Shown: positions 1 through 64,000 of the stretch, piece after piece | How the letters are laid out: the number at the start of each line of letters is the position of its first letter | Numbering within the stretch: the first letter of the stretch is position 1 | Source: a virus | Lineage: Duplodnaviria; Caudoviricetes | IMG/VR virus record: IMGVR_UViG_3300032321_000388 | Span: 54,645-118,644 of that record | Direction: 5' to 3' (one strand) | DNA length: 64,000 nt | Position numbers and translations under genes: made by a program | Notes under the pieces: model-generated | Told to the model about the DNA's origin: nothing | What the model saw: only the letters and a program-made list of their open reading frames with translations | Databases searched by the model: none

Positions 1-1
1 A

Positions 2-154
2 TCTGTAGCTACGTATACATACATGAACTATAAGAACATGCAAGACGTTACAAAAGGGGCTTTATTCTTTCATACAAAAGATGTAAATCCTAGATGGCAA
101 AATGTTCGCGTAACAACAAGAATTGGAAATCATATTTTTTACAGAAAGGCTTAA
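2..154 (+). CDS. Cell wall hydrolase (SleB/Hydrolase_2-like), C-terminal fragment, 5'-truncated
   Basis: Frame 2 reads ...QDVTKGALFFHTKDVNPRWQNVRVTTRIGNHIFYRKA*. This matches the GA-x-(F/Y)(F/Y)H...P-x-W...IG-x-H-x-FY C-terminal signature. Not in the ORF track. Confidence 0.8.
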   Translation, partial: SVATYTYMNYKNMQDVTKGALFFHTKDVNPRWQNVRVTTRIGNHIFYRKA

Positions 155-156
155 AC

Positions 157-831
157 GTGGCAAAACCTGAAAATGAAACGTCAAGTATTCTTGGCAGTTT
201 ACTAAACAATGTTTATATCAATACAATAGAATCAACAATAAGAACACACGAAGTCTTTTTAGATAGCGAAATAGAAGAACCTGGTAGATATAGAGATTTA
301 ATATCATTATTAAATAATGCCAGTGAATCTGACAAGATCCATTTATTCATTAATTGTAATGGAGGCAACTTAGATTCTTCTGGTGCAATTATATCAGGTA
401 TCCTATCATCTCGCGCTGAGGTTACAGCATTCCTTATGGGAGCTTGTCATTCAGCTGCGTCTCTAATTACTATGTATTGTCATGCTGTTCATGTGTATGA
501 CACCGCATACATGATGATCCATACAGCATCATTTGGTTCTTCAGGAAATACTCCAACAGTTAAGGCTCATACAGACTTTACAGTAAAACAATGTGAGAAA
601 CTAATGATTGATGCGTATGAAGGTTTCCTGACAAAATCTGAGATGGATAAGGTTCTTAATGGTATTGAATTATGGTTTAATTCTGATGAGATCAAACCTA
701 GACTTAAGAAAAGATTTGAGGCTGTAGAACTTCAAACTAGGAAAGAAGCTGAAAAGAATAATGAGATCACTGAACCAAAGCCAAAGAAAGTCAAAACAAA
801 GCTTAAAATAGATGATGGGGCTATTGAATAA
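157..831 (+). CDS. ClpP-like serine protease
   Basis: Motifs IHLFINCNGG, ACHSAASLI (Ser nucleophile), MMIH and ELWF. The likely start is GTG at 157, right after the upstream stop; the track start at 94 overlaps the hydrolase gene. Confidence 0.8.
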   Translation: MAKPENETSSILGSLLNNVYINTIESTIRTHEVFLDSEIEEPGRYRDLISLLNNASESDKIHLFINCNGGNLDSSGAIISGILSSRAEVTAFLMGACHSAASLITMYCHAVHVYDTAYMMIHTASFGSSGNTPTVKAHTDFTVKQCEKLMIDAYEGFLTKSEMDKVLNGIELWFNSDEIKPRLKKRFEAVELQTRKEAEKNNEITEPKPKKVKTKLKIDDGAIE

Positions 832-836
832 AATTG

Positions 837-865
837 TTTACACTTAATGATATTTGTGATATAAT
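837..865 (+). promoter_or_regulatory. Sigma70/T4 early-type promoter
   Basis: (G)TTTACA, 17-bp spacer, then TATAAT, upstream of ORF 888. Confidence 0.7.
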
Positions 866-887
866 GTACTTTTAAAATGAGGAAACT

Positions 888-1151
888 GTGATGAATATAA
901 CTCAGCATATTAATTTTACCTACCAAACTAATAATAGACCTGAGCTTGAAAAGCTAAAGGAATCTTTATTAAACACTAAAAAAGAGTATGATGTATTCTT
1001 TGAAGAATATCTAGAAGTGTTTGATGACAAGATGTCTGCATCAAGTACTCAAAATACCCCAGAATGGAAAGCATATAAGGATAAGTATCAAGCTTATACC
1101 AAAATTACTGAGAATATCAAGCTGATAGACTACTATCTAGGTAGTATTTAA
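888..1151 (+). CDS. Hypothetical protein
   Basis: 87-aa ORF with GAGG RBS, coupled to gp33. Confidence 0.7.
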   Translation: MMNITQHINFTYQTNNRPELEKLKESLLNTKKEYDVFFEEYLEVFDDKMSASSTQNTPEWKAYKDKYQAYTKITENIKLIDYYLGSI

Positions 1152-1378
1152 TGGAAGGCAAGATCTTTAAGAATAACAATGAGTTTGCCCTTTACATTGA
1201 GAACTTAGTTATAGAAAGAAAGATGACTCATATGGATGCAGTATTACTATATTGCCAACAGAACTTTATTGATCCAGAAGATATATCAAAACTCATTAAT
1301 AAGAACCTCAAACAAAAGATCGAGATGAATATGATCGAGCAGAACTATCTTCCTAAGAAGGGTTCTCTTGATCTATGA
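1151..1378 (+). CDS. gp33: Late transcription coactivator gp33
   Basis: FALYIENLV...MDAVLLYC...KLINKNLKQKIE...NYLP, and position in the 33-59-32 gene order. Confidence 0.9.
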   Translation: MEGKIFKNNNEFALYIENLVIERKMTHMDAVLLYCQQNFIDPEDISKLINKNLKQKIEMNMIEQNYLPKKGSLDL

Positions 1379-1998
1379 ATGGTTTTAAGGCGTATAGATA
1401 TTACGTTGCCTTAAAGCTTCATTTTACTACCGATAAGTTTAATGTATTTGAAAATAAAGGCCATGTAAAGGGATCTTACGAGACTTTTAATGCTCGTAAT
1501 GATAGGCATCTATTTGATAGATTAGCTCGTAGATTTGATACCGATCAGGAATTAATTCAGTTCATGGTGTGCAATTTTGTTTATGGCAATCCTAATATGA
1601 TATACAATCAAGAGGAAGCCGAACAGCATTATACTGAATGGAAAAGAGTTAAGGAAAGTATTACCAAGGTATTTCAAGACGACCTGAATACAATTGAACT
1701 TGAAACTCAGAAGAATAAGTATACCTTGGAGCAAATTTATAATTGTACAAATAATGACTTTCCAGTTATAATTAAACTATATCTGGGAAAACGAATTAAT
1801 CCTCAGACTATTAGTATCATATCAGATATTCATGAACCAATAGCTGAATGGAAAAAAGATCCTACCATGGGATTAATACTTGAGAACGAATTAAGGATCT
1901 TATATAAGATCAAGGGATTCTTTAAATATGATAGAAAGAAACTATCTAAAATATTTAGTGAATTTTGTACAAACTTTGATGTAGGTTTGTATAAATAA
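1375..1998 (+). CDS. gp59: Helicase loader gp59
   Basis: GFKAYRYYVALKLHFTTDKFN...F.ARNDR..F.RLA, and synteny. Confidence 0.9.
   Translation: MNGFKAYRYYVALKLHFTTDKFNVFENKGHVKGSYETFNARNDRHLFDRLARRFDTDQELIQFMVCNFVYGNPNMIYNQEEAEQHYTEWKRVKESITKVFQDDLNTIELETQKNKYTLEQIYNCTNNDFPVIIKLYLGKRINPQTISIISDIHEPIAEWKKDPTMGLILENELRILYKIKGFFKYDRKKLSKIFSEFCTNFDVGLYK
1990..1997 (+). promoter_or_regulatory. T4-type late promoter upstream of gp32
   Basis: Exact TATAAATA. Confidence 0.6.
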
Positions 1999-2064
1999 AA
2001 ATGGATAGAATTTATATCCTATACATTAATACAACGCAATATATTTTATATAAAGGAAAATACG

Positions 2065-2982
2065 ATGGACTTAAATACACTTCGCGCATCGCGCACAAAC
2101 GATTTTGGCAAGATTGCTTCAGCTTTTGACAAAATTGCAAACCCACAATCAGAATCAAGATCATTTGAAGATGACCGATTCTGGAAACCAGAACCAGATA
2201 AAGCAGGTAATGCTACTGCAGTTATTCGTTTTCTACCACGTGTAGAAGGTGATGATTTACCATGGGTAAAGATCTTCTCACATGGCTTCCAAGGACCTAC
2301 AGGTAAATGGTACATTGAGAATTCACTAACAACGTTTGGTGAAAATGATCCAGTCGGAGAACTTAATACAAAACTTTGGAACTCAGGTTCTGATGCAAAC
2401 AAAGAGATTGCTCGTAAACAAAAACGTCGTTTACATTTTATCTCTAATGTATTAATTGTTTCTGATCCAAAACATCCAGAAAATGAAGGTCAAGTTAAAC
2501 TATTCAAGTTTGGTAAAAAGATCTTTGATAAGATCATGAATAAGGCTAAACCTACATTTGAAGATGAAAAACCAGTTAATGTATTTGACTTATGGGAAGG
2601 TGCTAACTTTAAATTACGTATGCGTAAGGTTGAAGGTTATCCTAACTATGATGAGTCAACATTCTCTGAGCCAATTCCAGTAAAACCAAGCGATGAAGAA
2701 ATTCTAGCTGTTGTTAATAATCAACATAAGTTGACAGAATTCCTTGAACGTAAAAACTTCAAGACATATGAAGAACTTAAAGCTAAGCTTGATTCAGTTT
2801 TATCTGGTGAATCTAATTACAGTACAGCAGAGTCAATGATGAATGATCCATTGCCAGTTGCCGAGGCTAGAAGTATTCCTTCTGCTCAAGCTCCTGCTCC
2901 AGTAGCTTCTAAAGCTCCTGAGATCAATGAAGATGACGATGATGTAATGTCATTCTTCCAAAAGATTGCTGATGAAGCGTAG
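2065..2982 (+). CDS. gp32: ssDNA-binding protein gp32
   Basis: DDRFWKP..DKAGNATAVIRFLP, HGFQGPTGKWYIENSLTT, FDLWEGANFKL, and an acidic C-terminal tail. Confidence 0.97.
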   Translation: MDLNTLRASRTNDFGKIASAFDKIANPQSESRSFEDDRFWKPEPDKAGNATAVIRFLPRVEGDDLPWVKIFSHGFQGPTGKWYIENSLTTFGENDPVGELNTKLWNSGSDANKEIARKQKRRLHFISNVLIVSDPKHPENEGQVKLFKFGKKIFDKIMNKAKPTFEDEKPVNVFDLWEGANFKLRMRKVEGYPNYDESTFSEPIPVKPSDEEILAVVNNQHKLTEFLERKNFKTYEELKAKLDSVLSGESNYSTAESMMNDPLPVAEARSIPSAQAPAPVASKAPEINEDDDDVMSFFQKIADEA

Positions 2983-2997
2983 TAGTTATAAATGAAG

Positions 2998-3021
2998 AAG
3001 GGACCGAAAGGTCCCTTTTTT
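2998..3021. terminator. Intrinsic terminator, probably bidirectional, between convergent genes
   Basis: AAGGGACC-GAAA-GGTCCCTT followed by a T run. Confidence 0.85.
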
Positions 3022-4774
3022 ATGTGGCGAATCTGGATCTATAATACGACCTAATAGAAGTCTCTTGAGATCTAATAGGAGTTTTCATTATAGTATTTTG
3101 AGTTTGCTTAGTTATTGTTGTTGGAGCATTCACGATATTATTTTGTGCTGTATCTTTACTGTTAAGTTTTGCCGCATCATTCTCAGCTGATTGGTTATAA
3201 ACTGATTCTGATGTTTGTTTAACTTTTGTTTCAGCTTTTGCAAATTCATCTGCTTTAGTTAACTGTTCTTTAGTTGCATATGTTTGTCCAATACCTAAGA
3301 ATCCAGTTCCTTTCTTAGCATATTGAGCTCGTCTTGGATCCCATACATAGCCTTGTTTTTCCATGAATTCAGATCGTTTACCAGCTAATGGATCGCCTTG
3401 AGCTTCTTTAATACCCATCTTGTCAAGTTTAGCTTGAGCTTCTGCTGAACCATTCTTAGCGGCTGCTTGCAGATCTCTTATTGCTTCATCTTTAGCATTT
3501 TCAGCAGCAACAGTTGGATCTTGGAATTCTGAGAAAGCTCCTTGTTGATACTGTTGGGATTGAGCTTCAGCCCTAGTAGTTCCTTCCATATCTCCCTTTT
3601 TAGCGGCTGCTGATGCTTTTTTCTGAGCAGAACCGACTGCAGCTATAGATGCTACACCAGCTAGTAAGCTTAAACCAGCAAACAAACCAGCTCCTCCACC
3701 TAATAAACTACCACCCTTAGGAACACCTTTTGCTCCTTTAACTTTATTCATTAGTCTACCAAGAGTACCACCACCAGAACCTTTGTCTTCTGATTCTATA
3801 CCCTTAATAGCAGCAAGCATATCTTTATCTGATTTTGCTTTTCGTTTATTCTCATCTTCGGTAAGGACTACTAATTTATCTAATGATTCATTATTAGCAA
3901 CAAATAGATCTGATTGCTCTTGATCTTGTTCAGACACATCGTTCTTTTTACCTAGTTTTTCTTTTTCCAATAGACCAAGGCTCTCACCTTTATATCTTGG
4001 ATCTGTATTAATAAGTTTAGTTGCGGCAACATCTCTTTTTTCGATCTGTCTACCACCACCAGTAGTTCTTTGAATCTCTTCTTCTGACATGCCAGAAGCT
4101 CGTAATGCTTCTAGTCTTTCTTGTTCTGTTTGAAGTTCGCGTTTTGATTGAGATGCTTCTTTAGCTTTTTGTAGATAGAATGCATCAACTTTAGATTGAC
4201 TTCCGCCAAATTGAGATAGGTTCTTCATTTGTGGATTGAGTTTACCCATTACATCGGCTGATCGTTTTTCTTCTTCACGAACTGCAAGATACTTATCAAC
4301 AAATCCACCTGAACCTTTTGTAACTAAACCTGTAGTTTCAGCCAAACCTCTAAGACTACCAAACTTATATCGATATGAATTAGCATCAAACTTATTACCG
4401 CCGCGACCCATAAATTTGTCTTTAATTCTTTGGCCAATAGATCTATAGTCTAATGGTTGTTCTCCAGCTAGCTGTTCACCACGTTGGCTTGATACGTTTG
4501 ATGGACCTGATTTACCAGTTCCTAATGAAGATCTAGTTATAACATTATTGAGACGTTCTAGGTTCTTATTGAGTTTCTTTTGACTGTCTAATATGGCCTT
4601 ATCAGATTTAATAAGCTTTTCAATGTTCTTAGCTCCACCACCAGCAGAAGGCGCACCTTCTTTTGTTAGCATCTTGCTAAGTTGCTCAGCAGTTACTTTC
4701 TCAGGAGCTGATAGTTTTTGTTTCTCAGCTAATTTCTTCTGAGCTTCTACTAGTTCGTTAAATGATATTGCCAT
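3020..4774 (-). CDS. Probable tape measure / baseplate hub protein (gp29 equivalent)
   Basis: 584 aa, helical and Lys/Glu/Ala-rich, with a Gly-rich hydrophobic segment and C-terminal NNIVNAPTT. Lies directly downstream of the gp26/gp51-like genes and is similar in size to T4 gp29. Confidence 0.6.
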   Translation of the reverse strand: MAISFNELVEAQKKLAEKQKLSAPEKVTAEQLSKMLTKEGAPSAGGGAKNIEKLIKSDKAILDSQKKLNKNLERLNNVITRSSLGTGKSGPSNVSSQRGEQLAGEQPLDYRSIGQRIKDKFMGRGGNKFDANSYRYKFGSLRGLAETTGLVTKGSGGFVDKYLAVREEEKRSADVMGKLNPQMKNLSQFGGSQSKVDAFYLQKAKEASQSKRELQTEQERLEALRASGMSEEEIQRTTGGGRQIEKRDVAATKLINTDPRYKGESLGLLEKEKLGKKNDVSEQDQEQSDLFVANNESLDKLVVLTEDENKRKAKSDKDMLAAIKGIESEDKGSGGGTLGRLMNKVKGAKGVPKGGSLLGGGAGLFAGLSLLAGVASIAAVGSAQKKASAAAKKGDMEGTTRAEAQSQQYQQGAFSEFQDPTVAAENAKDEAIRDLQAAAKNGSAEAQAKLDKMGIKEAQGDPLAGKRSEFMEKQGYVWDPRRAQYAKKGTGFLGIGQTYATKEQLTKADEFAKAETKVKQTSESVYNQSAENDAAKLNSKDTAQNNIVNAPTTITKQTQNTIMKTPIRSQETSIRSYYRSRFAT

Positions 4775-4953
4775 TAGTTACTCTCTAATCTGTTCTTTTC
4801 TTCTTCTAGATGTTTAATTAACATTGCAGTATAAATTTCTCTCTCAAATGGTATCATATCTTCAATCTCAGTCAACGAATACTTATGGTATTGCATGAGA
4901 GCGAAGTTCATTTTATAATAATTTGCCAAGCTCTCGTGACTGAGATTAATTAA
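4774..4953 (-). CDS. gp51: gp51-like baseplate hub assembly protein, possibly expressed as a -1 frameshift extension of the gp26-like gene
   Basis: LINLSHESLANYYKMNFALMQYHKYSLTEIEDMIPFEREIYTAMLIKHLEEEKNRLESN*. First ATG is at 4911. Its stop overlaps the tape-measure ATG (TAATG). Not in the ORF track. Confidence 0.8.
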   Translation of the reverse strand, partial: LINLSHESLANYYKMNFALMQYHKYSLTEIEDMIPFEREIYTAMLIKHLEEEKNRLESN

Positions 4954-5663
4954 AAAAAACTTTGGAGTCCCTCCATTGTTTTTTCATGGTGCTTGCCACA
5001 AACTGGACAATCATATTCTATCTTTTGACTCATCTTAGGCATATTAGCAAAGAACTCTTCGATCTTACCAAATTGCTGTTGAGTCAGATTCTCAAGGAAT
5101 TCTGTAACTTCTTGTTTAGTCTGATCCTTAATATAGAATAGTTCTTCATTAGTATAGATATAATCTACACAACTAGAAACTACTTCAAATATACTGTCAA
5201 CATCGCCTTTACCCGCTTCTTCAAATTTCTCTAATACATCAATTGATGGGTATTTCATAACCACACCAACATCATCAAATAATTCTATTTTATTACTATG
5301 TGTTTCTGGAATATCTACTCTAAATTGAGATATATCTAGACTGACGTTTGCTTTTGCTTTTTCGTCTTCACATGTATCACAGAGGAATAATAATTCTACT
5401 ATTTCTCCAACAGACTTAGATCTAATTTGAGTAAATAGATACTCAAAGTCAAATATAGCGAGATCATCGACTTCGATCTTTTCTACTAGGCAATCATTAA
5501 TAATGGATTTTAGTGTATTCACCATTACTTTTGAATCTTCAGATTGCTGAGCTAGTAATAAAGCCTTTTCTTCTTTAACTAAGAACGGTCTAAATTTAAC
5601 CTCTTTCTTAGTAGACGGTATTGTAGTTGTATACAACGGCGTCTTCATTATTGGTAAAGCCAT
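4950..5663 (-). CDS. gp26: Baseplate hub assembly protein, gp26-like
   Basis: MALP..TP.Y...IPST...KFRPFLVKEEKALL, IRSKSVGE, two CxxC pairs, ending EGLQSFF. Confidence 0.88.
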   Translation of the reverse strand: MALPIMKTPLYTTTIPSTKKEVKFRPFLVKEEKALLLAQQSEDSKVMVNTLKSIINDCLVEKIEVDDLAIFDFEYLFTQIRSKSVGEIVELLFLCDTCEDEKAKANVSLDISQFRVDIPETHSNKIELFDDVGVVMKYPSIDVLEKFEEAGKGDVDSIFEVVSSCVDYIYTNEELFYIKDQTKQEVTEFLENLTQQQFGKIEEFFANMPKMSQKIEYDCPVCGKHHEKTMEGLQSFF

Positions 5664-5664
5664 A

Positions 5665-6096
5665 CTATTCTCCTTTATTCATCTTATTAATTAATTGACT
5701 CAATTCACTTGTACTTCCCACGAAAATCGCGTTATTATTTGTTACCTGTTTACCTGGACCCTGATCAACTTGTTTTGGGGTATCCATCTTTTGTTTCTTC
5801 TCAGATAACTTAAGTAGCTGTTCGTTAGTATCAGCTAATTGTTTCATCAGATTACCTACAACCTCAAAAGCTCTAGGATGCTCAGACTGCTTGGCTATTT
5901 CCAAAGCATGATATAAAGCATCCTGACCTTGATTCAATAGTTTATGTAGATTATTTCTACTAATGTCATAGTCATAATCTATATTTTCTTCAATCTTTTT
6001 ATTTTCAGGTATAATTTCTGTACCTGAACTAACAACTTCACCTTGTTTAAGGGGCTCGACTCCGAACACCTTAGACAAGCTATTATCTGGATTCAT
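5665..6096 (-). CDS. gp16: Terminase small subunit, gp16-like
   Basis: SEHPRAFEVVGNLMKQLAD and TNNNAIFVGSTSEL, typical of T4-like small terminases of the cyanophage type. Confidence 0.85.
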   Translation of the reverse strand: MNPDNSLSKVFGVEPLKQGEVVSSGTEIIPENKKIEENIDYDYDISRNNLHKLLNQGQDALYHALEIAKQSEHPRAFEVVGNLMKQLADTNEQLLKLSEKKQKMDTPKQVDQGPGKQVTNNNAIFVGSTSELSQLINKMNKGE

Positions 6097-6097
6097 T

Positions 6098-6616
6098 TTA
6101 TGTTATTTTCCTCGTTGGAGTTGTTCTAACTGTTTGAGCAGTTTGAACTTCTGGTTCACTATATTCTTCTGCACTTGGTGGAGCTGGAGGTGTGGAAGGA
6201 GTAGAATTATTTACAACCATAGGTGCTTGTGTTGGGAACACTGGTCTAGGCGGCGGAACGGCCGCTTCAGACTTTTTTGATGATGAGTATGCATTAGCAC
6301 CAAAGAAAGCTGCAACCAAAGCTGAGATAGCTACAAAGTATGTTGGAGCAATATTGCCAATAATAGTTGCTGCATCGTCTACATCTAACCATGAAGCAAT
6401 AACAATAGTTACTGGATAGAGTAACATACCCCATAAAGCAAACCATGTCATCTTACGCATAGCATCGCGTTGAGCATCTTGATCTTCGAGCTCTCTACGT
6501 TTAAACTCTAGATACATTGCTAGTTCTTGGCTACTAACGTAACCGTCTCCATTTGTATCTGCTTCTGCTAATTGATGATAAGCATTATCACTTACACCTT
6601 GTTTTAAATCTGCCAT
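6098..6616 (-). CDS. Membrane protein with an EF-hand, two TM helices and a Pro-rich tail (holin-like?)
   Basis: DTNGDGYVSSQE EF-hand loop; hydrophobic segments WFALWGMLLYPVTIVIASW and YFVAISALVAAFFG. Start at 6616 has an AAGGA RBS. Confidence 0.65.
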   Translation of the reverse strand: MADLKQGVSDNAYHQLAEADTNGDGYVSSQELAMYLEFKRRELEDQDAQRDAMRKMTWFALWGMLLYPVTIVIASWLDVDDAATIIGNIAPTYFVAISALVAAFFGANAYSSSKKSEAAVPPPRPVFPTQAPMVVNNSTPSTPPAPPSAEEYSEPEVQTAQTVRTTPTRKIT

Positions 6617-6626
6617 TTTATATCCT

Positions 6627-7367
6627 TTAAATAAATGTGCTTCCACGGCCTACTGAAGCGGTTTCTGATGAGAATAATGAAGATCTTCCTTGTTCAAATG
6701 AGTTAAATCCGGTTTGGAATACGTTAAAATTTGTAAAATAAGTACTTGGTATCTTCATAGCATCACCAAGGAATCCGCCGTTTAAGAATGAAGAACCCTG
6801 CGTAGCATTTGACAATGAACTTCCTGATGATGAAGAGCTTAAAGCTGAAGATTGCCAATACTTGTAGTTCATAGATACTGATAATTTCATAACTTCTTTA
6901 TTGCCATAATCCATCTGAACAGCATTGAGCGTTTTAGGATATGCTTGGAATAAAGTCACAGCGTATTTACTTTTATTTGCTATATCATAAACAGCAATAG
7001 TAATATCTGTGGTATAATCTTTGTAGTAATTGAATGTTCTTGAAACTGGATCTTGAATTGCATTCATCCAAGCATCAAATAAAAGCTTAACACTCATATT
7101 GTTATCAACATAGAATCCCATATTGATATTATCGTACTGCTTCTGATAAGGCATCTCACGAACCTCACCAAATGTCTTTGCCTGTGTAGTTTCAACTGTC
7201 AAACCTGGAAGATTGACATTATCACAGTATAGTAATATCTTTCTTAGATCTTGAGAATATTTTCCAGGACCAATCACACTAGGTAATGAAAAGGATACAG
7301 CGAACCTTGAAGATCGCATTAATCCTTCGGACTTAACTGATGATATAAATTCGTTTAATGTTGACAT
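6627..7367 (-). CDS. gp54: Baseplate-tail tube initiator (gp54, tail-tube fold)
   Basis: GLMRSSRFAV, CDNVNLPG, REMPY, FDAWMNAI, YYKDY, AYPK and YKYW motifs. Start at 7367 overlaps the upstream stop. Confidence 0.75.
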   Translation of the reverse strand: MSTLNEFISSVKSEGLMRSSRFAVSFSLPSVIGPGKYSQDLRKILLYCDNVNLPGLTVETTQAKTFGEVREMPYQKQYDNINMGFYVDNNMSVKLLFDAWMNAIQDPVSRTFNYYKDYTTDITIAVYDIANKSKYAVTLFQAYPKTLNAVQMDYGNKEVMKLSVSMNYKYWQSSALSSSSSGSSLSNATQGSSFLNGGFLGDAMKIPSTYFTNFNVFQTGFNSFEQGRSSLFSSETASVGRGSTFI

Positions 7368-7654
7368 TAGCAATTCCACTTACGTAATGCTTTATTGATC
7401 CTTGAATCAGGATCATGTGCAGTTTTGGCTGATGTTAGTCTCTTTTTCATTCCACCCATACGAGCACAGAATGATTTACGACGGTTTGCCGCTTTGCTAC
7501 CAGCTTTTAACTTTGAAGGTTTAGTAGTAACTGCAGTTTGTAAATGCCCACCAGTTTTTCTGTTATAAGCATCAACACCCTTTTGTGTCATGCCTCCAGC
7601 ATCGCTAAAATGACCCTTTTTGTCTTCTTCTAAATATTCTTTGAATGTTAGCAT
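7367..7654 (-). CDS. Small basic protein, probable internal head protein
   Basis: N-terminal MLTFKEYLEE resembles the T4 capsid-targeting sequence. The C-terminal RRKSFCARM...SRINKALRKWNC is a conserved phage motif (DUF6321-like from memory, unverified). Confidence 0.65.
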   Translation of the reverse strand: MLTFKEYLEEDKKGHFSDAGGMTQKGVDAYNRKTGGHLQTAVTTKPSKLKAGSKAANRRKSFCARMGGMKKRLTSAKTAHDPDSRINKALRKWNC

Positions 7655-7657
7655 ATC

Positions 7658-8245
7658 TTACCTCATTGAATCCTTCCAAACTGTTGCTTTGCTTGCTCCT
7701 ACAAACTGTTCTACAGGTAAAAGCATTGCTGTTGCCCAATCTTCTGGACTTATTTTTCTTAATGTTGATTTCAAATGAGACTTGAGATACCTCTTAATAC
7801 AAGGTTCTGCCCATTTAAACTTACCAACTCCGTTAATCAAAGCCCAAGAATACTTAATCTTGGTAGTTTCATCCATTTTCTTATTATTTGCAAATTCCAT
7901 TAATCTTTGTAGCAATATAACTCGCTGTTGATATGGTAGATAATGCATATTTAAACCAATGAATCCATCCTGAGTCTTTTTGAATGGAAAAACTAAAGGA
8001 AATACGTCGTAGTACGGTAGATCTTCTTTAGTCTTTGGATCATATAGAAACATATACAAACTTCCAGGTTGAACAGTACTAACATTTCTACTTGGATCGC
8101 CATTTAATACCTTATTTGGCGTTGGATTCTGCAGTTGAAGCATTCTAGCCTGTTGTTGAAACCAGGATTTAGAACGATTTGCCGCTATCTTCAAGTCATA
8201 TTGGTTCTTTTTAAATATGTCTTTTAAATTTTGTTGATTAGCCAT
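7658..8245 (-). CDS. gp2: DNA end protector protein gp2
   Basis: PGSLYMFLYDPKTKEDLPYYDVFPLV, GLNMHYLP, CIKRYL..H, W..AMLLPVEQF. Confidence 0.93.
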   Translation of the reverse strand: MANQQNLKDIFKKNQYDLKIAANRSKSWFQQQARMLQLQNPTPNKVLNGDPSRNVSTVQPGSLYMFLYDPKTKEDLPYYDVFPLVFPFKKTQDGFIGLNMHYLPYQQRVILLQRLMEFANNKKMDETTKIKYSWALINGVGKFKWAEPCIKRYLKSHLKSTLRKISPEDWATAMLLPVEQFVGASKATVWKDSMR

Positions 8246-8250
8246 GTTAT

Positions 8251-8258
8251 TATTTATA
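8251..8258 (-). promoter_or_regulatory. Late promoter for the gp2 operon
   Basis: TATAAATA on the minus strand, just upstream of gp2. Confidence 0.7.
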
Positions 8259-8262
8259 TGAT

Positions 8263-8697
8263 CTACAGACCTAATTCATTCTCGGTTATAAGGACAAACT
8301 CATATCCGCGGTCTTTACAGTATTCATTTGCAGCTTTCCATTTAGCTTGGTTTTTAATAAATGTTAATGATTCTGACAGGTAATGTTTAGTCTGTCTACC
8401 AGGGAATACTGGAGGTTGTGTTTGTTTAGATGGTTTAACTTCTACCAGATAGGTCTTAATCTGATTATCTCTGTTTTTAACCTTTATCTTAAAGTCAATA
8501 AAGTACCTATGAAGTCTATTGTCTGTTGGGCATCTGTAAGGCACGACAGTCTCTTCAGAACACCACTTAACTACTGATGGGTTCTTATCACACCAGGAAG
8601 CAAATCGAGTCTCCCAACTAGATCTCATTATAATATTAGTTGGGTCACCCTCATACTTCTCAGGGAACATTGGTTTGTACATTCGTTTATGAAACAT
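8263..8697 (-). CDS. gp4: Head completion nuclease gp4
   Basis: PEKYEGDPTNIIMRSSWE, HRYFIDF, LVEVKP, NQAKWKAA, ITENEL. Confidence 0.95.
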   Translation of the reverse strand: MFHKRMYKPMFPEKYEGDPTNIIMRSSWETRFASWCDKNPSVVKWCSEETVVPYRCPTDNRLHRYFIDFKIKVKNRDNQIKTYLVEVKPSKQTQPPVFPGRQTKHYLSESLTFIKNQAKWKAANEYCKDRGYEFVLITENELGL

Positions 8698-8712
8698 ATC
8701 TCATATTTATCA

Positions 8713-8720
8713 TATAAATA
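8713..8720 (+). promoter_or_regulatory. Late promoter for the baseplate operon
   Basis: TATAAATA in the divergent intergenic region, 24 nt before gp48. Confidence 0.8.
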
Positions 8721-8744
8721 ATAAATAAATGTTTAGGAATAGAT

Positions 8745-9911
8745 ATGGCTTTTAATTTAAATAGCAAATACGCTCAGCCAGGCAATCCATTAAATGCAGG
8801 TACAAATAAACCAGCAGGTAATAATGGTCCGTCAGTTAATTTAGGTGACTACTCTGGTAGTAAGACGTACAAATCTAGAGGTGGAGCAGGAACTTTTGAT
8901 GCTAACAAATATCAAATAGAAAATTTATCATATCCAACTGATCTAATGGGATCTTTAGGAGAATATGGTAATAACTATGTGATATTCTATATTAATGTGG
9001 CTGAAGATTCTAAACTAATCAAAGATAAACAGGTAGAAGTTGTTGAAGATTCTACTCCAAGAGATTATGGTGATTTGGCAGCTATCTCACAACAAGCTAA
9101 TTTAGGTACTGTTGGAGCAGTTGGAGCAGCCGCTCTTCCAGCAATTACAACATTAGCAGTTTCTGGCAATCTCAAATCAAAAGCTACAGCGGCAACATTA
9201 GGTACAGCAGTTGCTGGCGGTCTAGCTTTACAAAATCTAGGAGCAACTTTCTCAGGTCAGAAGAAAAGATTAAAAACTGCGATTGCTCTTCATACTCCTA
9301 ATACGTTAAGTACAAAATACACAATGAATTATGAGGAAGAAAATCTTGATGTATTTGGTGGTCTTATAGCAGGTACTAGCGCTCTTAAGAAAGCTGCTGA
9401 GAAAAAGGGTATGAGTAATATTATGAAGGATCTGGCTAATCAAGGAGCGGCTGCGGTTGCTGCCGCCGGATTAAATGTTCCAGGAACTGCTGGCCTTTCA
9501 AGACTTACTGGTTTAGCCGCTAACCCAAGAAAAGAACAGATATTTAAAGCAGTTGAGTTTAGAGTATTTCAGTTTGACTATCAATTCTATCCAAGGGATG
9601 CTCAAGAAGCTCAAAATGTTTTAGACATTATCTATCAATTTAAGTTACATATGCATCCAGAATTTAAAGATGCAAATAACTTCTTATACATCTATCCATC
9701 TGAGTTTGATATATTCTATTATAATGGAACTCAAGAGAATATGAATATCAATCGTCATACATCATGTGTACTAACAGATCTAAGTGTTGATTATTCTCCA
9801 AATGGCCAATTTACTTCTTTCTCTGATGGGATGCCAACACAAATCAATATCTCATTAGTGTTTAAAGAACTTGCAACTCTTACAAAAGAGAAGATTCAGG
9901 ACGGACTATAA
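8745..9911 (+). CDS. gp48: Baseplate tail-tube cap gp48
   Basis: LSYPTDL, NPRKEQIFKAVEFRVFQFDYQFYPRD..EA, YPSEFDI, SCVLTD..VDYSPNG, FKELATLTK. Confidence 0.9.
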   Translation: MAFNLNSKYAQPGNPLNAGTNKPAGNNGPSVNLGDYSGSKTYKSRGGAGTFDANKYQIENLSYPTDLMGSLGEYGNNYVIFYINVAEDSKLIKDKQVEVVEDSTPRDYGDLAAISQQANLGTVGAVGAAALPAITTLAVSGNLKSKATAATLGTAVAGGLALQNLGATFSGQKKRLKTAIALHTPNTLSTKYTMNYEEENLDVFGGLIAGTSALKKAAEKKGMSNIMKDLANQGAAAVAAAGLNVPGTAGLSRLTGLAANPRKEQIFKAVEFRVFQFDYQFYPRDAQEAQNVLDIIYQFKLHMHPEFKDANNFLYIYPSEFDIFYYNGTQENMNINRHTSCVLTDLSVDYSPNGQFTSFSDGMPTQINISLVFKELATLTKEKIQDGL

Positions 9912-9914
9912 TTT

Positions 9915-10403
9915 ATGTACTTCGACAACTTTCCTACGTTCTTATATCCTTTTAAGGTTAATAACAAGACTGAGTATAAACTAGTCAGAGATATATCACA
10001 AAATGTTCGTGTTAGAAAAGAAATTCTAGCCAATATTACATTATATGATGAGTATGATATTAGAGAAGGAGAAACTCCAGAAATTATTGCTGAAAAAGTA
10101 TATGGTTCTCCATCATATCATTGGGTAATTATGCTATGTAATGAACGTTATAACTATGTTGATGATTATCCATTAACTCAATATGAATTAGAAAAACATA
10201 TTACAGACAAATATGGATCTGGAAATGAATATAATACACATCATTATATTGATGCTAATAGTCATATTGTAGATTCTACTCAAGGTGTATCAATTTCTAA
10301 TTATGATTATGAAACTAGTTTGAATGAAAGTAAACGAAGAATTAAACTTATTTCTCCAACCCTTCTCAACACTATTCTTAAAAACTTTAAAGATATTATA
10401 TAA
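9915..10403 (+). CDS. gp53: Baseplate wedge gp53 (LysM-like)
   Basis: MYFDNFP, YDIREGETPEIIAEKVYG..YHWVIMLCN, NESKRRIKLI. Confidence 0.92.
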   Translation: MYFDNFPTFLYPFKVNNKTEYKLVRDISQNVRVRKEILANITLYDEYDIREGETPEIIAEKVYGSPSYHWVIMLCNERYNYVDDYPLTQYELEKHITDKYGSGNEYNTHHYIDANSHIVDSTQGVSISNYDYETSLNESKRRIKLISPTLLNTILKNFKDII

Positions 10404-11695
10404 TGGCTGATTCTGAAGTAATACGGTTTGCTGGCGACGTCAGCATCGATAAGATTGAGATCATCTCGGCTACCGGATACGGTATGGAGGTGTCTAACCA
10501 AGTTGCTGCTTTGGAGATATACGAAGATTTATTTTCTCCCTTTATTTCAGGTGTTTTAGCTTTAAAAGATTCTTTAGATCTTGCCAACTTATTTCCGTTT
10601 GTTGGAGAAGAGTATGTCAATATCAAGATCCATACTCCATCATTTACAGGTAAGGATAAGATTATAGATGACCAATTTGTTATCTATAAGATGTCTAATC
10701 GCGAGATGGCCGGTGATCGTAATCTTATCTATGAACTACATTTTATATCAAGAGAAGCTTTAGTTGATTTAAACAAAAAGGTTAGTATTTGTTATCAAGG
10801 TAAATGTTCAGACATTGCCAAGTCAATTATCACTGATAAACTTAATGGACTAGAATCAAATAAGAATGCTATTATTGAAGACACTCCAAATGGTGTTAAG
10901 TTTATTGCAAATTACTGGCCACCAGTTCAATCATTAAACTACGCAGCTGAGACTTCAGCAAATGCTACTGGAGCAGCTTCATATATATTCTTTGAGAATA
11001 GACATGGACTAAACTTCGTCTCATTAGATCTTTTATATAAATCATCAGTAACACAAAACTTTATCTATGACGCCTACATGAGAGACTTTACTACAGATGG
11101 TAGATCTTTTAGAAATGTTGAGGAAGAATATAAACGTGTAGTTGAAATTAGTATTCCTACAGTTTATGATTATATGGATAGAGCAAGATCTGGTATGTTT
11201 GCTTCTAAAATGAGCAATTATGACTTAACTACAAAAAAACATGTAGTTAAAAATTATGACATGTTAGATGACTTTGCAAATAATAAACATCTAAATGATT
11301 ATCCAGTAGCTTCAAAGAAAGCTATTCGTAGAGCAAATGCCATGACATTTACATACCCAAAGTATCATGGTAACTTTAATAACTTTGGTGATGTGACAAA
11401 TGCAAAGACTATTCAAAAGCGCATATCATTGATTGCCCAAGCTGAAGCAACAAAGGTAGAGATTGTAGTTCCAGGTAGAACTGATTATACTGTTGGCCAA
11501 AAGGTTAACTTAAAACTAAACAAATTTAATCCTATTGAAGGTACAGATACTACTAAAGAAACTACTGATAATATGTTATCAGGTAATTATCTAATATCTG
11601 CAATTAATCATTTTATTGATAGAGAAAAACATCAATGCCATATAGAATTAATAAAAGACTCATACATAGTTGATTTGGATAAAGGCGCTAAATAA
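10403..11695 (+). CDS. Baseplate hub protein (gp27-like)
   Basis: IYEDLFSPFISG.L...DS..L...P.VGEE, FFENRHG.NFVSL, VPG...TVG, LSGNYLISAINH. Located between gp53 and gp5. Confidence 0.7.
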   Translation: MADSEVIRFAGDVSIDKIEIISATGYGMEVSNQVAALEIYEDLFSPFISGVLALKDSLDLANLFPFVGEEYVNIKIHTPSFTGKDKIIDDQFVIYKMSNREMAGDRNLIYELHFISREALVDLNKKVSICYQGKCSDIAKSIITDKLNGLESNKNAIIEDTPNGVKFIANYWPPVQSLNYAAETSANATGAASYIFFENRHGLNFVSLDLLYKSSVTQNFIYDAYMRDFTTDGRSFRNVEEEYKRVVEISIPTVYDYMDRARSGMFASKMSNYDLTTKKHVVKNYDMLDDFANNKHLNDYPVASKKAIRRANAMTFTYPKYHGNFNNFGDVTNAKTIQKRISLIAQAEATKVEIVVPGRTDYTVGQKVNLKLNKFNPIEGTDTTKETTDNMLSGNYLISAINHFIDREKHQCHIELIKDSYIVDLDKGAK

Positions 11696-14115
11696 TGAAA
11701 TTATATACTGGATGTGTAGAGAATAGACAAGATCCACTTAAACTTGGTAGATGCCAAGTTCGGGTTGTTGGTCTACACAATAGTGATAAGACTAAATTAA
11801 AAACTGAGGATCTTCCATGGGCGTATCCTATGCAGCCGATTACTTCAGCTGCCATGTCAGGTATTGGCCATTCTCCACTAGGTCCAGTTGAAGGTACTTG
11901 GGTTGTTGTCATGTTCAGGGACGACGATCAGCAACAACCGATTATTCTAGGTTCATTAGGTGGTATTCCACAATCTCAAGGTTCAATTGATGAAGATAAT
12001 GATCAGCTTATCCTTAAACAAGATGGTTATTTACCTGGTTCAAATGAGCAAACTATAACAGATCAAAATGGTAGTACAGTTACAAGTACAGATTCTACTC
12101 CAGGATCTGAAGATGTAGGATTAAATCCAGCTGGTACATATACTATATCTGAAGACGGTATAGCATTAATTAAACAGTATGAAGGTTTAAAATTAAATGC
12201 CTACCAAGATTCTGTTGGAGTATGGACTATTGGATACGGAACAACATCAATTAATGGAGTTGCAGTATACCCCGGACAGACTATTACTGAAACTCAAGCT
12301 GAACAATATCTAAAAGATCATTTTACAACCAGTGTTTATCCAGCAATTAAATCAAAAACAAAAGCTCCAATTACTCAGTCTATGTTTGATGGTTTATGTT
12401 GTTTAACTTACAATATTGGCTCAGGGAATTATAGTAAGTCATCTTTATTAGGCGAATTAAATTCTACCAAATATTTAGATGCTGCAACAGCATTCTTAGA
12501 TTGGAATAAAGCTGGTGGACAAGTACTTGCTGGATTAACTAGAAGAAGATCTGCAGAAAAGAATCTATTCCTTAAGGATGGTATACCAAGTATTACTGGT
12601 GACTTATCTCCAGTTAACGAACCTAAAAAAGATCCTGTCGAATCAACAACTAATCCATCTGGTTTAAGTGAGAGCGGAATAGCTAGAGTTCTTGGATTCA
12701 AGGATCCAAAAGGTAAGTATCCTCTCTATAAAAATGAACCTGATACTAATAAACTTGCTCGTCATGAAGACATTAAGAAAACAGTAGTATATAAGAAAGA
12801 ACTTGCCAGAGAACGCGGTGTTTATACTGCTCAAAATATTTCATGGGATCAATCACCAATTCCGTATAATTCCAAGTATCCATTCAACCATGTATTCATG
12901 ACGGAATCTGGCCACGTGATGGAGTTTGATGATACAGAAAATTCAGAACGTATTCACATCTACCATAAAACTGGTACATATACAGAGATCGATGCAAATG
13001 GTACTAAAGTTAATAGAATAGTCGGTGATAACTACGAGATCTTAGAGCGAAATGGGTATGTCTACATCAAGGGAGCTTTAAATGTTACCATTGATGGAGA
13101 TCATAACGTTTTAGTTAAGAATGCAATGAACGTTGATGTTCAAGGTAATGTGAATATGAACGTGTCTGGTGATATGAATGTTGCTGTAACTGGTCAATAT
13201 AATCTTAGAGCTAAGGGTGTTAACATTGAGTCAACAGCAAATCCAATTAATGTCTTATCTCAAAACAGTTTAAATCTGCAGTCTGCCGCAGCAATGAACC
13301 AAAAAGCTGGAGCAACATGGAATGTAGATTCAGTTCGTGCTGACATCAATGATGGTACAGCTGGAAATGCTTCTGGTACTGGATTAACTACACCAGCAGA
13401 AATTACTCCTGAACAACCGGTGTTTACTGACTTGGTAGTGATTACCCGTGGAGCAGAGGCGGCAGCGCACTATGAAACTCCTGAAGAAGGCGATCCATCA
13501 GAATATATCCAAAAACAGATTAATGATGGTACATTAAATCCTGATGATCAGAATTATGGTTCATCTCAAGGATCTACATCAGTATCTCCAAATACAGTAA
13601 CTCCGTTACCAGCAAGTTGTAATGTTATTCAAGGTATGGACAAATTTACCGCTGATATGCAGTTGTCAACTCACTTTACATTAGGTTCATTAACATCTAA
13701 TGGAACAAGATTACCAGTTAACCAACAAGGATTAACTGCTCAGCAAATTGTATGTAATCTTAAAGGATTGGCAGAAAACTGCCTTGAACCAATTATTGAT
13801 TTATATCCATCAGCAATTATTACCTCTGGATTTAGAAGACCTGGAGATGTGGCTAAGTCATCAGCAACTTCACAACATTACTTAGGTCAAGCAGCGGATA
13901 TTGTTATTCCTGGATTTAATAGACAAAAACATTATGAGGCTATTCAAGCTATTCAGCAACTTATTCCATACGATCAACTCATATTGGAATACTCTGGAGC
14001 TAATACTGTTTGGATTCATGTATCCTTCAAGTATACAGCAAATAGACAAATGGCAATGACAATGAGAGACCATCTTAAATATGGCGGCGATGGGCAGTTT
14101 ACACTGATTGCATAA
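11695..14115 (+). CDS. gp5: Baseplate central spike gp5: OB-fold, GH24 lysozyme, beta-helix and C-terminal M15 peptidase
   Basis: GCVENRQDPLKLGRCQVRV (OB fold); IKQYEGLKLNAYQDSVGVWTIGYG...GLTRRR (lysozyme); YPFNHV..TESGHV.EFDDT; ITSGFR...SQH..GQAADI...WIHVS (M15). Confidence 0.93.
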   Translation: MKLYTGCVENRQDPLKLGRCQVRVVGLHNSDKTKLKTEDLPWAYPMQPITSAAMSGIGHSPLGPVEGTWVVVMFRDDDQQQPIILGSLGGIPQSQGSIDEDNDQLILKQDGYLPGSNEQTITDQNGSTVTSTDSTPGSEDVGLNPAGTYTISEDGIALIKQYEGLKLNAYQDSVGVWTIGYGTTSINGVAVYPGQTITETQAEQYLKDHFTTSVYPAIKSKTKAPITQSMFDGLCCLTYNIGSGNYSKSSLLGELNSTKYLDAATAFLDWNKAGGQVLAGLTRRRSAEKNLFLKDGIPSITGDLSPVNEPKKDPVESTTNPSGLSESGIARVLGFKDPKGKYPLYKNEPDTNKLARHEDIKKTVVYKKELARERGVYTAQNISWDQSPIPYNSKYPFNHVFMTESGHVMEFDDTENSERIHIYHKTGTYTEIDANGTKVNRIVGDNYEILERNGYVYIKGALNVTIDGDHNVLVKNAMNVDVQGNVNMNVSGDMNVAVTGQYNLRAKGVNIESTANPINVLSQNSLNLQSAAAMNQKAGATWNVDSVRADINDGTAGNASGTGLTTPAEITPEQPVFTDLVVITRGAEAAAHYETPEEGDPSEYIQKQINDGTLNPDDQNYGSSQGSTSVSPNTVTPLPASCNVIQGMDKFTADMQLSTHFTLGSLTSNGTRLPVNQQGLTAQQIVCNLKGLAENCLEPIIDLYPSAIITSGFRRPGDVAKSSATSQHYLGQAADIVIPGFNRQKHYEAIQAIQQLIPYDQLILEYSGANTVWIHVSFKYTANRQMAMTMRDHLKYGGDGQFTLIA

Positions 14116-14678
14116 TGGCATTTAGTCCTTCATCAACGCAATTAAATACATTAAATGAACTTAAGAATTTAAGCCATTTAATATCATACACTGATACTAC
14201 TGGAAGCCTTGGAGCTACTGGATATTATGTAACATATCCAGTCACAATAACAACATCACAACCAAATGTTACAGTTATGGTTACTGGTAATACTATATCT
14301 GGTTATTATTCTGATTGTTTTGATAATGAAATCCATTATAGAACAGTTGATAATAACTTTGTTATGGTAACAAAATGGTCAGATATACTTATGGCTATAG
14401 CCGATGGAGTTTTATCTGAAGTTTATTACTATAAAGCTGATACTACAACACGAATAGTTTACAGTTATCTGGCAACTGCTGGAAATGGCGCAACGCAGAC
14501 TTATACTATTAATGTTGATAATGATTGGACATCTGGAAGAAATCAAGTTATAAAATTCACTAACTTGACTAAATATCAGCAAGAGATCCTGATGCTGTGG
14601 ATAAATAATAATAGCGATAAAGTTGCATGGGCTAATAACATATTAGACATAATAGACTGGGAAAACGACGTACTATGA
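14115..14678 (+). CDS. Hypothetical virion protein downstream of gp5
   Basis: 187-aa ORF translationally coupled to gp5. Confidence 0.6.
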   Translation: MAFSPSSTQLNTLNELKNLSHLISYTDTTGSLGATGYYVTYPVTITTSQPNVTVMVTGNTISGYYSDCFDNEIHYRTVDNNFVMVTKWSDILMAIADGVLSEVYYYKADTTTRIVYSYLATAGNGATQTYTINVDNDWTSGRNQVIKFTNLTKYQQEILMLWINNNSDKVAWANNILDIIDWENDVL

Positions 14679-14869
14679 CATTAATTATACCAAATACATT
14701 TGCCAATAGAACTGGCTCAGCTCCTCTACTAGATTTAGATGAGAATTTTACCTATTTAGTTAATAATATAAATGGAAATGCTGGTGCTTCTTCAATATTA
14801 GATGGAGGAAGTCCTACTACAACATATACCGCAGGCAGTCCAAATATTGACTGTGGTGGAGTAAGTTAA
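14675..14869 (+). CDS. Small fibre-associated protein
   Basis: PL..LDENF.YL docking motif and a C-terminal LDGG...IDCGG, coupled to the next fibre gene. Confidence 0.6.
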
Positions 14870-16728
14870 TGGCATTTATACAATTCCAATTCAGACGAGG
14901 AACAACTGCAGAATGGGGAGCTACTGGAGCTAATCCAATACTCGCCAATGGAGAAATGGGTATTGAAACAGATACTCATAAATTCAAAGTTGGTGATGGT
15001 ACTACTGCATGGAATAGTTTACCTTATGGTGGTATTCAAGGTTATCAAGGAGCTACTGGTTCTACTGGCCCACAAGGTTCTACAGGTGCTCAAGGTCCAA
15101 CTGGTGGAGCTTCTGGACCTCAAGGTTCTACTGGTTCGCAAGGTGCTTCTGGTTCTACTGGTTTAACTGGTGCCACTGGTGCCACTGGTGCTTCAGGTGC
15201 TCAAGGTGCTTCAGGTGCTACTGGCACTCAAGGTGCTTCAGGCGTAGGAGCTACTGGTTCTCAAGGTATAACTGGTGCTTCAGGTTCAACTGGTTTAACA
15301 GGTGCTACAGGAATTCAAGGTGCTTCAGGTTCAACTGGTTTAACAGGTGCTACAGGAATTCAAGGTGCTACAGGAATTCAAGGTGCTTCTGGTATTCAAG
15401 GGGCTTCTGGTATAGGTGCTACTGGTATTCAAGGTGCTTCAGGTTCAACTGGTTTAACAGGTGCTACAGGTATACAAGGGGCTTCAGGCGTAGGAGCTAC
15501 TGGTTCTCAAGGTATAACTGGTGCTTCAGGTTCAACTGGATTAACTGGTGCTACAGGCATACAAGGTGTATTAACTCCTTGGAATATAATTACTGGAAGT
15601 ACATCTGTTTCTTCTGGTCAACAAATCATTGCTAATACTAGTAGTGGATCATATACTTTAACATTACCAGGTTCTCCATCATTAGGCAATTCAGTTGTAA
15701 TTCAAGATGGAGCAAATTGGCAAACTAATAATTTAATTATTGCTCCAAATGGAAATTTAATAGAGAATCAGTCAGGTAATTTAATACTTGATGTTGCTGG
15801 AATATTAGTTTATCTAATTTATGATGGATCGCAATGGCAAGTTTCATCAACTGTAGGAGCAATTGGAGCAACTGGTCCTCAAGGTCCTACAGGTGGAGCG
15901 TCTGGACCTACTGGAGCAACAGGTCTTACAGGAGCTTCTGGATATGTAGGTCAAGATGGAGCTACTGGTCCTCAAGGTCCTACAGGTGGAGCCTCAGGTC
16001 CTCAAGGAGCTAGTGGAGCAACAGGTATCAATGGAGCATCAGGTCCACGTGGATTTACTGGTGCAACTGGAGAAACTGGTGCATCAGGAGTAGGAGCTAC
16101 AGGTATAACTGGAGCAAGTGGAATAACTGGCGCATCAGGTATAACTGGAGCATCAGGTTCTACAGGTATTAATGGAGCCTCAGGAATTAATGGCGCAACT
16201 GGTATTACAGGAGCATCAGGTATTAATGGAGCCTCAGGAATTAATGGAGCGACTGGCGCAACTGGTATTACAGGAGCATCAGGAGCAACCGGACCTGGAG
16301 CAAATCAAACATTAAATACAACATCAAGTGTACAACATGCTTCATTAGGTATTGGAACAACTCCAGGAGCTACAGGAGAAATTAGAGCTACTGCTGATAT
16401 CACTGCGTATTACTCATCAGACGAAAAACTAAAAGAGAACATTCAACAAATAGAAAATGCTCTTGGTTTAATTGAACAAATCAATGGGGTTAGATTTGAT
16501 TGGACTGAAGATTATATTAAATCACATGGTGGAGAAGACGGATATTTTGTCCGTAAACAAGATATAGGTGTTATTGCTCAAGAGATAGAAAAAGTTCTAC
16601 CAGAAATTGTAGCACAAAGACAAGATGGTAACAAAGCGGTTAAGTATGAAAAAATTGTGGCAGTATTAATTCAAGCAGTTAAAGAATTATCCGTTAAAGT
16701 TAAAGAATTGGAAAGCAAATGGCAATAA
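14869..16728 (+). CDS. Collagen-like tail fibre with Mtd-N-like N-terminus and S74 intramolecular chaperone
   Basis: [10 protein letters not shown]...[32 protein letters not shown] repeats, and [10 protein letters not shown]...[13 protein letters not shown]. Confidence 0.85.
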
Positions 16729-17918
16729 ATTTAAGTACATTATCTAGTGGAGCATTAGCTGGACCAATAGGAGCCACAGGAGTTCAAGGTCCACAAGGTA
16801 ATTTTGGTGGAGCTGCATTTGAATACTATTATGATAGTTCAAGTACTGCTGATTCAGATCCTGGATTAGGTAAGATTAAGTTTAACAACACTTCATTAAA
16901 TTCAGTAGCTTATCTATACATTAATGAAACTGATACTAATAGTTTAATTGCAACAAGTTTCTTAGAAACAATCGATGATTCAACATCAAATATTAAAGGT
17001 CATTTTTCTGTTGCTGAAAAATCTAATCCATTAGTTTATACATTATTTGCTATCATAGGTTCTCATACAAAGTCTGGAAGTTATTATAAAGTTCCAGTAG
17101 GATATCTGTCAGGTGATACAACATTAACAGATGAACTAGATGTTATTCTAACATTCCAAAGATCTGGTGATAAAGGAGATACTGGCGATTCAGGAGCTAC
17201 TGGTAATGCAGGAGCTACTGGTCCTCAAGGAGCTACTGGTAGTTTAACTCCATGGTCAATAATTACTGGAGCAACTGGAATAATCAACGGTAAGCAACTT
17301 ATTGTGGATACAACTTCTGGTCCGTTTTCAATATCATTACCAGCTTCTCCGTCATTAGGTGATACAATACTTCTACAAGATGGTAATAATTGGTATTTAA
17401 ATAATTTAACTGTATTACCAAATGGTTCTACAATTGAAGGTCAATCAGACTATTTAATATTAGACGTTACTAATACATTAGTCTACTTAATATATGACGG
17501 TAGTACTTGGCAAGTTATATCAACAGTTGGTCCAATGGGTGCAAGCGGTATACGAGGAGCAAGCGGAGCTACAGGAACTCAAGGAGCATCTGGTGTAGGT
17601 GAAACTGGAGCATCAGGTATTCAAGGTATACAAGGAGCAACTGGAGTTCAAGGAGCAACTGGAGTTCAAGGAGCAACTGGAGTTCAAGGAGCAAGTGGAA
17701 CTACTGGCGTTCAAGGTGTTCAGGGAGCTTCAGGCTCAACAGGATTAACTGGTGCTACTGGAGTTGGTATCATAAATGCATATTGGTCTGTAGTTGGAGC
17801 ATCAGGAGCGACAGGAGCTTTATACTTTGTATTTAATGGAACCAATATAGCTAAGTTAGATTCTGCAGGAAACTTTAGTGTTGTTGGTGACGTCATAGCT
17901 TACGAGACTATTACTTAA
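16719..17918 (+). CDS. Collagen-like fibre protein
   Basis: G-X-Y tracts. Shares globular modules with the ORFs at 14869, 49591 and 58745. Ends GDVIAY. Confidence 0.75.
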
Positions 17919-17920
17919 TC

Positions 17921-18976
17921 ATGGCTTTACCTTCTAGCGGAAGAATTAAACTAAGTGATGTTAATACCGAATTAGGATTATCATCTACTACACGCGTATC
18001 TTTAGGTCAAGCTACTGTTCGAACTTTAACTGGTGTTGTATCTGGTAAAATTGCTTTAGCTGCAAATGGATATGGCAAGGCAAATAGAGTATCATTAAGC
18101 AGTACATTTTCTAGTAATACAGCTAATGCTACAGTATCTGTTTCTACATTAATTGGCTATATAGCTGGAAAAACTGATTTAACAATTACAGTTAATAGTG
18201 GAGTATATGTTTATTCTACAGATACAACAGCTCCTGGATTAATTATATCTAATGCTGCAGCAGGCGATACTGTAACATTAGTTAATAATGGCTATATCAT
18301 GGGTAAAGGCGGTAATGGAGCAGGCGTAGGTGGTCAAGCTTATGGTACAACTGGTGAAGTTGGAAAACCTGGTGGTTCTGCTATATACTTGGGATGCAAT
18401 ATTTCTCTTACTAATAATAGTTATATTGGTGGTGGTGGCGGTGGAGGAGCATCAGTTGGTAGATCACGCAGCGGTGGAGCTGGAGGAGCGGGTGGAGGAG
18501 ATGCCGGTGATGCTAGCTTATCATATCCTACTTACTTAGGTGGTCGTGGCGGGGCTCCTGGTGCCGCTGGAACAAATGGTTCTAATACCGGTGTACCTAC
18601 CCATGGAGGCGGTGGAAGAATAATGCCAGGTGTCGGTGGTGGACAAAATTCTAGTGGTGGTCTTGGAGGCGGAGCAGGAGGTGGGGCTGGACCAAGAGCA
18701 TATAATACTTCAGCATCACCTTCTTTACAATTTGCTGGATACTCTTCAGGAGGAAGTGGCGGTGATGCTGCAGGATTAGCATACCTTATAAATTATGAAC
18801 ATTCTTGCGGTGGTGGAGGAGGTTGGGGAGCAAAAGGTGGAGACGCCCAATCTGGAGGAACAGGATCATATCGAAACTTACTAATGTCAGGCGGAGCTGG
18901 CGGTAAAGGCATAGAGCTTAATGGTTATTCAGTCACATATGTAACAACAGGTACAATTTATGGAGCGGTTAGTTAG
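17921..18976 (+). CDS. Glycine-rich fibre-tip adhesin (T-even gp38-like)
   Basis: N-terminal SG.I.LSDVNTELG docking motif; LVNNGYIMGKGG and TNNSYIGGGGGGG polyglycine motifs; C-terminal GTIYGAVS. Confidence 0.7.
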   Translation: MALPSSGRIKLSDVNTELGLSSTTRVSLGQATVRTLTGVVSGKIALAANGYGKANRVSLSSTFSSNTANATVSVSTLIGYIAGKTDLTITVNSGVYVYSTDTTAPGLIISNAAAGDTVTLVNNGYIMGKGGNGAGVGGQAYGTTGEVGKPGGSAIYLGCNISLTNNSYIGGGGGGGASVGRSRSGGAGGAGGGDAGDASLSYPTYLGGRGGAPGAAGTNGSNTGVPTHGGGGRIMPGVGGGQNSSGGLGGGAGGGAGPRAYNTSASPSLQFAGYSSGGSGGDAAGLAYLINYEHSCGGGGGWGAKGGDAQSGGTGSYRNLLMSGGAGGKGIELNGYSVTYVTTGTIYGAVS

Positions 18977-18985
18977 GAGATAATT

Positions 18986-19192
18986 ATGGCAAGAAAATGG
19001 GCAATACACAACCAAATTACAGGATTACAAGAAGAGCTAGATTCATTTGAAGCAATCAAAGCTCGTAGGTTAGAAGTTATAGAAGAATCTGGCCTATTTA
19101 ATATAACAGTTTTAGTACAAAACGAAGATGAGACATGGACACAAACATTGGCTGATGCTAATGGAGATCCAGTTCCTTCTCCAATAGAATAG
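18986..19192 (+). CDS. Hypothetical protein
   Basis: 68 aa, AGGAG RBS. Confidence 0.65.
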   Translation: MARKWAIHNQITGLQEELDSFEAIKARRLEVIEESGLFNITVLVQNEDETWTQTLADANGDPVPSPIE

Positions 19193-19682
19193 GATAAAAA
19201 TGCCGATTAATCTAAGTACATTATCAGGTAGTTCATTAGCTGGACAAATAGGAGCAACTGGTCCTCAAGGTCTGACTGGTGCTACAGGTGCTCAAGGAGC
19301 TAGTGGATCCACAGGTTTACAAGGCGCTTCAGGTGCATATACTGCAGTAAGAGTCAACTCTCAAACAAGTATTGCAACTTTAACTCCCAATGCTGGAACT
19401 TATGACTTCTATGACATCACTGCTCAAGCTGCATCTTTAGCTATAGCTAATGAATCTGGAACACCAACAAACGGCCAAAGATTGTTTATAAGAATAAAAG
19501 ATAATGGTACGGCACAAGCTATATCATTCTCAGGTGCTACTGGAGCTACTGGAACTTTTATGCCTATAAGTTTAACATTACCAACAACAACTACTGTTAA
19601 CAAATACCAATATATTGGTGCTATATGGAATAATAGTAGGTTTTCATGGGATGTAGTAGCTGCAAGTTCAGAATAGGATAAA
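19186..19682 (+). repeat. 13-bp direct repeat AGAATAGGATAAA (19186-19198 and 19670-19682) flanking ORF 19200
   Basis: Identical stop+RBS sequence on both sides of the gene. Confidence 0.65.
19200..19676 (+). CDS. Short collagen-like fibre protein
   Basis: N-terminus is paralogous to ORF 16719 (INLSTLS..LAG.IGATG). C-terminal GTPTNGQRL.IRIKDNGT...WDVVA domain is shared with ORF 58745. Confidence 0.75.
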   Translation: MPINLSTLSGSSLAGQIGATGPQGLTGATGAQGASGSTGLQGASGAYTAVRVNSQTSIATLTPNAGTYDFYDITAQAASLAIANESGTPTNGQRLFIRIKDNGTAQAISFSGATGATGTFMPISLTLPTTTTVNKYQYIGAIWNNSRFSWDVVAASSE

Positions 19683-19684
19683 CT

Positions 19685-19969
19685 ATGCCAGCAGCAACTA
19701 GATTAGGAGATGTTTGTACAGGACACGGATGTTTTCCTCCAAGAGTCAATGATGAGGCATCTGATAATGTATTCATCAATGGTATTGGTGCTCACAGATT
19801 AGGTGATCATTGGATTACTCATTGTTGTACTATTATTTGTCATGATGGAGTAGCGTCAGAAGGTTCATCAACAGTGTTTATTAATGGTAAAGCCGCTGTT
19901 AGAATTGGTGATATGATCTCATGCGGATCAGCCTCAGCTCAAGGCTCTCCAAGTGTATTTTTCGGATAG
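19685..19969 (+). CDS. gp5.4: PAAR spike-tip protein gp5.4
   Basis: MPAATRLGD.CTGHGCFPPR, GSSTVFINGKAAVRIGD.ISCGS. Confidence 0.95.
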   Translation: MPAATRLGDVCTGHGCFPPRVNDEASDNVFINGIGAHRLGDHWITHCCTIICHDGVASEGSSTVFINGKAAVRIGDMISCGSASAQGSPSVFFG

Positions 19970-19973
19970 GACC

Positions 19974-19981
19974 TATAAATA
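19974..19981 (+). promoter_or_regulatory. Late promoter
   Basis: TATAAATA between gp5.4 and gp25. Confidence 0.7.
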
Positions 19982-19985
19982 ACTT

Positions 19986-20378
19986 ATGGCTCGCAATACC
20001 AGAACATTTTCAGACTTAGATCTCAACTTTACTAAACATCCAGTAACGAAGGATGTTGTTCGTAAGTTTGATGAGGAAGCTATTAAGGCTTCTGTTAAGA
20101 ATCTAGTTTTAACCCAAAATTACGAGAGACCGTTTCATTCAGAGATTGGTTCTCAAATTAGAGGTTTACTATTTGAACCAGCTACTCCTTTATTAAGTGT
20201 TATGCTTAAAAGAGCTATAACAGATACTATTATTAATTTTGAACCAAGAGTAAAACTTAATGAAGTATTAGTAACAGTTTCACCAGATAATAATGAAGTT
20301 TATGTGTCGATACATTTTACTATTATTAATACAATAAGACCTGTATCAGTCGACCTTATTTTAACGAGAACACGATAA
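19986..20378 (+). CDS. gp25: Baseplate wedge gp25
   Basis: FSDLDLNF..HPVTKD, AIKASVKNLVLT..YERPF, FEPRV. Confidence 0.95.
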   Translation: MARNTRTFSDLDLNFTKHPVTKDVVRKFDEEAIKASVKNLVLTQNYERPFHSEIGSQIRGLLFEPATPLLSVMLKRAITDTIINFEPRVKLNEVLVTVSPDNNEVYVSIHFTIINTIRPVSVDLILTRTR

Positions 20379-22225
20379 TGGCTACAAATAAAAATATCAC
20401 AGTTGCAGAGTTGGATTTTGATGCAATTAAGTCTAATATAAAAACATTCTTGAAAGCACAGTCAACTTTTGCTGACTACGACTTTGAAGGTGCCGGTCTT
20501 TCCGTACTTTTAGACATCCTTGCATACAATACTCATTACAACGCCCTATATACCAATCTAGCTGTCAATGAGTCCTTTTTGGATTCTGCCAGCAAACGAT
20601 CAAGCGTCGTTTCAAGGGCTAAAGAAATTGGGTATGTTCCACATTCAGCAACAGGAGCTACAGCAACAGTTAATATTGTAGTGTCTGGAACTACATCATC
20701 TCCAGCTACTTTAACATTACCTGCTTATAGTTCATTCTCGACAACTATTGATGGATCAAATTATACATTTTATAATACAGAAGCTATTGTTACTTCATTG
20801 TCAGGATCCACATATACATTTACTGAAGTTCAAATTAAAGAAGGTACTCCATTAACATTCAAGTATACTTCTGCAGATGGAGTTCAATATATACTTCCAA
20901 ATTCAAATGTAGATTTATCTACTTTAAAAGTTAGAGTGCAGGATAATGCATCATCTTCAAACTTTGAGACTTTTGTTAATCAAGAAGATATTATTAATCT
21001 TGATGGAGCATCACAAGTTTACTTTATTAAAGAAATTGAAGGTCAACTCTATGAATTAGAGTTTGGTAATGATACTATTGGTAAAGCTCTTATGAGTGGT
21101 AATGTAGTTAATCTAACCTATATGATAACAAATAAGACTGAAGGTAATGGAGCTAGACTATTCACATATACTGGTTCTACTTTATTAGGTGGAGTAGTTG
21201 CAATAACTACTACAACTCCAGCAGTTGGCGGAGCTGATATTGAATCTATTGATTCAGTTCGTTATAATGCTCCAAGGTCCTATGCTTCACAGAATAGAGC
21301 AGTTACAGTAGAAGACTATAAGTCAATTATATTTAGATTATATCCAGAAGCTAAGACTGTTAATGCTTGGGGTGGAGAAGACAACATTCCTCCTTCATAT
21401 GGTAGAATTTATCTATCAATTCAACCATCATCAACAGCAATTTTAACTGATGGCCAAAAAGAATATATTATTCGTGAGATATTAAAACAAAAGAATGTGG
21501 TATCAATTACTCCTGTTATTGTAGATCCAGAGTATATCAATCTTGAGATTAATACTTCAGTATATTATAATCCTCGTTTAACAGTCAAAACTGAAACAGA
21601 ATTAAAAGATTTAGTCATTAATACAATTAAAGCTTATAATGTAGAAAACCTTGAATCATTTACTGGTATCTTTAGACATTCAAATCTATCTTCACAGATT
21701 GATGCAACAGAAGATTCTATTATCAGTAATATTACAACAGTTAAATTACATCGTGAAATTGATGTTCAATATAATGCAAATTCAACATATACAATTTATT
21801 TAGGCAATCCTATCTATGATTCAGGAGTTCCTGAAGAATCTATAAAGTCTACTGGTTTCTATATTGCTGGCAATGAAAATATTATGTATCTTGAAGACTT
21901 ACCTACTTATGGTACATTTGTAGGTGTACTAAGAATGTATTACTATGTGGGCGATATTAAAACATATTACAGAACATTTGGTACTATTGATTATGCTACT
22001 GGTACTATAACTATGCCAGAATTAGAGATTACTGGTATTGATCAGACAACATCAGATATATTTGAATTGATTATTAAACCTCAATCAAATGATGTTGTAT
22101 CTATTCGTAATCAATTAGTAAATATTCCTGATTCACAGATTAATGTTTCAGTTATCCTTGATAAAGTATCTGTTGGTGATCCTGCAGGCGGTGCTAATTA
22201 TCAATTCACATCAAGCAGGAACTAA
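20378..22225 (+). CDS. gp6: Baseplate wedge gp6
   Basis: ELDFDAIK..., DYDFEGAGLSVLLDILAYNTHYN, QNRAVTVEDY, WGGEDN.PP.YG. Confidence 0.95.
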   Translation: MATNKNITVAELDFDAIKSNIKTFLKAQSTFADYDFEGAGLSVLLDILAYNTHYNALYTNLAVNESFLDSASKRSSVVSRAKEIGYVPHSATGATATVNIVVSGTTSSPATLTLPAYSSFSTTIDGSNYTFYNTEAIVTSLSGSTYTFTEVQIKEGTPLTFKYTSADGVQYILPNSNVDLSTLKVRVQDNASSSNFETFVNQEDIINLDGASQVYFIKEIEGQLYELEFGNDTIGKALMSGNVVNLTYMITNKTEGNGARLFTYTGSTLLGGVVAITTTTPAVGGADIESIDSVRYNAPRSYASQNRAVTVEDYKSIIFRLYPEAKTVNAWGGEDNIPPSYGRIYLSIQPSSTAILTDGQKEYIIREILKQKNVVSITPVIVDPEYINLEINTSVYYNPRLTVKTETELKDLVINTIKAYNVENLESFTGIFRHSNLSSQIDATEDSIISNITTVKLHREIDVQYNANSTYTIYLGNPIYDSGVPEESIKSTGFYIAGNENIMYLEDLPTYGTFVGVLRMYYYVGDIKTYYRTFGTIDYATGTITMPELEITGIDQTTSDIFELIIKPQSNDVVSIRNQLVNIPDSQINVSVILDKVSVGDPAGGANYQFTSSRN

Positions 22226-23799
22226 TGACGATTAATTTAAAATCGATAGTTTCAAAACAGATTCCTGAATTTGCTAGGGAAGACTATCCATTATTTGTAG
22301 CCTTTATTGAGGCATACTATGAATATATGGATAAGAAGACATTTACAGTTGGAGCTTCAGGCCCAACTTATCTTGGCGGTAATCAGCAGAGAAACTTAGA
22401 AACTATAAGAGATATAGATCAGACTCTTGATGAATATATTCAATTTTTTAAAAATGAACTTGATGTATTTGGCGATAACTATGAATTTATTAATCAAAAG
22501 TTATTATTAAGAAAAGTTAAACAGTTATTTGTAGCTAAAGGTGTTGAATCATCATATAAGTTCTTATTCAAATTATTATATAATAAAGTAGCTGAGATCT
22601 CATATCCATGGGATTCAGTACTTAAAGCTTCAGATGGTAAATGGCAGCAAGAAATGTCAGTGTTTGTAGATGTTTCTGCTGGATCAACATCAGTCTTACC
22701 TGGAAATCGAGTATCAATTAAAGGTACTAATGTTTCAATTAAAGTTTTTATTGAACGTATTAAGTATATCAGAGGTAATATCTGGGAAGTTTTTATTAAT
22801 AAGAACTACTATGGTAATATTGAAGTTGGAAATACAATTGAGTATGAAGGATTAGTTGGAACAATTATTCCTACCACAGTATCATATACAGTAACTCAAC
22901 CAAGTACTGGATATAAGATTGGTGACTTAATTACAGGCACAACTGTTTCTAATGGTGTATCTATTACTCAACTTTTAAAAGTTACAAGAGTAGATGAAAA
23001 TGGTGGAATTGTTAACATAGTAACAGTCAGATATGGGTGTGGATATGATTCTGGTTTCTATTTACTTCAATCAAATGAACCTATTATTGCAACATCTACA
23101 TTAGCAATTACAAAGAATTCAACTCTTCAATATTCATTGCCTAATGATTCTATTGTAGAAAAATATGATGACTATGGTTATGTGATGGATCCTAATTATG
23201 TTGAGATAGCTCATGCTGATCCATCATATGTTGGTACTATTATTCAACAATTCTATGAGCAATCTATAAGTGGACAAGGAAATAACCCCGATTATCTATT
23301 AATTAGATTTGATATTGGAGCGGTTGCTAAATATCAAGGTCATTATAACTCCAATGATGGGTTCCTTGATGATGATATCTTTATCCAAGATAGTTATAGA
23401 TGGCAAAAATACTCATATCTAATTACAGTTGATGAGAAACTTGATAAGTACAAAGCTCTTATCAAATCTTATCTCCATCCAGCCGGTACTGCTCTTTTTG
23501 GTGAATATCAGATCCAAAATACTTATGAACCAGGAGTTACTGCATCTCTAGAATTAGATCAATGGAGAGGCAAAGCTACCTTTAGAACTATAAATAAAGC
23601 TATTAGTGGCAATGATTATGTATATCCATCTGATTTGGGTGGAAGAATTAGAATAGAACCATATGATGCAGAAGACTATATGATGCCAGAAGAATACTAC
23701 AACCCACCAATAACCTATACATTCTTTGGTGACGGTAGGAATAACTTAACAACAACGGTGACAGTAACTGACTCTTCACCAAATATTACAGGACCATAG
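22225..23799 (+). CDS. gp7: Baseplate wedge initiator, gp7-like
   Basis: QIPEFAREDYP.FVAFIEAYYEY, KG..SYKFLFKLLY, LKASDGKW, IQDSY.WQ.YSY, HPAGT..FG. Confidence 0.75.
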   Translation: MTINLKSIVSKQIPEFAREDYPLFVAFIEAYYEYMDKKTFTVGASGPTYLGGNQQRNLETIRDIDQTLDEYIQFFKNELDVFGDNYEFINQKLLLRKVKQLFVAKGVESSYKFLFKLLYNKVAEISYPWDSVLKASDGKWQQEMSVFVDVSAGSTSVLPGNRVSIKGTNVSIKVFIERIKYIRGNIWEVFINKNYYGNIEVGNTIEYEGLVGTIIPTTVSYTVTQPSTGYKIGDLITGTTVSNGVSITQLLKVTRVDENGGIVNIVTVRYGCGYDSGFYLLQSNEPIIATSTLAITKNSTLQYSLPNDSIVEKYDDYGYVMDPNYVEIAHADPSYVGTIIQQFYEQSISGQGNNPDYLLIRFDIGAVAKYQGHYNSNDGFLDDDIFIQDSYRWQKYSYLITVDEKLDKYKALIKSYLHPAGTALFGEYQIQNTYEPGVTASLELDQWRGKATFRTINKAISGNDYVYPSDLGGRIRIEPYDAEDYMMPEEYYNPPITYTFFGDGRNNLTTTVTVTDSSPNITGP

Positions 23800-23808
23800 G
23801 AGTAAATA

Positions 23809-24525
23809 ATGCTTAAAGACAGTATCAAATTAACGGGTAAATTGTTAATACAAAAATTTAATAATAAGAAAGAACTAGTATATTCTACTGAAGTTCCAAA
23901 TCTTGTTGTAACGGCAGGTAAAGAATTCATTGCATCTAGAATTGTGAATTCTTTAACATTTGATCCAATGAACTATATGGCTATTGGCGATGATGCACAA
24001 GTTGGTGCCTTATCACAAACAACTCTAGTTAATGAATTAGCTCGCGTAACAACAACTTCATCAACAGCTTCAGGTGTCAATGTAACTTTTACTGGAACTT
24101 TTGGTGCTGGTACAGGTACAGGTTCAATAGTTGAAGCTGGGGTATTTAATAAGTCTTCATCTTCAGTTTTAGTATTTGACGGTGATACTGCGGTGGATGA
24201 TGGAGCACATAAAATTACATATACAGCACATGGCTTAGTATCTGGCGATAAGATTACATATACAGACGGCGGAGGTACCGCGGTTGTAGGTTTGACTGAT
24301 GGTGGTACATACTATGTTGTTCGTGTAGATGCTGATAATATTAAATTAGCAACAACTTATGCATTTGCTACAGCAGGTAGTCCAACTACTATTGGTATTA
24401 CATCAGGTGTTGGTTCAAATCATAAGATTACTTATGGTACTATGCTTTGCCGTACTACATTCCCTGTTATTACAAAATCAGGTTCAGAAACTATTGCTAT
24501 CTCTTGGGTTGTTACTGTAGGATAA
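23809..24525 (+). CDS. Virion structural protein with an inserted beta module
   Basis: NLVVTAGK..IASR, MAIG, EAGVFN...GTMLCRTTFPVITK, interrupted by an HGL.SGD.I.Y...YYVV module. Confidence 0.7.
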   Translation: MLKDSIKLTGKLLIQKFNNKKELVYSTEVPNLVVTAGKEFIASRIVNSLTFDPMNYMAIGDDAQVGALSQTTLVNELARVTTTSSTASGVNVTFTGTFGAGTGTGSIVEAGVFNKSSSSVLVFDGDTAVDDGAHKITYTAHGLVSGDKITYTDGGGTAVVGLTDGGTYYVVRVDADNIKLATTYAFATAGSPTTIGITSGVGSNHKITYGTMLCRTTFPVITKSGSETIAISWVVTVG

Positions 24526-24529
24526 TAAA

Positions 24530-27298
24530 ATGCCATCATCATATTCAATGTTTAAACAGAAGTTCAAAAAGACCATCGCGGATGCGGTGTATCAGGAAGT
24601 AACTTCTAAGACAGCTCGATACTATCATTGGTTTGGTAAAGAAAATACATGGCAAGATTTCTTAAGTCCATTTATTCCATCTGGCACTACTGATACTCCT
24701 GGAGCTCCTTCAGAAAATTTCCGTTATGAACTTCATGTTCGTCGAGACATTCTTACTGCCAAATTAATTAAACCTTCTGATGTATCATACGTTACTAGAA
24801 GAGTTGATTGGACTAATGGAACTGTTTTTGACATATATGATGATGCTTATGAAGCTACAAATGGATATGGCTATGGTCCAGCCTATTCTGGAGCAATTCG
24901 TTTAGAAGATGCAAACTTCTATGTACTTACAAATGAATATAATGTTTATAAATGTATAGATAATAATGATAATTCTCCATCTACGTATCAACCTACTGGT
25001 ACTACACCTGATGTATTTGAAACAACCGATGGTTATAAATGGAAATTTATGTATGGTATTCCTGTTTCATTAAGAAATAGATTCTTATCATCAACATATA
25101 TGCCAGTTTCAACATCTTTAAAAGCACAGTTCTATTCTTCAGGTTCTATTAATAATATTGCTATTGAGAATGGTGGAGGAGGATATAATCCAGGAACTAC
25201 CATAGCAGTTATTAGTGGTGATGGTTATAAAGAATTTAATCCATATTTAATTAGTTCTATCACAACTACAAATGGTGGTCAAGGATTTACTACAATTCCA
25301 GCAATTACAATTGAACCTCCTTTTTCAAGTGCGATTGCATGGTCATCTGCAGCAAATGTTCCTCTTGGAAGTTATGTTAGCTATTTAAATCCAGCCACAT
25401 TAAAAACAAATTTCTATTACGTTTTATCTGGTACTAAATTAGGTACTTCAGGTCCTATTCATACAACTGGAACTATTACAAATGGTGGCACTCAATTAAG
25501 ATATTCTGGAACTACAGCAACAGCAGAATGTGTATTATCAAGCGGTGCAGTTGGTACTGTATCTTTAATTGACGGCGGTTATGGTTATCAAGATGCACCA
25601 ACTGTTACAGCAGATTATCCTATTACAAAAGATGCTGATTGGGTTACATTAACAACAGCAGTATTAGGTGATATTCTTAAATATGATGGAAGATATTACG
25701 AAGTTACTTTAGCTGGAACTACAGGAGCTTCTGGTCCAACTCATACAACAGGCGAAGTTTTAAATGGTTCATCAAAATTAACATACTTAGGTAAAGATGC
25801 AGTATTAACTCCAGTTATTGTAAAAACTGAAGCAGAAATATCATTAGTTATTTCTCCTGGAATTGATAGCTTATATTCAGTATCTATAGGTTTGACCGGT
25901 TCTAAATACGTAGAAATTCCAACGGTAACAATTGATGCTCCAGGTTCTGGAATACAAGCTGAAGCAGAAGCTTCTATAGCGGGTGGTAAAGTAACTCTTA
26001 TTAGTGTTATTAATCCTGGAAATGGTTATATATCTGTCCCGTTAATAACAATAACAAATCCTAAAATTACTTTTAATGCTGCCACAGGTCTTAACGATGT
26101 AACAGAAGTTATTAGTTATACTGGGCATAGACTAGTTACCGGCGATGCCGTTGTATATAACAATGGAGGTGGAACATCTATTGGTGGTTTAACATCAACA
26201 AATACTTATTATGTTATTAAAGTAAATGATGATTCATTTAGACTTGCCACATCAGCAATAAATGCAACAAATGGAACATATATTAATCTAACAGATGGCA
26301 TTGGTTCAGCCCATACTTTAACACTTACATCTGGAAATGCTACTGCAACAGCAATTCTTGGTACTGGTGGTGAAATTGTAGGATATAGCATTGATGATGC
26401 TGGTATTGGATATACTAATGCAAATATTGAGATTGTTGATTCATCTGGATCTGGTTCAGGAGCAGTTTTAGTTCCTGACTTCTCAGTTGGTAATGTTGAT
26501 ACATTACAGGCAAACGTTGAGCTGCTTGCAGTTCCAGGTTCTATTGAACTTATTAAAGTAGTAGACGGTGGTACTGGATACGGAGGAGCAACTGCTACTA
26601 TTTTAGGAGATGGCATTGGAGCTACCGCTGATATTATTTGTTCGGGTGGTAAGGTAACTAAAGTAGTCATAACAAATCCAGGTTCTGGTTACACATGGAC
26701 AGATGTTCAGATTACAGGTAATACAGGTTCATCTGGAGCAGTTGTAAGAGCTATTATGTCTCCATTAGGAGGTCATGGTTCAAATGCTATTGATGAGCTA
26801 AATGCCAATTCAATTGTATTCTATACATCTATATCACGAGATAAGAATCAAGGCATTGAAATTAACAATGACTATCGTAAGGTAGGTCTTGTTCGTAACT
26901 TTAAACAGTTTGGTTCTAATAGAAGATTTACAGATGACATTGGATCTGGTTGTGTACTTATTACTGGTACTTTTGATCCAACAAAAATTCAATATGATAT
27001 GTTATTATTAAAAGATGGATATAAGAAGTATCGTGTTGTTGACTTTACAGATACTCAGATCTTATTATCAGTATTCAATAACTTTTCTGTTTCTATTGGT
27101 GATACATTAGTTACAGATCCTACAGATGCTGGATTAATTACAGCCCCATCCGTAATTGCACAGAATATTATTGTAACAAGTGTATCAGAACGAACTATCG
27201 ATCAATTCTCAGGCGACTTCTTGTTCTTCTCAGTAAGAGAACCATATTCTCCTACAGCAGAGCAAATTATTACCGTAAGAACTGTCCTAACAATATAA
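24530..27298 (+). CDS. gp8: Baseplate wedge gp8, expanded with inserted modules
   Basis: DVSYV.RR.DW, FYVLTNEYNVYKCIDNN, DGYKWKFMY, GGHGSNAIDEL, DYRKVGL. Confidence 0.85.
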   Translation: MPSSYSMFKQKFKKTIADAVYQEVTSKTARYYHWFGKENTWQDFLSPFIPSGTTDTPGAPSENFRYELHVRRDILTAKLIKPSDVSYVTRRVDWTNGTVFDIYDDAYEATNGYGYGPAYSGAIRLEDANFYVLTNEYNVYKCIDNNDNSPSTYQPTGTTPDVFETTDGYKWKFMYGIPVSLRNRFLSSTYMPVSTSLKAQFYSSGSINNIAIENGGGGYNPGTTIAVISGDGYKEFNPYLISSITTTNGGQGFTTIPAITIEPPFSSAIAWSSAANVPLGSYVSYLNPATLKTNFYYVLSGTKLGTSGPIHTTGTITNGGTQLRYSGTTATAECVLSSGAVGTVSLIDGGYGYQDAPTVTADYPITKDADWVTLTTAVLGDILKYDGRYYEVTLAGTTGASGPTHTTGEVLNGSSKLTYLGKDAVLTPVIVKTEAEISLVISPGIDSLYSVSIGLTGSKYVEIPTVTIDAPGSGIQAEAEASIAGGKVTLISVINPGNGYISVPLITITNPKITFNAATGLNDVTEVISYTGHRLVTGDAVVYNNGGGTSIGGLTSTNTYYVIKVNDDSFRLATSAINATNGTYINLTDGIGSAHTLTLTSGNATATAILGTGGEIVGYSIDDAGIGYTNANIEIVDSSGSGSGAVLVPDFSVGNVDTLQANVELLAVPGSIELIKVVDGGTGYGGATATILGDGIGATADIICSGGKVTKVVITNPGSGYTWTDVQITGNTGSSGAVVRAIMSPLGGHGSNAIDELNANSIVFYTSISRDKNQGIEINNDYRKVGLVRNFKQFGSNRRFTDDIGSGCVLITGTFDPTKIQYDMLLLKDGYKKYRVVDFTDTQILLSVFNNFSVSIGDTLVTDPTDAGLITAPSVIAQNIIVTSVSERTIDQFSGDFLFFSVREPYSPTAEQIITVRTVLTI

Positions 27299-27301
27299 AT
27301 A
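27294..27301 (+). promoter_or_regulatory. Late promoter
   Basis: TATAAATA upstream of the large structural gene. Confidence 0.7.
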
Positions 27302-27327
27302 TATAAAATCAACTGGAAGAGTAATTT

Positions 27328-30300
27328 ATGGCACTTAATTTTAATACCAATCCCTACTATGACGACTTTGACGATACCAAGAATTATCATCGAATTCTAT
27401 TCCGTCCCGGTTTTGCTGTTCAAGCAAGGGAGTTAACTCAACTTCAAACACAAATCCAAGATCAGATTAATAGATTTGGCAGACATATATTTACTAGCGG
27501 ATCTATTGTTACCGGTGGAGCAAGATTATTTGATAATAATCTTCTTTCAATTAAGTTAGCTTCTACTTATTCTGGTACTACAGTTAATCTTCAAAACTTT
27601 GTTGGTAAAACTATTACTGGTGCATCATCAGGTACTATAGCTGTAGTTAAATCTATTGCAGATATTACTTCAACTGATCCTAAAACTCTTTTAGTTAAGA
27701 TTACTTCTGGTACTGCATTTACTGCTGGTGAGAATATTACAACATCACCTGGAACAGTCTATAATGCAACAATTCAGAATACATTACCGTTTAATAGTGC
27801 AATGGTATTCTCAATTGATTCTGGTATCTTCTTTGTTGATGGTAAGTTTATCTATTTAGAAGCTCAGACAATCAATGTTGACAAGTATACAAATACATCA
27901 TCAAAGAATATTGGTTTAGTTTTAAATGAATCAATTATTACTTCAGATAACGATTTATCTATTTTAGATCGGGCACAAGGTTCTCCAAACTATGCAGCTC
28001 CTGGCGCAGATCGTTATGCTGCAACATTAACACTAACTGTTAAAGCTTTAGCTGATGATGTTGAAAACTTTATTGAGATTGCCCGTGTAGTTGATGGAGC
28101 TCTTGTTGTTAATCAAGACAAGACAGTTTATTCAGAGATTGGTAAAGAACTTGCTCGTAGAACATATGATGAGTCAGGTGACTACACAGTTAAGAAATGG
28201 CCTATTCAAATATCAGATGATGTTACAGATCCTTCTGATCCAACTAAATTTACAGTAGCTCTTGATCCAGGTAAAGCATACGTTAAAGGATATGAATTTG
28301 GTACTATCAATCAAACATTCCTTACGTTAGATCGTGCAAGAGATACTGAACAAGCAGATAACATTGATGTTTCTACTACTTATGGTAACTATGTTTATGT
28401 GACAAGTATGTTTGGAGCATTCTCAACTAATGCTACTTCATCAGCATATTCATCAGTGGAAATTCATAACGTAGCAAGAGCTTCAGTATCAAGTTCATCA
28501 ACTAAACTTGGTACTGCAAAAGTTAGATTTGTAAATTGGGTATCAGGTACTCCAGGTACTGCAGCGATCTATAAGATGTACCTATTTGATATTGTAATGG
28601 ATTCAGGTAAATTCTTTAAAGATGCTGAATCTATTATCATCAACTCAGCTTCACCCACATCTGGCGCTAATGTTGATGTATTATCAAAGGTTGGTGGTTC
28701 AGCTGGAGGAGATGCGTTCCTTTCAGGTGCTGATAGTCCAGGTTTAGTATTCCAAGTACCCAATGACTATATCAAAACAATTAGAGATAGTTTAAATGCT
28801 ACTCAGTCTGATTATGCAATACAAAGAACATTTACTTCAGTATCATTTACATCTGGTACTGCTTCTATCTCAACAGCAAATGGATTAGAAAGATTTATTG
28901 GTGGATCTGGAGCTTTATCTGATACACAAAAAGATATGTATTATCATGCAGTAATTACTGCTGTTACAAATGCTGGTTCAACTGGTTTATCTATTGGTTC
29001 AGTTATTCCATTCCGTTCAGCATCAACTAGATCTATCACACTCGCAACTCCAGTTTCAGGAGCAGCGCATCAAGCAACATTTAATATTAATGATGCATCA
29101 TTTGCTGCAACAGTAACTATCATTGCTGGTATTAATGCAAATACACAAACAGAAAAGACTAAGACATTATCTGGATACTCAATCAAGATTTTAGGTACAG
29201 GTTCTGCTGGTGGTTTAAATACAACAATTGGCGGTAAAGATACATTAGCATTATCAGACATATATGATATTGCTGGTATCTATAATACCAGTACAACTAA
29301 TCCAACTGCAGTAACTATTAATAGTACTACTGGTGCTCTTACATGGGGTGCAGTATCTCATACTGACGTAACTGCAAATTATATAATTGATAATGGACAA
29401 CGTGCTGAATACTATAATCATGGTAGCTTAATTCTTAACGGAACAGCTCCTACAGCATCACATTATCTATTAGTAGTATATAGAAACTTTGCTCATTCAG
29501 GTAATGGTTTCTTATCAGTCAATTCATATGGTATTGACTATGCAGATATTCCGCAATTTACAGATCCTGCATCTGGTCAAATATATGAATTAAGAGATTG
29601 TATTGACTTTAGACCAAGACGCGCAGATGGCTCAACAGCTCTTAACAATGGTCAAGTACCTTCACCAGATGGAACATTTAACGCAGATTATCAATACTAT
29701 TTAGGTCGTATTGATAAGATTATTGCAACTTCTGATCAACAATTCATGGTTAAGAAGGGTATTGCAGCAATTTATCCAACTATTCCAACTGATGAATCAA
29801 ATGGCATGGCAATCTATAATGTTGTTATTCCTCCATATACAGCTGATGTTAAAGATATTCAAATTAAATATATTGAAAACAAACGATATACTATGCGTGA
29901 TATTGGACGTTTAGAAAAACGCATTGGTAATCTTGAATATTATACACAATTATCTCTATTAGAGAAACAAGCTAAAGATACATCAATTCCGGATGCATCT
30001 AATTTTGAAAAATTTAAAAATGGTTTTGTTGTTGATACATTTACTTCAGCTGACATCTTTGCTACTTCAGCAGTGACATGGTCACAAAGACGATGGGGTT
30101 GGTGGTCAGCATGGTTTAATGGTTCAAATACTTGGGGTGGAACTGCAACAAACTACAATGAGAATTCAATAGCTCAGGCTGCAGATCCTGATTTCTTAGC
30201 AGCAATTGATCCTATTAATCAAGAATTGCGTGCTCCATTTACAGTTGAATTTAGTCAATTTGATACATCAACATTAACAGATACTGCAAAGACTGGTGAT

Positions 30301-32526
30301 CTAGTAACTCTTGATTATACTGAAGTTACGGCCATAGATCAACCATTATCAACCACATACGCTAATATTAATCCATTCAATGTGCTTCGTTTTGTTGGTT
30401 CTATTGTACTTGAACCATCATTTGACCAATGGGTTGATACAGCTTACCTACCTGCAGTTAATAAAGTAGTTGATATACAATTACAAGATGCTGAAGATAA
30501 GTACGAAACAAGATCTACTGGAGGTGGCGGAAGAATATTTGCTGTTACTGGTTCAACTACCACAACAGTTACAAACGTTGTTGGTTCTGCAACTTCTACA
30601 TTAGGAACAAACGTAGTTGATATCCAATACGTTCCATTCATCAGAGCAAATACAGTTTTAGGTGTATCAAGATTATTTAAACCTAAAGCTAGACTATATC
30701 CATTTATTGAAAATACAAGTATTACTCCGTATGTTAAACCATTAACATTGATTGAAGTGCAAAATCATACTGGCACTTTATTTGATGACAAACAAGGTGT
30801 TCATGAATCATTATCATTCAGAACTGGTTCAGCATCAGGAGCAGAGGCTGGTACCGCAAGAGCGGCTTTATATTCCCAACCATTAACAACAGATTCTACC
30901 AAACGATTATTATCTGTTTATAATGATGCTGGTACTATCACAGTTGGTAAATATGTTGTTGGTTTAACTGGTGGAGGTTCTGGAGTAGTTACTGCAGTTA
31001 CAACATACACATTAGATAATCCTTTAGTTCCTGATGAATACGGTAATATTGCTTTTGAGTTCCAGATCCCAGCTAATACATTTAAAACTGGTGAAAGAAC
31101 TATTCGATTAATTGATAATACAACTAATGATACTGAAGCTCAAGAATCTATCGGTGAAACCAAGTATACCGCTATTGGTACATTACAAACTAAACAAGAA
31201 ACTATTCTCACTACACGATCATTACAAAATCAAAAGACAGTAACACAAATTGGTTATTGGTATGATCCACTAGGTCAAACATTCTTAGTTGATGCTAGAG
31301 CAAATCCACAAGGATTCCATCTATCATCAGTTGATGTTTACTTTAAATCTAAATCTGCCACGGTTCCTGTTACTATGGAAATTCGTAGAACAGTTAATGG
31401 TTATCCAGAATCTGTTAGAACTATTCCGTTCTCTGAATCTATCCTTAATCCAGAACAAGTAAATATTCAAGGTGGTGGTACAAGTTCTACAAATGACGCT
31501 GTTCAACCAGCAACAACATTTAACTTTGCAAACCCAATTCACTTGACTCCAGGTGAGTATGCAATTGTACTTGTTTCACAATCAAATGATTACCAAGTAT
31601 ACATATCACAAATGGGTGGTACAATTTTAGGTGGTACTACTAAAGTTGATAAACAACCGTACATTGGATCTCTATTCTTCTCTCAAAATGCTTCTACATG
31701 GGAACCAGATCAGAATAAGGATCTTAAGTTCAAGATCAAGCGGGCAGACTTTACTACTTCAGGTACAGCAGAATTTACTATTCAGGATCCTGCCACTATA
31801 TATGATTATCACACGTTATTTACAAATGTGTCGACAGTATTACCTACAGGCACAAATGTAGTTTGGTCAGCAAAAGCATACAATACTGATACAACATTTG
31901 ATACTGATTGGACTCCATTTAATGTAATGCAAGATATTAATTACTCATACCTCAAGCGTCTAGCGGCTGCTTCAGGTATTGGTGGTACACCATCATTGAG
32001 ATTACGCGCGTCATTAACAACTGAAAGTTCATTTGTATCTCCAGTTATTGATGCAGCAAGTCTATCAGTAGTTACTGCTCTTAATAGTATCAATAACGAT
32101 GCATCAGGAGAAGCTTCAGTTAAAGCCGGTGGTACAGCTCTTGCTAGATATATTACTAAACCAATTAATCTTGCTTCTGGTTTTGAAGCATCTAACTTGG
32201 CCGTAACTATTGATATCAATAAACCAGCTGGTACAGACGTCAAAGTTTATTACAAGACACTACCAACTGAAAAGACAACTCCAATCTCTGACGAAAATTG
32301 GGTACTAATGACTCTTGAATCTACTGTTCCTTCATCATTATCCAACTATGACTTTAGAGAACATAGATACTTCCCAAGCGGAGCATTTAATTCTTATGGA
32401 GTTCCACAAGATAATCCTATTAGTCCAAGATTCAATACATTCCAAGTTAAGATTGTAATGTTATCTTCAAATCAATCTAATAGTCCAAGATTAAGAGATC
32501 TAAGAATTATTGCATTGGATAGTTAA
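27328..32526 (+). CDS. Large virion structural protein (DUF4815/VrlC-like)
   Basis: NFNTNPYYDDFD..KNYHRILFRPG.AVQARELTQLQ, ELARRTYDESGDY, RYTMRDIG.LEKRI..LEYYT, DPLGQTF, SQNASTW, LRIIAL. Confidence 0.85.
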   Translation: MALNFNTNPYYDDFDDTKNYHRILFRPGFAVQARELTQLQTQIQDQINRFGRHIFTSGSIVTGGARLFDNNLLSIKLASTYSGTTVNLQNFVGKTITGASSGTIAVVKSIADITSTDPKTLLVKITSGTAFTAGENITTSPGTVYNATIQNTLPFNSAMVFSIDSGIFFVDGKFIYLEAQTINVDKYTNTSSKNIGLVLNESIITSDNDLSILDRAQGSPNYAAPGADRYAATLTLTVKALADDVENFIEIARVVDGALVVNQDKTVYSEIGKELARRTYDESGDYTVKKWPIQISDDVTDPSDPTKFTVALDPGKAYVKGYEFGTINQTFLTLDRARDTEQADNIDVSTTYGNYVYVTSMFGAFSTNATSSAYSSVEIHNVARASVSSSSTKLGTAKVRFVNWVSGTPGTAAIYKMYLFDIVMDSGKFFKDAESIIINSASPTSGANVDVLSKVGGSAGGDAFLSGADSPGLVFQVPNDYIKTIRDSLNATQSDYAIQRTFTSVSFTSGTASISTANGLERFIGGSGALSDTQKDMYYHAVITAVTNAGSTGLSIGSVIPFRSASTRSITLATPVSGAAHQATFNINDASFAATVTIIAGINANTQTEKTKTLSGYSIKILGTGSAGGLNTTIGGKDTLALSDIYDIAGIYNTSTTNPTAVTINSTTGALTWGAVSHTDVTANYIIDNGQRAEYYNHGSLILNGTAPTASHYLLVVYRNFAHSGNGFLSVNSYGIDYADIPQFTDPASGQIYELRDCIDFRPRRADGSTALNNGQVPSPDGTFNADYQYYLGRIDKIIATSDQQFMVKKGIAAIYPTIPTDESNGMAIYNVVIPPYTADVKDIQIKYIENKRYTMRDIGRLEKRIGNLEYYTQLSLLEKQAKDTSIPDASNFEKFKNGFVVDTFTSADIFATSAVTWSQRRWGWWSAWFNGSNTWGGTATNYNENSIAQAADPDFLAAIDPINQELRAPFTVEFSQFDTSTLTDTAKTGDLVTLDYTEVTAIDQPLSTTYANINPFNVLRFVGSIVLEPSFDQWVDTAYLPAVNKVVDIQLQDAEDKYETRSTGGGGRIFAVTGSTTTTVTNVVGSATSTLGTNVVDIQYVPFIRANTVLGVSRLFKPKARLYPFIENTSITPYVKPLTLIEVQNHTGTLFDDKQGVHESLSFRTGSASGAEAGTARAALYSQPLTTDSTKRLLSVYNDAGTITVGKYVVGLTGGGSGVVTAVTTYTLDNPLVPDEYGNIAFEFQIPANTFKTGERTIRLIDNTTNDTEAQESIGETKYTAIGTLQTKQETILTTRSLQNQKTVTQIGYWYDPLGQTFLVDARANPQGFHLSSVDVYFKSKSATVPVTMEIRRTVNGYPESVRTIPFSESILNPEQVNIQGGGTSSTNDAVQPATTFNFANPIHLTPGEYAIVLVSQSNDYQVYISQMGGTILGGTTKVDKQPYIGSLFFSQNASTWEPDQNKDLKFKIKRADFTTSGTAEFTIQDPATIYDYHTLFTNVSTVLPTGTNVVWSAKAYNTDTTFDTDWTPFNVMQDINYSYLKRLAAASGIGGTPSLRLRASLTTESSFVSPVIDAASLSVVTALNSINNDASGEASVKAGGTALARYITKPINLASGFEASNLAVTIDINKPAGTDVKVYYKTLPTEKTTPISDENWVLMTLESTVPSSLSNYDFREHRYFPSGAFNSYGVPQDNPISPRFNTFQVKIVMLSSNQSNSPRLRDLRIIALDS

Positions 32527-32527
32527 T

Positions 32528-32734
32528 ATGAAGATTAAAGTAGAAAATGAATCATTGGTAAGAGATACAGGAACTAATGCTATCTTAGAGACTGATGTAA
32601 ATAAATTGCAGAAATCTAGAGCTATTAGACAAGCATTAAAAGAAAAAGAAAACAAATTAGATTATTTGATTGATAAAATAAATAAACTAGAAACAATTAT
32701 CGACGGGATGACAAATGGCAAGCTTAACACTTAG
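32528..32734 (+). CDS. Small conserved coiled-coil virion protein
   Basis: KVE..SLVRD..TNAI...D motif. Start ATG at 32528. Confidence 0.65.
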   Translation: MKIKVENESLVRDTGTNAILETDVNKLQKSRAIRQALKEKENKLDYLIDKINKLETIIDGMTNGKLNT

Positions 32735-33908
32735 ACTAGGCGCAACAGGTGCAACAGGAGTTAAAAACGCTCCACTCACTAATGCTGAGATTGATACTAA
32801 CTTTAGTAATCTTAATACTGAAGTTGGAACTAAATTAGCTTCAGCATCTTATACAGCTGCTGATGTTTTAACAAAGATTAAAACTGTTGATGGTACTGGT
32901 TCTGGTCTAGATGCAGATCTTTTAGATGGTCTTAATGCAGTTTCAGGTGCTACTGGAGCAAGTATTGTATCACGTGATTCCTCAGGTAATTTTGCTTCAA
33001 ATCAAATTACAGCTGCACAATTTATTGGTCCATTATATTTAGGTACGGCTGATACGATTGTATTTGAAGGTTCAACTGCTGATGCTTATGAGACATCATT
33101 AACTGTAACAGATCCAACTGCTGATAGAACAATTACATTTCCAGATTTAACAGGAACAGTTGTTGTTTCTGGCGCTGGTGGAGCTATTACAAATGATATG
33201 CTTGCTGGTTCTATAGCAAATTCTAAATTAGTTAATAGTTCTATTACTCTTGATGGTAACACTGTTGCATTGGGTGGATCATTAACTATTGGAGCAGGAT
33301 TAAAGAGCGCAGATAACGTATGGACAGGCACACAAACATTTAGAGATAATAAGTTTACTATCACAGATGATGTTGATAATACAAAGGTATTAGCTTTACA
33401 ACTATCAAACATTACTACTGGTACAACAAGAACACTTACTATTCCAGATGCAACTGGAACTATTGCAATTGGCCAACAAGTACTTACTAGCTCAAATGTG
33501 CAATTTGCTAATACACAACTCAGTTCATTAGGAGTTGGAACTGCTTCATCAGGTAATGCCGGTGAGATTCGTGCAACCGGTAATATATTTGCATTCTATA
33601 CGTCAGATAAAAATTTAAAAGAAAATATTGTTGCTATACCAAATGCTTTACAAAAAGTAGATCAAATTAGAGGTGTAACATTTGATTGGACAGATGCTGA
33701 GATTACTAAACGCGGTGGAGAAGATGGCTATTTTATCCGTAAAAATGATGTCGGTGTTATTGCTCAAGAAGTTGAAGCAGTATTACCAGAAGTAGTTGGC
33801 ACAAATGGTGATGGATATAAAGCTGTCAAATATGAATTAATTATTCCACTACTCATAGAAGCAATTAAGGAATTAAAAGCTGAAGTTGAAACATTGAAAT
33901 CTAAATAA
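32715..33908 (+). CDS. Tail fibre with S74 intramolecular chaperone
   Basis: PLTNAEIDTNFSNLN, GSGLDADLLDG, and TSDKNLKENI...GVIAQEVEAVLPE. Confidence 0.85.
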   Translation: MASLTLRLGATGATGVKNAPLTNAEIDTNFSNLNTEVGTKLASASYTAADVLTKIKTVDGTGSGLDADLLDGLNAVSGATGASIVSRDSSGNFASNQITAAQFIGPLYLGTADTIVFEGSTADAYETSLTVTDPTADRTITFPDLTGTVVVSGAGGAITNDMLAGSIANSKLVNSSITLDGNTVALGGSLTIGAGLKSADNVWTGTQTFRDNKFTITDDVDNTKVLALQLSNITTGTTRTLTIPDATGTIAIGQQVLTSSNVQFANTQLSSLGVGTASSGNAGEIRATGNIFAFYTSDKNLKENIVAIPNALQKVDQIRGVTFDWTDAEITKRGGEDGYFIRKNDVGVIAQEVEAVLPEVVGTNGDGYKAVKYELIIPLLIEAIKELKAEVETLKSK

Positions 33909-33923
33909 TTAAAGGGTTATATA

Positions 33924-35378
33924 ATGATATTTGAAATACTCGGTGAGCGTAGTGCTGGAGATACTAAAGTTTTCTATTATGATAATATGGAAAACATACT
34001 AAAAGATGCTGATGGAAATGTGTTTGAATTTTCTGAAAAGCCTACAATACCAGATCAGTATTTAAAAGAATATAAATCTTTTGATAAAGATCACCCATTA
34101 AAGAAGTCTAATAAGATACAATTATTAAAGATTCAAATGGGTTTAAGTTGCAATTATTCATGTGACTATTGTTCGCAAAAGTTTGTAGAGCGCGCACCAG
34201 AAACTAATAAAGATGATATTAGTGAGTTCATGCAAAAACTAGAAGTACTAGAATTTGATGAAAAGAACGGATTAAAGATTGAATTTTGGGGTGGTGAACC
34301 ATTAGTTTATTGGAAAACATTAAAACCACTTGCAGAAGCATTATACGAAAAATTTGCATCATGGGAAAGAAAACCCCAGTTTAGTATTATTACTAATGGA
34401 TCTATCTTAAGCGATGAGATCATTGATTGGTTAATGAAGATGGAATTTTCTGTTGCTATATCACATGATGGTCCTGGTCAAAGTGTTAGAGGTCCAGATC
34501 CATTTGATGATCCAAAACAGAAAGAAACTATTCTCGGATTCTATAGAATGATGACAAGATTAGGTAAAGGATTTAGCTTTAATGCTATGCTAAATTCTAA
34601 GAATAAGAGTCGCAAAGCAATATATGACTGGTTTGTAAAATTAACTGGTGATGAGAATATTAAACTTGGAGAAGGTTCTATAGTTGATGCTTATGATGAA
34701 GATGGCATAACTAATTCATTACAATCTCTTCAAGAACATTTTGAATTTAGACGTACTGCAGTATCTGATATACTACAGACAGAAGGTAAAATTGGATTCT
34801 TTGGTCAATTACAAAAGATTGACAATTTTACTAGCGGTGTACTAGCTCATAGAAATGCTAAATATGTCGGTCAAAAATGCGGCATGGATGACGAACATAC
34901 TATTGCTGTAGATTTACGAGGTAATGTATTAACATGTCAAAATGTTAGTGCATTGGAAACATCTAAAAATGATGAATCACATCTTGGTGGCAATTTAGAC
35001 GATTATGATAATGTTGAACTTAAATCAGTTACTCATTGGAGTAACCGTAAAGAATGTTCAAGTTGTCCTGTATTACATATTTGTCAAGGAGCTTGTATGT
35101 TCCTTGATAAGAAGTTTTGGGATATATCGTGTGCTAATGCTTATTCAGATAACGTGGCATTATTTGCTTTGGCTATCCATAAAATGACTGGGTACATTCC
35201 AAAGCTAATTAAGAATGATACATTACCATTAGAAAGACAAGATATATTTGGTACAATGTATAAGCATGAAGAAAAAGAAACTAAAAAGATTATACCTATA
35301 AAAGTATTCAACGAGAAAATAATGAAAATTGATGATATTGAAGTTTATGGTAAATCTGTTATTAAAGAAATTAATTAA
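33924..35378 (+). CDS. Radical SAM/SPASM-domain enzyme (peptide/protein maturase type)
   Basis: CNYSCDYC (CxxxCxxC), FWGGEPL, ITNG, ISHDGP. SPASM cysteines: CG...G.V..C...CSSCPVLHICQGAC...C. Confidence 0.92.
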   Translation: MIFEILGERSAGDTKVFYYDNMENILKDADGNVFEFSEKPTIPDQYLKEYKSFDKDHPLKKSNKIQLLKIQMGLSCNYSCDYCSQKFVERAPETNKDDISEFMQKLEVLEFDEKNGLKIEFWGGEPLVYWKTLKPLAEALYEKFASWERKPQFSIITNGSILSDEIIDWLMKMEFSVAISHDGPGQSVRGPDPFDDPKQKETILGFYRMMTRLGKGFSFNAMLNSKNKSRKAIYDWFVKLTGDENIKLGEGSIVDAYDEDGITNSLQSLQEHFEFRRTAVSDILQTEGKIGFFGQLQKIDNFTSGVLAHRNAKYVGQKCGMDDEHTIAVDLRGNVLTCQNVSALETSKNDESHLGGNLDDYDNVELKSVTHWSNRKECSSCPVLHICQGACMFLDKKFWDISCANAYSDNVALFALAIHKMTGYIPKLIKNDTLPLERQDIFGTMYKHEEKETKKIIPIKVFNEKIMKIDDIEVYGKSVIKEIN

Positions 35379-35388
35379 GTAGGGAATT

Positions 35389-36273
35389 ATGACATTACAA
35401 ACAACTGGAACACTAGCAGTATCTGATATTAATACCGAAATAGGTCTTAGTTCTACATACTCTGACGATCTAGCATTTTTAAATAATAAAATTGTGGCTG
35501 CTCAAAGACCAACTACTCCTAATTTTGGTGCATTTTACGGATTAACTCATTTTCAAAATAGCACACAAGGTAATTGTGATAATGCAAATGCTGCTGGTGT
35601 AAATTGTAATTGTGGAAATGTTAATTGTTCTGCCACAGCTAACTGCGCAGGTATTAACTGTACTAACTGTGATACTCAACCCTGGTTACAAACTAATTGT
35701 AACTGTGCTTGTACTTATAACTGCACCAATAATCAAAATTGCTTCTCATATAACTGCAATTGCAGTAAGATTATCTGTACAAAACTATATGAGATTGGAA
35801 TGTTGCCTAAAGATGTGTTTGAAGCAGATCAAGCATTTGGCGATCTATTAAAAGTAAAACATCCAGACGTTTATAATGGTTATATTGCATGGGCTCAAAT
35901 TGTTGTAGATTGGATGAGTGGCAAGGGTCCTAAGATGATGCCTTGGATGTCTGATGAAGAGTTTAGTAAAGCTGCACAAAATTGGTCTACTTCATGGGCA
36001 GAAACTATTGCTACTCCATGGGCTGATTATATGGCATATAAGATGGGTCTAAAAGAAACTATCAATAAGACTGGATTTGTATTAATGATGGTTGGTATAC
36101 CAATTAGTAAAGTTGTTGGTGTATGGCAACGGATATTTGGTAAGAGTACTAAACCTACAGGATTTGGTAAAGGCTTAATGCTTATTGGTATATTTGTCTT
36201 ACTAAAAGCAATAGTTGAAATTGGTAAATTATTTGGTCAAAGGACTGAATCATTAGCTGGGAGAAATGCATAA
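35389..36273 (+). CDS. Fibre-tip-type protein with an Asn-Cys repeat core; putative radical SAM substrate
   Basis: N-terminal TG.LAVSDINTEIG...FGAFYG motif shared with adhesins in this window. 15 Cys, 13 of them as NC, in 35572-35778. Hydrophobic C-terminal domain. Confidence 0.7.
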   Translation: MTLQTTGTLAVSDINTEIGLSSTYSDDLAFLNNKIVAAQRPTTPNFGAFYGLTHFQNSTQGNCDNANAAGVNCNCGNVNCSATANCAGINCTNCDTQPWLQTNCNCACTYNCTNNQNCFSYNCNCSKIICTKLYEIGMLPKDVFEADQAFGDLLKVKHPDVYNGYIAWAQIVVDWMSGKGPKMMPWMSDEEFSKAAQNWSTSWAETIATPWADYMAYKMGLKETINKTGFVLMMVGIPISKVVGVWQRIFGKSTKPTGFGKGLMLIGIFVLLKAIVEIGKLFGQRTESLAGRNA

Positions 36274-36623
36274 TGGCTGAAGAATTAGAAAACGTAGCAG
36301 TAAAAACAATAACTGCAAAATGTGGGCATGATGTTATATATAGACATGACCATATCATGGAATATTGGAATGAGCAAGTATATGCTCGAACATTAGCTCT
36401 ATCTCCAGAGGAAAAAGATAGATACTTCCAAATGGTAACAGACTATGGTGATATTATCAAGAAACTATTAGATGATGATAATCATGTTATCTATGATCAT
36501 GTGGCTGGTAATCCATGGGTAAATTTAGAGTCTGCCGCAGAAGAGGGTGTTATTGTAGATCGAGATAAACCAAAACAGTTGTTAGATGAATATGATGCAT
36601 GGAAGGCTCGACAACCTCAATAA
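36273..36623 (+). CDS. Hypothetical protein in the radical SAM cluster
   Basis: 116 aa, translationally coupled. Confidence 0.7.
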   Translation: MAEELENVAVKTITAKCGHDVIYRHDHIMEYWNEQVYARTLALSPEEKDRYFQMVTDYGDIIKKLLDDDNHVIYDHVAGNPWVNLESAAEEGVIVDRDKPKQLLDEYDAWKARQPQ

Positions 36624-36638
36624 TTGAAAGACTATATT

Positions 36639-37334
36639 ATGAATGACATGACAGATAAAGAACGTTATCATTGGTATCAAAATGCGCAAAACTTATTTTG
36701 GAAAAGCCCAATATGGGAAATACAGACAAAATTTGATGAAGCATTTAATGAACAGTTGCTTGAAGAGATATATGATATAGGTAAAAATATAACTTTAGGT
36801 ATAGATAAAGATCCACATAATAGTATATGGGATTATAGTAGACCTAACTTAGATATCTTAAAGCAAGAGATTATTGATATAGTTGAGACAACCATTATTA
36901 AGAACATACCTGAAGTCAGGATGTTAAATTTAAAAGGTTGTGAACATTTCATGGGTTGGATTAATGTTAGAGAACCTGGTGAAAGATTAGAAATACACGG
37001 ACATACAGAATCAGCCATAGCAGCAACATATTATATCAAAGCAAAAGAAGGATGTGGAGATTTAGTAGCATATGATACTGCTGGAGCTATTGATTGGGAT
37101 AATAATACCTTAAGTGGTAGTCCTTATGTAAGAGCAAGAAGATTTAAACCTGTAGAGGGTAGATTGATATTCTTTCCATCATATGTATTACATGGAGTAG
37201 ATGATAATAAATCAGATGACTTACGAATATCATTAAGTACGGATTTACGTAAAGTAGTTGATAAGAATTCTTCAAATACTGTTATATTAAAATCTTGGGC
37301 TGGTAGAATGGCTAAGATTAAAGAGTGGAAATAA
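36639..37334 (+). CDS. Putative 2OG-Fe(II) oxygenase (TIGR02466-like)
   Basis: WINV..PG...HGH, YYI, P.EGRLIFFPSY..HGV..N.S...RISLS. Confidence 0.8.
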   Translation: MNDMTDKERYHWYQNAQNLFWKSPIWEIQTKFDEAFNEQLLEEIYDIGKNITLGIDKDPHNSIWDYSRPNLDILKQEIIDIVETTIIKNIPEVRMLNLKGCEHFMGWINVREPGERLEIHGHTESAIAATYYIKAKEGCGDLVAYDTAGAIDWDNNTLSGSPYVRARRFKPVEGRLIFFPSYVLHGVDDNKSDDLRISLSTDLRKVVDKNSSNTVILKSWAGRMAKIKEWK

Positions 37335-37861
37335 TGTTTTGTAAATTAAACAATTCATTTGAGAAACCTCTCTATATAGTAACAGAAGGATTAAAGACAT
37401 TTACTGGTGTAGATGATAAAGGCATAGACTACAAAAAGATCTGGAGTCCAGATGCTGAAAAATTATTATCAGTATTACCAAAGAGATATTGGGATGACTT
37501 TCATTTGACAGTCATGACTATTAATAGACCAATACCTCCTCATACTGATACTGAGATCATCACTACTATTAATTTTTATATTGAGACTGGTGGAGCAAGA
37601 ACTGTATTTTATGAACCTATAGTTGATGAACCACGCACGTTTCAAATAGAGAATCAAACTGATGGTTACATATATTATCTAGAAGATTTAAAAGAAGTTG
37701 GCAGTTTTGTAGCAAAAGATTTTGAAATCTGGTGTTTAGATGTTAAAAAGATACATGCTGTTGAAGGTAATGTATCCATAAGAAAAGCTGTAACATTAGG
37801 CACATTCAAACACAAGTATGAAGATGTTGTAGAGATGTTTAAGGAAACTGGATGTTTGTAA
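37334..37861 (+). CDS. Cupin/2OG-Fe(II) oxygenase-like protein
   Basis: IPPHTD (HxD), INFY, LDV.KIH.V, R.A. Paralog of the next ORF. Confidence 0.65.
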   Translation: MFCKLNNSFEKPLYIVTEGLKTFTGVDDKGIDYKKIWSPDAEKLLSVLPKRYWDDFHLTVMTINRPIPPHTDTEIITTINFYIETGGARTVFYEPIVDEPRTFQIENQTDGYIYYLEDLKEVGSFVAKDFEIWCLDVKKIHAVEGNVSIRKAVTLGTFKHKYEDVVEMFKETGCL

Positions 37862-38421
37862 AACTAAAGAATAGTTTTAAAACTCCGTTATTCATAGCAA
37901 TAAATGAATTAGAATCTTGGGCAGGTATAGACGGTAAAGGAGTTCATCATAAAAAGATATGGAGTCCTGACCATGAACAGTTATATAGTGTATTGCCTAA
38001 AAGGTATTGGGATGATTTTGAATTAACAGTAATGACTATTAATTCTATTTTATTACCGCATCAAGATAATGATTTAATAACTACTATTAATTTTTATATA
38101 GATCCTGGTAATTATAGAACAGTATTCTATGAATCAAAAGATGGTGTAAAGATTTCAAGACCTGAGATGCAAGTAACTGGAACTAATGTTCCATTAGAAC
38201 AGCAAATAGGTTATGTTAAAGCTGTATATCAGCTTGAAGATGTTAAAGAATTAGATAGTTTCATTGCTAGACCTAATGAAGCATACTTATTAGATGTTAC
38301 AAAGATTCATAATGTTGAACCAATTGGCGAAACAACTGTAAGAAAAGCTATAGCTTTAAGAACTAAAAAGTACACATATAATGAAGTATATCATATGTTA
38401 AATGAAACTGGAAACCTATAA
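37852..38421 (+). CDS. Cupin/2OG-Fe(II) oxygenase-like protein (tandem paralog)
   Basis: LLPHQD and LLDVTKIHNV. Shares KKIWSPD...SVLPKRYWDDF.LTVMTIN with the previous ORF. Confidence 0.65.
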   Translation: MFVKLKNSFKTPLFIAINELESWAGIDGKGVHHKKIWSPDHEQLYSVLPKRYWDDFELTVMTINSILLPHQDNDLITTINFYIDPGNYRTVFYESKDGVKISRPEMQVTGTNVPLEQQIGYVKAVYQLEDVKELDSFIARPNEAYLLDVTKIHNVEPIGETTVRKAIALRTKKYTYNEVYHMLNETGNL

Positions 38422-38430
38422 GGATTAATT

Positions 38431-39219
38431 ATGTTTTATGAAAAACTAAATTTAAACATTGATATTGAAAAGCTTAGAAAAGAAGTAGTTGACAATGTAT
38501 TTCCACTAGGAGATCAAGTCATTCAAGGTGAAGAGTATGAAACTCCTCAGTATCATGGTTTTGGTGGATGGAGTATTACTACTCGTACAGGCGATTGGAA
38601 AGATGGATGGGAAACTTTTCAAACAGAACAAGGTGAAGTGTTAGAAAAGTTCTTGCCTACTCCTGAATTAGTCACTAAGTCTCTTAAGTACTTTAATATG
38701 GCACATAGCTTAGAGCATGATAAACCAACTCAAGCTTATGTTGGAGAGATTCGTAAGGTAGTAGAACAAATAACAGAATTAGGTTTGACTCCACGAAGAG
38801 TAAGAGTTGCATGTCTTAAAGCTGGTTGTAAAAGTTTAGTACATAAAGATGCAGACACATCTGAGTATATGGCTAGATTGCATATACCATTATGGACAGA
38901 TCCAAAAGCAGTGTTTATTGCAGAAAATAAACATCTACATATGGAAACTGGTTCTGCTTACATGGTTTGGGTAAATATTTGGCATCAAATTAGAAATGAT
39001 TCTGACACAGACAGATATCATCTAATAATGGATGTATATGATACTAAACATATTACTGAGCACTTTAAATATATGGGCGATTTTGCTCAATTAGAAAACT
39101 TTACTCGTGGTTATAGAGAGCAAATAGAAGCAGCAGAATTAACAGAAGATGATAAAGAATTTTTTAAAGCTATAAAAGCTAGGTATACTACAAAGAGTAC
39201 AATAGAACACGCACTATAA
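38431..39219 (+). CDS. Aspartyl/asparaginyl beta-hydroxylase-like oxygenase
   Basis: R.R...L..G.....HKD, RLHIPL.T, HMETGSAY, H..RN.SDTDRYHLIMD. Confidence 0.8.
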   Translation: MFYEKLNLNIDIEKLRKEVVDNVFPLGDQVIQGEEYETPQYHGFGGWSITTRTGDWKDGWETFQTEQGEVLEKFLPTPELVTKSLKYFNMAHSLEHDKPTQAYVGEIRKVVEQITELGLTPRRVRVACLKAGCKSLVHKDADTSEYMARLHIPLWTDPKAVFIAENKHLHMETGSAYMVWVNIWHQIRNDSDTDRYHLIMDVYDTKHITEHFKYMGDFAQLENFTRGYREQIEAAELTEDDKEFFKAIKARYTTKSTIEHAL

Positions 39220-39222
39220 ATA
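39215..39222 (+). promoter_or_regulatory. Late promoter
   Basis: TATAAATA upstream of ORF 39251. Confidence 0.7.
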
Positions 39223-39250
39223 ATAAAAGCAGTTTATAAGGGTACAATTC

Positions 39251-40084
39251 ATGGCAACGATAACACTAAGAAGTATTAAAGGATCACCTCTAACTATTAC
39301 AGAGATGGACGATAATTTCAGTAATCTTAATACTGATGTAGGTAATAAAGTATCAACTTCAACCTATACTGGTTCGGATATACTAACAAAATTACTTACA
39401 GTTGATGGATCTGGTTCTGGATTAGATGCTGACTTATTAGATGGAAAAAATACAGCTTCAACAGATACTATTAATACTATAGTTGCTAGAGATGGTTCTG
39501 GTAATTTTGCTGCCAATCAAATTACAGCAACTACTTTTACTGGATCATTAGTAGTTCCTACAACTGGTTCTGTTTCTTTATCTGGATCAAGTTCAGGTTC
39601 TATTACTCTTGCTGTTCCTTCTTCTGCTGGAACAAACACAATTACATTCCCAGCTACTACAGGTAATGTGGTAACTACAGGAGATTCTGGTACAGTTACA
39701 AACACAATGCTTGCTGGTTCAATAGCAAACTCTAAACTTGCTAATAGTACAATTACTATTGATGGTAATGCAGTATCTCTTGGTGGATCTGTAAGTATTT
39801 CATCAGGTAATATTACTTGGACTGGTGCTCAAGTATTTAGAGATAATAAATGGACAATGACTGATAATACAGATACTACTAAAGCATTTGTATTTGAAGC
39901 ATCAGGTATTGGAGCTAATACAACAAGAACTCTAACAGTTCCTAATTCAGATGGAACTATTGCTACACAAACATATGTTCAAAATTATATTCAAACTGCA
40001 GGTTTTAATTCACAGGGAACAAAAACAATTTCTTCTAGTACTCCATCAGGCGGTGTTGATGGCGACATTTGGTATCAGGTATAA
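39251..40084 (+). CDS. Tail fibre protein, paralog of ORF 32715 without the S74 domain
   Basis: LR..KGSPLT..EMDDNFSNLN, GSGLDADLLDG, MLAGSIANSKL, ending PSGGVDGDIWYQV. Confidence 0.8.
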   Translation: MATITLRSIKGSPLTITEMDDNFSNLNTDVGNKVSTSTYTGSDILTKLLTVDGSGSGLDADLLDGKNTASTDTINTIVARDGSGNFAANQITATTFTGSLVVPTTGSVSLSGSSSGSITLAVPSSAGTNTITFPATTGNVVTTGDSGTVTNTMLAGSIANSKLANSTITIDGNAVSLGGSVSISSGNITWTGAQVFRDNKWTMTDNTDTTKAFVFEASGIGANTTRTLTVPNSDGTIATQTYVQNYIQTAGFNSQGTKTISSSTPSGGVDGDIWYQV

Positions 40085-41034
40085 TGCCAACATTATACGT
40101 TAAAAATAACGGGGCTTGGAAACAAGTCAAAGAGATGTGGGTCAAGAAGGATGGTGTATGGACGAACCCAACAACTTCTTATGTTAAAGATGGTGGTACA
40201 TTAAAAAAGTTTTATCCATCACAAAAGTTAGTTGCAGTAACATCACCATCATATTATAATTATACATTCATTAGTGGACAAGGTGGAACTGGTAATGGGG
40301 GTGAAGTAATATCCGGTCCAGCTCCAGCTAAAGAAGATGGTGGATTCAGAACGGGTGATAGATATTTCCCAGTTGATGGAACATATGCTACAGCATTTAC
40401 TAATTATTGTTATCCATTTACAGCAAATGATACTTCAGGATTAACTACATTTAGATCACTTATAACTGGAACATACAATGCAATGTTCTCCAGTGTTTCA
40501 TCTATCACTACTGTTGGTGGAGTCACATCTTTTACTGCAGTATTAAATACTGGTTATCATTTTAATATGGTAGATGCTGCTGGCAACGTTAGAGTCTTAG
40601 CTAATCCAGGAACTACTTACACTTTTGCAATCACTTCAACCCAAACTGGAGTTTGGGGAGGCAGTACTCCAGTGTATTATACAGGTACTCAGTACTTTTA
40701 TGGTTATCAAAGCCAAGGTACAGTATGGAAGAATACAACAAATCTAGCTGGGGATGCTTATGTTACTATTAATGTTTCAGGAGTCAGTAAAGTTTGTAAT
40801 GTAAGGATTCGAATAGATAATGGACTCGGAGGAGCAAGTGACATAGTATATACTTCTACACAAGGTGAAAGAACATCTACTTTTAGTGGTACATTAGGGC
40901 CATATTCTGTGCCGGTTGGAGGATCTATTCAAGTTTCACATTATTGGTGGGGCACTGGCAATTTTAGCAATTCTTCATATATTAGTAGCGGGACATGGCA
41001 AGTTGGCACTAAAGTCGCTAGATGGTACGAATAA
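40084..41034 (+). CDS. Putative fibre-tip receptor-binding protein
   Basis: Three YVK..G.W-type repeats at the N-terminus. ATG at 40084 overlaps the upstream stop. Confidence 0.6.
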   Translation: MPTLYVKNNGAWKQVKEMWVKKDGVWTNPTTSYVKDGGTLKKFYPSQKLVAVTSPSYYNYTFISGQGGTGNGGEVISGPAPAKEDGGFRTGDRYFPVDGTYATAFTNYCYPFTANDTSGLTTFRSLITGTYNAMFSSVSSITTVGGVTSFTAVLNTGYHFNMVDAAGNVRVLANPGTTYTFAITSTQTGVWGGSTPVYYTGTQYFYGYQSQGTVWKNTTNLAGDAYVTINVSGVSKVCNVRIRIDNGLGGASDIVYTSTQGERTSTFSGTLGPYSVPVGGSIQVSHYWWGTGNFSNSSYISSGTWQVGTKVARWYE

Positions 41035-41037
41035 TAA

Positions 41038-41045
41038 TATAAATA
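41038..41045 (+). promoter_or_regulatory. Late promoter
   Basis: TATAAATA. Confidence 0.7.
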
Positions 41046-41051
41046 ATAACT

Positions 41052-41396
41052 ATGGCAGCTATAACAAATTTTTACATCGACACTGGATCCACATTTGGAG
41101 CAGTAATTACAGTCAAAGGATCTGATGGATTGCCATTAAACTTGACTGGGTTTTCTGTGTCTTCTTACATTAGAAAATCGTATGCATCAAGAACCCATAT
41201 TGACTTTAATGCTACAATATATTCTATTGTAGGTGGTCAAATACGGGTTTCTCTTACTGATGAGAGTACAACCGGTATTAAACCTGGTCGTTATATGTAT
41301 GACATTGAGATTGAATCTCCTATTGGAGAAAGATTAAGAGTTTCAGAAGGTATTATTATCTTCACTCCTCAAATTACAAAGCCTGATCCGGCATAA
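41052..41396 (+). CDS. Conserved small virion structural/adaptor protein
   Basis: N.YID.GSTF, LNLTG, IRKSY, PGRYMYDIEI, RV.EGII..TP.IT. Confidence 0.7.
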   Translation: MAAITNFYIDTGSTFGAVITVKGSDGLPLNLTGFSVSSYIRKSYASRTHIDFNATIYSIVGGQIRVSLTDESTTGIKPGRYMYDIEIESPIGERLRVSEGIIIFTPQITKPDPA

Positions 41397-41407
41397 AGGA
41401 ATAATAA

Positions 41408-42724
41408 GTGGCAGATTTATTTGTAGAAGTCTCGGCCGTTGGTATACAAGGCTTATCTGGTGGCGGTACTGGTAACGGTGCAACTGGTTCTACAGGTCCT
41501 GCAGGCGCTACTGGTGCTCAAGGTGCTAGTGGTATTGCTGGTGCAAGTGGTACAGGTGGAGCTGGTTCTGGTGCTACTGGTTCAACAGGAGCTCAAGGTG
41601 CAAGTGGTGTAGCCGGTTCAAGTGGCATATCAGGTGCATCTGGTTATGTAGGATCTGACGGTGCTACTGGTCCAAGTGGAGCTGCAGGTTCAACAGGAGC
41701 TCAAGGTGCAAGTGGTTCAACAGGATTAACTGGTGCAACAGGTATACGAGGCGCAAGCGGTGTAGATGGTACATCATTCACTATTGTAGGCACTGTAGCG
41801 ACTTCATCATCACTCCCTATCCCATATACTGGAAGTGTTGGTGACGGTTACATCACCGAAGATTTAGGAGATCTATGGGTTTGGGATGGATCTGCATGGT
41901 TAGATGCTGGCCCAATAGTAGGTCCTGCTGGTGCAACTGGTACTGCTGGTGCAACAGGTGTAAGAGGTGCAACAGGTATAAGAGGTGCTTCTGGAGTTGA
42001 CGGAGCTTCAGGATATGTTGGTTTAGATGGTGCAACCGGTATTAGAGGCGCAAGTGGTATTCAAGGTGCTAGTGGCGCTAGTGGTACCAATGGTGCAACT
42101 GGTTCTGCTGGTATCAATGGAGCAACTGGTGTTGCTGGTGCTACTGGTGCAGGATTAGTTCAAACAACTTTCACTACATCATCTACAAATACAGTAGTAT
42201 TAGAAACTATCAACTCAGCATTACATAGAAGTGCTAAGTATGATATGCAATTAACTTCTTCAACGATGTATCAAGTAACAGAATTGAGATTACTTGTAGA
42301 CTTACCAAATGTATACTTAACACAATATGGAGCTGTTGGTGATCCATTAGGATCATTCGATGCATATTACTCACCAGCAAGTAGTGACTACTCTTCACCA
42401 GATATAAATACTGTTGCGTTATCATTTTGGAATGGAAGTAACGTACGAATTTATACAACTGATGATGATGTAATCTTAGGATTATTATCTGCTCCAATAG
42501 GTACAGTGTTTACATTAAATAGTGGAGCAACTACATTCACATCATCAGCATTATTTACTGAAGTATCAGCTGGTATATATGGAACTACTGCTACCGTATC
42601 GCAATCACCGACATTAACAATATCACGTATAGTGTGGACAGGTACCGGCAATATTGAACTAAGGTTTACACCTGTTCATGCAGTAACCACTTTAAAATAT
42701 TTACGAACTGTAATAGAAGTTTAA
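41408..42724 (+). CDS. Collagen-like fibre protein
   Basis: G-X-Y tracts, GDLWVWDGSAW, and an RSAKY...Q.TE...YG C-terminal domain carrying an insertion. Confidence 0.75.
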   Translation: MADLFVEVSAVGIQGLSGGGTGNGATGSTGPAGATGAQGASGIAGASGTGGAGSGATGSTGAQGASGVAGSSGISGASGYVGSDGATGPSGAAGSTGAQGASGSTGLTGATGIRGASGVDGTSFTIVGTVATSSSLPIPYTGSVGDGYITEDLGDLWVWDGSAWLDAGPIVGPAGATGTAGATGVRGATGIRGASGVDGASGYVGLDGATGIRGASGIQGASGASGTNGATGSAGINGATGVAGATGAGLVQTTFTTSSTNTVVLETINSALHRSAKYDMQLTSSTMYQVTELRLLVDLPNVYLTQYGAVGDPLGSFDAYYSPASSDYSSPDINTVALSFWNGSNVRIYTTDDDVILGLLSAPIGTVFTLNSGATTFTSSALFTEVSAGIYGTTATVSQSPTLTISRIVWTGTGNIELRFTPVHAVTTLKYLRTVIEV

Positions 42725-42755
42725 TAAAAGTGTAATGATTATCAAATTTTTTTCA

Positions 42756-42763
42756 TATAAATA
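42756..42763 (+). promoter_or_regulatory. Late promoter
   Basis: TATAAATA. Confidence 0.75.
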
Positions 42764-42801
42764 ACCTAATAAAGCACTAACACCATCAAGGAGACTTAAC
42801 T

Positions 42802-45597
42802 GTGGCAACCAATAATTCAAAATTCGTAGTAAAGAACGGGCTTTCGGTAGGCGGAGGTGCTTCCGGTCCAATAGACGTCATTGACGCCAATGGTAATTGG
42901 ATAGGAGCTCAACTTCCTTCTGGTGCTACCGGGGTAAATGGTGCTTCTGGTGTAAATGGTGCAACAGGTATTCAAGGTGCTTCTGGCTCAACAGGATTAA
43001 CTGGAGCGACAGGTATTGATGGTGCTTCTGGTGCGACAGGTTTAACCGGTGCTAGTGGAGCAACAGGTATCCAAGGTGCCTCAGGTTCGACAGGCTTAAC
43101 AGGTGCTACAGGTTTTAATGGTGTAGATGGTGCTTCAGGCGCTACAGGTATTCAAGGTGCTTCAGGTTCAACAGGTTTACATGGTGCTACTGGTATCCAA
43201 GGTGCCTCAGGTTCAACAGGATTAACAGGTGCAACAGGTTTCACTGGTGCTACAGGTATTCAAGGTGCTTCAGGTGCAACAGGTTTACAAGGTGCAAGTG
43301 GTGCTACAGGTATCCAAGGTGCTTCAGGTGCTACTGGTATTAATGGAGCTTCAGGTGCAACAGGTATTAGAGGCGCATCAGGTGCTACTGGTATTAATGG
43401 TGCAACTGGTATTAACGGTGCTACTGGTTTAACAGGCGCTACAGGTATCGATGGTGCATCAGGTGCTACTGGTATTGACGGTGCAACTGGTTATACTGGT
43501 GCTACAGGTTCTGCTGGTGCAGACGGCGACAAATACAATACTCAATCTGTAACTACATTCCAACTATCAGCTGATGGTGCTACAGGTATAGTTTACATTA
43601 CAGCAGACTCAGACCTAGATTATTCAATAGGTCAATCAATTATTTTAGCTAATGGCATTAACTTTATCCAACGTGGTACTGTTATTAGTTATAGCGGTGC
43701 ATCAGGTGCTACAGGTGTATTAACATTTAGAAAAGATACTTTTGTTGGTGCTTCAGGTGCTACAGGTTCTTCTTGGGAAATTAACTTAGACGGTGCAGTA
43801 GGTGTACAAGGTGCTACTGGTCATACTGGTTCAACCGGTATCCAAGGCGCTTCTGGTGCTACAGGTTTCCAAGGTGCTTCAGGTGCAACGGGTATCCAAG
43901 GTGCAAGTGGTTCTACTGGTATTAATGGAGCAAGCGGTGCTACCGGTATTGACGGTGCAAGTGGTGCAACGGGTATTCAAGGTGCTAGCGGTGCAACAGG
44001 TATCAATGGTGCTTCAGGTGCTACAGGATTAACTGGTGCTAGCGGTGCTACAGGTATTCAAGGTGCCTCAGGTTCGACTGGATTAACGGGCGCGACAGGT
44101 ATTCAAGGTGCTTCAGGTTCAACAGGATTAACAGGTGCAACCGGTCAAACTGGTGCTACAGGTATCAATGGAGCCTCAGGTGCTACAGGTTTACAAGGTG
44201 CTAGTGGAGCAACAGGTATCAACGGCGCATCAGGCGCTACAGGTATCAATGGTGCTTCAGGTGCTACAGGATTACAAGGTGCTAGTGGAGCTACAGGAGC
44301 TCAAGGTGCTTCTGGTTCAACAGGTGCGAATGGTGCTTCAGGTATTACGGGTCTTGATGGTGCAACTGGTACAGTAGGTGCTAGTGGTGCAACAGGTGCA
44401 CAAGGTGCTTCAGGATCAACCGGTTTACAAGGTGCTTCAGGTGCTACTGGTATATTCGGTGCAACAGGTTATCAAGGTGCATCTGGAATTCAAGGTGCTT
44501 CAGGTTCAACAGGATTAACAGGTGCAACTGGTGTAGATGGAGCTTCTGGTGTTGAAGGTGCAACTGGTCAAACTGGTGCTACAGGTACAAATGGTGCTTC
44601 TGGTGTTGAAGGTGCAACTGGTCAAACTGGTGCTACAGGTATCCAAGGAGCAAGCGGTGCTAGCGGCATAAATGGTGCTACTGGTTTCACTGGTGCTACT
44701 GGTATTGCTGGTTCAAGCGGTGCTGAAGGCGATACATATGCAACTTCATACACAGGTTCATTAACACTAGAAAATAATGGAGCTACAGGTGTAATTTACA
44801 CTGCAGACGGTTTACTTGACTATACAGTCGGTCAAACTATCATTATTGCAATAAGCCCATCAGTAGGTCAAGTTGGTACTGTTATTAGTTATAGTGGTGC
44901 AAGCGGTGCTACTGGTGTCCTAACATTTAGAAAAGATACTTTCGAAGGTTCATCAGGTGCTACCGGTGGAACATGGCAAGTTAACTTAGAAGGTGCACAA
45001 GGTGTACAAGGTGCAAGCGGTATTACAGGTGCTTCAGGTATTACTGGTGCCTCAGGTTCAACAGGTATTAATGGTGCAACAGGTTATCAAGGCGTTGATG
45101 GTGCAACTGGTTTCACTGGTGCTACAGGTATCCAAGGTGCTTCAGGTTCAACTGGTTTAGTTGGTGCCACAGGTTTAACAGGTGCTACAGGTATCCAAGG
45201 TGCATCAGGTTCAACAGGATTAACAGGTGCAACTGGTGTTACTGGTAATGGAGGTGCTACTGGTGCGACAGGTGCAGCAGGTGACGGATTATACATCGAT
45301 GACGCAGCTTTAACTACTACAGTACCTAATCAAACTATTGATTCATATAGTGCTAGTACATATAGAACAGCTAAGTATATCATTCAAGCTACACACACTG
45401 GTGATGTTCACTCAACAGAAGTAATCGTTACACATAACGGTTCAGATGCTGCAGTAACTGAATACGCCACAATGTTCTCAAATGCAAGTTTAATGACTGT
45501 ATCAGCAGAATTATTATCAGGTACAGTATACGTTAAAGTATCACCTGCAAATACAAATACAGACATTGACTTCTTAAGAGAAGCAGTATTAGCATAA
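42802..45597 (+). CDS. Long collagen-like fibre protein
   Basis: KFVVKNGL N-terminus, extensive GATG/GASG triplets, two interrupting DY..GQ.II...W..NL.G modules, and a [10 protein letters not shown]-terminal domain. Confidence 0.8.
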
Positions 45598-45633
45598 TAA
45601 CAAATATAGACGGATTAATCTGGGAGATTACAC

Positions 45634-48600
45634 GTGGCAACAAATGATATAAAGTTTAACGTCAAGAACGGCCTAGCAGTTGGTGCTTCCGGTATCCAAG
45701 TTATCAACCCTCAAGCAGAATGGGTTGGTACAGCACAATCTCCTTATGGTGCAACAGGTTCAGCCGGTGTAACAGGTGGTGCTGGTATCGCTGGTGCATC
45801 TGGAATTACTGGTGCTTCTGGTGTTGCAGGTGCTACAGGCTCTCAGGGTATTAATGGTGCTAATGGTGTACAAGGTGCTACAGGCGTATTAGGTTCTACC
45901 GGTGCTGACGGAGCTTCTGGAATTACTGGTGCTTCTGGTGCTCAAGGTTATCAAGGCGCTACAGGTTTATTAGGTTCTACAGGTGCTGACGGCGCTTCTG
46001 GTGTTCAAGGATCTACTGGTGCAGATGGCATACAAGGCGCTTCAGGTACAGTAGGATTAATTGGTGACACCGGATTAGAAGGTGACCAAGGTATTACTGG
46101 TGCAGATGGTTTTCAAGGTTCTACAGGTGCTCAAGGTTTTCAAGGTTCTACGGGTGCACAAGGTATCAATGGAGCTAGCGGAGCAGACGGTGTTCAAGGT
46201 TCTACAGGTGCTCAAGGTATAGACGGAGCATCAGGTGTAACTGGTTCTTCAGGTCCAACAGGTCAAGACGGTGCAACTGGTGCTTCTATAAGTGCTTTAG
46301 TTATTGGCATAGGCTATGAATGGACTAGTGGCCAACTAGTATGGAATGGTAATGCATTTGCTGGCGGAGTATCTCCATCAGTAGCAAGACTAGAATTCTT
46401 ACAAACAGATCCAGTTTATTCATACTTAAATTCATTATCTTCTGGTACTCAAATAATTATAGATTGGCCTTCATCTGGTCTATCTAATATAGGAACAGTT
46501 ACTACTATAGGTACTGTTCAAGCCCCAACCGCATATACTTCTGGAAGACATTATCTACAAGTAAGTGGAAATCCTGATGGATTTGCATCTGGTGGATATG
46601 CTTCAACAGACTCAACCCCTGGCGATATATTAGTCATTGGTGAAGGTTTACAAAATCAAGGATCTCGTGGTACTCAAGGAGCTACCGGTCAAACTGGTGC
46701 AACAGGTCCTCATGGTGATAATTACCATTCTTCTTCTATATCTCCATTTACACTAAGCGCAGAAGGCGCTACTGGTTCAGTTACATTGACAAATACGTCA
46801 ATGGAATATTCAGTTGGTCAAAAAATTGTTCTTGCATATGATATTAACAATCTCCAATATGGTTCAGTTATTAGTTATAATGCAGGTACTGGTGTATTAG
46901 TATTTTCAAAAGATGAAGCTGTCGGCTCAGGCATGTATTCATCATGGGAAGTTAATTTAGATGGATCAATTGGTCCAATTGGTGCATCAGGTGTAACAGG
47001 ACAAGGTGGTGCTACTGGTTCAACAGGAGCACAAGGCACACAAGGTGCTTCAGGTTTATTAGGTTCTACAGGAGCTAATGGTGCTCAAGGTATTGACGGT
47101 GCTTCAGGAGCTGCTGGTTCCACAGGAGCAGATGGTGCTTCAGGCATAACTGGTACTACAGGTGCTCAAGGTATTGATGGCGCTTCAGGCGCAGATGGTG
47201 TTCAAGGTGCTACAGGTGTATTAGGTTCTACTGGTGCTGATGGAGCTTCAGGTATAACTGGTACTACAGGTGCACAAGGTATTGTAGGAGCAAGCGGTAC
47301 GGTAGGATTAATTGGTGACACTGGATTAGAAGGCGACCAAGGTACTACTGGTCTTGATGGTGTTCAAGGTTCTACAGGTGCTCAAGGTATAAACGGAGCT
47401 TCAGGTGCTCAAGGTATCAATGGAGCTAGTGGAGCAGATGGAGTTCAAGGTTCTACAGGTGCACAAGGTTTTCAAGGTATCAATGGTGAACAAGGTTTTC
47501 AAGGTGCAAGCGGTTCGACTGGTTTAACTGGTTCTACAGGCGCTCAAGGTACAGATGGTAGTGGTTATACAATCTATGAAACTGATGCTTATCATGATGG
47601 TGATTGGGATAATATTGAGTGGACAGGTTCAACACTTACTGGCGATGGCTCAGCCCGCATATCATTTAATAATGCACAACCAATATACAATCGCTTATCT
47701 TCACTTTCTTTAGGTGATTTATTCACTATAAAGTTCTTTGGATCAGGCGGAACCATTGCCCAAACAGTTTCAGTTACAGAAACATTTAGTTTAGATGGAA
47801 CATATAATACTCATAAAATAAAAGTAAGTGCTGAACCAAATAATAACGCAAGTACACAACTTATTTCAACAAATTTTGGCGATATACTTGAGTTTGTTAC
47901 ATATGCAGGTCCAACAAATACTGGTATCCAAGGTTCATCAGGTGCACAAGGTGCTACAGGTTCAGTAGGTAATGCAGGTATAGATGGTGCCACAGGTTTT
48001 GCAGGAGCAAGCGGTGCTTCAGGTATAACTGGTTCATCTGGTCCTACAGGTGTAGATGGTGCAACAGGTTCTATTGGTACTAATGCTGCGACAGGTCCTA
48101 CAGGTGTAGGCGGCGCTACAGGTATTATTGGTACTAATGCTGCAACTGGCCCAACAGGCGTAAATGGTCAACAAGGTATTAATGGTGCATCAGGTGTAAA
48201 TGGAGCTTCAGGTGTAATAGGTAATACTGGTACAGATGGCGCTACAGGATACCACGGCATACAATTAAAAGCAAATGCAAGCGGCAGCTACTCAATAACA
48301 GGTGTAGGTACAACTCAAACAGCGGTATCATTCCTTGCTGATGCAGAATCTGGTAACACATTCTATAATTACTCAGTCGGCCAAACAATTATCATGGCCA
48401 AAGATTTTAACAACTACATGGTTGGTGATATCACAGCGACTGACGGAACATACATCGACTTTACAGTTACTAAGTCAGTTGGTAGTGCATCTAGTGTAAG
48501 TGGTTGGATAGTCAACCTTGACGGAGCAGTAGGTTGGATTGGTGCTTCAGGTGCAACGGGTTTAAATGGTGCTACTGGTATCTTAGGTGCATCAGGTGCA

Positions 48601-49101
48601 ACTGGTATCATAGGTGCTTCAGGTTCTGATGGTGCTTCAGGCGTAACTGGTCAAAATGGTGCACAAGGTATTGGTGGTGCTTCAGGTACTCAAGGTGCTT
48701 CAGGTATTACAGGACAAACCGGAACTCAAGGTATTGGTGGTGCTAGTGGTACTACTGGTAACCAAGGTGCGACTGGTATTACTGGTGCTACAGGTGTACT
48801 AGGTGCTACAGGCTTCAGTTTACATACAGGTGCTACAAGTTTTACTGGTACTTCACAACAAACAATGGAATTATTTGCATCTAACCAATACGGTACTACT
48901 AAATACTTGATCCAAGGTATAGATGCTGACGATAATGTACAAGTTACTCAAGTCATACTAACACATAATGCAACTGGTGTATACATAACAGAATACGCTA
49001 CACTCAATTTATCTGGTGCAGAATATGGTGACTTCATGACATTATTTGGTACAGAAGATTTAGAAACATCAACTGGTTCTCCAGAAGATTTAAGCCTATA
49101 A
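45634..49101 (+). CDS. Long collagen-like fibre protein; C-terminal domain continues in the next ORF
   Basis: KFNVKNGL, collagen tracts, and YGTTKYLIQ...VYITEYATL. Confidence 0.8.
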   Translation: MATNDIKFNVKNGLAVGASGIQVINPQAEWVGTAQSPYGATGSAGVTGGAGIAGASGITGASGVAGATGSQGINGANGVQGATGVLGSTGADGASGITGASGAQGYQGATGLLGSTGADGASGVQGSTGADGIQGASGTVGLIGDTGLEGDQGITGADGFQGSTGAQGFQGSTGAQGINGASGADGVQGSTGAQGIDGASGVTGSSGPTGQDGATGASISALVIGIGYEWTSGQLVWNGNAFAGGVSPSVARLEFLQTDPVYSYLNSLSSGTQIIIDWPSSGLSNIGTVTTIGTVQAPTAYTSGRHYLQVSGNPDGFASGGYASTDSTPGDILVIGEGLQNQGSRGTQGATGQTGATGPHGDNYHSSSISPFTLSAEGATGSVTLTNTSMEYSVGQKIVLAYDINNLQYGSVISYNAGTGVLVFSKDEAVGSGMYSSWEVNLDGSIGPIGASGVTGQGGATGSTGAQGTQGASGLLGSTGANGAQGIDGASGAAGSTGADGASGITGTTGAQGIDGASGADGVQGATGVLGSTGADGASGITGTTGAQGIVGASGTVGLIGDTGLEGDQGTTGLDGVQGSTGAQGINGASGAQGINGASGADGVQGSTGAQGFQGINGEQGFQGASGSTGLTGSTGAQGTDGSGYTIYETDAYHDGDWDNIEWTGSTLTGDGSARISFNNAQPIYNRLSSLSLGDLFTIKFFGSGGTIAQTVSVTETFSLDGTYNTHKIKVSAEPNNNASTQLISTNFGDILEFVTYAGPTNTGIQGSSGAQGATGSVGNAGIDGATGFAGASGASGITGSSGPTGVDGATGSIGTNAATGPTGVGGATGIIGTNAATGPTGVNGQQGINGASGVNGASGVIGNTGTDGATGYHGIQLKANASGSYSITGVGTTQTAVSFLADAESGNTFYNYSVGQTIIMAKDFNNYMVGDITATDGTYIDFTVTKSVGSASSVSGWIVNLDGAVGWIGASGATGLNGATGILGASGATGIIGASGSDGASGVTGQNGAQGIGGASGTQGASGITGQTGTQGIGGASGTTGNQGATGITGATGVLGATGFSLHTGATSFTGTSQQTMELFASNQYGTTKYLIQGIDADDNVQVTQVILTHNATGVYITEYATLNLSGAEYGDFMTLFGTEDLETSTGSPEDLSL

Positions 49102-49113
49102 AGGAAAAATGAT

Positions 49114-49530
49114 ATGTCAGTATTCTCAGTGACGGCAACTACTAGTGGTTCAGTAGTCTCTATAAAAGTAACACCAACTAGTTCTGGAATTACCGATTTT
49201 AAATGGGTAAGAGAACAAGTAAGAGCTCGTATTGGTGGAACTACAGTAGAAGGAGATGGTACTACACAATTTAGTGCATTTTCAAATGCTGATAATGGAG
49301 CAATTCCAGTGGGTAAATCATACCTTTATCCTGGAACTTATTGGTCAGGAGCTATTGATTTTTCAGCAGAGGTAGGAAACAGTATGACATTTGATATAGC
49401 TGGTGTGGGTCCTCAGAATCCAGCAGTAGGTACTGTAGATAGCTGGGACGGAAGTACATTAATTGTTACTATAGTAAGTGGTTCATTTACTAATAGGACT
49501 GCATTAGATAAAATTACTTATGGTTACTAA
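49114..49530 (+). CDS. Second part of the split fibre C-terminal domain plus an extra domain
   Basis: Same frame as ORF 45634. SVTATTSGSVVSIKVTP...DFKWVRE aligns with the C-terminus of ORF 42802. Has its own AAGGA RBS. Confidence 0.7.
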   Translation: MSVFSVTATTSGSVVSIKVTPTSSGITDFKWVREQVRARIGGTTVEGDGTTQFSAFSNADNGAIPVGKSYLYPGTYWSGAIDFSAEVGNSMTFDIAGVGPQNPAVGTVDSWDGSTLIVTIVSGSFTNRTALDKITYGY

Positions 49531-49547
49531 TTGAAGACTTAACGGAT

Positions 49548-49555
49548 TATAAATA
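49548..49555 (+). promoter_or_regulatory. Late promoter
   Basis: TATAAATA. Confidence 0.7.
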
Positions 49556-49590
49556 ACAAATAGAAATTAACAAAATTTTCGGAGCAAAAC

Positions 49591-52134
49591 ATGGCAAAGA
49601 CGCTGCAATTTAGAAGAGACTCAACTGCAAACCTAGCATCAGTTACAGGTGCTGTAGGTGAGATTTTTATCGACACAACTAAGAAGACCGTCGTTGTCAT
49701 GGACGGCTCGACACCTGGTGGTTTTCCACTAGAAAAACAAGGTGCTGGCACTGGAGCAACTGGTGCGGCTGGAGCAAACGGAGCAACAGGTTCTGCTGGT
49801 ACTAATGGAGCTACTGGTTCTGCTGGATCAAATGGTACTAATGGAGCTACTGGTTCTGCCGGAACAAATGGTACTGACGGTGCTACTGGTTCTGCAGGTA
49901 TTAACGGTGCTTCAGGTGCTACTGGATCAAATGGTACAAATGGTGCGACAGGTTCTGCCGGTGCAACTGGTTCAGCAGGTACAAACGGTGCTACAGGAGT
50001 TACTGGTGCTTCAGGTGTTTCAGGCTCAAATGGTACTAATGGTGCTACCGGTACTGCAGGTTCTACTGGGGCTCAAGGTATCCAAGGAGCTTCTGGTTCA
50101 ACAGGTTTAACAGGTGCTACTGGTACTCAAGGTATTACAGGTGCTACTGGTTATACAGGTTCTACTGGCGTTAAAGGCGAACAAGGTAACTTTGGTGGTG
50201 CAGCATTTGATTACTTGTATGATAGTACAAGTACTGCTGACTCAGATCCAGGTACTGGTTACTTTAAATTTAATTCTGCAACTTTAAGTTCTGTTGCTTA
50301 TCTATACATCAATGAAACAGATTATTTAGCTAATGTAGCAACATCATTCTTAGAAACAATTGATGATTCTACATCAAGTATCAAAGGTCACTTCTCAATG
50401 GCGAAGAAGACTGATGATACAAAATACACATTATTTGCTATCACTGGTGCTCATACTAAAACTGGAAGTTATTATAAAGTTCCAGTAAGTTATCTATCAG
50501 GTGATACAACGCATACTGATGAAGAAGAAAATATCCTTACATTCCAACGTACTGGTGATAAAGGCGATACAGGTTTAACTGGCGCTACAGGTATCCAAGG
50601 TGCTTCAGGTTCTACAGGTTTAACAGGTGCTACTGGTACACAAGGTATTACAGGTTCTTCTGGTATCCAAGGTGCTTCTGGTTCTACAGGATTAACAGGT
50701 GCTACTGGTACACAAGGTATTACAGGTGCTAGCGGTGTTCAAGGCGCTTCAGGTATTGCAGGCACAAATGGTACAAATGGAGCAACAGGTGCTACAGGTA
50801 TTCAAGGTGCTTCAGGTGTAGGTTCTACTGGTCCTCAAGGTATTACAGGCGCTAGTGGTGCTACAGGTACTCAAGGTGCTTCAGGCGTAGGTGCTACTGG
50901 TGTTGCAGGTACAAATGGTGCAACTGGTTCTACTGGACCTCAAGGCGCTTCAGGCGTAGGTGCTACGGGTTTACAAGGTGCTTCAGGTGTAACTGGTGCT
51001 TCTGGTACAGGTAGTTCTCTTGGTGCTACATCATTTATTTCAATAGCTGGTGAAAGTATTGGCGGTGGTGCAACAGGTGCTACAGGTACTGGTGTAGCTG
51101 CTCGTGCTTATATGTCTCCATCATTTAATGCATATACTGGATCTATAATTGAACCGTTTACTCTTGGTGCTTCTGGTTCTATGACAGCTACAGTTTATAT
51201 TAAATCTGGTTCAGGTGCTACAGGATTCGTAGGATCTACTGGTTCATTAGCAGCTCAAGACGGTTTCTTTAATTCTCTTAGAGTTTCTGGTAATACAGTT
51301 GCTACAGCTCTTACTTCTGCATCATCAGTTCAAGTTGCTACACTTCAAGCTGGTTCTGGCGCTACAGGTGCTACAGGTACAATAGTTGCTGGTAGAGCTC
51401 ATCTAGCTCCAACAATATTAGCATACACAGGTTCTCCAATTGAACCATTTACTCTTGGTGCTACTGGTTCTATTAATGCTAATACATACTTCTTTGGTGG
51501 TATGATAAGTGTTGGTGCTACTGGTTGGGTTGATGGTGCTTCTGGTACTGTCAGAGCTACTGGTTCAATTTCTACAACAAGTTCTAGCTCAACAGCATTT
51601 TCAGCATCATCTGGCGGAGTATCTGCAAATACTTTAAGTGCTTCAACAGTTGCTACCGCTTCTACATTAATTGTTGGTTCTGGCGCTACAGGTGCTACAG
51701 GTACAATATCTGCTGGTCGTGGTATATTGGCTCCAGCAATCTTGGCTTATACGGGTTCTCCAATCGAACCATTTGCACTAGGTGCTTCTGGTACTATCAG
51801 AGCTCAAGGTGATATTACAGCTTACTACACTTCAGACAGAACATTAAAAGAGAATATCAATGATATTCCTAATGCTCTAGATAAAGTTGTTGCAATCGGT
51901 GGTAAAACATTTGATTGGACTGATGAACATATTGCTAATGCAGGTGGAGCAGATGGTTACTTTGTAAATAAAGCCGACTTTGGTGTTATTGCTCAGGACG
52001 TACAAGAAGTATTCCCAGTAGCAGTTCGTTTAAGAGACAATGGTAAACTTGCAGTTGACTATGACAAATTAGTAGCTTTAGCATTTGCTGCTATTAAAGA
52101 GTTAAAAGCTCAACTAGATTTTCTTAAGAAATAA
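49591..52134 (+). CDS. Collagen-like tail fibre with S74 chaperone
   Basis: LQFRR...TGAVGEIFIDTTKKTVVVMDGSTPGGFPL, G-X-Y tracts, and TSDRTLKENI...GVIAQDVQ. Confidence 0.85.
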   Translation: MAKTLQFRRDSTANLASVTGAVGEIFIDTTKKTVVVMDGSTPGGFPLEKQGAGTGATGAAGANGATGSAGTNGATGSAGSNGTNGATGSAGTNGTDGATGSAGINGASGATGSNGTNGATGSAGATGSAGTNGATGVTGASGVSGSNGTNGATGTAGSTGAQGIQGASGSTGLTGATGTQGITGATGYTGSTGVKGEQGNFGGAAFDYLYDSTSTADSDPGTGYFKFNSATLSSVAYLYINETDYLANVATSFLETIDDSTSSIKGHFSMAKKTDDTKYTLFAITGAHTKTGSYYKVPVSYLSGDTTHTDEEENILTFQRTGDKGDTGLTGATGIQGASGSTGLTGATGTQGITGSSGIQGASGSTGLTGATGTQGITGASGVQGASGIAGTNGTNGATGATGIQGASGVGSTGPQGITGASGATGTQGASGVGATGVAGTNGATGSTGPQGASGVGATGLQGASGVTGASGTGSSLGATSFISIAGESIGGGATGATGTGVAARAYMSPSFNAYTGSIIEPFTLGASGSMTATVYIKSGSGATGFVGSTGSLAAQDGFFNSLRVSGNTVATALTSASSVQVATLQAGSGATGATGTIVAGRAHLAPTILAYTGSPIEPFTLGATGSINANTYFFGGMISVGATGWVDGASGTVRATGSISTTSSSSTAFSASSGGVSANTLSASTVATASTLIVGSGATGATGTISAGRGILAPAILAYTGSPIEPFALGASGTIRAQGDITAYYTSDRTLKENINDIPNALDKVVAIGGKTFDWTDEHIANAGGADGYFVNKADFGVIAQDVQEVFPVAVRLRDNGKLAVDYDKLVALAFAAIKELKAQLDFLKK

Positions 52135-52153
52135 CAATCATTAAAGTAATATA

Positions 52154-52185
52154 AAAAGGTATCTTACTTACTACAGATACCTTTT
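52154..52185 (+). terminator. Probable intrinsic terminator
   Basis: AAAAGGTATCT, 10-nt loop, AGATACCTTTT, located after the fibre gene. Confidence 0.65.
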
Positions 52186-52243
52186 ATATCATTAGCTATT
52201 AGAACTAGAGAAAAGAGATAAATAATTTAAAGGTGATTATATT

Positions 52244-52897
52244 ATGAAAAAAGAGCATGATAAGTTAGAGGATTATTATTTTTTTCAAACTGCTGTGTAT
52301 AAGATTCAAAAACTAGATTTTCTTGACAAAATAAGAAGTGTATCTATAGAATCTGTAACAGAAGTTAATAAAGATTTAGAATTAAATGACCTATATCCAA
52401 TTAGGATGTCTGCGGACTTAGCGCAAGACCCAAGATTGGAAGACTTTTCTAAATATGTTTTAGGAACGGCTTGGAATATACTTGATAGTCAGGGTTATGA
52501 AATGGATTATTTTGATGTTGGATTCTCATCTATGTGGTTTCAAGAACATCATAAGTATTCTGGGATGGATACACATGTTCATGGAGAAGGAACGCAGTTA
52601 AACGCTTTTTACTTTGTTGATGTTCCAGAAAATGGATCAAAGATGATACTACACGATCCAAGATCAGGAAAGGCTTTGATAGATCTACCTCAAAAAGATA
52701 TAAAAGAGATAAATCAAGCAAGCAAGATGGTGGTAATATCTCCTGAACCTGGTGATTTATTTTTTACAAATGCATATGTTCCACATTCATTTAGTAAAAA
52801 TGGTTCAGATAAATCATTCAACTTTATTCATATGAATATATTTGCTTCTCCACATAGAGAACAATCATGTTCGGTTGATGGGCCGGAAATTATATAA
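52244..52897 (+). CDS. Putative 2OG-Fe(II) oxygenase (TIGR02466-like)
   Basis: WFQEH......HVH, FYFV..P, HDPR, PEPGDL.F.NAY.PH...N. Confidence 0.78.
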   Translation: MKKEHDKLEDYYFFQTAVYKIQKLDFLDKIRSVSIESVTEVNKDLELNDLYPIRMSADLAQDPRLEDFSKYVLGTAWNILDSQGYEMDYFDVGFSSMWFQEHHKYSGMDTHVHGEGTQLNAFYFVDVPENGSKMILHDPRSGKALIDLPQKDIKEINQASKMVVISPEPGDLFFTNAYVPHSFSKNGSDKSFNFIHMNIFASPHREQSCSVDGPEII

Positions 52898-53118
52898 TGG
52901 CTCACTTCTTGATTAGATTTAATAAAACCAGAGGAACTCCTGGTAGAGGTACAGCAGATCACGCATGGAGAGTGTTTGAAGATAATAAAGAATATTTATT
53001 TAAGCATGTTAAAATTAATGTTTCATCCAAATCAGAAAGAACTGGTGAAGATTGGAATATAGCTTGTGATGGTACTTTAACAATAGATAGAGAAAATTCT
53101 ATAGCTATCATTAATTAG
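52897..53118 (+). CDS. Hypothetical protein
   Basis: 73 aa (IRFNKTRG.PGRGT.DH.WRVFE), coupled to the oxygenase. Confidence 0.7.
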   Translation: MAHFLIRFNKTRGTPGRGTADHAWRVFEDNKEYLFKHVKINVSSKSERTGEDWNIACDGTLTIDRENSIAIIN

Positions 53119-53128
53119 AAAGTATAAA

Positions 53129-54262
53129 ATGGCAATAAACGCCTCAGGTATAATAAGCATAGGTGGATCAGCAGGAGCTGGAGCCTCTGTTGCGCTTGAA
53201 CTTGGGTTATCAGGAACAGCTCAATTAGGTTTAAATTGTGCTGCACCTAGAGCGTTGGCGGGTATTCCTTCTGGAGTAATTTCTTTAAGTAATTTCTATG
53301 GAAAGTCTAATAGTACTGGTCCTACAACTGGTATATATTATGGAGGTCAAAACACATGCCAATTGGCAATTAATAGAGTAACTAGAATCAATTCTTGTGG
53401 AGCATTAATTGGATCAACAACTACTGCTGGAACTGCAAGATTTCAAAATGCTGGAGCTGAATTACCATGTAGTAGAACAGTATTCTATGGAGGCTCGTAT
53501 AGGACAGGTGGATATATTCATTATCCTACATTGAATACTGTAACTAGAATTAATAAATGCGGAGCTATTGTTGGCTCTGAAGGTACTGCAGGTCGAAGTT
53601 GTGGTACTGCAACTCATGGTGGAGTTAAAGCTGGTAGTAATGGATTATTTTATGGTGGATTTGCTGAAACTTTACCTGGTTGCTATTACTTTGGTTGTGC
53701 GACAAATTCTGTAGTAAGAATTAATAAGTGTGGAGCACAAGTTGGATCAACAACTACTGCTGGAACTAAAAGATATTATGTTCAAGGTGTTGGTATTTGT
53801 TGTAATGCAAACTTTTTTGCGTCTGGTCGATATAGTTGCGTAAATACTCCTTGTTGTTCAGCAGTTATTAATAAACTGACTAAAATTAATAATTGTGGAG
53901 CTCTTGTTTCTGAAACATGCGTGCCATCTGGAATGCGTGTTAGAAATTATGGTGGGGTTGCAGCAAAAGCAGGAAGTGTTGGTGTATTTGCATATGGTCA
54001 AGCGGATTGTGATGCTTGTACTTACAAAAAAGTTGATAGGTTAAATAAATGCGGGGCAGTAGTTGGAAGTGTAACCACTGTTGGAACTGGCACTATGGCA
54101 GGTGCTGCAGCGCAAATAGGATCAAATGCAGTAGTTTATGGCGGATATTCAGGTGGATATACTAATAAAGCAACTAGAATAAATGCTTGTGGTGCGCAAG
54201 TTGGAATATGTACTACAGTTTCAACAGCTCAATATGGTCACGGTGCAGCTAGTACTTCATAA
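53129..54262 (+). CDS. Cys-rich six-repeat (beta-propeller-like) fibre-tip protein
   Basis: N-terminal SG.ISI...ELG...ISLSNFYGKS docking motif and six (R/K)(I/L)NxCGA repeats. Confidence 0.65.
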   Translation: MAINASGIISIGGSAGAGASVALELGLSGTAQLGLNCAAPRALAGIPSGVISLSNFYGKSNSTGPTTGIYYGGQNTCQLAINRVTRINSCGALIGSTTTAGTARFQNAGAELPCSRTVFYGGSYRTGGYIHYPTLNTVTRINKCGAIVGSEGTAGRSCGTATHGGVKAGSNGLFYGGFAETLPGCYYFGCATNSVVRINKCGAQVGSTTTAGTKRYYVQGVGICCNANFFASGRYSCVNTPCCSAVINKLTKINNCGALVSETCVPSGMRVRNYGGVAAKAGSVGVFAYGQADCDACTYKKVDRLNKCGAVVGSVTTVGTGTMAGAAAQIGSNAVVYGGYSGGYTNKATRINACGAQVGICTTVSTAQYGHGAASTS

Positions 54263-54275
54263 TTAAAGGAAAAAA

Positions 54276-54839
54276 ATGTCAAGAGTGAATCATAATGCGC
54301 AGTATATCTACGATGTAGAAGGTGAGACTATTTGGGAAAAATTAAGAGTTATAAGAAATCAATTAGAACAAAGACAATTAGCTTTAGATCTATCACTTCT
54401 TAATAAAGAAAAAGCAGAAGCTAAGTTTAAAGACGATAAAGAATCATATGAGTATCGTGAATTTATAATACATTCTAAACAAAGAGAACAATTAATTCAA
54501 GATTGTATTAATGAAATAGAATTCTTAAAAGAGTTTGAATCTTATCTAGCATTAGAAGCAGAAAAGACAAGAATTCCTGGTAAGACTGATGATGAGATGT
54601 ATGAGCTTAATTTCTTTGAAGAATTAAAAGTTAGACTAGTAAGAAGAGCTCAGACACAAATTATTTCTTCTGGAAGAGTAGACCAAGAAACATTATCTAG
54701 AATATTAAAGATGCCTGATGCTTTACAATTGTGTATAACATCAGGATTATTAACTAATGATGTATTAAATTTTACTAATATTCCTCAATTACCTAATAAT
54801 GATATTACGATAAATTATTTGGAGAAGAAAGATGATTAA
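54276..54839 (+). CDS. Hypothetical helical protein
   Basis: 187 aa, AAGGA RBS. Confidence 0.7.
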   Translation: MSRVNHNAQYIYDVEGETIWEKLRVIRNQLEQRQLALDLSLLNKEKAEAKFKDDKESYEYREFIIHSKQREQLIQDCINEIEFLKEFESYLALEAEKTRIPGKTDDEMYELNFFEELKVRLVRRAQTQIISSGRVDQETLSRILKMPDALQLCITSGLLTNDVLNFTNIPQLPNNDITINYLEKKDD

Positions 54840-55110
54840 TTGGCTATATATTCTTAACGGAATAGTGGTAGAAATAGTTCAAATGGAACCAGGAATTACT
54901 CCAAATACTGTACAATTTGGTGGAACTTTTGATACTTTAACTGCAGATCATTCACAAACTTTTAAAATAGGTGATGCTTTTACAGATGAGCTTCAATTAC
55001 AATATAACCATGAAATATGGACTTCTATGGCATGGCTCACGGCACCAGTAACTGGAGCAAGCGGTGCTGCAGAATATTGTAATTTAATGCCACACTTGTA
55101 TATAATATAA
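54832..55110 (+). CDS. Hypothetical protein (possible fibre assembly helper)
   Basis: 92 aa with an NGIVVEIV motif, overlapping the upstream stop. Confidence 0.55.
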   Translation: MINWLYILNGIVVEIVQMEPGITPNTVQFGGTFDTLTADHSQTFKIGDAFTDELQLQYNHEIWTSMAWLTAPVTGASGAAEYCNLMPHLYII

Positions 55111-55137
55111 GTCTGGTTATAGGGATAAAAACGCATA

Positions 55138-55359
55138 ATGAATACATACAATTTAATTTCTCATAACGATGAGACAAAAACATTTGTAATTGAATCTAAA
55201 GGTCATTCAATTACTCTTAATTATCCGGAAGATATTACATTATTTTCTGAATTTACACAAGAAAATTTAGATCTACATGTATCAGGATTTATTTCAAATC
55301 TTACTGATTATGTAGAACCTCCTGTACTAAACCACATAGAAAGTGTAAGACTTGTATGA
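55138..55359 (+). CDS. Hypothetical protein
   Basis: 73 aa, coupled to the next gene (ATGA). Confidence 0.6.
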   Translation: MNTYNLISHNDETKTFVIESKGHSITLNYPEDITLFSEFTQENLDLHVSGFISNLTDYVEPPVLNHIESVRLV

Positions 55360-56480
55360 AAATTTATTTAGAAGATAGAGCTCCATCTACTTTACAAAAT
55401 TCACTTACTAGAATAGGTGTTGAGTATACTGCTGATATAAATGAAGCAGTGACTAATGCTGTTCATATAACAGATAACTTCCCTTTAGATCTAACAGGCA
55501 AAGCTGATTCAGATCTTGAGTGTCAATCATATGGTAATAAAGAATTATACGTTAGAAAGAAAAACAATTTACCAACATGTGATATACGTTTTAGAAATTT
55601 TCTTTCTGATAAACTAAGAGAATTAAATCTTCCTAATGCTGATACAATCTATCCAACTAGCGCTGAACAGGTTCAGACATTTTTTAATACACATTCATCA
55701 GTAATTATAAAACCTTTATTAGAACAAAAAGGTACACCAGGCGGTATTAGTTATGGATTTAATGTTTATACATCATATAATGATTTTATAGCGGATATCG
55801 ATATTACTCAATTTATTAGTTCACAAAATAATCATCAAGTTACTGCAAATAAAAAATGTATTCTTCAAAGTACTGTAGAAAATAGAGATAATACTTGGTC
55901 AGTATTTGGTGTAGTTAATGGAAACCAACAGTATTATTTTGATAATATTTCATTCTACAATAATAGTGAATCATCTACTACATACTTTAATTCTGACAAT
56001 GCATTAAATATTTCTGCCATGACTAATGGAGCAAAGGATCCTAGTAAAGAAAACTTGGATCAATATGGTATTTCAGAATCTATAAAAACTTTACTTAATG
56101 CATCTAATGTAAAAAATACAGTATTTTATGTAAGTGGATTAATGAAAGACGGTCAGATCTATATTCAATATATTACTACTAAAGTAATTCCATGGTTCGT
56201 CTCAACAGGATTAGAATCTACTCTTGACAGTTATTTAAAATTTGCTTTTGACATGGAATCTTCAGTAACTCCACTTAATAAATGGAGACTTTATCTACAT
56301 GCTAAATTGAAACCAGGATTAGTATATAATTCTGAAATAGTAAATGCAGCAAAAGCACTTAAACTTTATCCTGCATATGTATATTCGGATAAAGATACAG
56401 GAACATTTCATGCTATGGCAGATTCATTAGAAGAGTTACTATCAAATATTAGCTCATTCAATAGCATATATCAAATATAA
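55356..56480 (+). CDS. Divergent ATP-grasp-fold-like protein
   Basis: LRELNLP..DT, F......VIIKP, ILQ, SVFGVVNG. The canonical E-x-N motif is not evident. Confidence 0.5.
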   Translation: MKIYLEDRAPSTLQNSLTRIGVEYTADINEAVTNAVHITDNFPLDLTGKADSDLECQSYGNKELYVRKKNNLPTCDIRFRNFLSDKLRELNLPNADTIYPTSAEQVQTFFNTHSSVIIKPLLEQKGTPGGISYGFNVYTSYNDFIADIDITQFISSQNNHQVTANKKCILQSTVENRDNTWSVFGVVNGNQQYYFDNISFYNNSESSTTYFNSDNALNISAMTNGAKDPSKENLDQYGISESIKTLLNASNVKNTVFYVSGLMKDGQIYIQYITTKVIPWFVSTGLESTLDSYLKFAFDMESSVTPLNKWRLYLHAKLKPGLVYNSEIVNAAKALKLYPAYVYSDKDTGTFHAMADSLEELLSNISSFNSIYQI

Positions 56481-56493
56481 CTAGGGATAAAAA

Positions 56494-57066
56494 ATGGCAA
56501 TCGGAACCACAGGACCAATATTATTTGCAGGTACTATTGGTGTAGAACTAGGTAGATCATCTACAGCTCAGATATCTATGAGTGAGTCGGCAGTTTACAC
56601 TCTAGCAGGAACTTCAGCTGGAGCTCAGATATCGTTCTCAACATTCTACGGCAAATCTAATGCTGTAACTTATAACCTCACTATTTCATCTAATACTACT
56701 AATTACAATATGGCTACAGCAGCTACAAGTGCTGGATGGAATGGCACAGCAGCATGTACTGTAAATTGTACAATTAATTCTGGTGTAGAAGTTACATCAA
56801 CATCAACTGGTTCATATGCATTTGATACTGGTAGTGCTTTTGTTGGCAAAACTGTTACACTAAGTCTAATAAATAATGGTTATATAGTTGGTAAAGGTGG
56901 AGATGGCGGCCGAGGTGGAAATTCAGTTTTTGGGAATGCCACACAAGGTCTAACTGTTAGTGGTAATGGTGGTCCAGCATTTATTGCTCGCCAAGCTATA
57001 TCAATTACAAATAATGGCACAATAGGTGGTGGAGGTGGTGGAGGTGCTGCGAGAGCTGCACATTAA
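56494..57066 (+). CDS. gp38-like glycine-rich adhesin, N-terminal part
   Basis: ELG...ISFSTFYGKSN, INNGYIVGKGG, TNNGTIGGGGGGG. Paralog of ORF 17921. Confidence 0.7.
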   Translation: MAIGTTGPILFAGTIGVELGRSSTAQISMSESAVYTLAGTSAGAQISFSTFYGKSNAVTYNLTISSNTTNYNMATAATSAGWNGTAACTVNCTINSGVEVTSTSTGSYAFDTGSAFVGKTVTLSLINNGYIVGKGGDGGRGGNSVFGNATQGLTVSGNGGPAFIARQAISITNNGTIGGGGGGGAARAAH

Positions 57067-57090
57067 TAAAATTTTAATAGGAGAATATAA

Positions 57091-57459
57091 ATGAGTGCAT
57101 GCGAATGTTGTATTTCGCCCGGTGAGGGTGGTAGCGGTGGAGCTGGGTATGGAGCTGGCGGAGATCCAGGTTCAGCTGGCGACTTTGACTGCGGTGTTGG
57201 ATATCAGGGTGTATCGGCAAATCCTGGAACACTAACGGCTGGTGGAGCTGCTATAAACAAATATGGTGTCGCCTCAGGTGCTCCTTTTAATGGTGCTGGT
57301 GGAGCTCTTGGATCTGCCGGTGATGTCGTTCGGTACCAAGGTAATCCTTATAATGTGGGAAATGAAGGTACTCCTGGGTCTGGTGGAGCGGCTATAGCAG
57401 GTAATTCATATATTACATGGGTTGCAACTGGAACAAGATCAGGGGCAATTAACTCATAA
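57091..57459 (+). CDS. gp38-like glycine-rich adhesin, C-terminal part
   Basis: Same frame as ORF 56494, with its own AGGAG RBS. Ends GG.AI.GNSYITWVATGTRSGAIN, matching the end of ORF 17921. Confidence 0.7.
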   Translation: MSACECCISPGEGGSGGAGYGAGGDPGSAGDFDCGVGYQGVSANPGTLTAGGAAINKYGVASGAPFNGAGGALGSAGDVVRYQGNPYNVGNEGTPGSGGAAIAGNSYITWVATGTRSGAINS

Positions 57460-57479
57460 TAAACACTTGAGATTAAATT

Positions 57480-58682
57480 ATGAAAATTTATTTGAATGTA
57501 ATTAATAATAGTAAAATAGTTTCATCATTAGATCGTTTGGGAATTTCATATACAGCCGATGTTAATGAGCCAGGAATTACATCAACCATTCATATGAATG
57601 AATCAATTGATGTAATGCAATTATCTAATAAAACAAATTTAGATCCAGATTTATTATCAAAGTCTCTTGGTCACGCATCATCTTACATAAGACTAAAAAA
57701 TAATCTATCAACTCATGATATTAAGTTCAAGCATATACTTAATGATAAGTTGGCAGAATTAAATCTTCCTCATATAGATTCAGTATATCCAACAAGTATT
57801 CAACAAGTTAAAGACTTCTTTAATTTACATTCAGAAGTGTTTATTAAACCAATATCAGGACAAGGTGGTATTGTTAATAAAAAGTTAGCTTCTAATGGTG
57901 GTCATAATCTTCCTAATAATTTTGCGGAATATGCATATAAGATATTTAACTCATACGAACATTTTACATCTAGTGTAAATATGGAAGATTTTATCAGAGA
58001 TCAAAATAATTTAAATCTAATTGGATTTAAAAGATTCATACTTCAAAAAGCTATAAAACATCCAGATTATACATTCACGGTTATTGGTGCGGTTAACGGT
58101 AAACAAGAATATTACTTTGATCCATTTGTCATGTATAAACCAAATGGATCTGATTTAGGATATGGGTCAGGTAATTTTAATGGTCTTTATAATGAAGATA
58201 ATACTCCAAATGAAGAAGCTATAAGACATGCTGCAAAGGATCCGAGCAAAGCCAATGTCGATCAATATAACATATTAGAAACTATTAAAACACTATTTAA
58301 TGCTACTGAAGTAAAGAATACTATGTTCTATATTCAAGGAATTGTTATAGACAGTGTTTCATATCTTCAGGATATAGGAATACATGTTCCGGCTTCGTAT
58401 CAGAATTCTCATAGTGATGATATTCTTGACAGTTATTTAAAATTTACTTATGATATCGATCCAATAGTCATGAATCCATTAAAAAAATGGGGCATATATC
58501 TTTATATTAAATTAAGAGATGGTCTACAGTATAATGAAGAGATTTTAGATTTTGCCAGATCTATTGGTATTAAACCTGTGACCGTTAGAGATAATACACA
58601 AACTGGAATATTTCATGCTTATGCTGATACTCTAGATGATCTGGTAAATAATATAAATACCTTTAATAAGAAGTACCAATAA
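57480..58682 (+). CDS. Divergent ATP-grasp-fold-like protein (paralog of ORF 55356)
   Basis: K..L...LAELNLP, VFIKPISGQGG, FILQKAI, YLQDIG. Confidence 0.55.
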   Translation: MKIYLNVINNSKIVSSLDRLGISYTADVNEPGITSTIHMNESIDVMQLSNKTNLDPDLLSKSLGHASSYIRLKNNLSTHDIKFKHILNDKLAELNLPHIDSVYPTSIQQVKDFFNLHSEVFIKPISGQGGIVNKKLASNGGHNLPNNFAEYAYKIFNSYEHFTSSVNMEDFIRDQNNLNLIGFKRFILQKAIKHPDYTFTVIGAVNGKQEYYFDPFVMYKPNGSDLGYGSGNFNGLYNEDNTPNEEAIRHAAKDPSKANVDQYNILETIKTLFNATEVKNTMFYIQGIVIDSVSYLQDIGIHVPASYQNSHSDDILDSYLKFTYDIDPIVMNPLKKWGIYLYIKLRDGLQYNEEILDFARSIGIKPVTVRDNTQTGIFHAYADTLDDLVNNINTFNKKYQ

Positions 58683-58698
58683 TTTGAATGCATTATTA

Positions 58699-58706
58699 TA
58701 TAAATA
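58699..58706 (+). promoter_or_regulatory. Late promoter
   Basis: TATAAATA. Confidence 0.7.
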
Positions 58707-58744
58707 GAATATAACACATCAATTAACCTTGGGGACAGTGAACC

Positions 58745-60109
58745 TTGGCAACAACAAATAGTAAATTTGTAGCAAAAAACGGCTTAGCGGTCGGCTCATC
58801 AATAGATGTAATCAATACAGACGGTCAATGGATAGGTGCTACTGGCACTTTACATGGAGCCACAGGACCAGCAGGTGCTACAGGTGCACAAGGTATCGGT
58901 GGAGCAACTGGTCCTCAGGGTGTTCAAGGTATTCAAGGCGTTGAAGGAGCATCTGGTGTTAATGGAGCTACTGGTGTAACCGGTGCTAGTGGAGTAGGTC
59001 TTACTGGAGCAACAGGTATTCAAGGAGCTTCAGGAGCTACAGGTACACAAGGAGCATCTGGCCTTCAAGGTTCATTCGGCGGAGCTGCATTCGATTATAC
59101 CTACATGGGTGCGACAGGAGTTGCATCTAATCCAGGTACAGGTAAAATCACATTAAACAATGCAACCATCTCATCAGCTACTGAGATGTATATCAATGAT
59201 GCTGACGATCTTTCAGTTTCAATATACAACTACTTACAGACCATCGATGATTCTACATCTGCAATCAAAGGTCACTTCTCAATAACAGAAAAAACAGATA
59301 CTGCAAACTTTGCTTTATTTGCTATCACTGGTTCCCATACACACGGTAGTAGTTACTTTACTGTTCCTATCAGTTACCTATCCGGTGGAGGTACTCTATC
59401 AACTAATGATGACGTGATTATCACTTTCGCAAGAACAGGTGATAAAGGAGATACTGGTAACACTGGTGCCACTGGAGTTCAAGGAGCAACTGGGGTTCAA
59501 GGAGCTTCAGGTGTAGGAGCTACTGGTGTTCAGGGAGCTTCTGGTGTTGCAGGTATAAATGGTACAACTGGTCCTCAGGGTACACAAGGTGTCCAAGGTA
59601 TTCAAGGTGCATCTGGTGCTACTGGAACTGCAGGTACTAATGGTGCCACAGGTACTGCTGGTACTAATGGAGCTACAGGCGAAAGCGGAGCTACTGGAGC
59701 TACTGGTCCTGTAGGAAGTAACGGTATCAATGGTGCGACCGGTCCTCAAGGTGTAACTGGAACTACAGGACCAATAGCTGGATCTAGAACTGGAGCTACT
59801 GGTGGTGCAATATCATCAATCACACCAGATGCATCATTATATGACACCTATGTAGTAAATGCTTTAGGAGCATCAGGTACAATCAATACTCCTTCTGGCA
59901 GTCCTGTTGACGGTCAAAGACTAGTTATTCGTATTGAAGATAATGGTACAATCAGAGGTTTAGCATTTGCTGGTGCTACTGGAGCATATCGTGCTTTAGG
60001 TACTACTTTACCTACAGCTACTACTGCTGCAAAAGTTACGTATGTTGGATGTGTATACAATTCATATGATTCATTTTGGGATGTCGTTGCTGTGGCAACG
60101 CAGGCATAG
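58745..60109 (+). CDS. Collagen-like fibre protein (TTG start)
   Basis: KFVAKNGL N-terminus, FGGAAFDY...TIDDSTS.IKGHF module, and a GQRL.IRI.DNGT...WDVVA C-terminal domain. Confidence 0.8.
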   Translation: MATTNSKFVAKNGLAVGSSIDVINTDGQWIGATGTLHGATGPAGATGAQGIGGATGPQGVQGIQGVEGASGVNGATGVTGASGVGLTGATGIQGASGATGTQGASGLQGSFGGAAFDYTYMGATGVASNPGTGKITLNNATISSATEMYINDADDLSVSIYNYLQTIDDSTSAIKGHFSITEKTDTANFALFAITGSHTHGSSYFTVPISYLSGGGTLSTNDDVIITFARTGDKGDTGNTGATGVQGATGVQGASGVGATGVQGASGVAGINGTTGPQGTQGVQGIQGASGATGTAGTNGATGTAGTNGATGESGATGATGPVGSNGINGATGPQGVTGTTGPIAGSRTGATGGAISSITPDASLYDTYVVNALGASGTINTPSGSPVDGQRLVIRIEDNGTIRGLAFAGATGAYRALGTTLPTATTAAKVTYVGCVYNSYDSFWDVVAVATQA

Positions 60110-60336
60110 AGGAATATCATGAAAAGTGCGGTCGTTAATAAAGAAACAACTGTAGTTGAAAACATTATTATGGCAAGTCCTAGTGATCCATGGCCATTCT
60201 CAAGCACATCGTTAGTTTTAGTACCTGATGATTTATTAGTTAATATAGGTGATACCTATATTGATCCTTATTTTTATGATAAGGACGGTAATATTGTCAC
60301 TCCTATACAATTAGAAACACCTTAGGCATAGAGGAA
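60102..60336 (+). repeat. 13-bp direct repeat AGGCATAGAGGAA (60102-60114 and 60324-60336) flanking ORF 60119
   Basis: The last codons, stop and RBS of the upstream gene recur after the next gene. Confidence 0.65.
60119..60325 (+). CDS. Small putative fibre assembly/chaperone protein
   Basis: A.V.....VVENII.A...V.IGDTY...F pattern. Confidence 0.6.
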   Translation: MKSAVVNKETTVVENIIMASPSDPWPFSSTSLVLVPDDLLVNIGDTYIDPYFYDKDGNIVTPIQLETP

Positions 60337-60340
60337 ATAT

Positions 60341-60823
60341 ATGGCGGTCAAGACTTTAGTAATAATTAATCCAACAGGAGCTACAGGCGGTGCAACTGGA
60401 ACATATATTGGTGTTCCTAATGATTTTGTTTCATTGATATCAATTGAAGCTATAGCCGGAGGCGGTGGTGGAGGATATAATGGAGTCATAGGCGGAGGCC
60501 GTGGTGGGGGTGGTGGTGCATATGTCAAATCTACTGGTGCCACAGGATTGGTACCAGGGGCTTCTATGTTCTATTATGTTGGTTATGGTGGTAATGGTGG
60601 TGGTTCTACTGGTGCTGCTACTAACGGAGGTCCTACTTGGCTTACTATAGGTACAAATAGTCCCCCATCTTTTTCTTATCAAGGTATATTTGCTCCCGGA
60701 GGTATAGCTGCTCAAACGGGTTCAACAGGTGCCACTGGTGGATTTGGTGGCGGTACAGTAGGTACTACCGGTGCAACAGGATGGACGGGTTCAACAGGAT
60801 ACAGAGGCGGTAAAGGTGGATAA
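60341..60823 (+). CDS. Glycine-rich domain protein, N-terminal part of a split domain
   Basis: VP.D....IEAIAGGGGG...GGGGGAY...VG.GG; ends YRGGKGG*. Confidence 0.7.
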   Translation: MAVKTLVIINPTGATGGATGTYIGVPNDFVSLISIEAIAGGGGGGYNGVIGGGRGGGGGAYVKSTGATGLVPGASMFYYVGYGGNGGGSTGAATNGGPTWLTIGTNSPPSFSYQGIFAPGGIAAQTGSTGATGGFGGGTVGTTGATGWTGSTGYRGGKGG

Positions 60824-63800
60824 TGTTTGATCTATTAAAACTATTCTTTAATCCACTCAAGTTAGTAGAATTATTCACGTTTAATGCGATCGCTGGTTAT
60901 GGTGGCGGCGGTGCAGGCGGACCTTTCGGCGGCGGCGCAAACGGTGCAACAGGTGCAGCAGGTGCAACTGGTGCTGCAGGTGGAGCAGGCGCAACAGGAT
61001 TTTTAGGAGCATCAGGTGCAACAGGCGCTGCCACATATTCAGCAGGGGCCGGTGGTGCAGGTGGAGCAGGTAGCTTACAAGCTGGTGCCACTGGAGTATC
61101 ATATGGTGGCGGTGCTGGTGGTGGGGGTGGTGGTGACGTAGGTAAAGGAGCTCCAGGTATCATCGTCATTACTTATAATGCCCCAGATATATTAACAACA
61201 GCTTATTGGGTTGGTGGTAGTGGTACTTGGGATGAAACAACAACAACAAACTGGGCATCTACATCAGGAGGTGCTGGTGGTGCTGGAATTCCTGCCGCTG
61301 GATCAACAGTTATCTTTAACGCTAGCTCTGGAACAGGTACAGTCACTATTGGTACTAATCCAGCCTGTGCATATATTACATGTACGGCAGCAAGTGGATC
61401 ATTAGCATTTTCAGGCTCAAATACAATTACAGCATCAGGCGCAACCGCAGCTGGCGCTATTGCTATTACATCAGGTTCATGGAGTGGATTTACAGGTACG
61501 CTTTCAATTAATAATACTGGGTTTACTACATCATTATCTATTGCATCGGGTGTATCGTTTGGGGCATCAGTAAGTTATATACCAACAACTTCTGGAACGC
61601 TTTCTATTACTGCTAATACAACAATAGCAACTACAGGAACATTTAGCTTTTTACCTGTTACTGCAGGTACATTAGATTTAACAGGCGCTACTACTGGTAA
61701 CTTTACTTTATCTTGCGGATTATTTAATTCATCTAGTGCTATTACTCGTTCTATTACATTTGGCACAGGCGCTATCACTACTACTGGCTCTGGAACTGCA
61801 TTTACTACTGCTACAGCTACAGGACTTACATACACAGGTACACCCACTGTTAACATATCTAATAACTCTGCAACCGCCACTACTGTAACTGCTCATACTA
61901 CAGGTGGTACAGAAGCTAATGTATTTAATTTTAACTTTACCACAGGCACATACACATTAACATTAACTAATAATTCAATAGTTAAATCATTAGTCTTTAC
62001 AGGATTTACTGGATCATGGACTCCATCGAATACAACCACCTTTTATGGAAATTTAACGCTTGTTTCTGGCATGACATATGGTGCAACCGCGAGCTCATTT
62101 AACTTTTACGCTACATCTGGTACACAAGTAATTACATCTGCAAGTAAAACATTATATAACATTAATCAAAACGGTGTTGGCGGTACAGTTCAGATGCTTT
62201 CTGGCACAACTACTATAAATAGCTATGGATTAGTCAATGGCACTTTAGATTTAGGTACTAATACAGCTACCTTATCATGTTCTAACTTTGCGTCTAGTAA
62301 CACTAACACTCGTTCAATTATTTTTGGCACAGGACAAATTACTTTAACTGGAAATGGTACAACTATTTGGACGACCGCAACTGCCACTAATTTTACCTAC
62401 ACCGGCACAGCAAAAATTGTCTCAAATTATTCAGGATCATCAGGTACTAGAACATTTTCTTTTGGAGCAATGACATCACCATTTACTGTGGGGTCTGGGT
62501 CAGGCAATCAAGTTTCATTTGGTACAGCCGGAACGGATATAATAGCTTTTGGCGCAAGCTCGTCTATAGCCTCTCTTGACTTTACAGGGTTTACAGGAAC
62601 ATGGGCTCAGTCTACCAACGCAATGTCTATCACTTCAGGTGATTTAACATTAGTATCTGGCATGACATGTACACCAAGCACAGGGGTTATATCATTCACA
62701 GCTACATCTGGCACACAAAATATTACATTCGCTGGCAAAACAACTAATCCTATTACTAAAACCGGAGCAAGCGGAACTTTATCTTTAGTAGATGCAGCAA
62801 GTATTAACGGAGCTTTAACTGTTACTACTGGAACATTCAATGCTAATAATCAAAACGTAAGCGCAACATCTTTATCTTCAAATAATAACACTTCCGTTTC
62901 AGTAACTATGGGTTCTGGTACATGGACACTATCTGGGACAGGAACAGTATGGTTTGTACAAAGTTTAGCTACAATTAATGCAAACACTTCAACGATTGCT
63001 TTATCAACTACAACAGCAACAGCTACAACTTTTGCTGGTGGTGGAAAAACTTATTATAACTTATCTTTATCTGGTGCTACTGGTTCAACCCCGCTAACTA
63101 TTACTGGTGCAAATACATTTAATCAGATATCAAGTTCTAAAACTGTTGCATATTCAATAACGCTTCCAGCAAGTACAACGACTACTGTAGGCACATGGTC
63201 AGCACAAGGCTCATCTGGAAACTTATTAACATTAAATTCATCAACTGCAGGAACACAAGCTACTTTATCTTGTACTAATGCGGCGTCCATAGATTACGCA
63301 TTAGTACAAGATAATACTCTTTCATCAACTAATGGTACTGTAACTAATGGATATTTAAATAATAAAACTACAGGATGGACTGCTGGTACTGGATCAACTT
63401 ATTATGATCTTTTAACCTCAGGCACATCATACACAATTCCGTCTACATGGAATTCTGCAGATAATTCAATTCACATAATTGGTGGTGGCGGTGGCGGTGC
63501 GGGATCAACAGCCAACGCCGCTAATCGAGCTGGGGGCGGTGGAGGCGGAGGCGGCGGTTATGCAAAATTAGTTAACCAATCTTATACTTCAGGACAAGTT
63601 ATTACTTATGCTATTGGTGCAGTAGGATCTACTGGAGGGAGTGGAGGCTCAACAGGATCTACAGCAGGTACAGGAGGTACAACATCATGGAACTCTGGAA
63701 CTGGTACCGCAACTGGCGGTGCAGGCGGAACCTCTACACCAACAACTTCAACAGGTGGCGCTGGAGGTACAGGGTCTGGCGGCACATTAAATTACACAGG

Positions 63801-64000
63801 CGGTACAGGAGGTGCTGGAAGCACGTTTTCAAGTGTAAGTGTAGGTCATGGTGGAGGCGGCGGAGGTGGAGCTGGTGGCCCTAATGGTAACGGGGGTAAT
63901 GGCGGTACGGGATTTGCAAGCAGTGTTGCCGCTTCTGTTAGCGGCGGTGGCGGAGGTGGTAATGGAGGTGGATCTGCTGGCGGTGGTGCTGCGGCTGGTG
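60823..64000 (+). CDS. Large Gly/Thr/Ser-rich virion protein, 3'-truncated
   Basis: ATG overlaps the upstream stop. Reads MFDLLKLFFNPLKLVELFTFNAIAGYGGGGAGGP...GIIVITY...YWVGGSGTWD..., with a second glycine-rich domain from about 63420. No stop was seen in the stretches I translated; it is probably missing from the track because it has no stop in the window. Confidence 0.8.
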   Translation, partial: MFDLLKLFFNPLKLVELFTFNAIAGYGGGGAGGPFGGGANGATGAAGATGAAGGAGATGFLGASGATGAATYSAGAGGAGGAGSLQAGATGVSYGGGAGGGGGGDVGKGAPGIIVITYNAPDILTTAYWVGGSGTWDETTTTNWASTSGGAGGAGIPAAGSTVIFNASSGTGTVTIGTNPACAYITCTAASGSLAFSGSNTITASGATAAGAIAITSGSWSGFTGTLSINNTGFTTSLSIASGVSFGASVSYIPTTSGTLSITANTTIATTGTFSFLPVTAGTLDLTGATTGNFTLSCGLFNSSSAITRSITFGTGAITTTGSGTAFTTATATGLTYTGTPTVNISNNSATATTVTAHTTGGTEANVFNFNFTTGTYTLTLTNNSIVKSLVFTGFTGSWTPSNTTTFYGNLTLVSGMTYGATASSFNFYATSGTQVITSASKTLYNINQNGVGGTVQMLSGTTTINSYGLVNGTLDLGTNTATLSCSNFASSNTNTRSIIFGTGQITLTGNGTTIWTTATATNFTYTGTAKIVSNYSGSSGTRTFSFGAMTSPFTVGSGSGNQVSFGTAGTDIIAFGASSSIASLDFTGFTGTWAQSTNAMSITSGDLTLVSGMTCTPSTGVISFTATSGTQNITFAGKTTNPITKTGASGTLSLVDAASINGALTVTTGTFNANNQNVSATSLSSNNNTSVSVTMGSGTWTLSGTGTVWFVQSLATINANTSTIALSTTTATATTFAGGGKTYYNLSLSGATGSTPLTITGANTFNQISSSKTVAYSITLPASTTTTVGTWSAQGSSGNLLTLNSSTAGTQATLSCTNAASIDYALVQDNTLSSTNGTVTNGYLNNKTTGWTAGTGSTYYDLLTSGTSYTIPSTWNSADNSIHIIGGGGGGAGSTANAANRAGGGGGGGGGYAKLVNQSYTSGQVITYAIGAVGSTGGSGGSTGSTAGTGGTTSWNSGTGTATGGAGGTSTPTTSTGGAGGTGSGGTLNYTGGTGGAGSTFSSVSVGHGGGGGGGAGGPNGNGGNGGTGFASSVAASVSGGGGGGNGGGSAGGGAAAG

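Follow-up and report, generated by a model that had tools for sequence, protein, structure and literature searches.

The Gly-Ala-Thr/Ser-Gly motif (GA[TS]G) comes from an uncultured T4-like aquatic phage, in which it is a building block of the collagen-like tail fibres. In the window, the whole 64-kb stretch of DNA analysed here, 351 GA[TS]G copies were found, all of them (351/351) in frame on the plus strand, with no off-frame and no minus-strand copies. When a collagen tract is defined as a run of at least four G-X-Y triplets, 303 copies lie inside tracts and 48 are isolated, the latter forming 39 clusters, of which nine are multi-unit. The genes concerned are as follows.

14115..14678, + strand: ORF of 187 aa, tract-free, phrog_1168; one isolated GATG at nt 14211-14222
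14869..16728, + strand: collagen-like fibre protein of 619 aa with nine tracts; isolated GATG at nt 14917 and 16366
16719..17918, + strand: collagen-like fibre protein of 399 aa; isolated GATG at nt 17268 and GASGATG at nt 17796-17816
19200..19676, + strand: protein of 158 aa having a collagen stalk and, at its C-terminus, a beta-sandwich; GATGATG at nt 19533-19553
22225..23799, + strand: gp7-like baseplate wedge protein; GASG at nt 22351-22362
24530..27298, + strand: gp8-like baseplate wedge protein; GASG at nt 25724-25735
32715..33908, + strand: tail fibre of 397 aa, tract-free; GATGATG at nt 32739-32759 and GATG at nt 32946-32957
41408..42724, + strand: collagen-like fibre protein of 438 aa with 59 tract triplets and no isolated site
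42802..45597, + strand: collagen-like fibre of 931 aa with 206 tract triplets; ten isolated hits (nt 42856, 43576, 43696-43716, 43747-43767, 44779, 44896-44916 and 44956)
45634..49101, + strand: collagen-like fibre of 1155 aa; isolated sites at nt 45682 and 46765
49591..52134, + strand: collagen-like fibre of 847 aa; 11 isolated hits from nt 51067 to 51792
54832..55110, + strand: ORF of 92 aa without family matches; GASG at nt 55054-55065
58745..60109, + strand: collagen-like fibre of 454 aa; isolated sites at nt 58835, 59108, 59792, 59867 and 59972
60341..60823, + strand: Gly-rich protein of 160 aa; GATGGATG at nt 60377-60400 and GATG at nt 60536
60823..63999, + strand: ORF of at least 1059 aa, open on its 3' side where the contig ends, with homologues in unrelated small phages; isolated sites at nt 61084, 62764 and 63073

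An earlier note on this DNA had proposed that the motif colonised the loops of many virion proteins as a modification sequon, and all the examples that it quoted were found in place. Counting outside G-X-Y runs confirmed the enrichment, with the 48 isolated copies set against 3.9 ± 1.9 expected from within-protein residue shuffles (maximum 10 in 500 shuffles). With the tract mask lowered to at least three triplets, 27 isolated copies were observed against 2.7 expected, and over the whole genome 53 lay outside tracts against 11.2 ± 3.0 under a dipeptide-preserving shuffle. The permuted control G[TS]AG was flat (GATG 34 versus GTAG 4), and the motif excess recurs in G017, a syntenic relative that is 99% complete, and in the clade loci.

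The enrichment outside tracts is specific to one type of unit. GA[TS]G reaches an observed/expected ratio of 20.6 in this genome, 27.6 in G017 and 9.7 in the clade loci, whereas G[ISVTLPY][TS]G, GA[QNDA]G and G[ISVTLP][QND]G stay at 0-1.9 times composition in the three datasets; both Ala at X and Thr/Ser at Y are needed, and other abundant tract units are not enriched. Since the non-GA[TS] triplet classes together make up about half of all tract units, a neutral spill-over in proportion to tract abundance was rejected for most classes (p 1e-2 to 1e-10). In L014, abundant GST tracts go together with frequent isolated GSTG. The preference for Thr over Ser is stronger in loops than in tracts.

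Most isolated sites (41 of 48, 85%) fall within 13 tract-bearing fibre proteins but outside their collagen parts, where 2.3 would be expected in 4281 aa. Enzymes lack the motif, which the earlier note had noticed neither in these nor in the replication proteins, and the non-virion proteins, including fast-evolving small ORFs, are at background, with one site in about 17,000 aa. The upstream 54 kb holds one site besides four in a phrog_613 head protein. No site was found in gp5, gp6 or the 1732-aa VrlC-like protein of this window, nor in the major capsid protein (major head protein), portal, sheath, neck protein or terminase of G017. The excess in fibre-protein loops is real, but its spread over virion proteins had been overstated, and the idea of a modification coating the virion did not hold. 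In tract-free proteins the excess is carried by few proteins; without the head protein, the A-T/A-S order is not over-represented among their small-residue G-x-y-G turns (8/24, p = 0.13), nor is it in the tract-free proteins of the clade without L013 (10/50, p = 0.52). The single sites in gp7, gp8, ORF 14115 and ORF 54832 cannot, individually, be told from chance. The gp8 GASG was rejected as a motif-specific site, the position being a drifting small-residue turn that reads GTTG, SATA, STTA, GTSG or GGTG in orthologues, with GATG, GSSG, GSTG, GASG, GAAG and GNDG among its further states.

Among genomes, as among proteins, the motif is restricted to those with GA[TS] tracts. Distant relatives without tracts show no excess (15 observed, 11.1 expected), and in G019 the tracts, the motif and a glycosyltransferase of the GT2-HtrL type described below are all absent together. 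Counts vary widely among orthologues, the VrlC-like protein holding none here, two in G017 and 7-9 in L013 and L017.

The isolated sites lie in length-variable loops or insertions, which are probably exposed, and their flanks look like beta-strands. In ORF 19200, the one site mapped on a predicted structure, the motif forms the turn of a beta-hairpin whose length varies across a family of 120 homologues; the domain was modelled by AF2 with a pLDDT of about 95, which dips to 67 at loop residues 111-120, and the fold weakly resembles tailspike and baseplate attachment domains. GATG occurs at this hairpin in 4 of the 17 tract-bearing members and in none of the 103 tract-free ones, in which the turn reads N, G or TTSSG. 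The C-terminal domain of ORF 58745 is a paralogue with GATG in the equivalent hairpin. The placement of the sites bears out the earlier description of insertions and substitutions in loops. The gp7 site lies in a 15-aa insertion present only in the closest relatives (L004, L006 and L013), L008 having the insertion without the motif, and the ORF 14115 site lies within 8 inserted aa that the L012 orthologue lacks. ORF 32715, 53% identical to its paralogue at 39251-40084, carries an insertion of 21 nt relative to it as well as a clustered replacement, in which 11 of 18 nt are changed and the stretch now encodes G-A-T-G-A-S; no near-identical donor for either was found in the window. Further block-type gains are a replacement of TDPSDPTK by AGASGA and one 6-aa insertion. 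Three GATGATG doubles are perfect 9-nt tandem repeats, two of them in ORF 49591; that of ORF 19200 consists of two identical units (GCTACTGGA).

Isolated sites are gained and lost rapidly across relatives, and their cores show no higher conservation than G-x-x-G turns elsewhere (36% versus 55% at flank identity of at least 75%). At nt 17268 (site 184), ORF 16719 reads ITGATGI and its relatives ITGATQL, G-A-T being a conserved domain feature there. The sites of ORF 42802 belong to a module of about 85 aa that is repeated within the protein and has diverged copies in ORF 45634, where the equivalent turns carry AGTG, GSGM and GVGTT; the hits of ORF 49591 are spread over three repeats of about 100 aa. 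Conserved baseplate proteins have ancestral G-[AST]-[AST]-G turns.

The phrog_613 head accessory protein is tract-free and lies 37 kb from the fibre genes; its C-terminal part looks Ig-like. Its four GA[TS]G sites fall in lineage-specific insertions and are kept in 71-89% of 109 homologues, compared to a mean of 45% over all 4-mers of that protein. This pattern suggests maintenance in trans, unlinked to tracts, which we count in favour of a factor that would read the motif.

One alternative is that the isolated units have no function of their own and derive from the GAT/GAS repeat DNA as single units or doubles, seeded when short patches are templated by nearby tracts or converted ectopically from them, extended by 9-nt slippage and merely tolerated in loops. 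T4-type phages recombine intensely, and the co-occurrence with tracts in proteins and genomes, the multi-unit clusters with their perfect doubles, the block gains, the quick turnover without extra conservation and the GSTG of L014 all agree with such an origin. In this genome, moreover, isolated units resemble the tract units of their own region in synonymous codon choice (LLR 27.6 with the regional tract-unit codon tables versus 0 ± 6.4, with paralogous sites removed; general-usage tables give only 4.1), which hints that at least some sites may have originated at the DNA level. However, the signature is partly a Gly-before-Ala context effect in region A and was not replicated in G017 (LLR -10), where the codons of isolated sites follow the general usage of the genome and not that of tract units. 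Exact identity between isolated sites and tract DNA spans only 12-21 nt, no donor is nearer than 2-3 mismatches, and the 48 sites comprise 32 distinct 12-mers; the protein-level selection read earlier from codon variety agrees with a signal that is in frame throughout, diverse in codons and dependent on residue order. Random patches of tract DNA would also have brought along the other half of the tract units, and the isolated sites do not crowd around the ends of tracts (at a median distance of 29 aa, compared with 36 aa under the null). The stable sites of the unlinked head protein and the background level in non-virion ORFs likewise speak against this origin, which we consider unlikely.

Alternatively, G-A-T/S-G may be a favoured tight beta-turn in the trimeric beta-modules that accompany collagen fibres, where small residues would pack well near the threefold axis, with nothing reading the motif. 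The strand-like flanks, the modelled hairpin turn, the ancestral turns of baseplate proteins and the conserved G-A-T of ORF 16719 are consistent with such a habit, and the stronger preference for Thr in loops would be expected beside beta-strands. It leaves unexplained, however, why the turn should be the dominant collagen unit, and only in genomes with GA[TS] tracts; the ORF 19200 hairpin is never GATG in tract-free homologues, the order specificity is extreme, and the head protein is no collagen fibre. We regard it as quite improbable. That Gly-, Ala-, Thr- and Ser-rich virion proteins simply yield the tetrapeptide by composition, as the four single sites and the lack of a significant order bias in tract-free proteins once two outliers are removed would allow, is hardly credible, and for the fibre proteins it is rejected by the shuffles, the permuted control, the replication in G017 and the clade, and the unit specificity.

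We favour, at a probability of roughly 40%, the reading that GA[TS]G serves, in the fibres only, as an acceptor or recognition unit, with O-glycosylation of Thr/Ser as the most likely modification. Residue order, the requirement for a hydroxyl and the loop positions are what remains of the sequon idea, together with the genes that follow the fibres in relatives. In G017, the GAT/GAS collagen fibre cluster is followed immediately downstream by genes for a GT2+HtrL_YibB fusion and a GT1 enzyme. Of 10 records with fibres of this type, 5-6 have the fusion, which is missing from all 17 other T4-like records. GA[TS]-rich collagen lies within 10 kb of an enzyme homologue at 18 of the 48 loci that encode one, among them homologues of 60-65% identity; several close homologues have no GA[TS] fibres within 5-10 kb upstream. 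In this genome, the search for glycosyltransferases found no such domain in 118.6 kb (74%), and the syntenic position is taken by an unrelated cassette that encodes a 2OG oxygenase, a beta-propeller protein and ATP-grasp-like proteins; ORF 49591 is the last large fibre gene ahead of the place of the GT cassette in relatives. The motif excess is nevertheless as strong here as in G017; it tracks the presence of tracts, not of glycosyltransferases.

The closest known systems are the spore-surface collagen-like glycoproteins BclA of Bacillus anthracis and BclA3 of Clostridioides difficile, the latter with the glycosyltransferase SgtA. They share with the phage proteins Pro-poor collagen-like G-x-Thr repeats on a surface fibre, and in G017 and other relatives of the phage glycosyltransferase genes adjoin the fibre gene. 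Here, in contrast, the fibre is a phage tail fibre, the repeat is G-A-T/S and not G-P-T, the motif also stands singly in non-collagen loops, and the fusion enzyme of the relatives is a candidate by position. Freeman et al. (2023, Cell Host Microbe) reportedly described O-glycosylation of mycobacteriophage virions by phage-encoded glycosyltransferases, a precedent for phage enzymes, encoded near structural genes, that modify virion Ser/Thr. The acceptors there are extensions of capsid and tail tube proteins, whereas here capsid and sheath are motif-free (in G017) and the would-be targets are fibres with a defined tetrapeptide. The bacterial heptosyltransferases TibC and Aah O-glycosylate the autotransporters TibA and AIDA-I in the cytoplasm, at Ser/Thr in turns of repetitive beta-structured surface proteins, but belong to another enzyme family and act on another repeat; no heptosyltransferase was found here. 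Tetart et al. are said to have proposed in 1998 that glycine-rich motifs of the T-even adhesin gp38 are recombination linkers. These, too, are short conserved Gly-containing motifs bounding variable segments in T4-type fibre or adhesin proteins, but they work via DNA homology, whereas the codons here are too diverse and the sites do not lie at mosaic junctions.

The locus itself resembles the host recognition cluster of pelagimyophages and cyanomyophages (PMC7029224), with a hypervariable island after a VrlC-like gene that holds fibres, collagen repeats and radical SAM cassettes, glycosyltransferases in the island of relatives, and curli genes upstream. Collagen-like Gly-X-Y tail-fibre candidates are known from T4-like cyanophages (PMC1079782). 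The isolated tetrapeptide is not described in these two papers, and HtrL/YibB-type and other glycosyltransferases of the cluster were read as modifiers of host lipopolysaccharide (PMC7029224).

GA[TS]G is a protein-level unit common to the collagen-like tracts and the exposed, length-variable loops of the same fibre proteins, carried also by a few other peripheral proteins such as the head accessory protein, and favoured in both settings most likely because G-A-(Thr/Ser)-G is read by a factor acting in trans. O-glycosylation of the Thr/Ser hydroxyl by glycosyltransferases linked to fibre genes would be the leading candidate, by analogy with the collagen-like proteins of spore surfaces, in which Thr of the G-x-T repeats is glycosylated. 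For this phage, the enzyme may be encoded in the missing 26% of the genome or supplied by the host, and its target set would be the fibres rather than the whole virion.

The tetrapeptide Gly-Ala-Thr/Ser-Gly (GA[TS]G) occurs 351 times in the window, every copy in frame on the plus strand, with 303 copies within collagen-like tracts (runs of at least four G-X-Y triplets) and 48 outside them. These 48 isolated sites form 39 clusters, nine of which are multi-unit. The excess over a shuffled background that the earlier note had suggested counting was confirmed: residue shuffling predicts 3.9 ± 1.9 isolated sites, 27 sites remain against 2.7 expected under a stricter tract mask, and shuffling the whole genome with dipeptides preserved yields 11.2 ± 3.0, compared to the 53 observed. 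In the permuted control, GTAG was found 4 times, compared to 34 times for GATG. A DNA motif rather than a peptide was ruled out by the lack of off-frame and minus-strand copies (only ~1 being expected by chance) and by the diverse codons, with 32 distinct 12-mers encoding the 48 isolated sites. The paralogue comparisons quoted in the earlier note are all correct; relative to its paralogue ORF 39251 (ORFs are named by window start), ORF 32715 carries GATGATG on a 21-nt insertion, and a stretch of 18 nt is replaced, with 11 of its 18 nt changed.

The non-collagen parts of the 13 tract-bearing proteins, amounting to 4281 aa, hold 41 of the 48 isolated sites, compared to 2.3 expected. Seven sites lie in the tract-free ORFs of the window (1.3 expected) and five in the upstream 54 kb (0.7 expected), four of these five in one head protein:

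L001:17142-18074 (genome coordinates), 37 kb upstream of the window: phrog_613 head protein, 310 aa, with four conserved GA[TS]G sites

Small-residue turns of the form G-[AST]-[AST]-G show the order A-T or A-S in 85% of cases in tract-bearing proteins (p = 1e-21), in 33% in tract-free proteins with the head protein excluded (p = 0.13), and in 20% in tract-free proteins of the clade with the record L013 excluded (p = 0.52). The GASG site of gp8 is one state of a drifting turn. No GA[TS]G was found in gp5, gp6 or the VrlC-like protein of the window, nor in the major head protein, portal, sheath, neck protein or terminase of G017, a syntenic and 99%-complete relative. Since the excess is concentrated in a few protein kinds and the capsid, sheath and other such proteins of G017 are free of sites, the motif is not virion-wide, and the coat over the virion surface proposed in the earlier note was not borne out; acceptor sites on abundant capsid and tail proteins, as in a virion-wide glycan coat of the mycobacteriophage type, were not found. 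These data indicate that the observation holds in a narrower scope, in which the motif marks fibres and a few peripheral proteins.

The G-X-Y runs, comprising 867 tract triplets over 13 ORFs with up to 105 triplets per run, are those of collagen-like fibre proteins, and homologues carry precomputed PF01391. The Y position of the 867 triplets is occupied by Thr in 306 and by Ser in 154, which is the Thr/Ser-at-Y pattern of the BclA/BclA3-SgtA type, and GAT and GAS account for 18% and 16% of tract triplets, respectively. We propose, with a probability of about 40%, that GA[TS]G is an acceptor or recognition unit confined to fibres, with O-glycosylation as the most likely modification; the earlier sequon interpretation is partly supported. 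A literature search found collagen-like fibres of T4-like marine phages and no account of the isolated motif.

The contig is a linear 118.6-kb sequence, about 74% complete, of a T4-like myovirus; the window is its final 64 kb. Baseplate genes gp5, gp6, gp7 and gp8, together with a tail-tube cap, are followed by the gene of the 1732-aa VrlC-like protein and then by a fibre island, or host recognition cluster, inside which the contig ends. This layout matches that of pelagimyophages, in which a hypervariable host recognition cluster lies after VrlC (PMC7029224). Upstream of the window are replication genes, a curli CsgG/curlin pair, a CHASE2 cyclase and a DNA-modification-like operon. The CsgG and curlin-repeat gene pair and the CHASE2-adenylate/guanylate cyclase (L003:1799-3403 and L003:6611-8620) were noted there, and the curli genes agree with what PMC7029224 gives as the gene content of pelagimyophages. 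Also upstream are a sulfotransferase-like ORF between the genes of two ribonucleotide reductase subunits (L002:12298-12921) and, further upstream, a second Asp/Asn beta-hydroxylase-like cupin (L001:6633-7217). Between two fibre paralogues, at window:33924-39219, a radical SAM protein, a 2OG-Fe(II) oxygenase and an Asp/Asn beta-hydroxylase-like protein are candidate protein-modifying enzymes; in G017, a homologue exists for the radical SAM gene only. The last ORF (window:60823-63999, 3'-open) is probably a mobile adhesin or fibre module, because its homologues, at 40-59% identity, belong to otherwise unrelated phages with small, apparently complete genomes of 33-55 kb.

The isolated units might alternatively be neutral micro-tracts, spilled over from repeat DNA by slippage or gene conversion. 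Their synonymous codons in this genome follow the codon table of the tract units in the same region, and with paralogous sites removed this regional fit reaches an LLR of 27.6 (0 ± 6.4 expected; only 4.1 with general-usage tables), hinting at a DNA-level origin, but in region A the signature is in part a context effect, and in G017 it is missing (LLR -10). In GA[TS] units, the Gly codon is GGA in 46-83% of cases in region A (14000-27400) and GGT in 80-90% in region B (41400-52200), which suggests that the two fibre clusters may have had separate origins or been separately homogenised. Tract DNA would be expected to spill over in proportion to its own units, whereas in the decisive test GA[TS]G alone is enriched outside tracts, at 20.6, 27.6 and 9.7 times composition in three datasets; the classes G[ISVTLPY][TS]G, GA[QNDA]G and G[ISVTLP][QND]G, to which about half of the tract units belong, stand there at 0-1.9 times. 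For most classes, proportionality of spill-over to tract abundance was rejected (p from 1e-2 to 1e-10). Nor were long patches identical to tract DNA found: exact identity extends over 12-21 nt at most, and 2-3 mismatches separate the two patches of ORF 32715 from their best donors, so recent gene conversion was rejected. Frayed tract ends were rejected as well, the sites being neither near tract boundaries nor clustered at tract ends. Recombination-linker motifs were dismissed because the codons are too heterogeneous and the sites lie off mosaic junctions. Overall, spill-over appears unlikely. Because only GA[TS]G is enriched outside tracts, with Ala needed at X and a hydroxyl residue at Y, a dependence on order and identity such as a linear acceptor sequon would show, the residue specificity favours a protein-level cause, and the protein-level signal claimed in the earlier note stands as in frame, codon-diverse, and order- and residue-specific.

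The C-terminal beta-sandwich of ORF 19200 was modelled confidently by AF2 (pLDDT about 95), with a drop to 67 in the site loop, and shows weak likeness to tailspike and baseplate attachment domains (E about 3e-3). In its family of 120 homologues, the GATG site is the turn of a variable-length hairpin. Most members have N, G or TTSSG at this turn; GATG occupies it in 4 of 17 tract-bearing members and 0 of 103 tract-free members. This modelled site, in a low-confidence hairpin loop of a confident domain, may thus be surface-exposed; other sites fall in insertions. For gp7 of L013, the five sites fall in unstructured segments of a model that is otherwise unusable (mean pLDDT 54). That GA[TS]G reflects a structural turn habit is somewhat less likely still than spill-over. 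Chance or composition is rejected for the fibre proteins, composition and dipeptide bias being ruled out by the residue and dipeptide-preserving shuffles.

Relatives were gathered with gp6 as bait, close relatives having 62-82% identity. Close relatives with GAT/GAS tracts also carry isolated sites (42 vs 5.8 expected in the tract-bearing ORFs of the clade), and distant relatives have neither tracts nor excess (15 vs 11.1 expected). The same pattern was observed in G017, with 28 sites in tract-bearing ORFs (1.3 expected) and 10 in tract-free ORFs (2.6 expected), while G019, a relative of 87% completeness, has neither GA[TS] tracts nor excess. Site positions turn over rapidly: in the VrlC-like protein, the number of sites is 0 in this genome, 2 in G017 and 7-9 in the records L013 and L017. 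When flank identity is matched, the core of the motif is retained no more often than other turns of the form G-x-x-G (36% vs 55%). The phrog_613 head protein is the exception, its four sites being retained in 71-89% of 109 homologues. The alignment with cyanophage homologues, Syn9 gp188 among them, covers only residues 125-288 of this protein, and relative to Syn9 gp188 all four sites lie in clade-specific insertions or the N-terminal extension. Its C-terminal part looks Ig-like by eye. The complete, 168-kb record G001, with a 42%-identical head protein, was rejected as a clade member; it is an outgroup in which the doubled motif is absent.

A glycosyltransferase elsewhere in the genome, which the earlier note had proposed to look for, was not found in the 118.6 kb searched: GT1, GT2, GT8 and HtrL domains are absent, with none in the ORFs scanned with Pfam of this 74%-complete contig. 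In G017, two such genes directly follow the last collagen fibre (1342 aa, 16 isolated sites) on the same strand, and synteny with the present genome runs through the fibres, then breaks into a different cassette:

L202:6317-7915 (G017), minus strand: GT2+HtrL_YibB fusion, 533 aa
L202:3863-5026 (G017), minus strand: GT1 enzyme, 388 aa
window:52244-58682: post-fibre cassette of the present genome, with a 2OG oxygenase, ORF 53129, and a split gp38-like adhesin between two ATP-grasp-like paralogues
window:53129-54262: predicted Kelch/RCC1-like beta-propeller, part of this cassette

A glycosyltransferase gene lies beside a fibre gene, as in the BclA/BclA3-SgtA systems, in G017 and four other relatives (G018, G020, G023 and G024), and not in the 118.6 kb of this genome. 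Of 10 records with fibres of this type, 5-6 contain the GT2+HtrL fusion, vs 0 of 17 other T4-like records (four of them complete), a comparison of motif and enzyme that is confounded by lineage. GA[TS]-rich collagen lies within 10 kb in 18 of 48 loci with an enzyme homologue, including homologues at 60-65% identity, and in 0 of 52 distant gp6-bait loci. Several close enzyme homologues have no GA[TS] fibres upstream, and in loci with the enzyme and without tracts the isolated motif is absent. Co-occurrence of motif and enzyme across genomes thus holds only in part. A GT2 search was uninformative in 15 small clade fragments, which are too short, and in records sharing the last ORF, which are unrelated phages. 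Glycosyltransferases of the host recognition cluster have been read as modifiers of host lipopolysaccharide (PMC7029224).

No member of the window:52244-58682 cassette has a homologue in G017. ORF 53129 was considered as a hidden glycosyltransferase and rejected, being predicted as a beta-propeller instead. The upstream sugar genes (epimerase/dehydratase, inositol-1-phosphate synthase-like and cytidylyltransferase-like) were likewise rejected as a protein-glycosylation pathway, with no glycosyltransferase among them; because they sit with a 5-hmdU DNA kinase-like gene, they more likely serve DNA modification. In G017, two RCC1-repeat beta-propeller proteins after the glycosyltransferase cassette (L202:668-3717) account for the frequent GQLG tetrapeptide there.

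We tentatively suggest a more specific and rather doubtful form of the acceptor reading, in which all four residues of G-A-(T/S)-G make up a genuine sequon for O-glycosylation and phage glycosyltransferases linked to the fibres would read it. The reading enzyme would be a GT2-HtrL and GT1 cassette as in the relatives, or one encoded in the missing part of the genome, and gain and loss of sequons in loops may allow phages to tune the glycan load of their receptor-binding fibres. If true, virion protein glycosylation in phages would thereby gain its first defined acceptor sequon.

If the motif were instead a by-product of repeat DNA, it would record the seeding and spread of collagen-like tracts within fibre genes. 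The finding shows in both cases that the excess of a tetrapeptide in one lineage can be genuine at the protein level and yet not extend over the whole virion. If GA[TS]G is an acceptor site, the 158-aa fibre protein of ORF 19200 and the two enzymes of the relative would form a small testable pair, and glycosylation sites would be predictable from metagenomes. Abundant uncultured T4-like phages of aquatic bacteria would then sugar-coat their receptor-binding fibres at a simple, predictable tetrapeptide, with effects on host recognition, fibre stability and protease resistance.

Follow-up and report, generated by a model that had tools for sequence, protein, structure and literature searches.

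The PapB/freyrasin and CteB/SCIFF maturases install multiple non-alpha thioethers in Cys-rich cores, the radical SAM/SPASM enzyme QhpD links Cys to Asp or Glu in QhpC of quinohaemoprotein amine dehydrogenase, and AspH hydroxylates Cys-rich EGF domains. CrpC of Methanococcus voltae installs ranthionines in a Cys-rich protein, CrpA (PMC13692751), and for NxxcB, Asn is the beta-thioether acceptor, with Asp, Gln and Ala tolerated (PMC9389541). Among phages, Iyer et al. (2010) described tandem, unrelated 2OG oxygenases in marine T4-like phages and cyanophages, proposed small-molecule metabolites for phage dioxygenase arrays, and predicted that tail-collar or collagen-like proteins are substrates of beta-hydroxylases and sulfotransferases; unlike in the locus described here, these arrays were not tied to a radical SAM enzyme or to a protein rich in Asn-Cys (NC) pairs (PMC2938197). 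A search of the literature returned no description of a phage radical SAM/NC-protein system or of such chemistry on host-binding tips. The cassette analyzed here is, in our judgment, likely to serve the late-expressed, RiPP-like maturation of a phage host-recognition or fibre-tip protein.

The window, a stretch of 64,000 nucleotides, derives from a marine, T4-like phage. Within it, the ORFs between 32715 and 39219 are densely packed on the + strand (Table 1), and both coordinates and profile matches agree with the gene run originally predicted, namely an S74 fibre, a radical SAM/SPASM enzyme, proteins of 294 and 116 aa, and four oxygenases. The fibre also matches many PHROG tail-fibre families. 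As no late-promoter motif occurs between those at 32677 and 39215, fibre and cassette probably share one late transcript. Among relatives, ATAAATA stands at a fixed -33 to -36 ahead of the radical SAM gene in 20 of the 48 distinct upstream regions compared and ahead of the NC gene in 29 of 57; the figure for random windows is 1.7%. The best reading of these motifs is that the cassette would be expressed late.

Table 1 Features of the cassette and its flanks in the window.
Feature	Position	Strand	Basis or remark
DUF4815 giant structural-type protein, 1732 aa	27328..32526	+	PF16075 E 1.1e-65; context gene 5' of fibre
T4-type late-promoter-like motif AATAAATA	32677..32684	+	~30 bp 5' of fibre start
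Tail fibre, 397 aa, C-terminal S74 intramolecular chaperone domain	32715..33908	+	PF13884 (Peptidase_S74) E 7.5e-16
Radical SAM/SPASM maturase, 484 aa	33924..35378	+	PF04055 + TIGR04085
NC protein N-terminal module, residues 1-58	35389..35562	+	Common to Gly-rich adhesin-like proteins
Asn-Cys core, residues 62-130, predicted substrate region	35572..35778	+	15 Cys, 13 as Asn-Cys
KIICT domain, residues 127-294	35767..36270	+	All-helical C-terminal module, membrane-like terminal helix
p116, conserved 116-aa protein	36273..36623	+	tblastn homologs, alignment
TIGR02466-like 2OG-Fe(II) oxygenase, 236 aa	36624..37334	+	PF13759 61.3 bits; phrog_81
Compact DSBH 2OG-oxygenase-like paralog A, 178 aa	37325..37861	+	Invariant residues, AF2 model, Foldseek
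Compact DSBH 2OG-oxygenase-like paralog B, 189 aa	37852..38421	+	55% identity to paralog A
Asp/Asn beta-hydroxylase-like 2OG oxygenase, 262 aa	38431..39219	+	PF05118 (Asp_Arg_Hydrox) 40.6 bits
Next late-promoter motif TATAAATA	39215..39222	+	Downstream cassette boundary; precedes fibre-like gene 39251-40084

The radical SAM enzyme carries a CX3CX2C motif at residue 76. Its SPASM domain, with seven Cys, lies at approximately residues 319-403 (TIGR04085 score 34.2, cut-off 27), and both CX3CX2C and the full seven-Cys pattern are retained in 52 distinct homologs. Its top NCBIfam matches are the PapB, QhpD, CcpM and SCIFF maturases, and CteB is matched in the PDB (5wgg, E 3e-10); the full SPASM domain is shared with both PapB and CteB. 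However, the phage enzyme scores far under the equivalog cut-offs (83 bits against 340 for the PapB model), no RiPP recognition element was detected in its short N-terminus or in p116, and it is not a member of the QhpD or CrpC families (69.9 against 453 for TIGR03906; 45.7 against 525 for TIGR04463). Because every NCBIfam equivalog cut-off lies far above its score, the reaction is not transferable by homology. The anaerobic sulfatase maturases are also among its matches (TIGR03942, E 1.7e-13; PDB 4k36), and GenBank KP202971.1 labels the homolog in phage JWF an anaerobic sulfatase-maturating enzyme; an oxidase of this kind would convert Cys to formylglycine, giving the tip reactive aldehydes and no cross-links. 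Yet the TIGR03942 score of 50.4 is far under the cut-off of 349 and weaker than that of the thioether maturases, the core lacks a C/S-x-P-x-R sulfatase motif, and no sulfatase is encoded nearby, making formylglycine formation highly improbable.

The 294-aa protein matched no Pfam or PHROG family and begins with an adhesin-type motif, continues with a core of 69 residues and ends in a helical C-terminal domain that is hydrophobic. Its original description was confirmed in the sequence, both for the Cys-rich core and for the hydrophobic C-terminus (KD19 of 2.09 at residues 263-281), and the N-terminal motif does recur in the ORFs at 17921, 53129 and 56494 as well as in Gly-rich adhesin-like proteins. 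AF2 modeled the N-terminal module with a pLDDT of ~78, while the core stayed below 50, with no confident autonomous fold. The pattern is not due to chance: a tract of this kind occurs in only one of the 183 six-frame ORFs of the window, and it is kept in >580 metagenomic clusters. In an alignment of 106 members, 84% of core Cys have Asn at -1, against a background of 25%, but only 34% have it at -3, so that the spacing of NxxC is not specifically conserved and Asn at -1 is the dominant rule.

The co-occurrence of this radical SAM clade with NC-repeat ORFs, which the original prediction had offered as a check, proved to be strict. The radical SAM gene lies upstream in 72/72 NC-core loci, and an NC gene follows 3-1472 bp downstream in 78 of the 80 closest radical SAM loci, the remaining two ending at a contig edge; enzyme and NC-rich protein are thus an obligate pair in both directions. 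Loci without an NC core are a natural control for this pairing: seven loci encode KIICT proteins with poly-Gly or other upstream parts, and these have neither the radical SAM enzyme nor an oxygenase. The N-terminal motif of the 294-aa protein is retained in three of the seven, L076, L077 and L079. Judged from these sequence patterns, the NC core is very probably the substrate of the cassette enzymes.

More distant homologs of the radical SAM enzyme (35-60% identity), from the phages JWF and RSP15 as well as from proteobacterial genome loci that are probably prophages, adjoin fibre-like proteins ending in (Asn/Asp-Cys)n. A same-strand ORF with such a tract is present in 62 of 80 genome loci, one per locus except for two in L234, and nearly all loci without it are short of upstream room; among all 6291 ORFs of the distant loci, 63 carry the tract. 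It is mostly the extreme C-terminus of a protein that has a fibre motif in common with the S74 fibre of the window. In JWF, gp028 is a T4 gp36-like fibre with the NC tract directly 5' of a Hint domain of the self-cleaving type (PF05203, E 3e-12), and the radical SAM gene lies two genes downstream. The side fibre gp048 of Ralstonia phage RSP15 also ends with an NC motif; it is encoded three genes before the radical SAM gene, directly downstream of which gp044, of the DUF4815 family (PF16075), is encoded. Since the same tract stands at the tail-fibre ends of relatives, phages probably use chemistry known from peptide antibiotics to harden or tune the tips that bind the host.

The radical SAM/SPASM enzyme would act on the Asn-Cys core, most likely by joining several Cys sulfurs to Asn/Asp side-chain carbons in thioethers of the ranthipeptide or NxxcB type, and we lean slightly towards such putative thioether chemistry. 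Besides the shared SPASM enzyme, the NCNC run makes overlapping NxxC motifs available for thioether formation, and the residues preceding Cys in the core (N, Q, A and D) match the acceptor range of NxxcB, a likeness drawn from motifs rather than from a comparison with the NxxcB sequence. Unlike NxxcA, a short, leader-bearing and quorum-regulated streptococcal RaS-RiPP peptide with a single motif, the phage substrates have 130-620 aa and 4-18 Cys, and their Asn is conserved at -1, not -3. A protein rather than a peptide as target is shared with QhpD/QhpC and CrpC/CrpA, yet these targets are a cellular enzyme subunit and an archaeal protein, whereas here it would be a fibre component; compared with PapB and CteB, the phage substrate is a structural-type protein, and the enzyme comes with a set of 2OG oxygenases. 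The outcome may be a rigid, redox-insensitive knot, made in the cytoplasm, whose reducing conditions preclude disulfides. Alternatively, the alternating Cys could hold Fe, Zn or Cu in a metal-thiolate ladder running along the axis of a trimeric fibre, with metal binding in place of covalent cross-links as the main structural principle and the radical SAM modification minor or different; Bartual and colleagues reportedly observed His-x-His iron sites in the T4 gp37 needle in 2010. In the fibre tails, Cys recurs at every second position (65-79% at offsets ±2, 52-74% at ±4), an arrangement that would turn all thiols to the same face of a strand, and the low pLDDT of the core is as expected of a cofactor-dependent region. 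However, a metal site needs no dedicated enzyme, whereas the link to the SPASM enzyme is obligate both ways, the nearest families of this enzyme all make Cys thioethers, and Asn at -1 is conserved far beyond what a ladder needs, leaving this explanation improbable.

The NC protein, once modified, would attach to the tail fibre via its adhesin-type N-terminal module and form or cap the distal tip, and a virion or fibre-tip location is modestly favored. In this it resembles the T-even gp38 adhesins, small proteins whose N-terminal module serves attachment and whose recognition core is of low complexity, and relatives have a poly-Gly core replacing the NC core; still, no sequence or family match to gp38 was found. 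The original prediction, which had placed the cassette behind an S74 fibre, is partly supported: distant phages and probable prophages have fibre-like proteins that end in NC tracts, but adjacency to S74 is lineage-specific. Only in the window, L002/L003 and the type-B loci L162/L163 is the cassette directly 3' of an S74 fibre; most relatives carry it between PhoH and gp59/gp32, not amid fibre genes.

The KIICT domain complicates a simple fibre-tip picture, as a helix of membrane-anchor grade is odd for a fibre tip. In 92% of members its KD19 value reaches 1.6 or more, which would suffice for a membrane anchor, and its fold matches are weak and to membrane helical bundles only. The 294-aa protein might thus be a non-virion protein, modified by the same cytoplasmic enzymes and tail-anchored in the inner membrane of the infected cell, with a role in superinfection exclusion, envelope remodelling or lysis timing, or as precursor of a released RiPP-like compound. 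The usual cassette position in an auxiliary-gene region and the membrane FA_desaturase-like enzymes that some relatives insert between the radical SAM and NC genes would fit such a role. Against it, the NC cores of L162 and L163, homologous to that of the window, lack KIICT and adjoin S74 fibres, fibre-like proteins end in NC tails in dozens of loci, and the genes are preceded by late-promoter motifs. Moreover, KIICT is portable, occurring on many other phage proteins and always C-terminally, including DUF4815 giant structural-type proteins (L064) and Gly-rich adhesin-like proteins. A membrane protein seems unlikely. For a fibre-tip protein, KIICT would probably be an auxiliary assembly or anchoring module outside the mature tip, by analogy with relatives whose NC tract either ends the protein itself or becomes its end when Hint cleaves itself off. 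The self-processing S74 and Hint modules, present in the window's fibre and in JWF gp028, respectively, are likewise C-terminal and removed post-folding, but KIICT is helical and has no Hint or S74 signature, and its removal from the NC protein can be suggested only tentatively.

Following thioether formation, the AspH-like, TIGR02466-like and two compact DSBH oxygenases may hydroxylate core residues, probably at Asn/Asp beta-carbons. Like AspH and its EGF targets, the phage AspH-family enzyme (cut-off 22.6 for PF05118) adjoins a Cys- and Asn-rich domain. The enzyme at 36624 passes PF13759 (cut-off 27) and lies under the TIGR02466 cut-off (51.7 bits against 62.5); it is homologous to cluster c0 of the prophage-type loci (hhalign 93.6%), where a TIGR02466-like oxygenase occurs in 46 of 58. 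In both DSBH paralogs, H-x-D...H...R is invariant (H73, D75, H144 and R153 in paralog A), and the model of paralog A adopts a double-stranded beta-helix fold (AF2 pLDDT 91.9) with the protein hydroxylases NO66, MINA53 and YcfD as best Foldseek matches. Radical SAM enzymes are oxygen-sensitive and 2OG oxygenases require O2; their joint work in aerobic marine hosts is a difficulty for the proposal that needs explaining. That oxygenases accompany the pair holds for the marine loci with room, where AspH-like enzymes occur in 57/57, DSBH paralogs in 56 and TIGR02466-like enzymes in 54, but the closest relatives lack three of the window's four. For p116, which matched nothing in the PDB or Pfam and gave no PqqD signal, tblastn found homologs in 38 of the 57 loci with room. 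Some relatives' cassettes hold extra genes (Sulfotransfer_2, FA_desaturase-like or B12-radical SAM), a habit shared with tailoring clusters.

The window is the terminal 64 kb of a 118.6-kb record from an uncultured virus, 74% complete according to CheckV, and its closest cultured relative at the DNA level is Pelagibacter phage HTVC008M. As the window encodes T4-type gp59 and gp32 along with a long run of fibre genes, the phage is a marine T4-like myovirus, and the cassette lies in what Zaragoza-Solas et al. term the pelagimyophage "host-recognition cluster". All ORFs predicted between 32715 and 39219 are present in a tight arrangement, neighbouring genes being 0-15 bp apart or slightly overlapping. 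The original prediction also placed the cassette directly after an S74 fibre. This holds for the window and its closest relatives, L002 and L003 (in these two relatives the cassette consists only of the radical SAM enzyme, the NC protein (named here for its Asn-Cys-rich core), a protein resembling the 116-aa cassette protein, p116, and the AspH-like enzyme), but not for most relatives, where the cassette lies in the interval between PhoH and gp59/gp32.

Coordinates of cassette genes, related features and side observations in the window and in relative loci (L-numbers)
Feature	Locus	Coordinates	Strand	Remarks
AATAAATA motif	Window	32677		About 30 bp before the S74 fibre
S74 fibre	Window	32715	+	Peptidase_S74 (PF13884), 58.6 bits, residues 297-361, C-terminal
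Radical SAM/SPASM enzyme	Window	33924	+	484 aa
NC protein	Window	35389	+	294 aa; NC core at residues 62-130
KIICT domain	Window	35767-36270	+	Residues 127-294 of the NC protein
TIGR02466-like oxygenase	Window	36624	+	2OG-FeII_Oxy_5 (PF13759)
DSBH paralogs	Window	37325; 37852	+	Placed only by structure model
AspH-like enzyme	Window	38431	+	Asp_Arg_Hydrox (PF05118)
Second 2OG-FeII_Oxy_5 oxygenase	Window	52244-52897		Shortly upstream of the 377-aa protein
377-aa protein	Window	within 52244-54262		Six internal repeats
Apparently split Gly-rich adhesin-like protein	Window	56494-57066; 57091-57459		Region 55356-58682
Paralogous ~374-400-aa proteins	Window	55356; 57480		No family match
KIICT-domain protein	L001	5627-7519		SynMITS9220M01 gene 028
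Sulfotransfer_2 protein	L092	5478-6125		Between radical SAM and NC genes
B12-binding radical SAM enzyme	L013	14265-15782		After the AspH-like gene
FA_desaturase-like inserts	L085	5440-6896
FA_desaturase-like inserts	L087	3886-4605
FA_desaturase-like inserts	L093; L108; L123
c1	L164	435-1292		Homologs in other loci
c1	L158	4314-5129		RSP15 gp047
Apparently disrupted NC-tailed fibre	L180	4681-5721		Pre-tail motif kept
Ser-Tyr-Cys fibre tail	L228	3172-4032
Ser-Tyr-Cys fibre tail	L230	3-530
Second, shorter radical SAM gene	L228	4974-6026		Between fibre and main enzyme

The 484-aa enzyme comprises a radical SAM core (PF04055, 37.3 bits) with a CX3CX2C motif at residue 76 and a SPASM domain (TIGR04085, 34.2 against an NCBIfam cut-off of 27). 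The CX3CX2C motif and all seven SPASM cysteines, spaced as CX13GX4C, CX2CX5CX3C and a final C and expected to bind two auxiliary clusters, are retained across 52 distinct homologs. By its core motif, SPASM cysteines and linkage to a Cys-rich candidate substrate, the enzyme is predicted to be a radical SAM/SPASM maturase. Its top NCBIfam matches are the Cys-thioether maturases PapB, QhpD, CcpM and SCIFF, all far under the equivalog thresholds, and the scores for PapB (83.4 against 340) and SCIFF (57.1 against 425) place it outside these ranthipeptide equivalogs; CteB is among its best solved relatives. The enzyme could also be a formylglycine-forming anaerobic sulfatase maturase, yet this is very improbable, as TIGR03942 gave 50.4 against 349 and the NC core contains no C/S-x-P-x-R motif. 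Searches for a RiPP recognition element gave no PqqD match in the enzyme, no alignment of its ~60-residue N-terminus to the recognition element of CteB and no PqqD signal in members of the p116 family, and p116 itself showed no PDB, Pfam or PqqD-like match. Ranthipeptide systems such as PapB, CteB and NxxcB act on a short leader-core precursor peptide, whereas the substrate candidates here are ~130-620 aa long.

The family of the 294-aa NC protein comprises more than 580 clusters, all metagenomic. Among 106 aligned members, the core contains 11-18 Cys, consists of 24% Asn and 19% Cys with many invariant positions, and has Asn at position -1 of 84% of its Cys compared to a background of 25%. 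AlphaFold modelled the core with a pLDDT below 50, flanked by an N-terminal module (~78) and an all-helical C-terminal domain (~80), here called KIICT. As predicted, the N-terminal module is shared with the Gly-rich adhesin-like ORFs 17921 and 56494, which weakly match phrog_2056 (tail fibre/host specificity), and with the Cys-rich ORF 53129. This motif is all that the NC protein has in common with the Gly-rich proteins; it showed no gp38 homology and no Pfam or PHROG match, and carries an NC core where T-even gp38 adhesins have a Gly-rich polyglycine-II core. At the DNA level, a strict NCNC[ND]C pattern had no match in the 118.6-kb record, the pattern being too strict to be informative.

Enzyme and NC core were found to co-occur in both directions. 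Of the 80 viral loci retrieved through the NC family, 72 contain the NC core, and the radical SAM gene lies just upstream in every one of these. Where at least 4.5 kb of downstream sequence was available (n = 57), the AspH-like enzyme was found in 57, the DSBH paralogs in 56 and the TIGR02466-like enzyme in 54 loci. Conversely, 78 of the 80 closest radical SAM loci carry an NC gene 3-1472 bp downstream and the other two end at contig edges. Seven loci provide a natural control, encoding the C-terminal domain without the NC core, after poly-Gly or other parts; neither the radical SAM gene nor any oxygenase was present in any of them (0/7 each), and L076, L077 and L079 retain the N-terminal motif. 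Chance adjacency of the two genes is ruled out by these counts.

The four genes at 36624-39219 encode 2OG-Fe(II) oxygenases, as judged from the double-stranded beta-helix (DSBH) fold and the H-x-D...H triad. Pfam assigns the TIGR02466-like and AspH-like enzymes, both above cut-offs. In the two DSBH paralogs, H-x-D...H...R is invariant (H73, D75, H144, R153), and a confident model (pLDDT 91.9) has its best structure matches in the protein hydroxylases NO66, MINA53 and YcfD. Hydroxylation is the known activity of the AspH family, and the AspH-like enzyme is therefore predicted to hydroxylate Asn/Asp. Some relatives carry additional cassette members: a Sulfotransfer_2 protein, a B12-binding radical SAM enzyme, or one or two FA_desaturase-like membrane di-iron proteins between the radical SAM and NC genes, the NC proteins of the last group having a different, more hydrophobic C-terminal tail. 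Such extra enzymes inside the cassette are the behaviour of tailoring clusters.

More distant relatives point to fibre ends. A scan of bacterial genomes yielded 80 loci with radical SAM homologs at 35-60% identity, hosted mostly by Limnohabitans, Burkholderiaceae and other proteobacteria. Of these loci, 62 have an ORF with an (N/D-C)n tract on the same strand, with a single such ORF per locus except in L234. Almost all loci without a tract are short of upstream room, and a further one, L217, has a shorter NC tail. In most cases the tract makes up the final 10-25 residues of a protein bearing the fibre motif of the window's S74 fibre, and a tract of this kind was found in 63 of 6291 ORFs in the distant loci and in 1 of 183 in the window. 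L162, L163 and L184 instead encode a stand-alone ~130-aa protein in which the N-terminal motif is combined with a C-terminal core homologous to that of the window's NC protein; in L162 and L163 this gene lies between the S74 fibre and the radical SAM gene. Reading these three loci as fibre-NC fusions was rejected, the long L184 ORF being a stop-to-stop artefact. In L180, the pre-tail motif is kept and the frame runs on into unrelated sequence, so the expected NC-tailed fibre looks disrupted; pseudogenisation or misassembly could be the cause. A variant tail with Ser-Tyr-Cys triplet repeats before a short NC run was seen in two loci, together with a second, shorter radical SAM gene.

The gene order in prophage-type loci is fibre, c1, c0, sometimes c2 and a second c0, and then the radical SAM gene. 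Pfam identifies c2 as a 2OG oxygenase, and hhalign relates c0 to the window's TIGR02466-like enzyme (93.6%, E 2e-7) using a c0 alignment that includes one doubtful member, RSP15 gp046. The conserved ~275-aa c1 protein occurs in 44 prophage-type loci and in RSP15, where its gene separates the NC-tailed fibre from the oxygenase; it may act in fibre assembly or be another partner of the system. Two cultured phages, Achromobacter phage JWF and Ralstonia phage RSP15, encode radical SAM homologs with 45% identity (gp030 and gp045, respectively) inside their fibre modules. JWF gp028 is a T4 gp36-like fibre in which the run NCNCDCNCNCS directly precedes a Hint domain beginning at C308 (PF05203, E 3e-12), and Hint self-cleavage at this position would therefore make the NC run the C-terminus. 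The RSP15 side fibre (gp048) has an NC motif at its end, and the gene after the RSP15 radical SAM gene encodes a DUF4815 giant protein similar to window ORF 27328. An oxygenase is not established in either phage, as RSP15 gp046 showed no significant similarity to the window's AspH-like enzyme (E 3) and JWF gp029 is not c0-like.

The KIICT domain (proteins P0121-P0270) was found in 550 representative clusters; the proteins are 150-1859 aa long, and the domain forms the very C-terminal end of each. The usual sequence before it is poly-Gly, on Gly-rich adhesin-like and DUF4815 giant proteins. In some proteins it comes after a short fibre-type NC tail, and in P0145, P0185, P0189 and P0194 it directly follows an apparent Hint/intein C-terminal block ending in VHNK. 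KIICT itself does not resemble a Hint domain, as it has no Pfam match and an all-helical model, whereas PF05203 is matched right after the NC tract of JWF gp028. With the 294-aa model, Foldseek found no solved fold in the PDB matching KIICT, and all homologs returned by BFVD are uncharacterised. Among deposited phages, only Synechococcus phage SynMITS9220M01 encodes a KIICT-domain protein; there the domain is preceded by Gly-rich, poly-Pro and poly-Arg runs, and the gene lies directly after that of a giant 'fiber protein'. The last KIICT helix is membrane-like (KD19 2.09 in the window protein, at least 1.6 in 92% of members), and the NC protein might then be membrane-anchored with a role outside the virion, which we regard as unlikely. 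Because the NC tract is the true C-terminus or Hint-exposed in all other architectures, we weakly infer that KIICT is an auxiliary anchoring or assembly module.

The cysteines of the core could form a metal-thiolate ladder, a reading to which we assign a low probability. The NC core is predicted with high confidence to be the enzyme's substrate, because of the strict two-way linkage, the kinship of the enzyme and the absence of the enzymes from loci with Gly in place of the core. The most likely reaction would be thioether formation, since all close enzyme families make Cys thioethers, the acceptor of NxxcB is Asn and the substrate of CrpC is a whole protein. It could be proposed, tentatively, that many lineages of tailed phages devote a radical SAM/SPASM enzyme, often accompanied by 2OG oxygenases, to stapling Asn-Cys ladders by thioethers at the distal receptor-binding ends of their fibres, and that the staples may link the three chains of a trimer. 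Such staples would be a cytoplasm-compatible enzymatic substitute for disulfides and a so far unrecognised class of post-translational virion modification; in the marine clade, KIICT would keep hold of the precursor or display it before being removed.

The timing of expression was addressed through promoter motifs. In T4, the ATAAATA motif marks late, gp55-dependent transcription, a class including virion genes. In the window, TATAAATA motifs occur just before structural genes, full TATAAATA sites lie mostly just upstream of gene starts, and the AATAAATA motif precedes the S74 fibre with none within the cassette. Among relatives, 20 of 48 distinct regions upstream of the radical SAM gene and 29 of 57 upstream of the NC gene have ATAAATA at a constant distance (-33 to -36), compared to 1.7% of random 80-bp windows, and the motif essentially never precedes the oxygenase genes. 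Across the whole window ATAAATA is depleted (21 observed, ~34 expected), with 18 of the 21 on the + strand. The depletion, the strand bias and the placement of full sites are consistent with T4-type late promoters under selection.

To our knowledge, cross-linking by radical SAM enzymes has been described for small antimicrobial peptides and a few cellular proteins, and not for virus particles. In a full-text literature search, no paper was found that links NC-tailed fibre proteins to a radical SAM enzyme. Iyer et al. 2010 reported arrays of dioxygenases in cyanophages and predicted that tail-collar proteins are hydroxylated and sulfated, the radical SAM/NC system being absent from that work (PMC2938197). 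The 'radical SAM maturase' of cyanophage S-SCSM2R was not retained as a relative, as its source gives it only as a putative antibiotic gene and establishes no relatedness (PMC12801897). If phages do cross-link and hydroxylate their fibre tips, SAR11- and cyanobacteria-type myophages, which rank among the most abundant viruses in the ocean, would have an additional determinant of host recognition and particle stability, and so would many phages and probable prophages of proteobacteria. Such modification would also account for the dioxygenase arrays and 'radical SAM cassettes' that marine phages carry, offer a large natural library of protein-modifying SPASM enzymes, and matter for fibre engineering, since a swapped tip may need its own maturase. 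The system is open to direct testing because the cultured phages JWF and RSP15 carry versions of it.

Further candidates lie downstream in the window. The 377-aa protein has the N-terminal motif of the NC protein and 21 Cys, only two of them as Asn-Cys, and with the oxygenase upstream (52244-54262) may form a second enzyme and adhesin module without a radical SAM enzyme. Finally, two adjacent ORFs apparently represent one split Gly-rich adhesin-like protein, flanked by the two paralogous proteins.

Follow-up and report, generated by a model that had tools for sequence, protein, structure and literature searches.

A gp38-type tail-fibre adhesin encoded in two halves and linked to ATP-grasp and radical-SAM genes in T4-like phages

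A 64,000-nucleotide stretch of a Caudoviricetes genome record (IMG/VR record IMGVR_UViG_3300032321_000388, positions 54,645 to 118,644; hereafter the window) carries an adhesin of gp38 type spread over two adjacent open reading frames, with a gene of ATP-grasp type on either side. The locus raises the question of whether the adhesin is a gene broken by mutation or a working protein of two chains, and what part the neighboring enzymes may have in its making. The genes concerned are the following.

55138..55359, + strand: small 73-aa protein ("sm"), whose stop overlaps the start of ATP-grasp-1 by 4 nt (ATGA)
55356..56480, + strand: ATP-grasp-fold paralog 1, 374 aa (family HMM E 1e-113)
56494..57066, + strand: N-half of the gp38-type adhesin, 190 aa, with the fibre-attachment domain, beta-helix and first polyglycine motif
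57067..57090, no strand: spacer between the halves, 24 nt, with an AGGAG ribosome-binding site and two further in-frame TAA
57091..57459, + strand: C-half of the gp38-type adhesin, 122 aa, with the remaining polyglycine motifs and variable loops
57480..58682, + strand: ATP-grasp-fold paralog 2, 400 aa (AF2 model pLDDT 87)

The starts of the two adhesin frames lie 597 nucleotides, or 199 codons, apart (57091 - 56494), and both therefore share a frame; the positions and frame given in the initial annotation are exact, as is its description of the junction. The N-half ends in GGGGGGGAARAAH and the C-half starts with MSACECCISPGEGG, while the letters that join them (TAA TAA AAT TTT AAT AGG AGA ATA TAA ATG) contain three in-frame stops, with AGGAG at 7 nt 5' of the C-half ATG. 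The C-half has a Cys-bearing N-terminus (MSACECC) and the conserved C-terminal strands GNSYITWVATGTRSGAI.

The pair had been regarded as one complete paralog of an intact adhesin encoded elsewhere in the window:

17921..18976, + strand: intact single-gene gp38-type paralog, 351 aa (Pfam GP38 25.7 bits; N-half HMM E 3e-30)

The N-half matches Pfam GP38 (PF05268) with 29.0 bits (cut-off 25; profile positions 4-117 of 218) and residues 1-169 of the intact protein with 37% identity (E 1e-15). The C-half of the window gave no match in Pfam, and BLAST detected nothing between it and the intact protein; it is recognized by the C-half HMM (E 2e-36) and is collinear with the intact protein in alignment A6, and the homologous C-half of locus L003 covers GP38 profile positions 102-215 with 21.9 bits, below the cut-off. 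An AF2 model of an artificial single chain, in which the pair was read through with TAA as Q (pLDDT 85.8; residues 1-190 are the N-half), contains the full three-domain gp38 fold of attachment domain, beta-helix and polyglycine type II sandwich, and so bears out the view of one complete paralog. This model matches the gp38 of S16 (6f45_D; Z 22.6, rmsd 4.0, 238 of 248 residues aligned, model residues 11-320) and that of PP01 (9v85_A; Z 22.6, rmsd 2.6, 209 residues), and the next match after these two structures stands at Z 5.9.

The likeness to gp38 of the T2/T6/S16/PP01-type Straboviridae (PF05268; PDB 6F45, 9V85) comprises the three-part fold, the alternation of glycine-rich motifs with hypervariable segments, the conserved C-terminus that returns to the beta-helix and the placement of the gene in the tail-fibre module (PMC12032242). 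Alignments A5 and A6 both display conserved polyglycine runs alternating with segments that vary in length and sequence; in A5, built from 16 C-halves, a Cys that precedes the polyglycine run is invariant and the C-terminus is conserved as well, and in relatives the cassette comes after Mtd_N/collagen/S74 fibre genes. In solved gp38 structures the variable loops between the polyglycine motifs make up the receptor-binding face (PMC12032242). The break maps to such a loop, between polyglycine runs 1 and 2 of the 46 intact homologs in A6, in agreement with the initial placement just after a polyglycine motif. The gp38 proteins known so far consist of one chain, for which no modification is known, whereas in the window and its relatives the adhesin is divided between two genes at the first hypervariable segment, and these, with their separate starts, do not form one polypeptide; its C-half has a Cys-bearing N-terminal extension, and radical-SAM and ATP-grasp genes are linked with the split form. 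The main comparative gp38 paper contains none of the words split, truncated, pseudogene and cysteine, and no paper describing a split gp38 was found in the literature.

The break recurs at the same place, in the first hypervariable loop, in 15 distinct loci. The homologs of the N-half number 917, and among the best 120 clusters of them 81 are N-halves of 180-202 aa. Seven loci supplied nine junctions, every one with a ribosome-binding site and start codon of its own; six of the junctions are in frame and three out of frame, and the latter exclude read-through; the equivalent spacers of relatives measure 4-45 nt, with their own ribosome-binding site, and in five loci (L012, L013, L017, L019 and L023) the whole radical-SAM gene stands between the halves. 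In all half pairs compared but one, dN/dS is 0.11-0.36, indicating purifying selection on both halves; the exception is the N-half pair of L012 and L019 (0.73), for which poor alignment of a fused ORF is a possible cause. These comparisons support the proposal that the split is an evolved arrangement and not a single nonsense mutation or a defect. That the pair represents a duplicated adhesin decaying into a pseudogene, as the three stop codons breaking one frame and the existence of the intact paralog at 17921 might suggest, is scarcely credible and is refuted by the conservation and dN/dS comparisons, namely the recurrence of the split in those loci and in dozens of protein clusters, the ribosome-binding site and start codon of the C-half itself, the values of the window halves against L004 (0.23 for the N-half, 0.30 for the C-half) and the full conservation of the C-terminal motif. 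A split intein or trans-splicing was also considered and rejected: the N-half ends 1-8 residues past the polyglycine run, no more than about 25 residues of the C-half precede the next one, and neither half has a Pfam match to the Hint fold of inteins. The arrangement would be old and conserved in a clade of uncultured aquatic T4-like phages, which is fairly probable when taken jointly with the overall explanation set out below.

The relationship between the split and the neighboring enzymes was followed in a local HMM scan of 66 unique loci, 15 of them split and 43 unsplit. An ATP-grasp gene occurs in 14 of the 15 split loci and in none of the 43 unsplit ones (Fisher p 1.5e-12; p 4.6e-10 when restricted to loci for which the N-half was the seed), and a radical-SAM/SPASM gene in 13 of the 15 against 0 of the 43, counts which are not independent, as the tree is compatible with one origin and a single founding split event may account for all split loci. 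Of 14 relatives with the split form, 12 have the radical-SAM gene next to it and 13 the ATP-grasp gene. Neither gene is present in two complete genomes whose adhesins are intact, and the complete 234.9-kb genome of the L023 record has the split and lacks the ATP-grasp gene. The gene set is kept through five different gene orders; in L021 and L026 the order is N-half, C-half, small protein, ATP-grasp, chaperone, radical-SAM. The link between the split adhesin and the enzymes is real, and the co-occurrence of split adhesins with ATP-grasp genes, raised in the initial annotation, extends to the relatives.

The two genes that flank the pair are indeed paralogs (42% identity, E 3e-104) and belong to a family that is rare (30 representatives in 1.84 billion proteins). 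A true ATP-grasp fold emerged from the structural searches with paralog 2: Foldseek returned at least 500 matches at E<=0.001, the 37 listed being without exception of ATP-grasp type, with PurK, PurT, PurD and L-amino-acid ligases at about E 1e-12 (PurK E 1.3e-12), while VIA gave PurK at Z 18.7 (317 residues aligned), L-amino-acid ligases at Z 17.9, ArgX/LysX at Z 14.9 and 14.3, and the RiPP ATP-grasp ligases 7mgv, 5ig9 and 7drm at Z 11.5-13.1. The neighbours in the Atlas carry ATP-grasp_4 and LAL_C2. None of the curated Pfam cut-offs was passed (best ATPgrasp_YheCD, 19.7 bits, cut-off 26.8; matched by 5 of 28 family members, best E 5e-6), and there was no match in NCBIfam or PHROGs. The phage enzyme resembles L-amino-acid ligases and PurK/PurT-type enzymes (RizA 4WD3, BL00235 3VOT, PurK 1B6R) in its three-domain architecture, including the C-terminal subdomain (Z 17.9-18.7, residues 1-400), and in the conservation of the ATP-binding Lys-Pro strand and hinge Gln. 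It differs from them in being 9-13% identical, below all Pfam and NCBIfam cut-offs, in having D-x-S for E-x-N and Gln or Glu at the first metal position, and in being encoded only in phage adhesin cassettes.

K123, P124 and Q189 are invariant in all 28 members, and K154 is found in 17 of them. The Lys-Pro strand was placed by alignment to PDB 7drm, and the Pfam ATPgrasp_YheCD match spanning residues 105-196 also served to assign positions; Q189 is the likely hinge residue, as judged by the position of the motif and not by residue-level alignment. At the metal site, position 286 is Q in 16 members and E in 6, D298 is present in 27 of 28, and position 300 is S in 17 and G in 4; in 4dim the residue aligned with D298 is the Glu of an E-x-T motif. 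The canonical E-x-N motif is therefore absent, as had been remarked, D298-x-S/G300 standing in its place, and D-x-S is a conserved variant and not a sign of decay. Since K123, Q189 and D298 occupy canonical nucleotide and Mg positions and are conserved there, the predicted enzyme is unlikely to be inactive.

The ATP-grasp gene might instead have a metabolic, auxiliary role within the hypervariable host-recognition island and lie near the adhesin by shared ancestry only; the best fold matches are purine-pathway enzymes, and the next genes in relatives code for TctA/TctC, a TonB-dependent receptor, AdoMet decarboxylase and fatty-acid desaturase. Such an origin of the linkage is nevertheless very unlikely, given that the ATP-grasp gene stays with the pair through the five orders, even inside the cassette (L021 and L026), that the window has two copies where no such metabolic genes occur, and that the gene evolves as fast as receptor-binding proteins, its identity between loci being 22-44% against 39-99% for the radical-SAM genes of the same loci.

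The window is an odd member of this group. The pair had been described as sandwiched between its two enzymes, which is true of the window itself and not of the relatives, where a single ATP-grasp gene lies downstream of the adhesin pair. Even in the window the two enzymes do not bracket one substrate, as each ATP-grasp gene comes after its own adhesin-type gene, the other of these being:

53129..54262, + strand: adhesin-type protein, 377 aa, with an N-terminal attachment module and a Cys-rich repeat body (21 Cys)

This gene heads the run that ends in sm and ATP-grasp-1, and the N-terminus MAxxxSG...ELGxS.T...FYGKSN is common to the proteins of 53129, 56494 and 17921. The 17921 paralog groups with the intact adhesins of L020 and L026, where split ones occur too, and no ATP-grasp or radical-SAM gene stands beside it. 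The cassette of the window is rearranged and reduced: its ATP-grasp gene has undergone a lineage-specific duplication, the leader of its C-half is cut down to MSA, and the 118.6-kb record (~74% complete) contains no orthologous gene for the radical-SAM enzyme, the chaperone or a ~95-aa helical protein.

In the relatives, a closer partner of the pair is the radical-SAM/SPASM gene beside it, which the initial annotation had missed together with the conserved Cys-bearing N-terminus of the C-half. In most relatives this N-terminus consists of a leader, FKPxxQxKRL, followed by CGAC(A/S)C, and it is the sole Cys motif near the radical-SAM gene, the enzyme itself apart. The maturase gene adjoins a Cys-bearing, leader-carrying C-half in 12 relatives and in five directly precedes it; L005 has the cassette radical-SAM gene yet a minimal C-half start (MACAYYS), so that the leader is not universal. 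The best family matches of the cassette enzymes are maturases that cross-link Cys in peptides, PapB and QhpD-type enzymes among them, at 45-49 bits for PapB (cut-off 340) and 26.3 bits for the SPASM domain (cut-off 27).

QhpD forms Cys-to-Asp/Glu thioethers in a leader-bearing subunit, which then joins a larger protein. The cassette is similar to QhpD with the gamma subunit of quinohemoprotein amine dehydrogenase, and to the ranthipeptide system of PapB with PapA, in that a radical-SAM/SPASM-type gene adjoins a protein of ~110-160 aa with a leader and a Cys motif. It differs from both systems in that the enzyme matches lie far below the family cut-offs (45-83 bits vs 340-453), no protease that could take off the leader was noted in the cassette, the substrate is presumed to be a receptor-binding protein of the virion, and the window itself is without an orthologous enzyme. 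The genome record has one radical-SAM/SPASM gene:

33924..35378, + strand: the only radical-SAM/SPASM gene of the record (PapB-type match 1.6e-23; SPASM 34.2 bits, cut-off 27)

It lies 22 kb from the adhesin pair and, judged by its sequence, is not orthologous to the cassette enzymes of the relatives: its identity to them is 24-35%, while they share 39-99% with one another, and it scores 133 bits on their HMM, where full-length members reach 740-890 bits.

Two further readings concern the substrate of the ATP-grasp enzyme. The initial annotation proposed that the split creates a free N-half carboxyl and a free C-half amino end at the receptor-binding face, which the flanking enzymes ligate, cap or extend. 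RimK, LysX/ArgX and tubulin tyrosine ligase are ATP-grasp enzymes that act on protein C-terminal carboxylates, and the proposal is in keeping with the presence of ArgX/LysX among the structural matches, the strong co-occurrence of split and ATP-grasp gene, and the location of the break in a tip loop. However, the N-half tails after the polyglycine run (AARAAH, IQTT, PAAVS, SKYG, LYIY or a single S) are 1-8 residues long and conserved in neither sequence nor length, whereas known C-terminal ligases have conserved substrates; the adhesin-type gene that ATP-grasp-1 of the window follows is another one; and in most C-halves a leader of 10-25 residues before the conserved motif sets the amino end apart from the polyglycine core. 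Owing to the unconserved tails and to the complete L023 genome, which splits its adhesin without ATP-grasp, this specific chemistry is not backed, and ligation at the new termini is unlikely.

The enzyme may otherwise work on the tail of sm, like that of a graspetide precursor or LysW-like carrier, to yield a separate fibre accessory or peptide, in which case it would never touch the adhesin. Homologs of sm (68-104 aa; HMM E 1e-15 to 1e-37) are encoded immediately before the ATP-grasp gene in 12 relatives, and in the window the two overlap through ATGA; the conserved N-terminal ~55 aa and the variable, Thr/Glu/Pro-rich C-terminal tail, often ending in W-x-Y or EWF, form a precursor-like layout, and the RiPP ATP-grasp ligases are found among the structural matches. 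sm has no match in Pfam, NCBIfam or the Atlas. The coupling of an ATP-grasp gene to that of a small acidic protein recalls LysW/LysX (ArgX) and RimK (ArgX/LysX Z 14.3-14.9), yet sm has neither a LysW-like zinc ribbon nor a conserved acidic C-terminus, and the alignment to ArgX/LysX stops near residue 327, so that these enzymes lack the C-terminal subdomain of the phage enzyme. Action on sm instead of the adhesin is unlikely, as ATP-grasp-2 of the window and the enzymes of L014 and L018 have no adjoining sm gene, no conserved Thr/Ser-Asp/Glu core motif was seen, PurK and L-amino-acid ligases are better matches than graspetide enzymes of MdnB/C or PsnB type, and the restriction of the enzyme to split adhesins would be left unexplained.

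The best explanation, which can be held with reasonable though limited confidence as a whole, is that the two frames encode a functional gp38 tail-fibre adhesin made of two chains, accompanied by a maturation cassette. What is observed is that the adhesin is split and the split conserved, that the folds are as described and that the genes are linked; upon this an account of chain association, enzyme substrates and chemistry may be proposed. The N-half provides fibre attachment, the beta-helix and the first polyglycine motif, and the C-half the rest of the polyglycine sandwich with its variable loops; as in the gp38 structure, the C-terminal strands of the C-half would pack onto the beta-helix and hold the chains together without a covalent bond. 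With the break in place of the first hypervariable loop, the tip would carry a free N-terminal peptide with an invariant cysteine. Besides the pair, the cassette comprises four genes, for the radical-SAM/SPASM enzyme, a tail-fibre assembly chaperone, the small protein and the ATP-grasp ligase, the last translationally coupled to the small protein. The C-half is most likely matured in the manner of a RiPP precursor protein, whereby the radical-SAM enzyme would modify or cross-link its Cys motif, the ATP-grasp ligase and its small partner would use ATP for a second ligation, with either the adhesin or the tail of the partner as substrate, and the chaperone would then help to mount both chains on the fibre. 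The linkage of the split adhesin to these enzymes suggests that these phages chemically finish their receptor-binding tip.

The split adhesin belongs to an IMG/VR virus record of 118.6 kb that is about 74% complete and whose last 64 kb form the window. The phage is T4-like: it encodes the baseplate proteins gp5 and gp6 and has numerous fibre genes of the collagen, Mtd_N and S74 types. A search of the GenBank phage collection matched the region at neither the DNA nor the protein level. The region is similar to the hypervariable host-recognition cluster of the pelagimyophages; the study of that cluster mentions radical-SAM cassettes in it and does not mention ATP-grasp (PMC7029224). The adhesin halves and the ATP-grasp genes have the coordinates that the initial annotation gave them, and the two middle ORFs of these four share a frame, as it stated:

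55138-55359, small protein ORF of 73 aa, with an ATGA overlap with the ATP-grasp-1 start
55356-56480, ATP-grasp-1, 374 aa
56494-57066, gp38-type N-half, 190 aa
57091-57459, gp38-type C-half, 122 aa
57480-58682, ATP-grasp-2, 400 aa

The junction ahead of the C-half ATG reads TAA TAA AAT TTT AAT AGG AGA ATA TAA. The genes leading up to ATP-grasp-1 encode, in order, a Cys-rich protein of 377 aa (53129-54262), the products of two small ORFs and the small protein; ATP-grasp-2 lies directly 3' of the split pair. The description of the adhesin as sandwiched between two enzymes is true in the window, yet it reflects an accident of arrangement, since each ATP-grasp gene trails its own adhesin-type gene. 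The two enzymes are 42% identical, and because each is the closest relative of the other, their sequences point to a local duplication.

The N-half passes the Pfam GP38 cut-off (29.0 bits against 25; profile positions 4-117 of 218), and is 37% identical to residues 1-169 of the intact paralog at 17921 (351 aa). The C-half has no BLAST match to the 17921 protein; a homologous C-half, from locus L003, covers GP38 profile positions 102-215. A read-through version of the pair was built with table 6 (TAA=Q) and then aligned with 46 intact homologs. The AF2 model of this artificial chain has a pLDDT of 85.8, dropping to 64-72 only around the junction, and aligns with S16 gp38 (Z 22.6, 238 of 248 residues, model residues 11-320) and PP01 gp38 (Z 22.6), the next structural match being at Z 5.9. 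Because the two solved gp38 adhesins are its only real structural matches, the model indicates that one gp38 fold needs both halves. In the alignment with the 46 intact homologs, the break falls in the variable stretch between polyglycine runs 1 and 2, which is the first hypervariable segment. The hypervariable segments of solved gp38 are receptor-binding loops, and its N- and C-termini jointly build the attachment and beta-helix domains (PMC12032242). Because of this joint construction the two chains could remain associated: strands conserved at the C-terminus of the C-half (GNSYxTWxATGTR) would pack against the N-half beta-helix.

The two-gene form of gp38 is conserved and, to judge from its homologs, the split is an old and common arrangement. 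A search with the N-half returned 917 homologs, with a length of 180-202 aa in 81 of the best 120 clusters and in every one of the best 52; intact homologs of 268-333 aa are more distant from the N-half. Nine junctions were read in seven loci with DNA; in each, the polyglycine run is closely followed by a stop, and a ribosome-binding site and a new ATG are present. The N-half-domain tree is poorly resolved; a quick tree needs three changes, does not force more than one, and is compatible with a single origin of the split. In the intact homologs P0151, P0084 and P0114, Cys residues occupy the same loop before polyglycine run 2 (for example FECCPAC-GGGGGG), and these proteins could resemble the state from which the split arose. 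Two loci carry tandem split pairs in the order N, C, N, C, followed by one chaperone and one ATP-grasp gene (L009:5958-8047 and L010:5966-8018); the leaders of these pairs are near-identical (MEFKPLLQNKRL(V/I)ACGACAC) and their variable loops differ. In four further loci a longer ORF of 343-512 aa (L019:6867-8405, L020:2596-3627, L021:2-1084 and L026:3917-4948) ends in the N-half domain, which is fused there to an upstream part, the C-half still being a separate gene.

The split is tightly linked to two enzyme families. Local HMMs were run over seventy IMG/VR loci, seeded with the N-half alignment, and over earlier loci, with flanks of at most 8 kb on either side. The HMMs represented seven components: N-half, C-half, ATP-grasp, radical-SAM, chaperone, small protein and a ~95-aa helical protein encoded ahead of the N-half in many relatives. 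The co-occurrence of split adhesins and ATP-grasp enzymes envisaged at the outset was borne out. Among 15 unique split loci, 14 encode the ATP-grasp and 13 the radical-SAM enzyme, whereas none of 43 unique unsplit loci encodes either (Fisher p for the ATP-grasp 1.5e-12; 4.6e-10 for the N-half-seeded loci alone). These counts are not of independent events, as a single origin of the split is compatible with the tree. Both split loci lacking a radical-SAM gene are short contigs. The sole split locus without ATP-grasp lies in a complete 234.9-kb genome, which has the radical-SAM gene and no ATP-grasp of the family, and two complete intact-adhesin genomes contain neither enzyme anywhere. The cassette gene set has been kept together across five gene orders while ATP-grasp identity fell to 22-44%. 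In the record studied here, the sole radical-SAM gene (33924-35378) lies 22 kb from the split pair and is 24-35% identical to the cassette enzymes, scoring 133 bits on the cassette HMM versus 740-890 for full-length members; no homologs of the chaperone or the ~95-aa helical protein were found in this record.

The cassette radical-SAM enzymes form one orthologous family (mutual identity 39-99%), which most resembles Cys-cross-linking radical-SAM/SPASM peptide maturases, though every match scores far below its family cut-off. The gene stands between N-half and C-half in L012, L013, L017, L019 and L023, just upstream in L007, L009, L010 and L011, and just downstream in the other loci. Most C-halves begin with a conserved leader, M-x-FKPxxQxKRL(I/V)(A/G)CGAC(A/S), and an invariant Cys lies a few residues ahead of polyglycine run 2 in each of the 16 C-halves aligned; the window C-half begins MSACECC, without a leader. 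Since the C-half start holds the only Cys motif in these loci besides the radical-SAM enzyme itself, the C-half looks like a leader-bearing precursor protein for this enzyme, which would modify its Cys motif. QhpD cross-links the gamma subunit of quinohemoprotein amine dehydrogenase, and the C-half may be similar to that subunit as a leader-bearing target, an analogy drawn from weak family matches. The RLVAC stretch is lipobox-like; a lipoprotein signal was rejected, there being no hydrophobic segment ahead of it.

The initial annotation was right about the fold of the flanking proteins, which is a true ATP-grasp fold. A model built on 28 members (pLDDT 87) matches ATP-grasp enzymes along its whole length, with Foldseek E-values of 1e-12 to PurK, PurT and PurD, and Z scores of 18.7 for PurK, 17.9 for L-amino-acid ligases, 14.9 for ArgX/LysX and 13.1 for a RiPP ATP-grasp ligase. 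All 28 members have K123, P124 and Q189, and 27 have D298; Gln or Glu occupies position 286, and Ser or Gly position 300. The caveat that the E-x-N motif is missing was also correct; a D-x-S is conserved in its place, and this conservation speaks for a nucleotide site that works and against a dead enzyme. The family is rare (30 representatives in 1.84 billion proteins); an IMG/VR scan with one ATP-grasp protein gave no match, PHROGs and NCBIfam gave none for the ATP-grasp proteins or the small protein, and the small protein had no usable match in Atlas. The ATP-grasp enzyme would perform a second ligation, and the small protein could be its partner or substrate.

Four window proteins share an N-terminal module of ~55 aa (M-x-x-x-x-SG ... 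ELG-x-S-x-T ... (F)YGK-x-N), which in gp38 is the fibre-attachment domain:

17921-18976, body of intact polyglycine type
35389-36273, body with an Asn-Cys tract
53129-54262, body of Cys-rich repeats
56494-57066, body of split polyglycine type

One type of socket on this phage seems to accept several alternative tips. The protein at 53129-54262 has 21 Cys in about seven repeats with a (T/N)RIN(K/S)CGA motif, matches nothing in Pfam, PHROG or NCBIfam, and is encoded at the head of a gene run whose last members are the small protein and ATP-grasp-1. A second glycine-rich ORF (60341-60823, 160 aa, ending YRGGKGG) has a TAATG overlap with the start of the gene at 60823-63999, whose product exceeds 1059 aa. 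The motif TATAAATA, the T4 late-promoter consensus, is not enriched (14 found, 10.4 expected) and occurs just upstream of several fibre genes (49548, 58699, 42756, 41038 and 39215). Since none lies between 49555 and 58652, with no sign of a separate C-half promoter, 49591-58682 may be one late transcription unit. Downstream of the cassette, relatives L003-L010 encode TctC, TctA, a ~700-aa TonB-dependent receptor, DctP, AdoMet decarboxylase and a fatty-acid desaturase (for example L004:7247-12076, L005:7168-11857 and L009:10596-14591). A TonB-dependent outer-membrane receptor is unusual in apparent phage contigs (up to 103 kb); the present record has no gene for it or for TctA. A protein of 146-148 aa whose motif is His-rich and cupin-like (HDHPFDH ... 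THS) is encoded at L009:8575-9021 and L010:8493-8933, flanked by the chaperone gene and that of the small protein; it may be a third enzyme of the cassette.

Several explanations of the split can be weighed. The original proposal, in which the flanking enzymes ligate the two new termini, is unlikely, because the N-half tails are unconserved, most C-halves carry a leader and one complete genome has the split without ATP-grasp. Programmed read-through or frameshift joining the halves was rejected, as only six of the nine junctions keep the frame, three being out of frame, and in five loci a gene separates the halves. Intein trans-splicing was rejected for lack of room for intein fragments. A pseudogene is excluded by dN/dS between relatives, which for the halves is 0.11-0.36 in all but one pair, figures that are rough since several dS values are saturated; the exception is the L012/L019 N-half pair (0.73), possibly reflecting poor alignment of a fused ORF.

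A different, tentative reading, which we regard as possible though on balance improbable, is that an aquatic T4-like clade uses RiPP-type chemistry to make the receptor-binding face of its adhesin. Here gp38 would be split within the first hypervariable loop to let the distal half serve as a leader-bearing precursor, whose Cys motif the radical-SAM/SPASM enzyme would cross-link, and the ATP-grasp ligase would add a second, ATP-dependent bond; the virion would then show the host receptor a post-translational structure that is not genetically templated. In the literature, no paper was found on split gp38, nor one joining ATP-grasp, radical SAM and tail fibres in phages. The gp38 adhesins are the model for host choice in T-even phages and a main target of host-range engineering, and to our knowledge those described are all single, unmodified chains. 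A widespread two-chain form with strict links to a radical-SAM and an ATP-grasp enzyme would imply that abundant aquatic phages may rely, for host recognition, on enzyme-made chemistry unreadable from the adhesin sequence alone, and RiPP-type enzymes would gain a role in building virions. The question is directly testable, since two uncharacterised enzyme families each have an obvious candidate substrate encoded next door.
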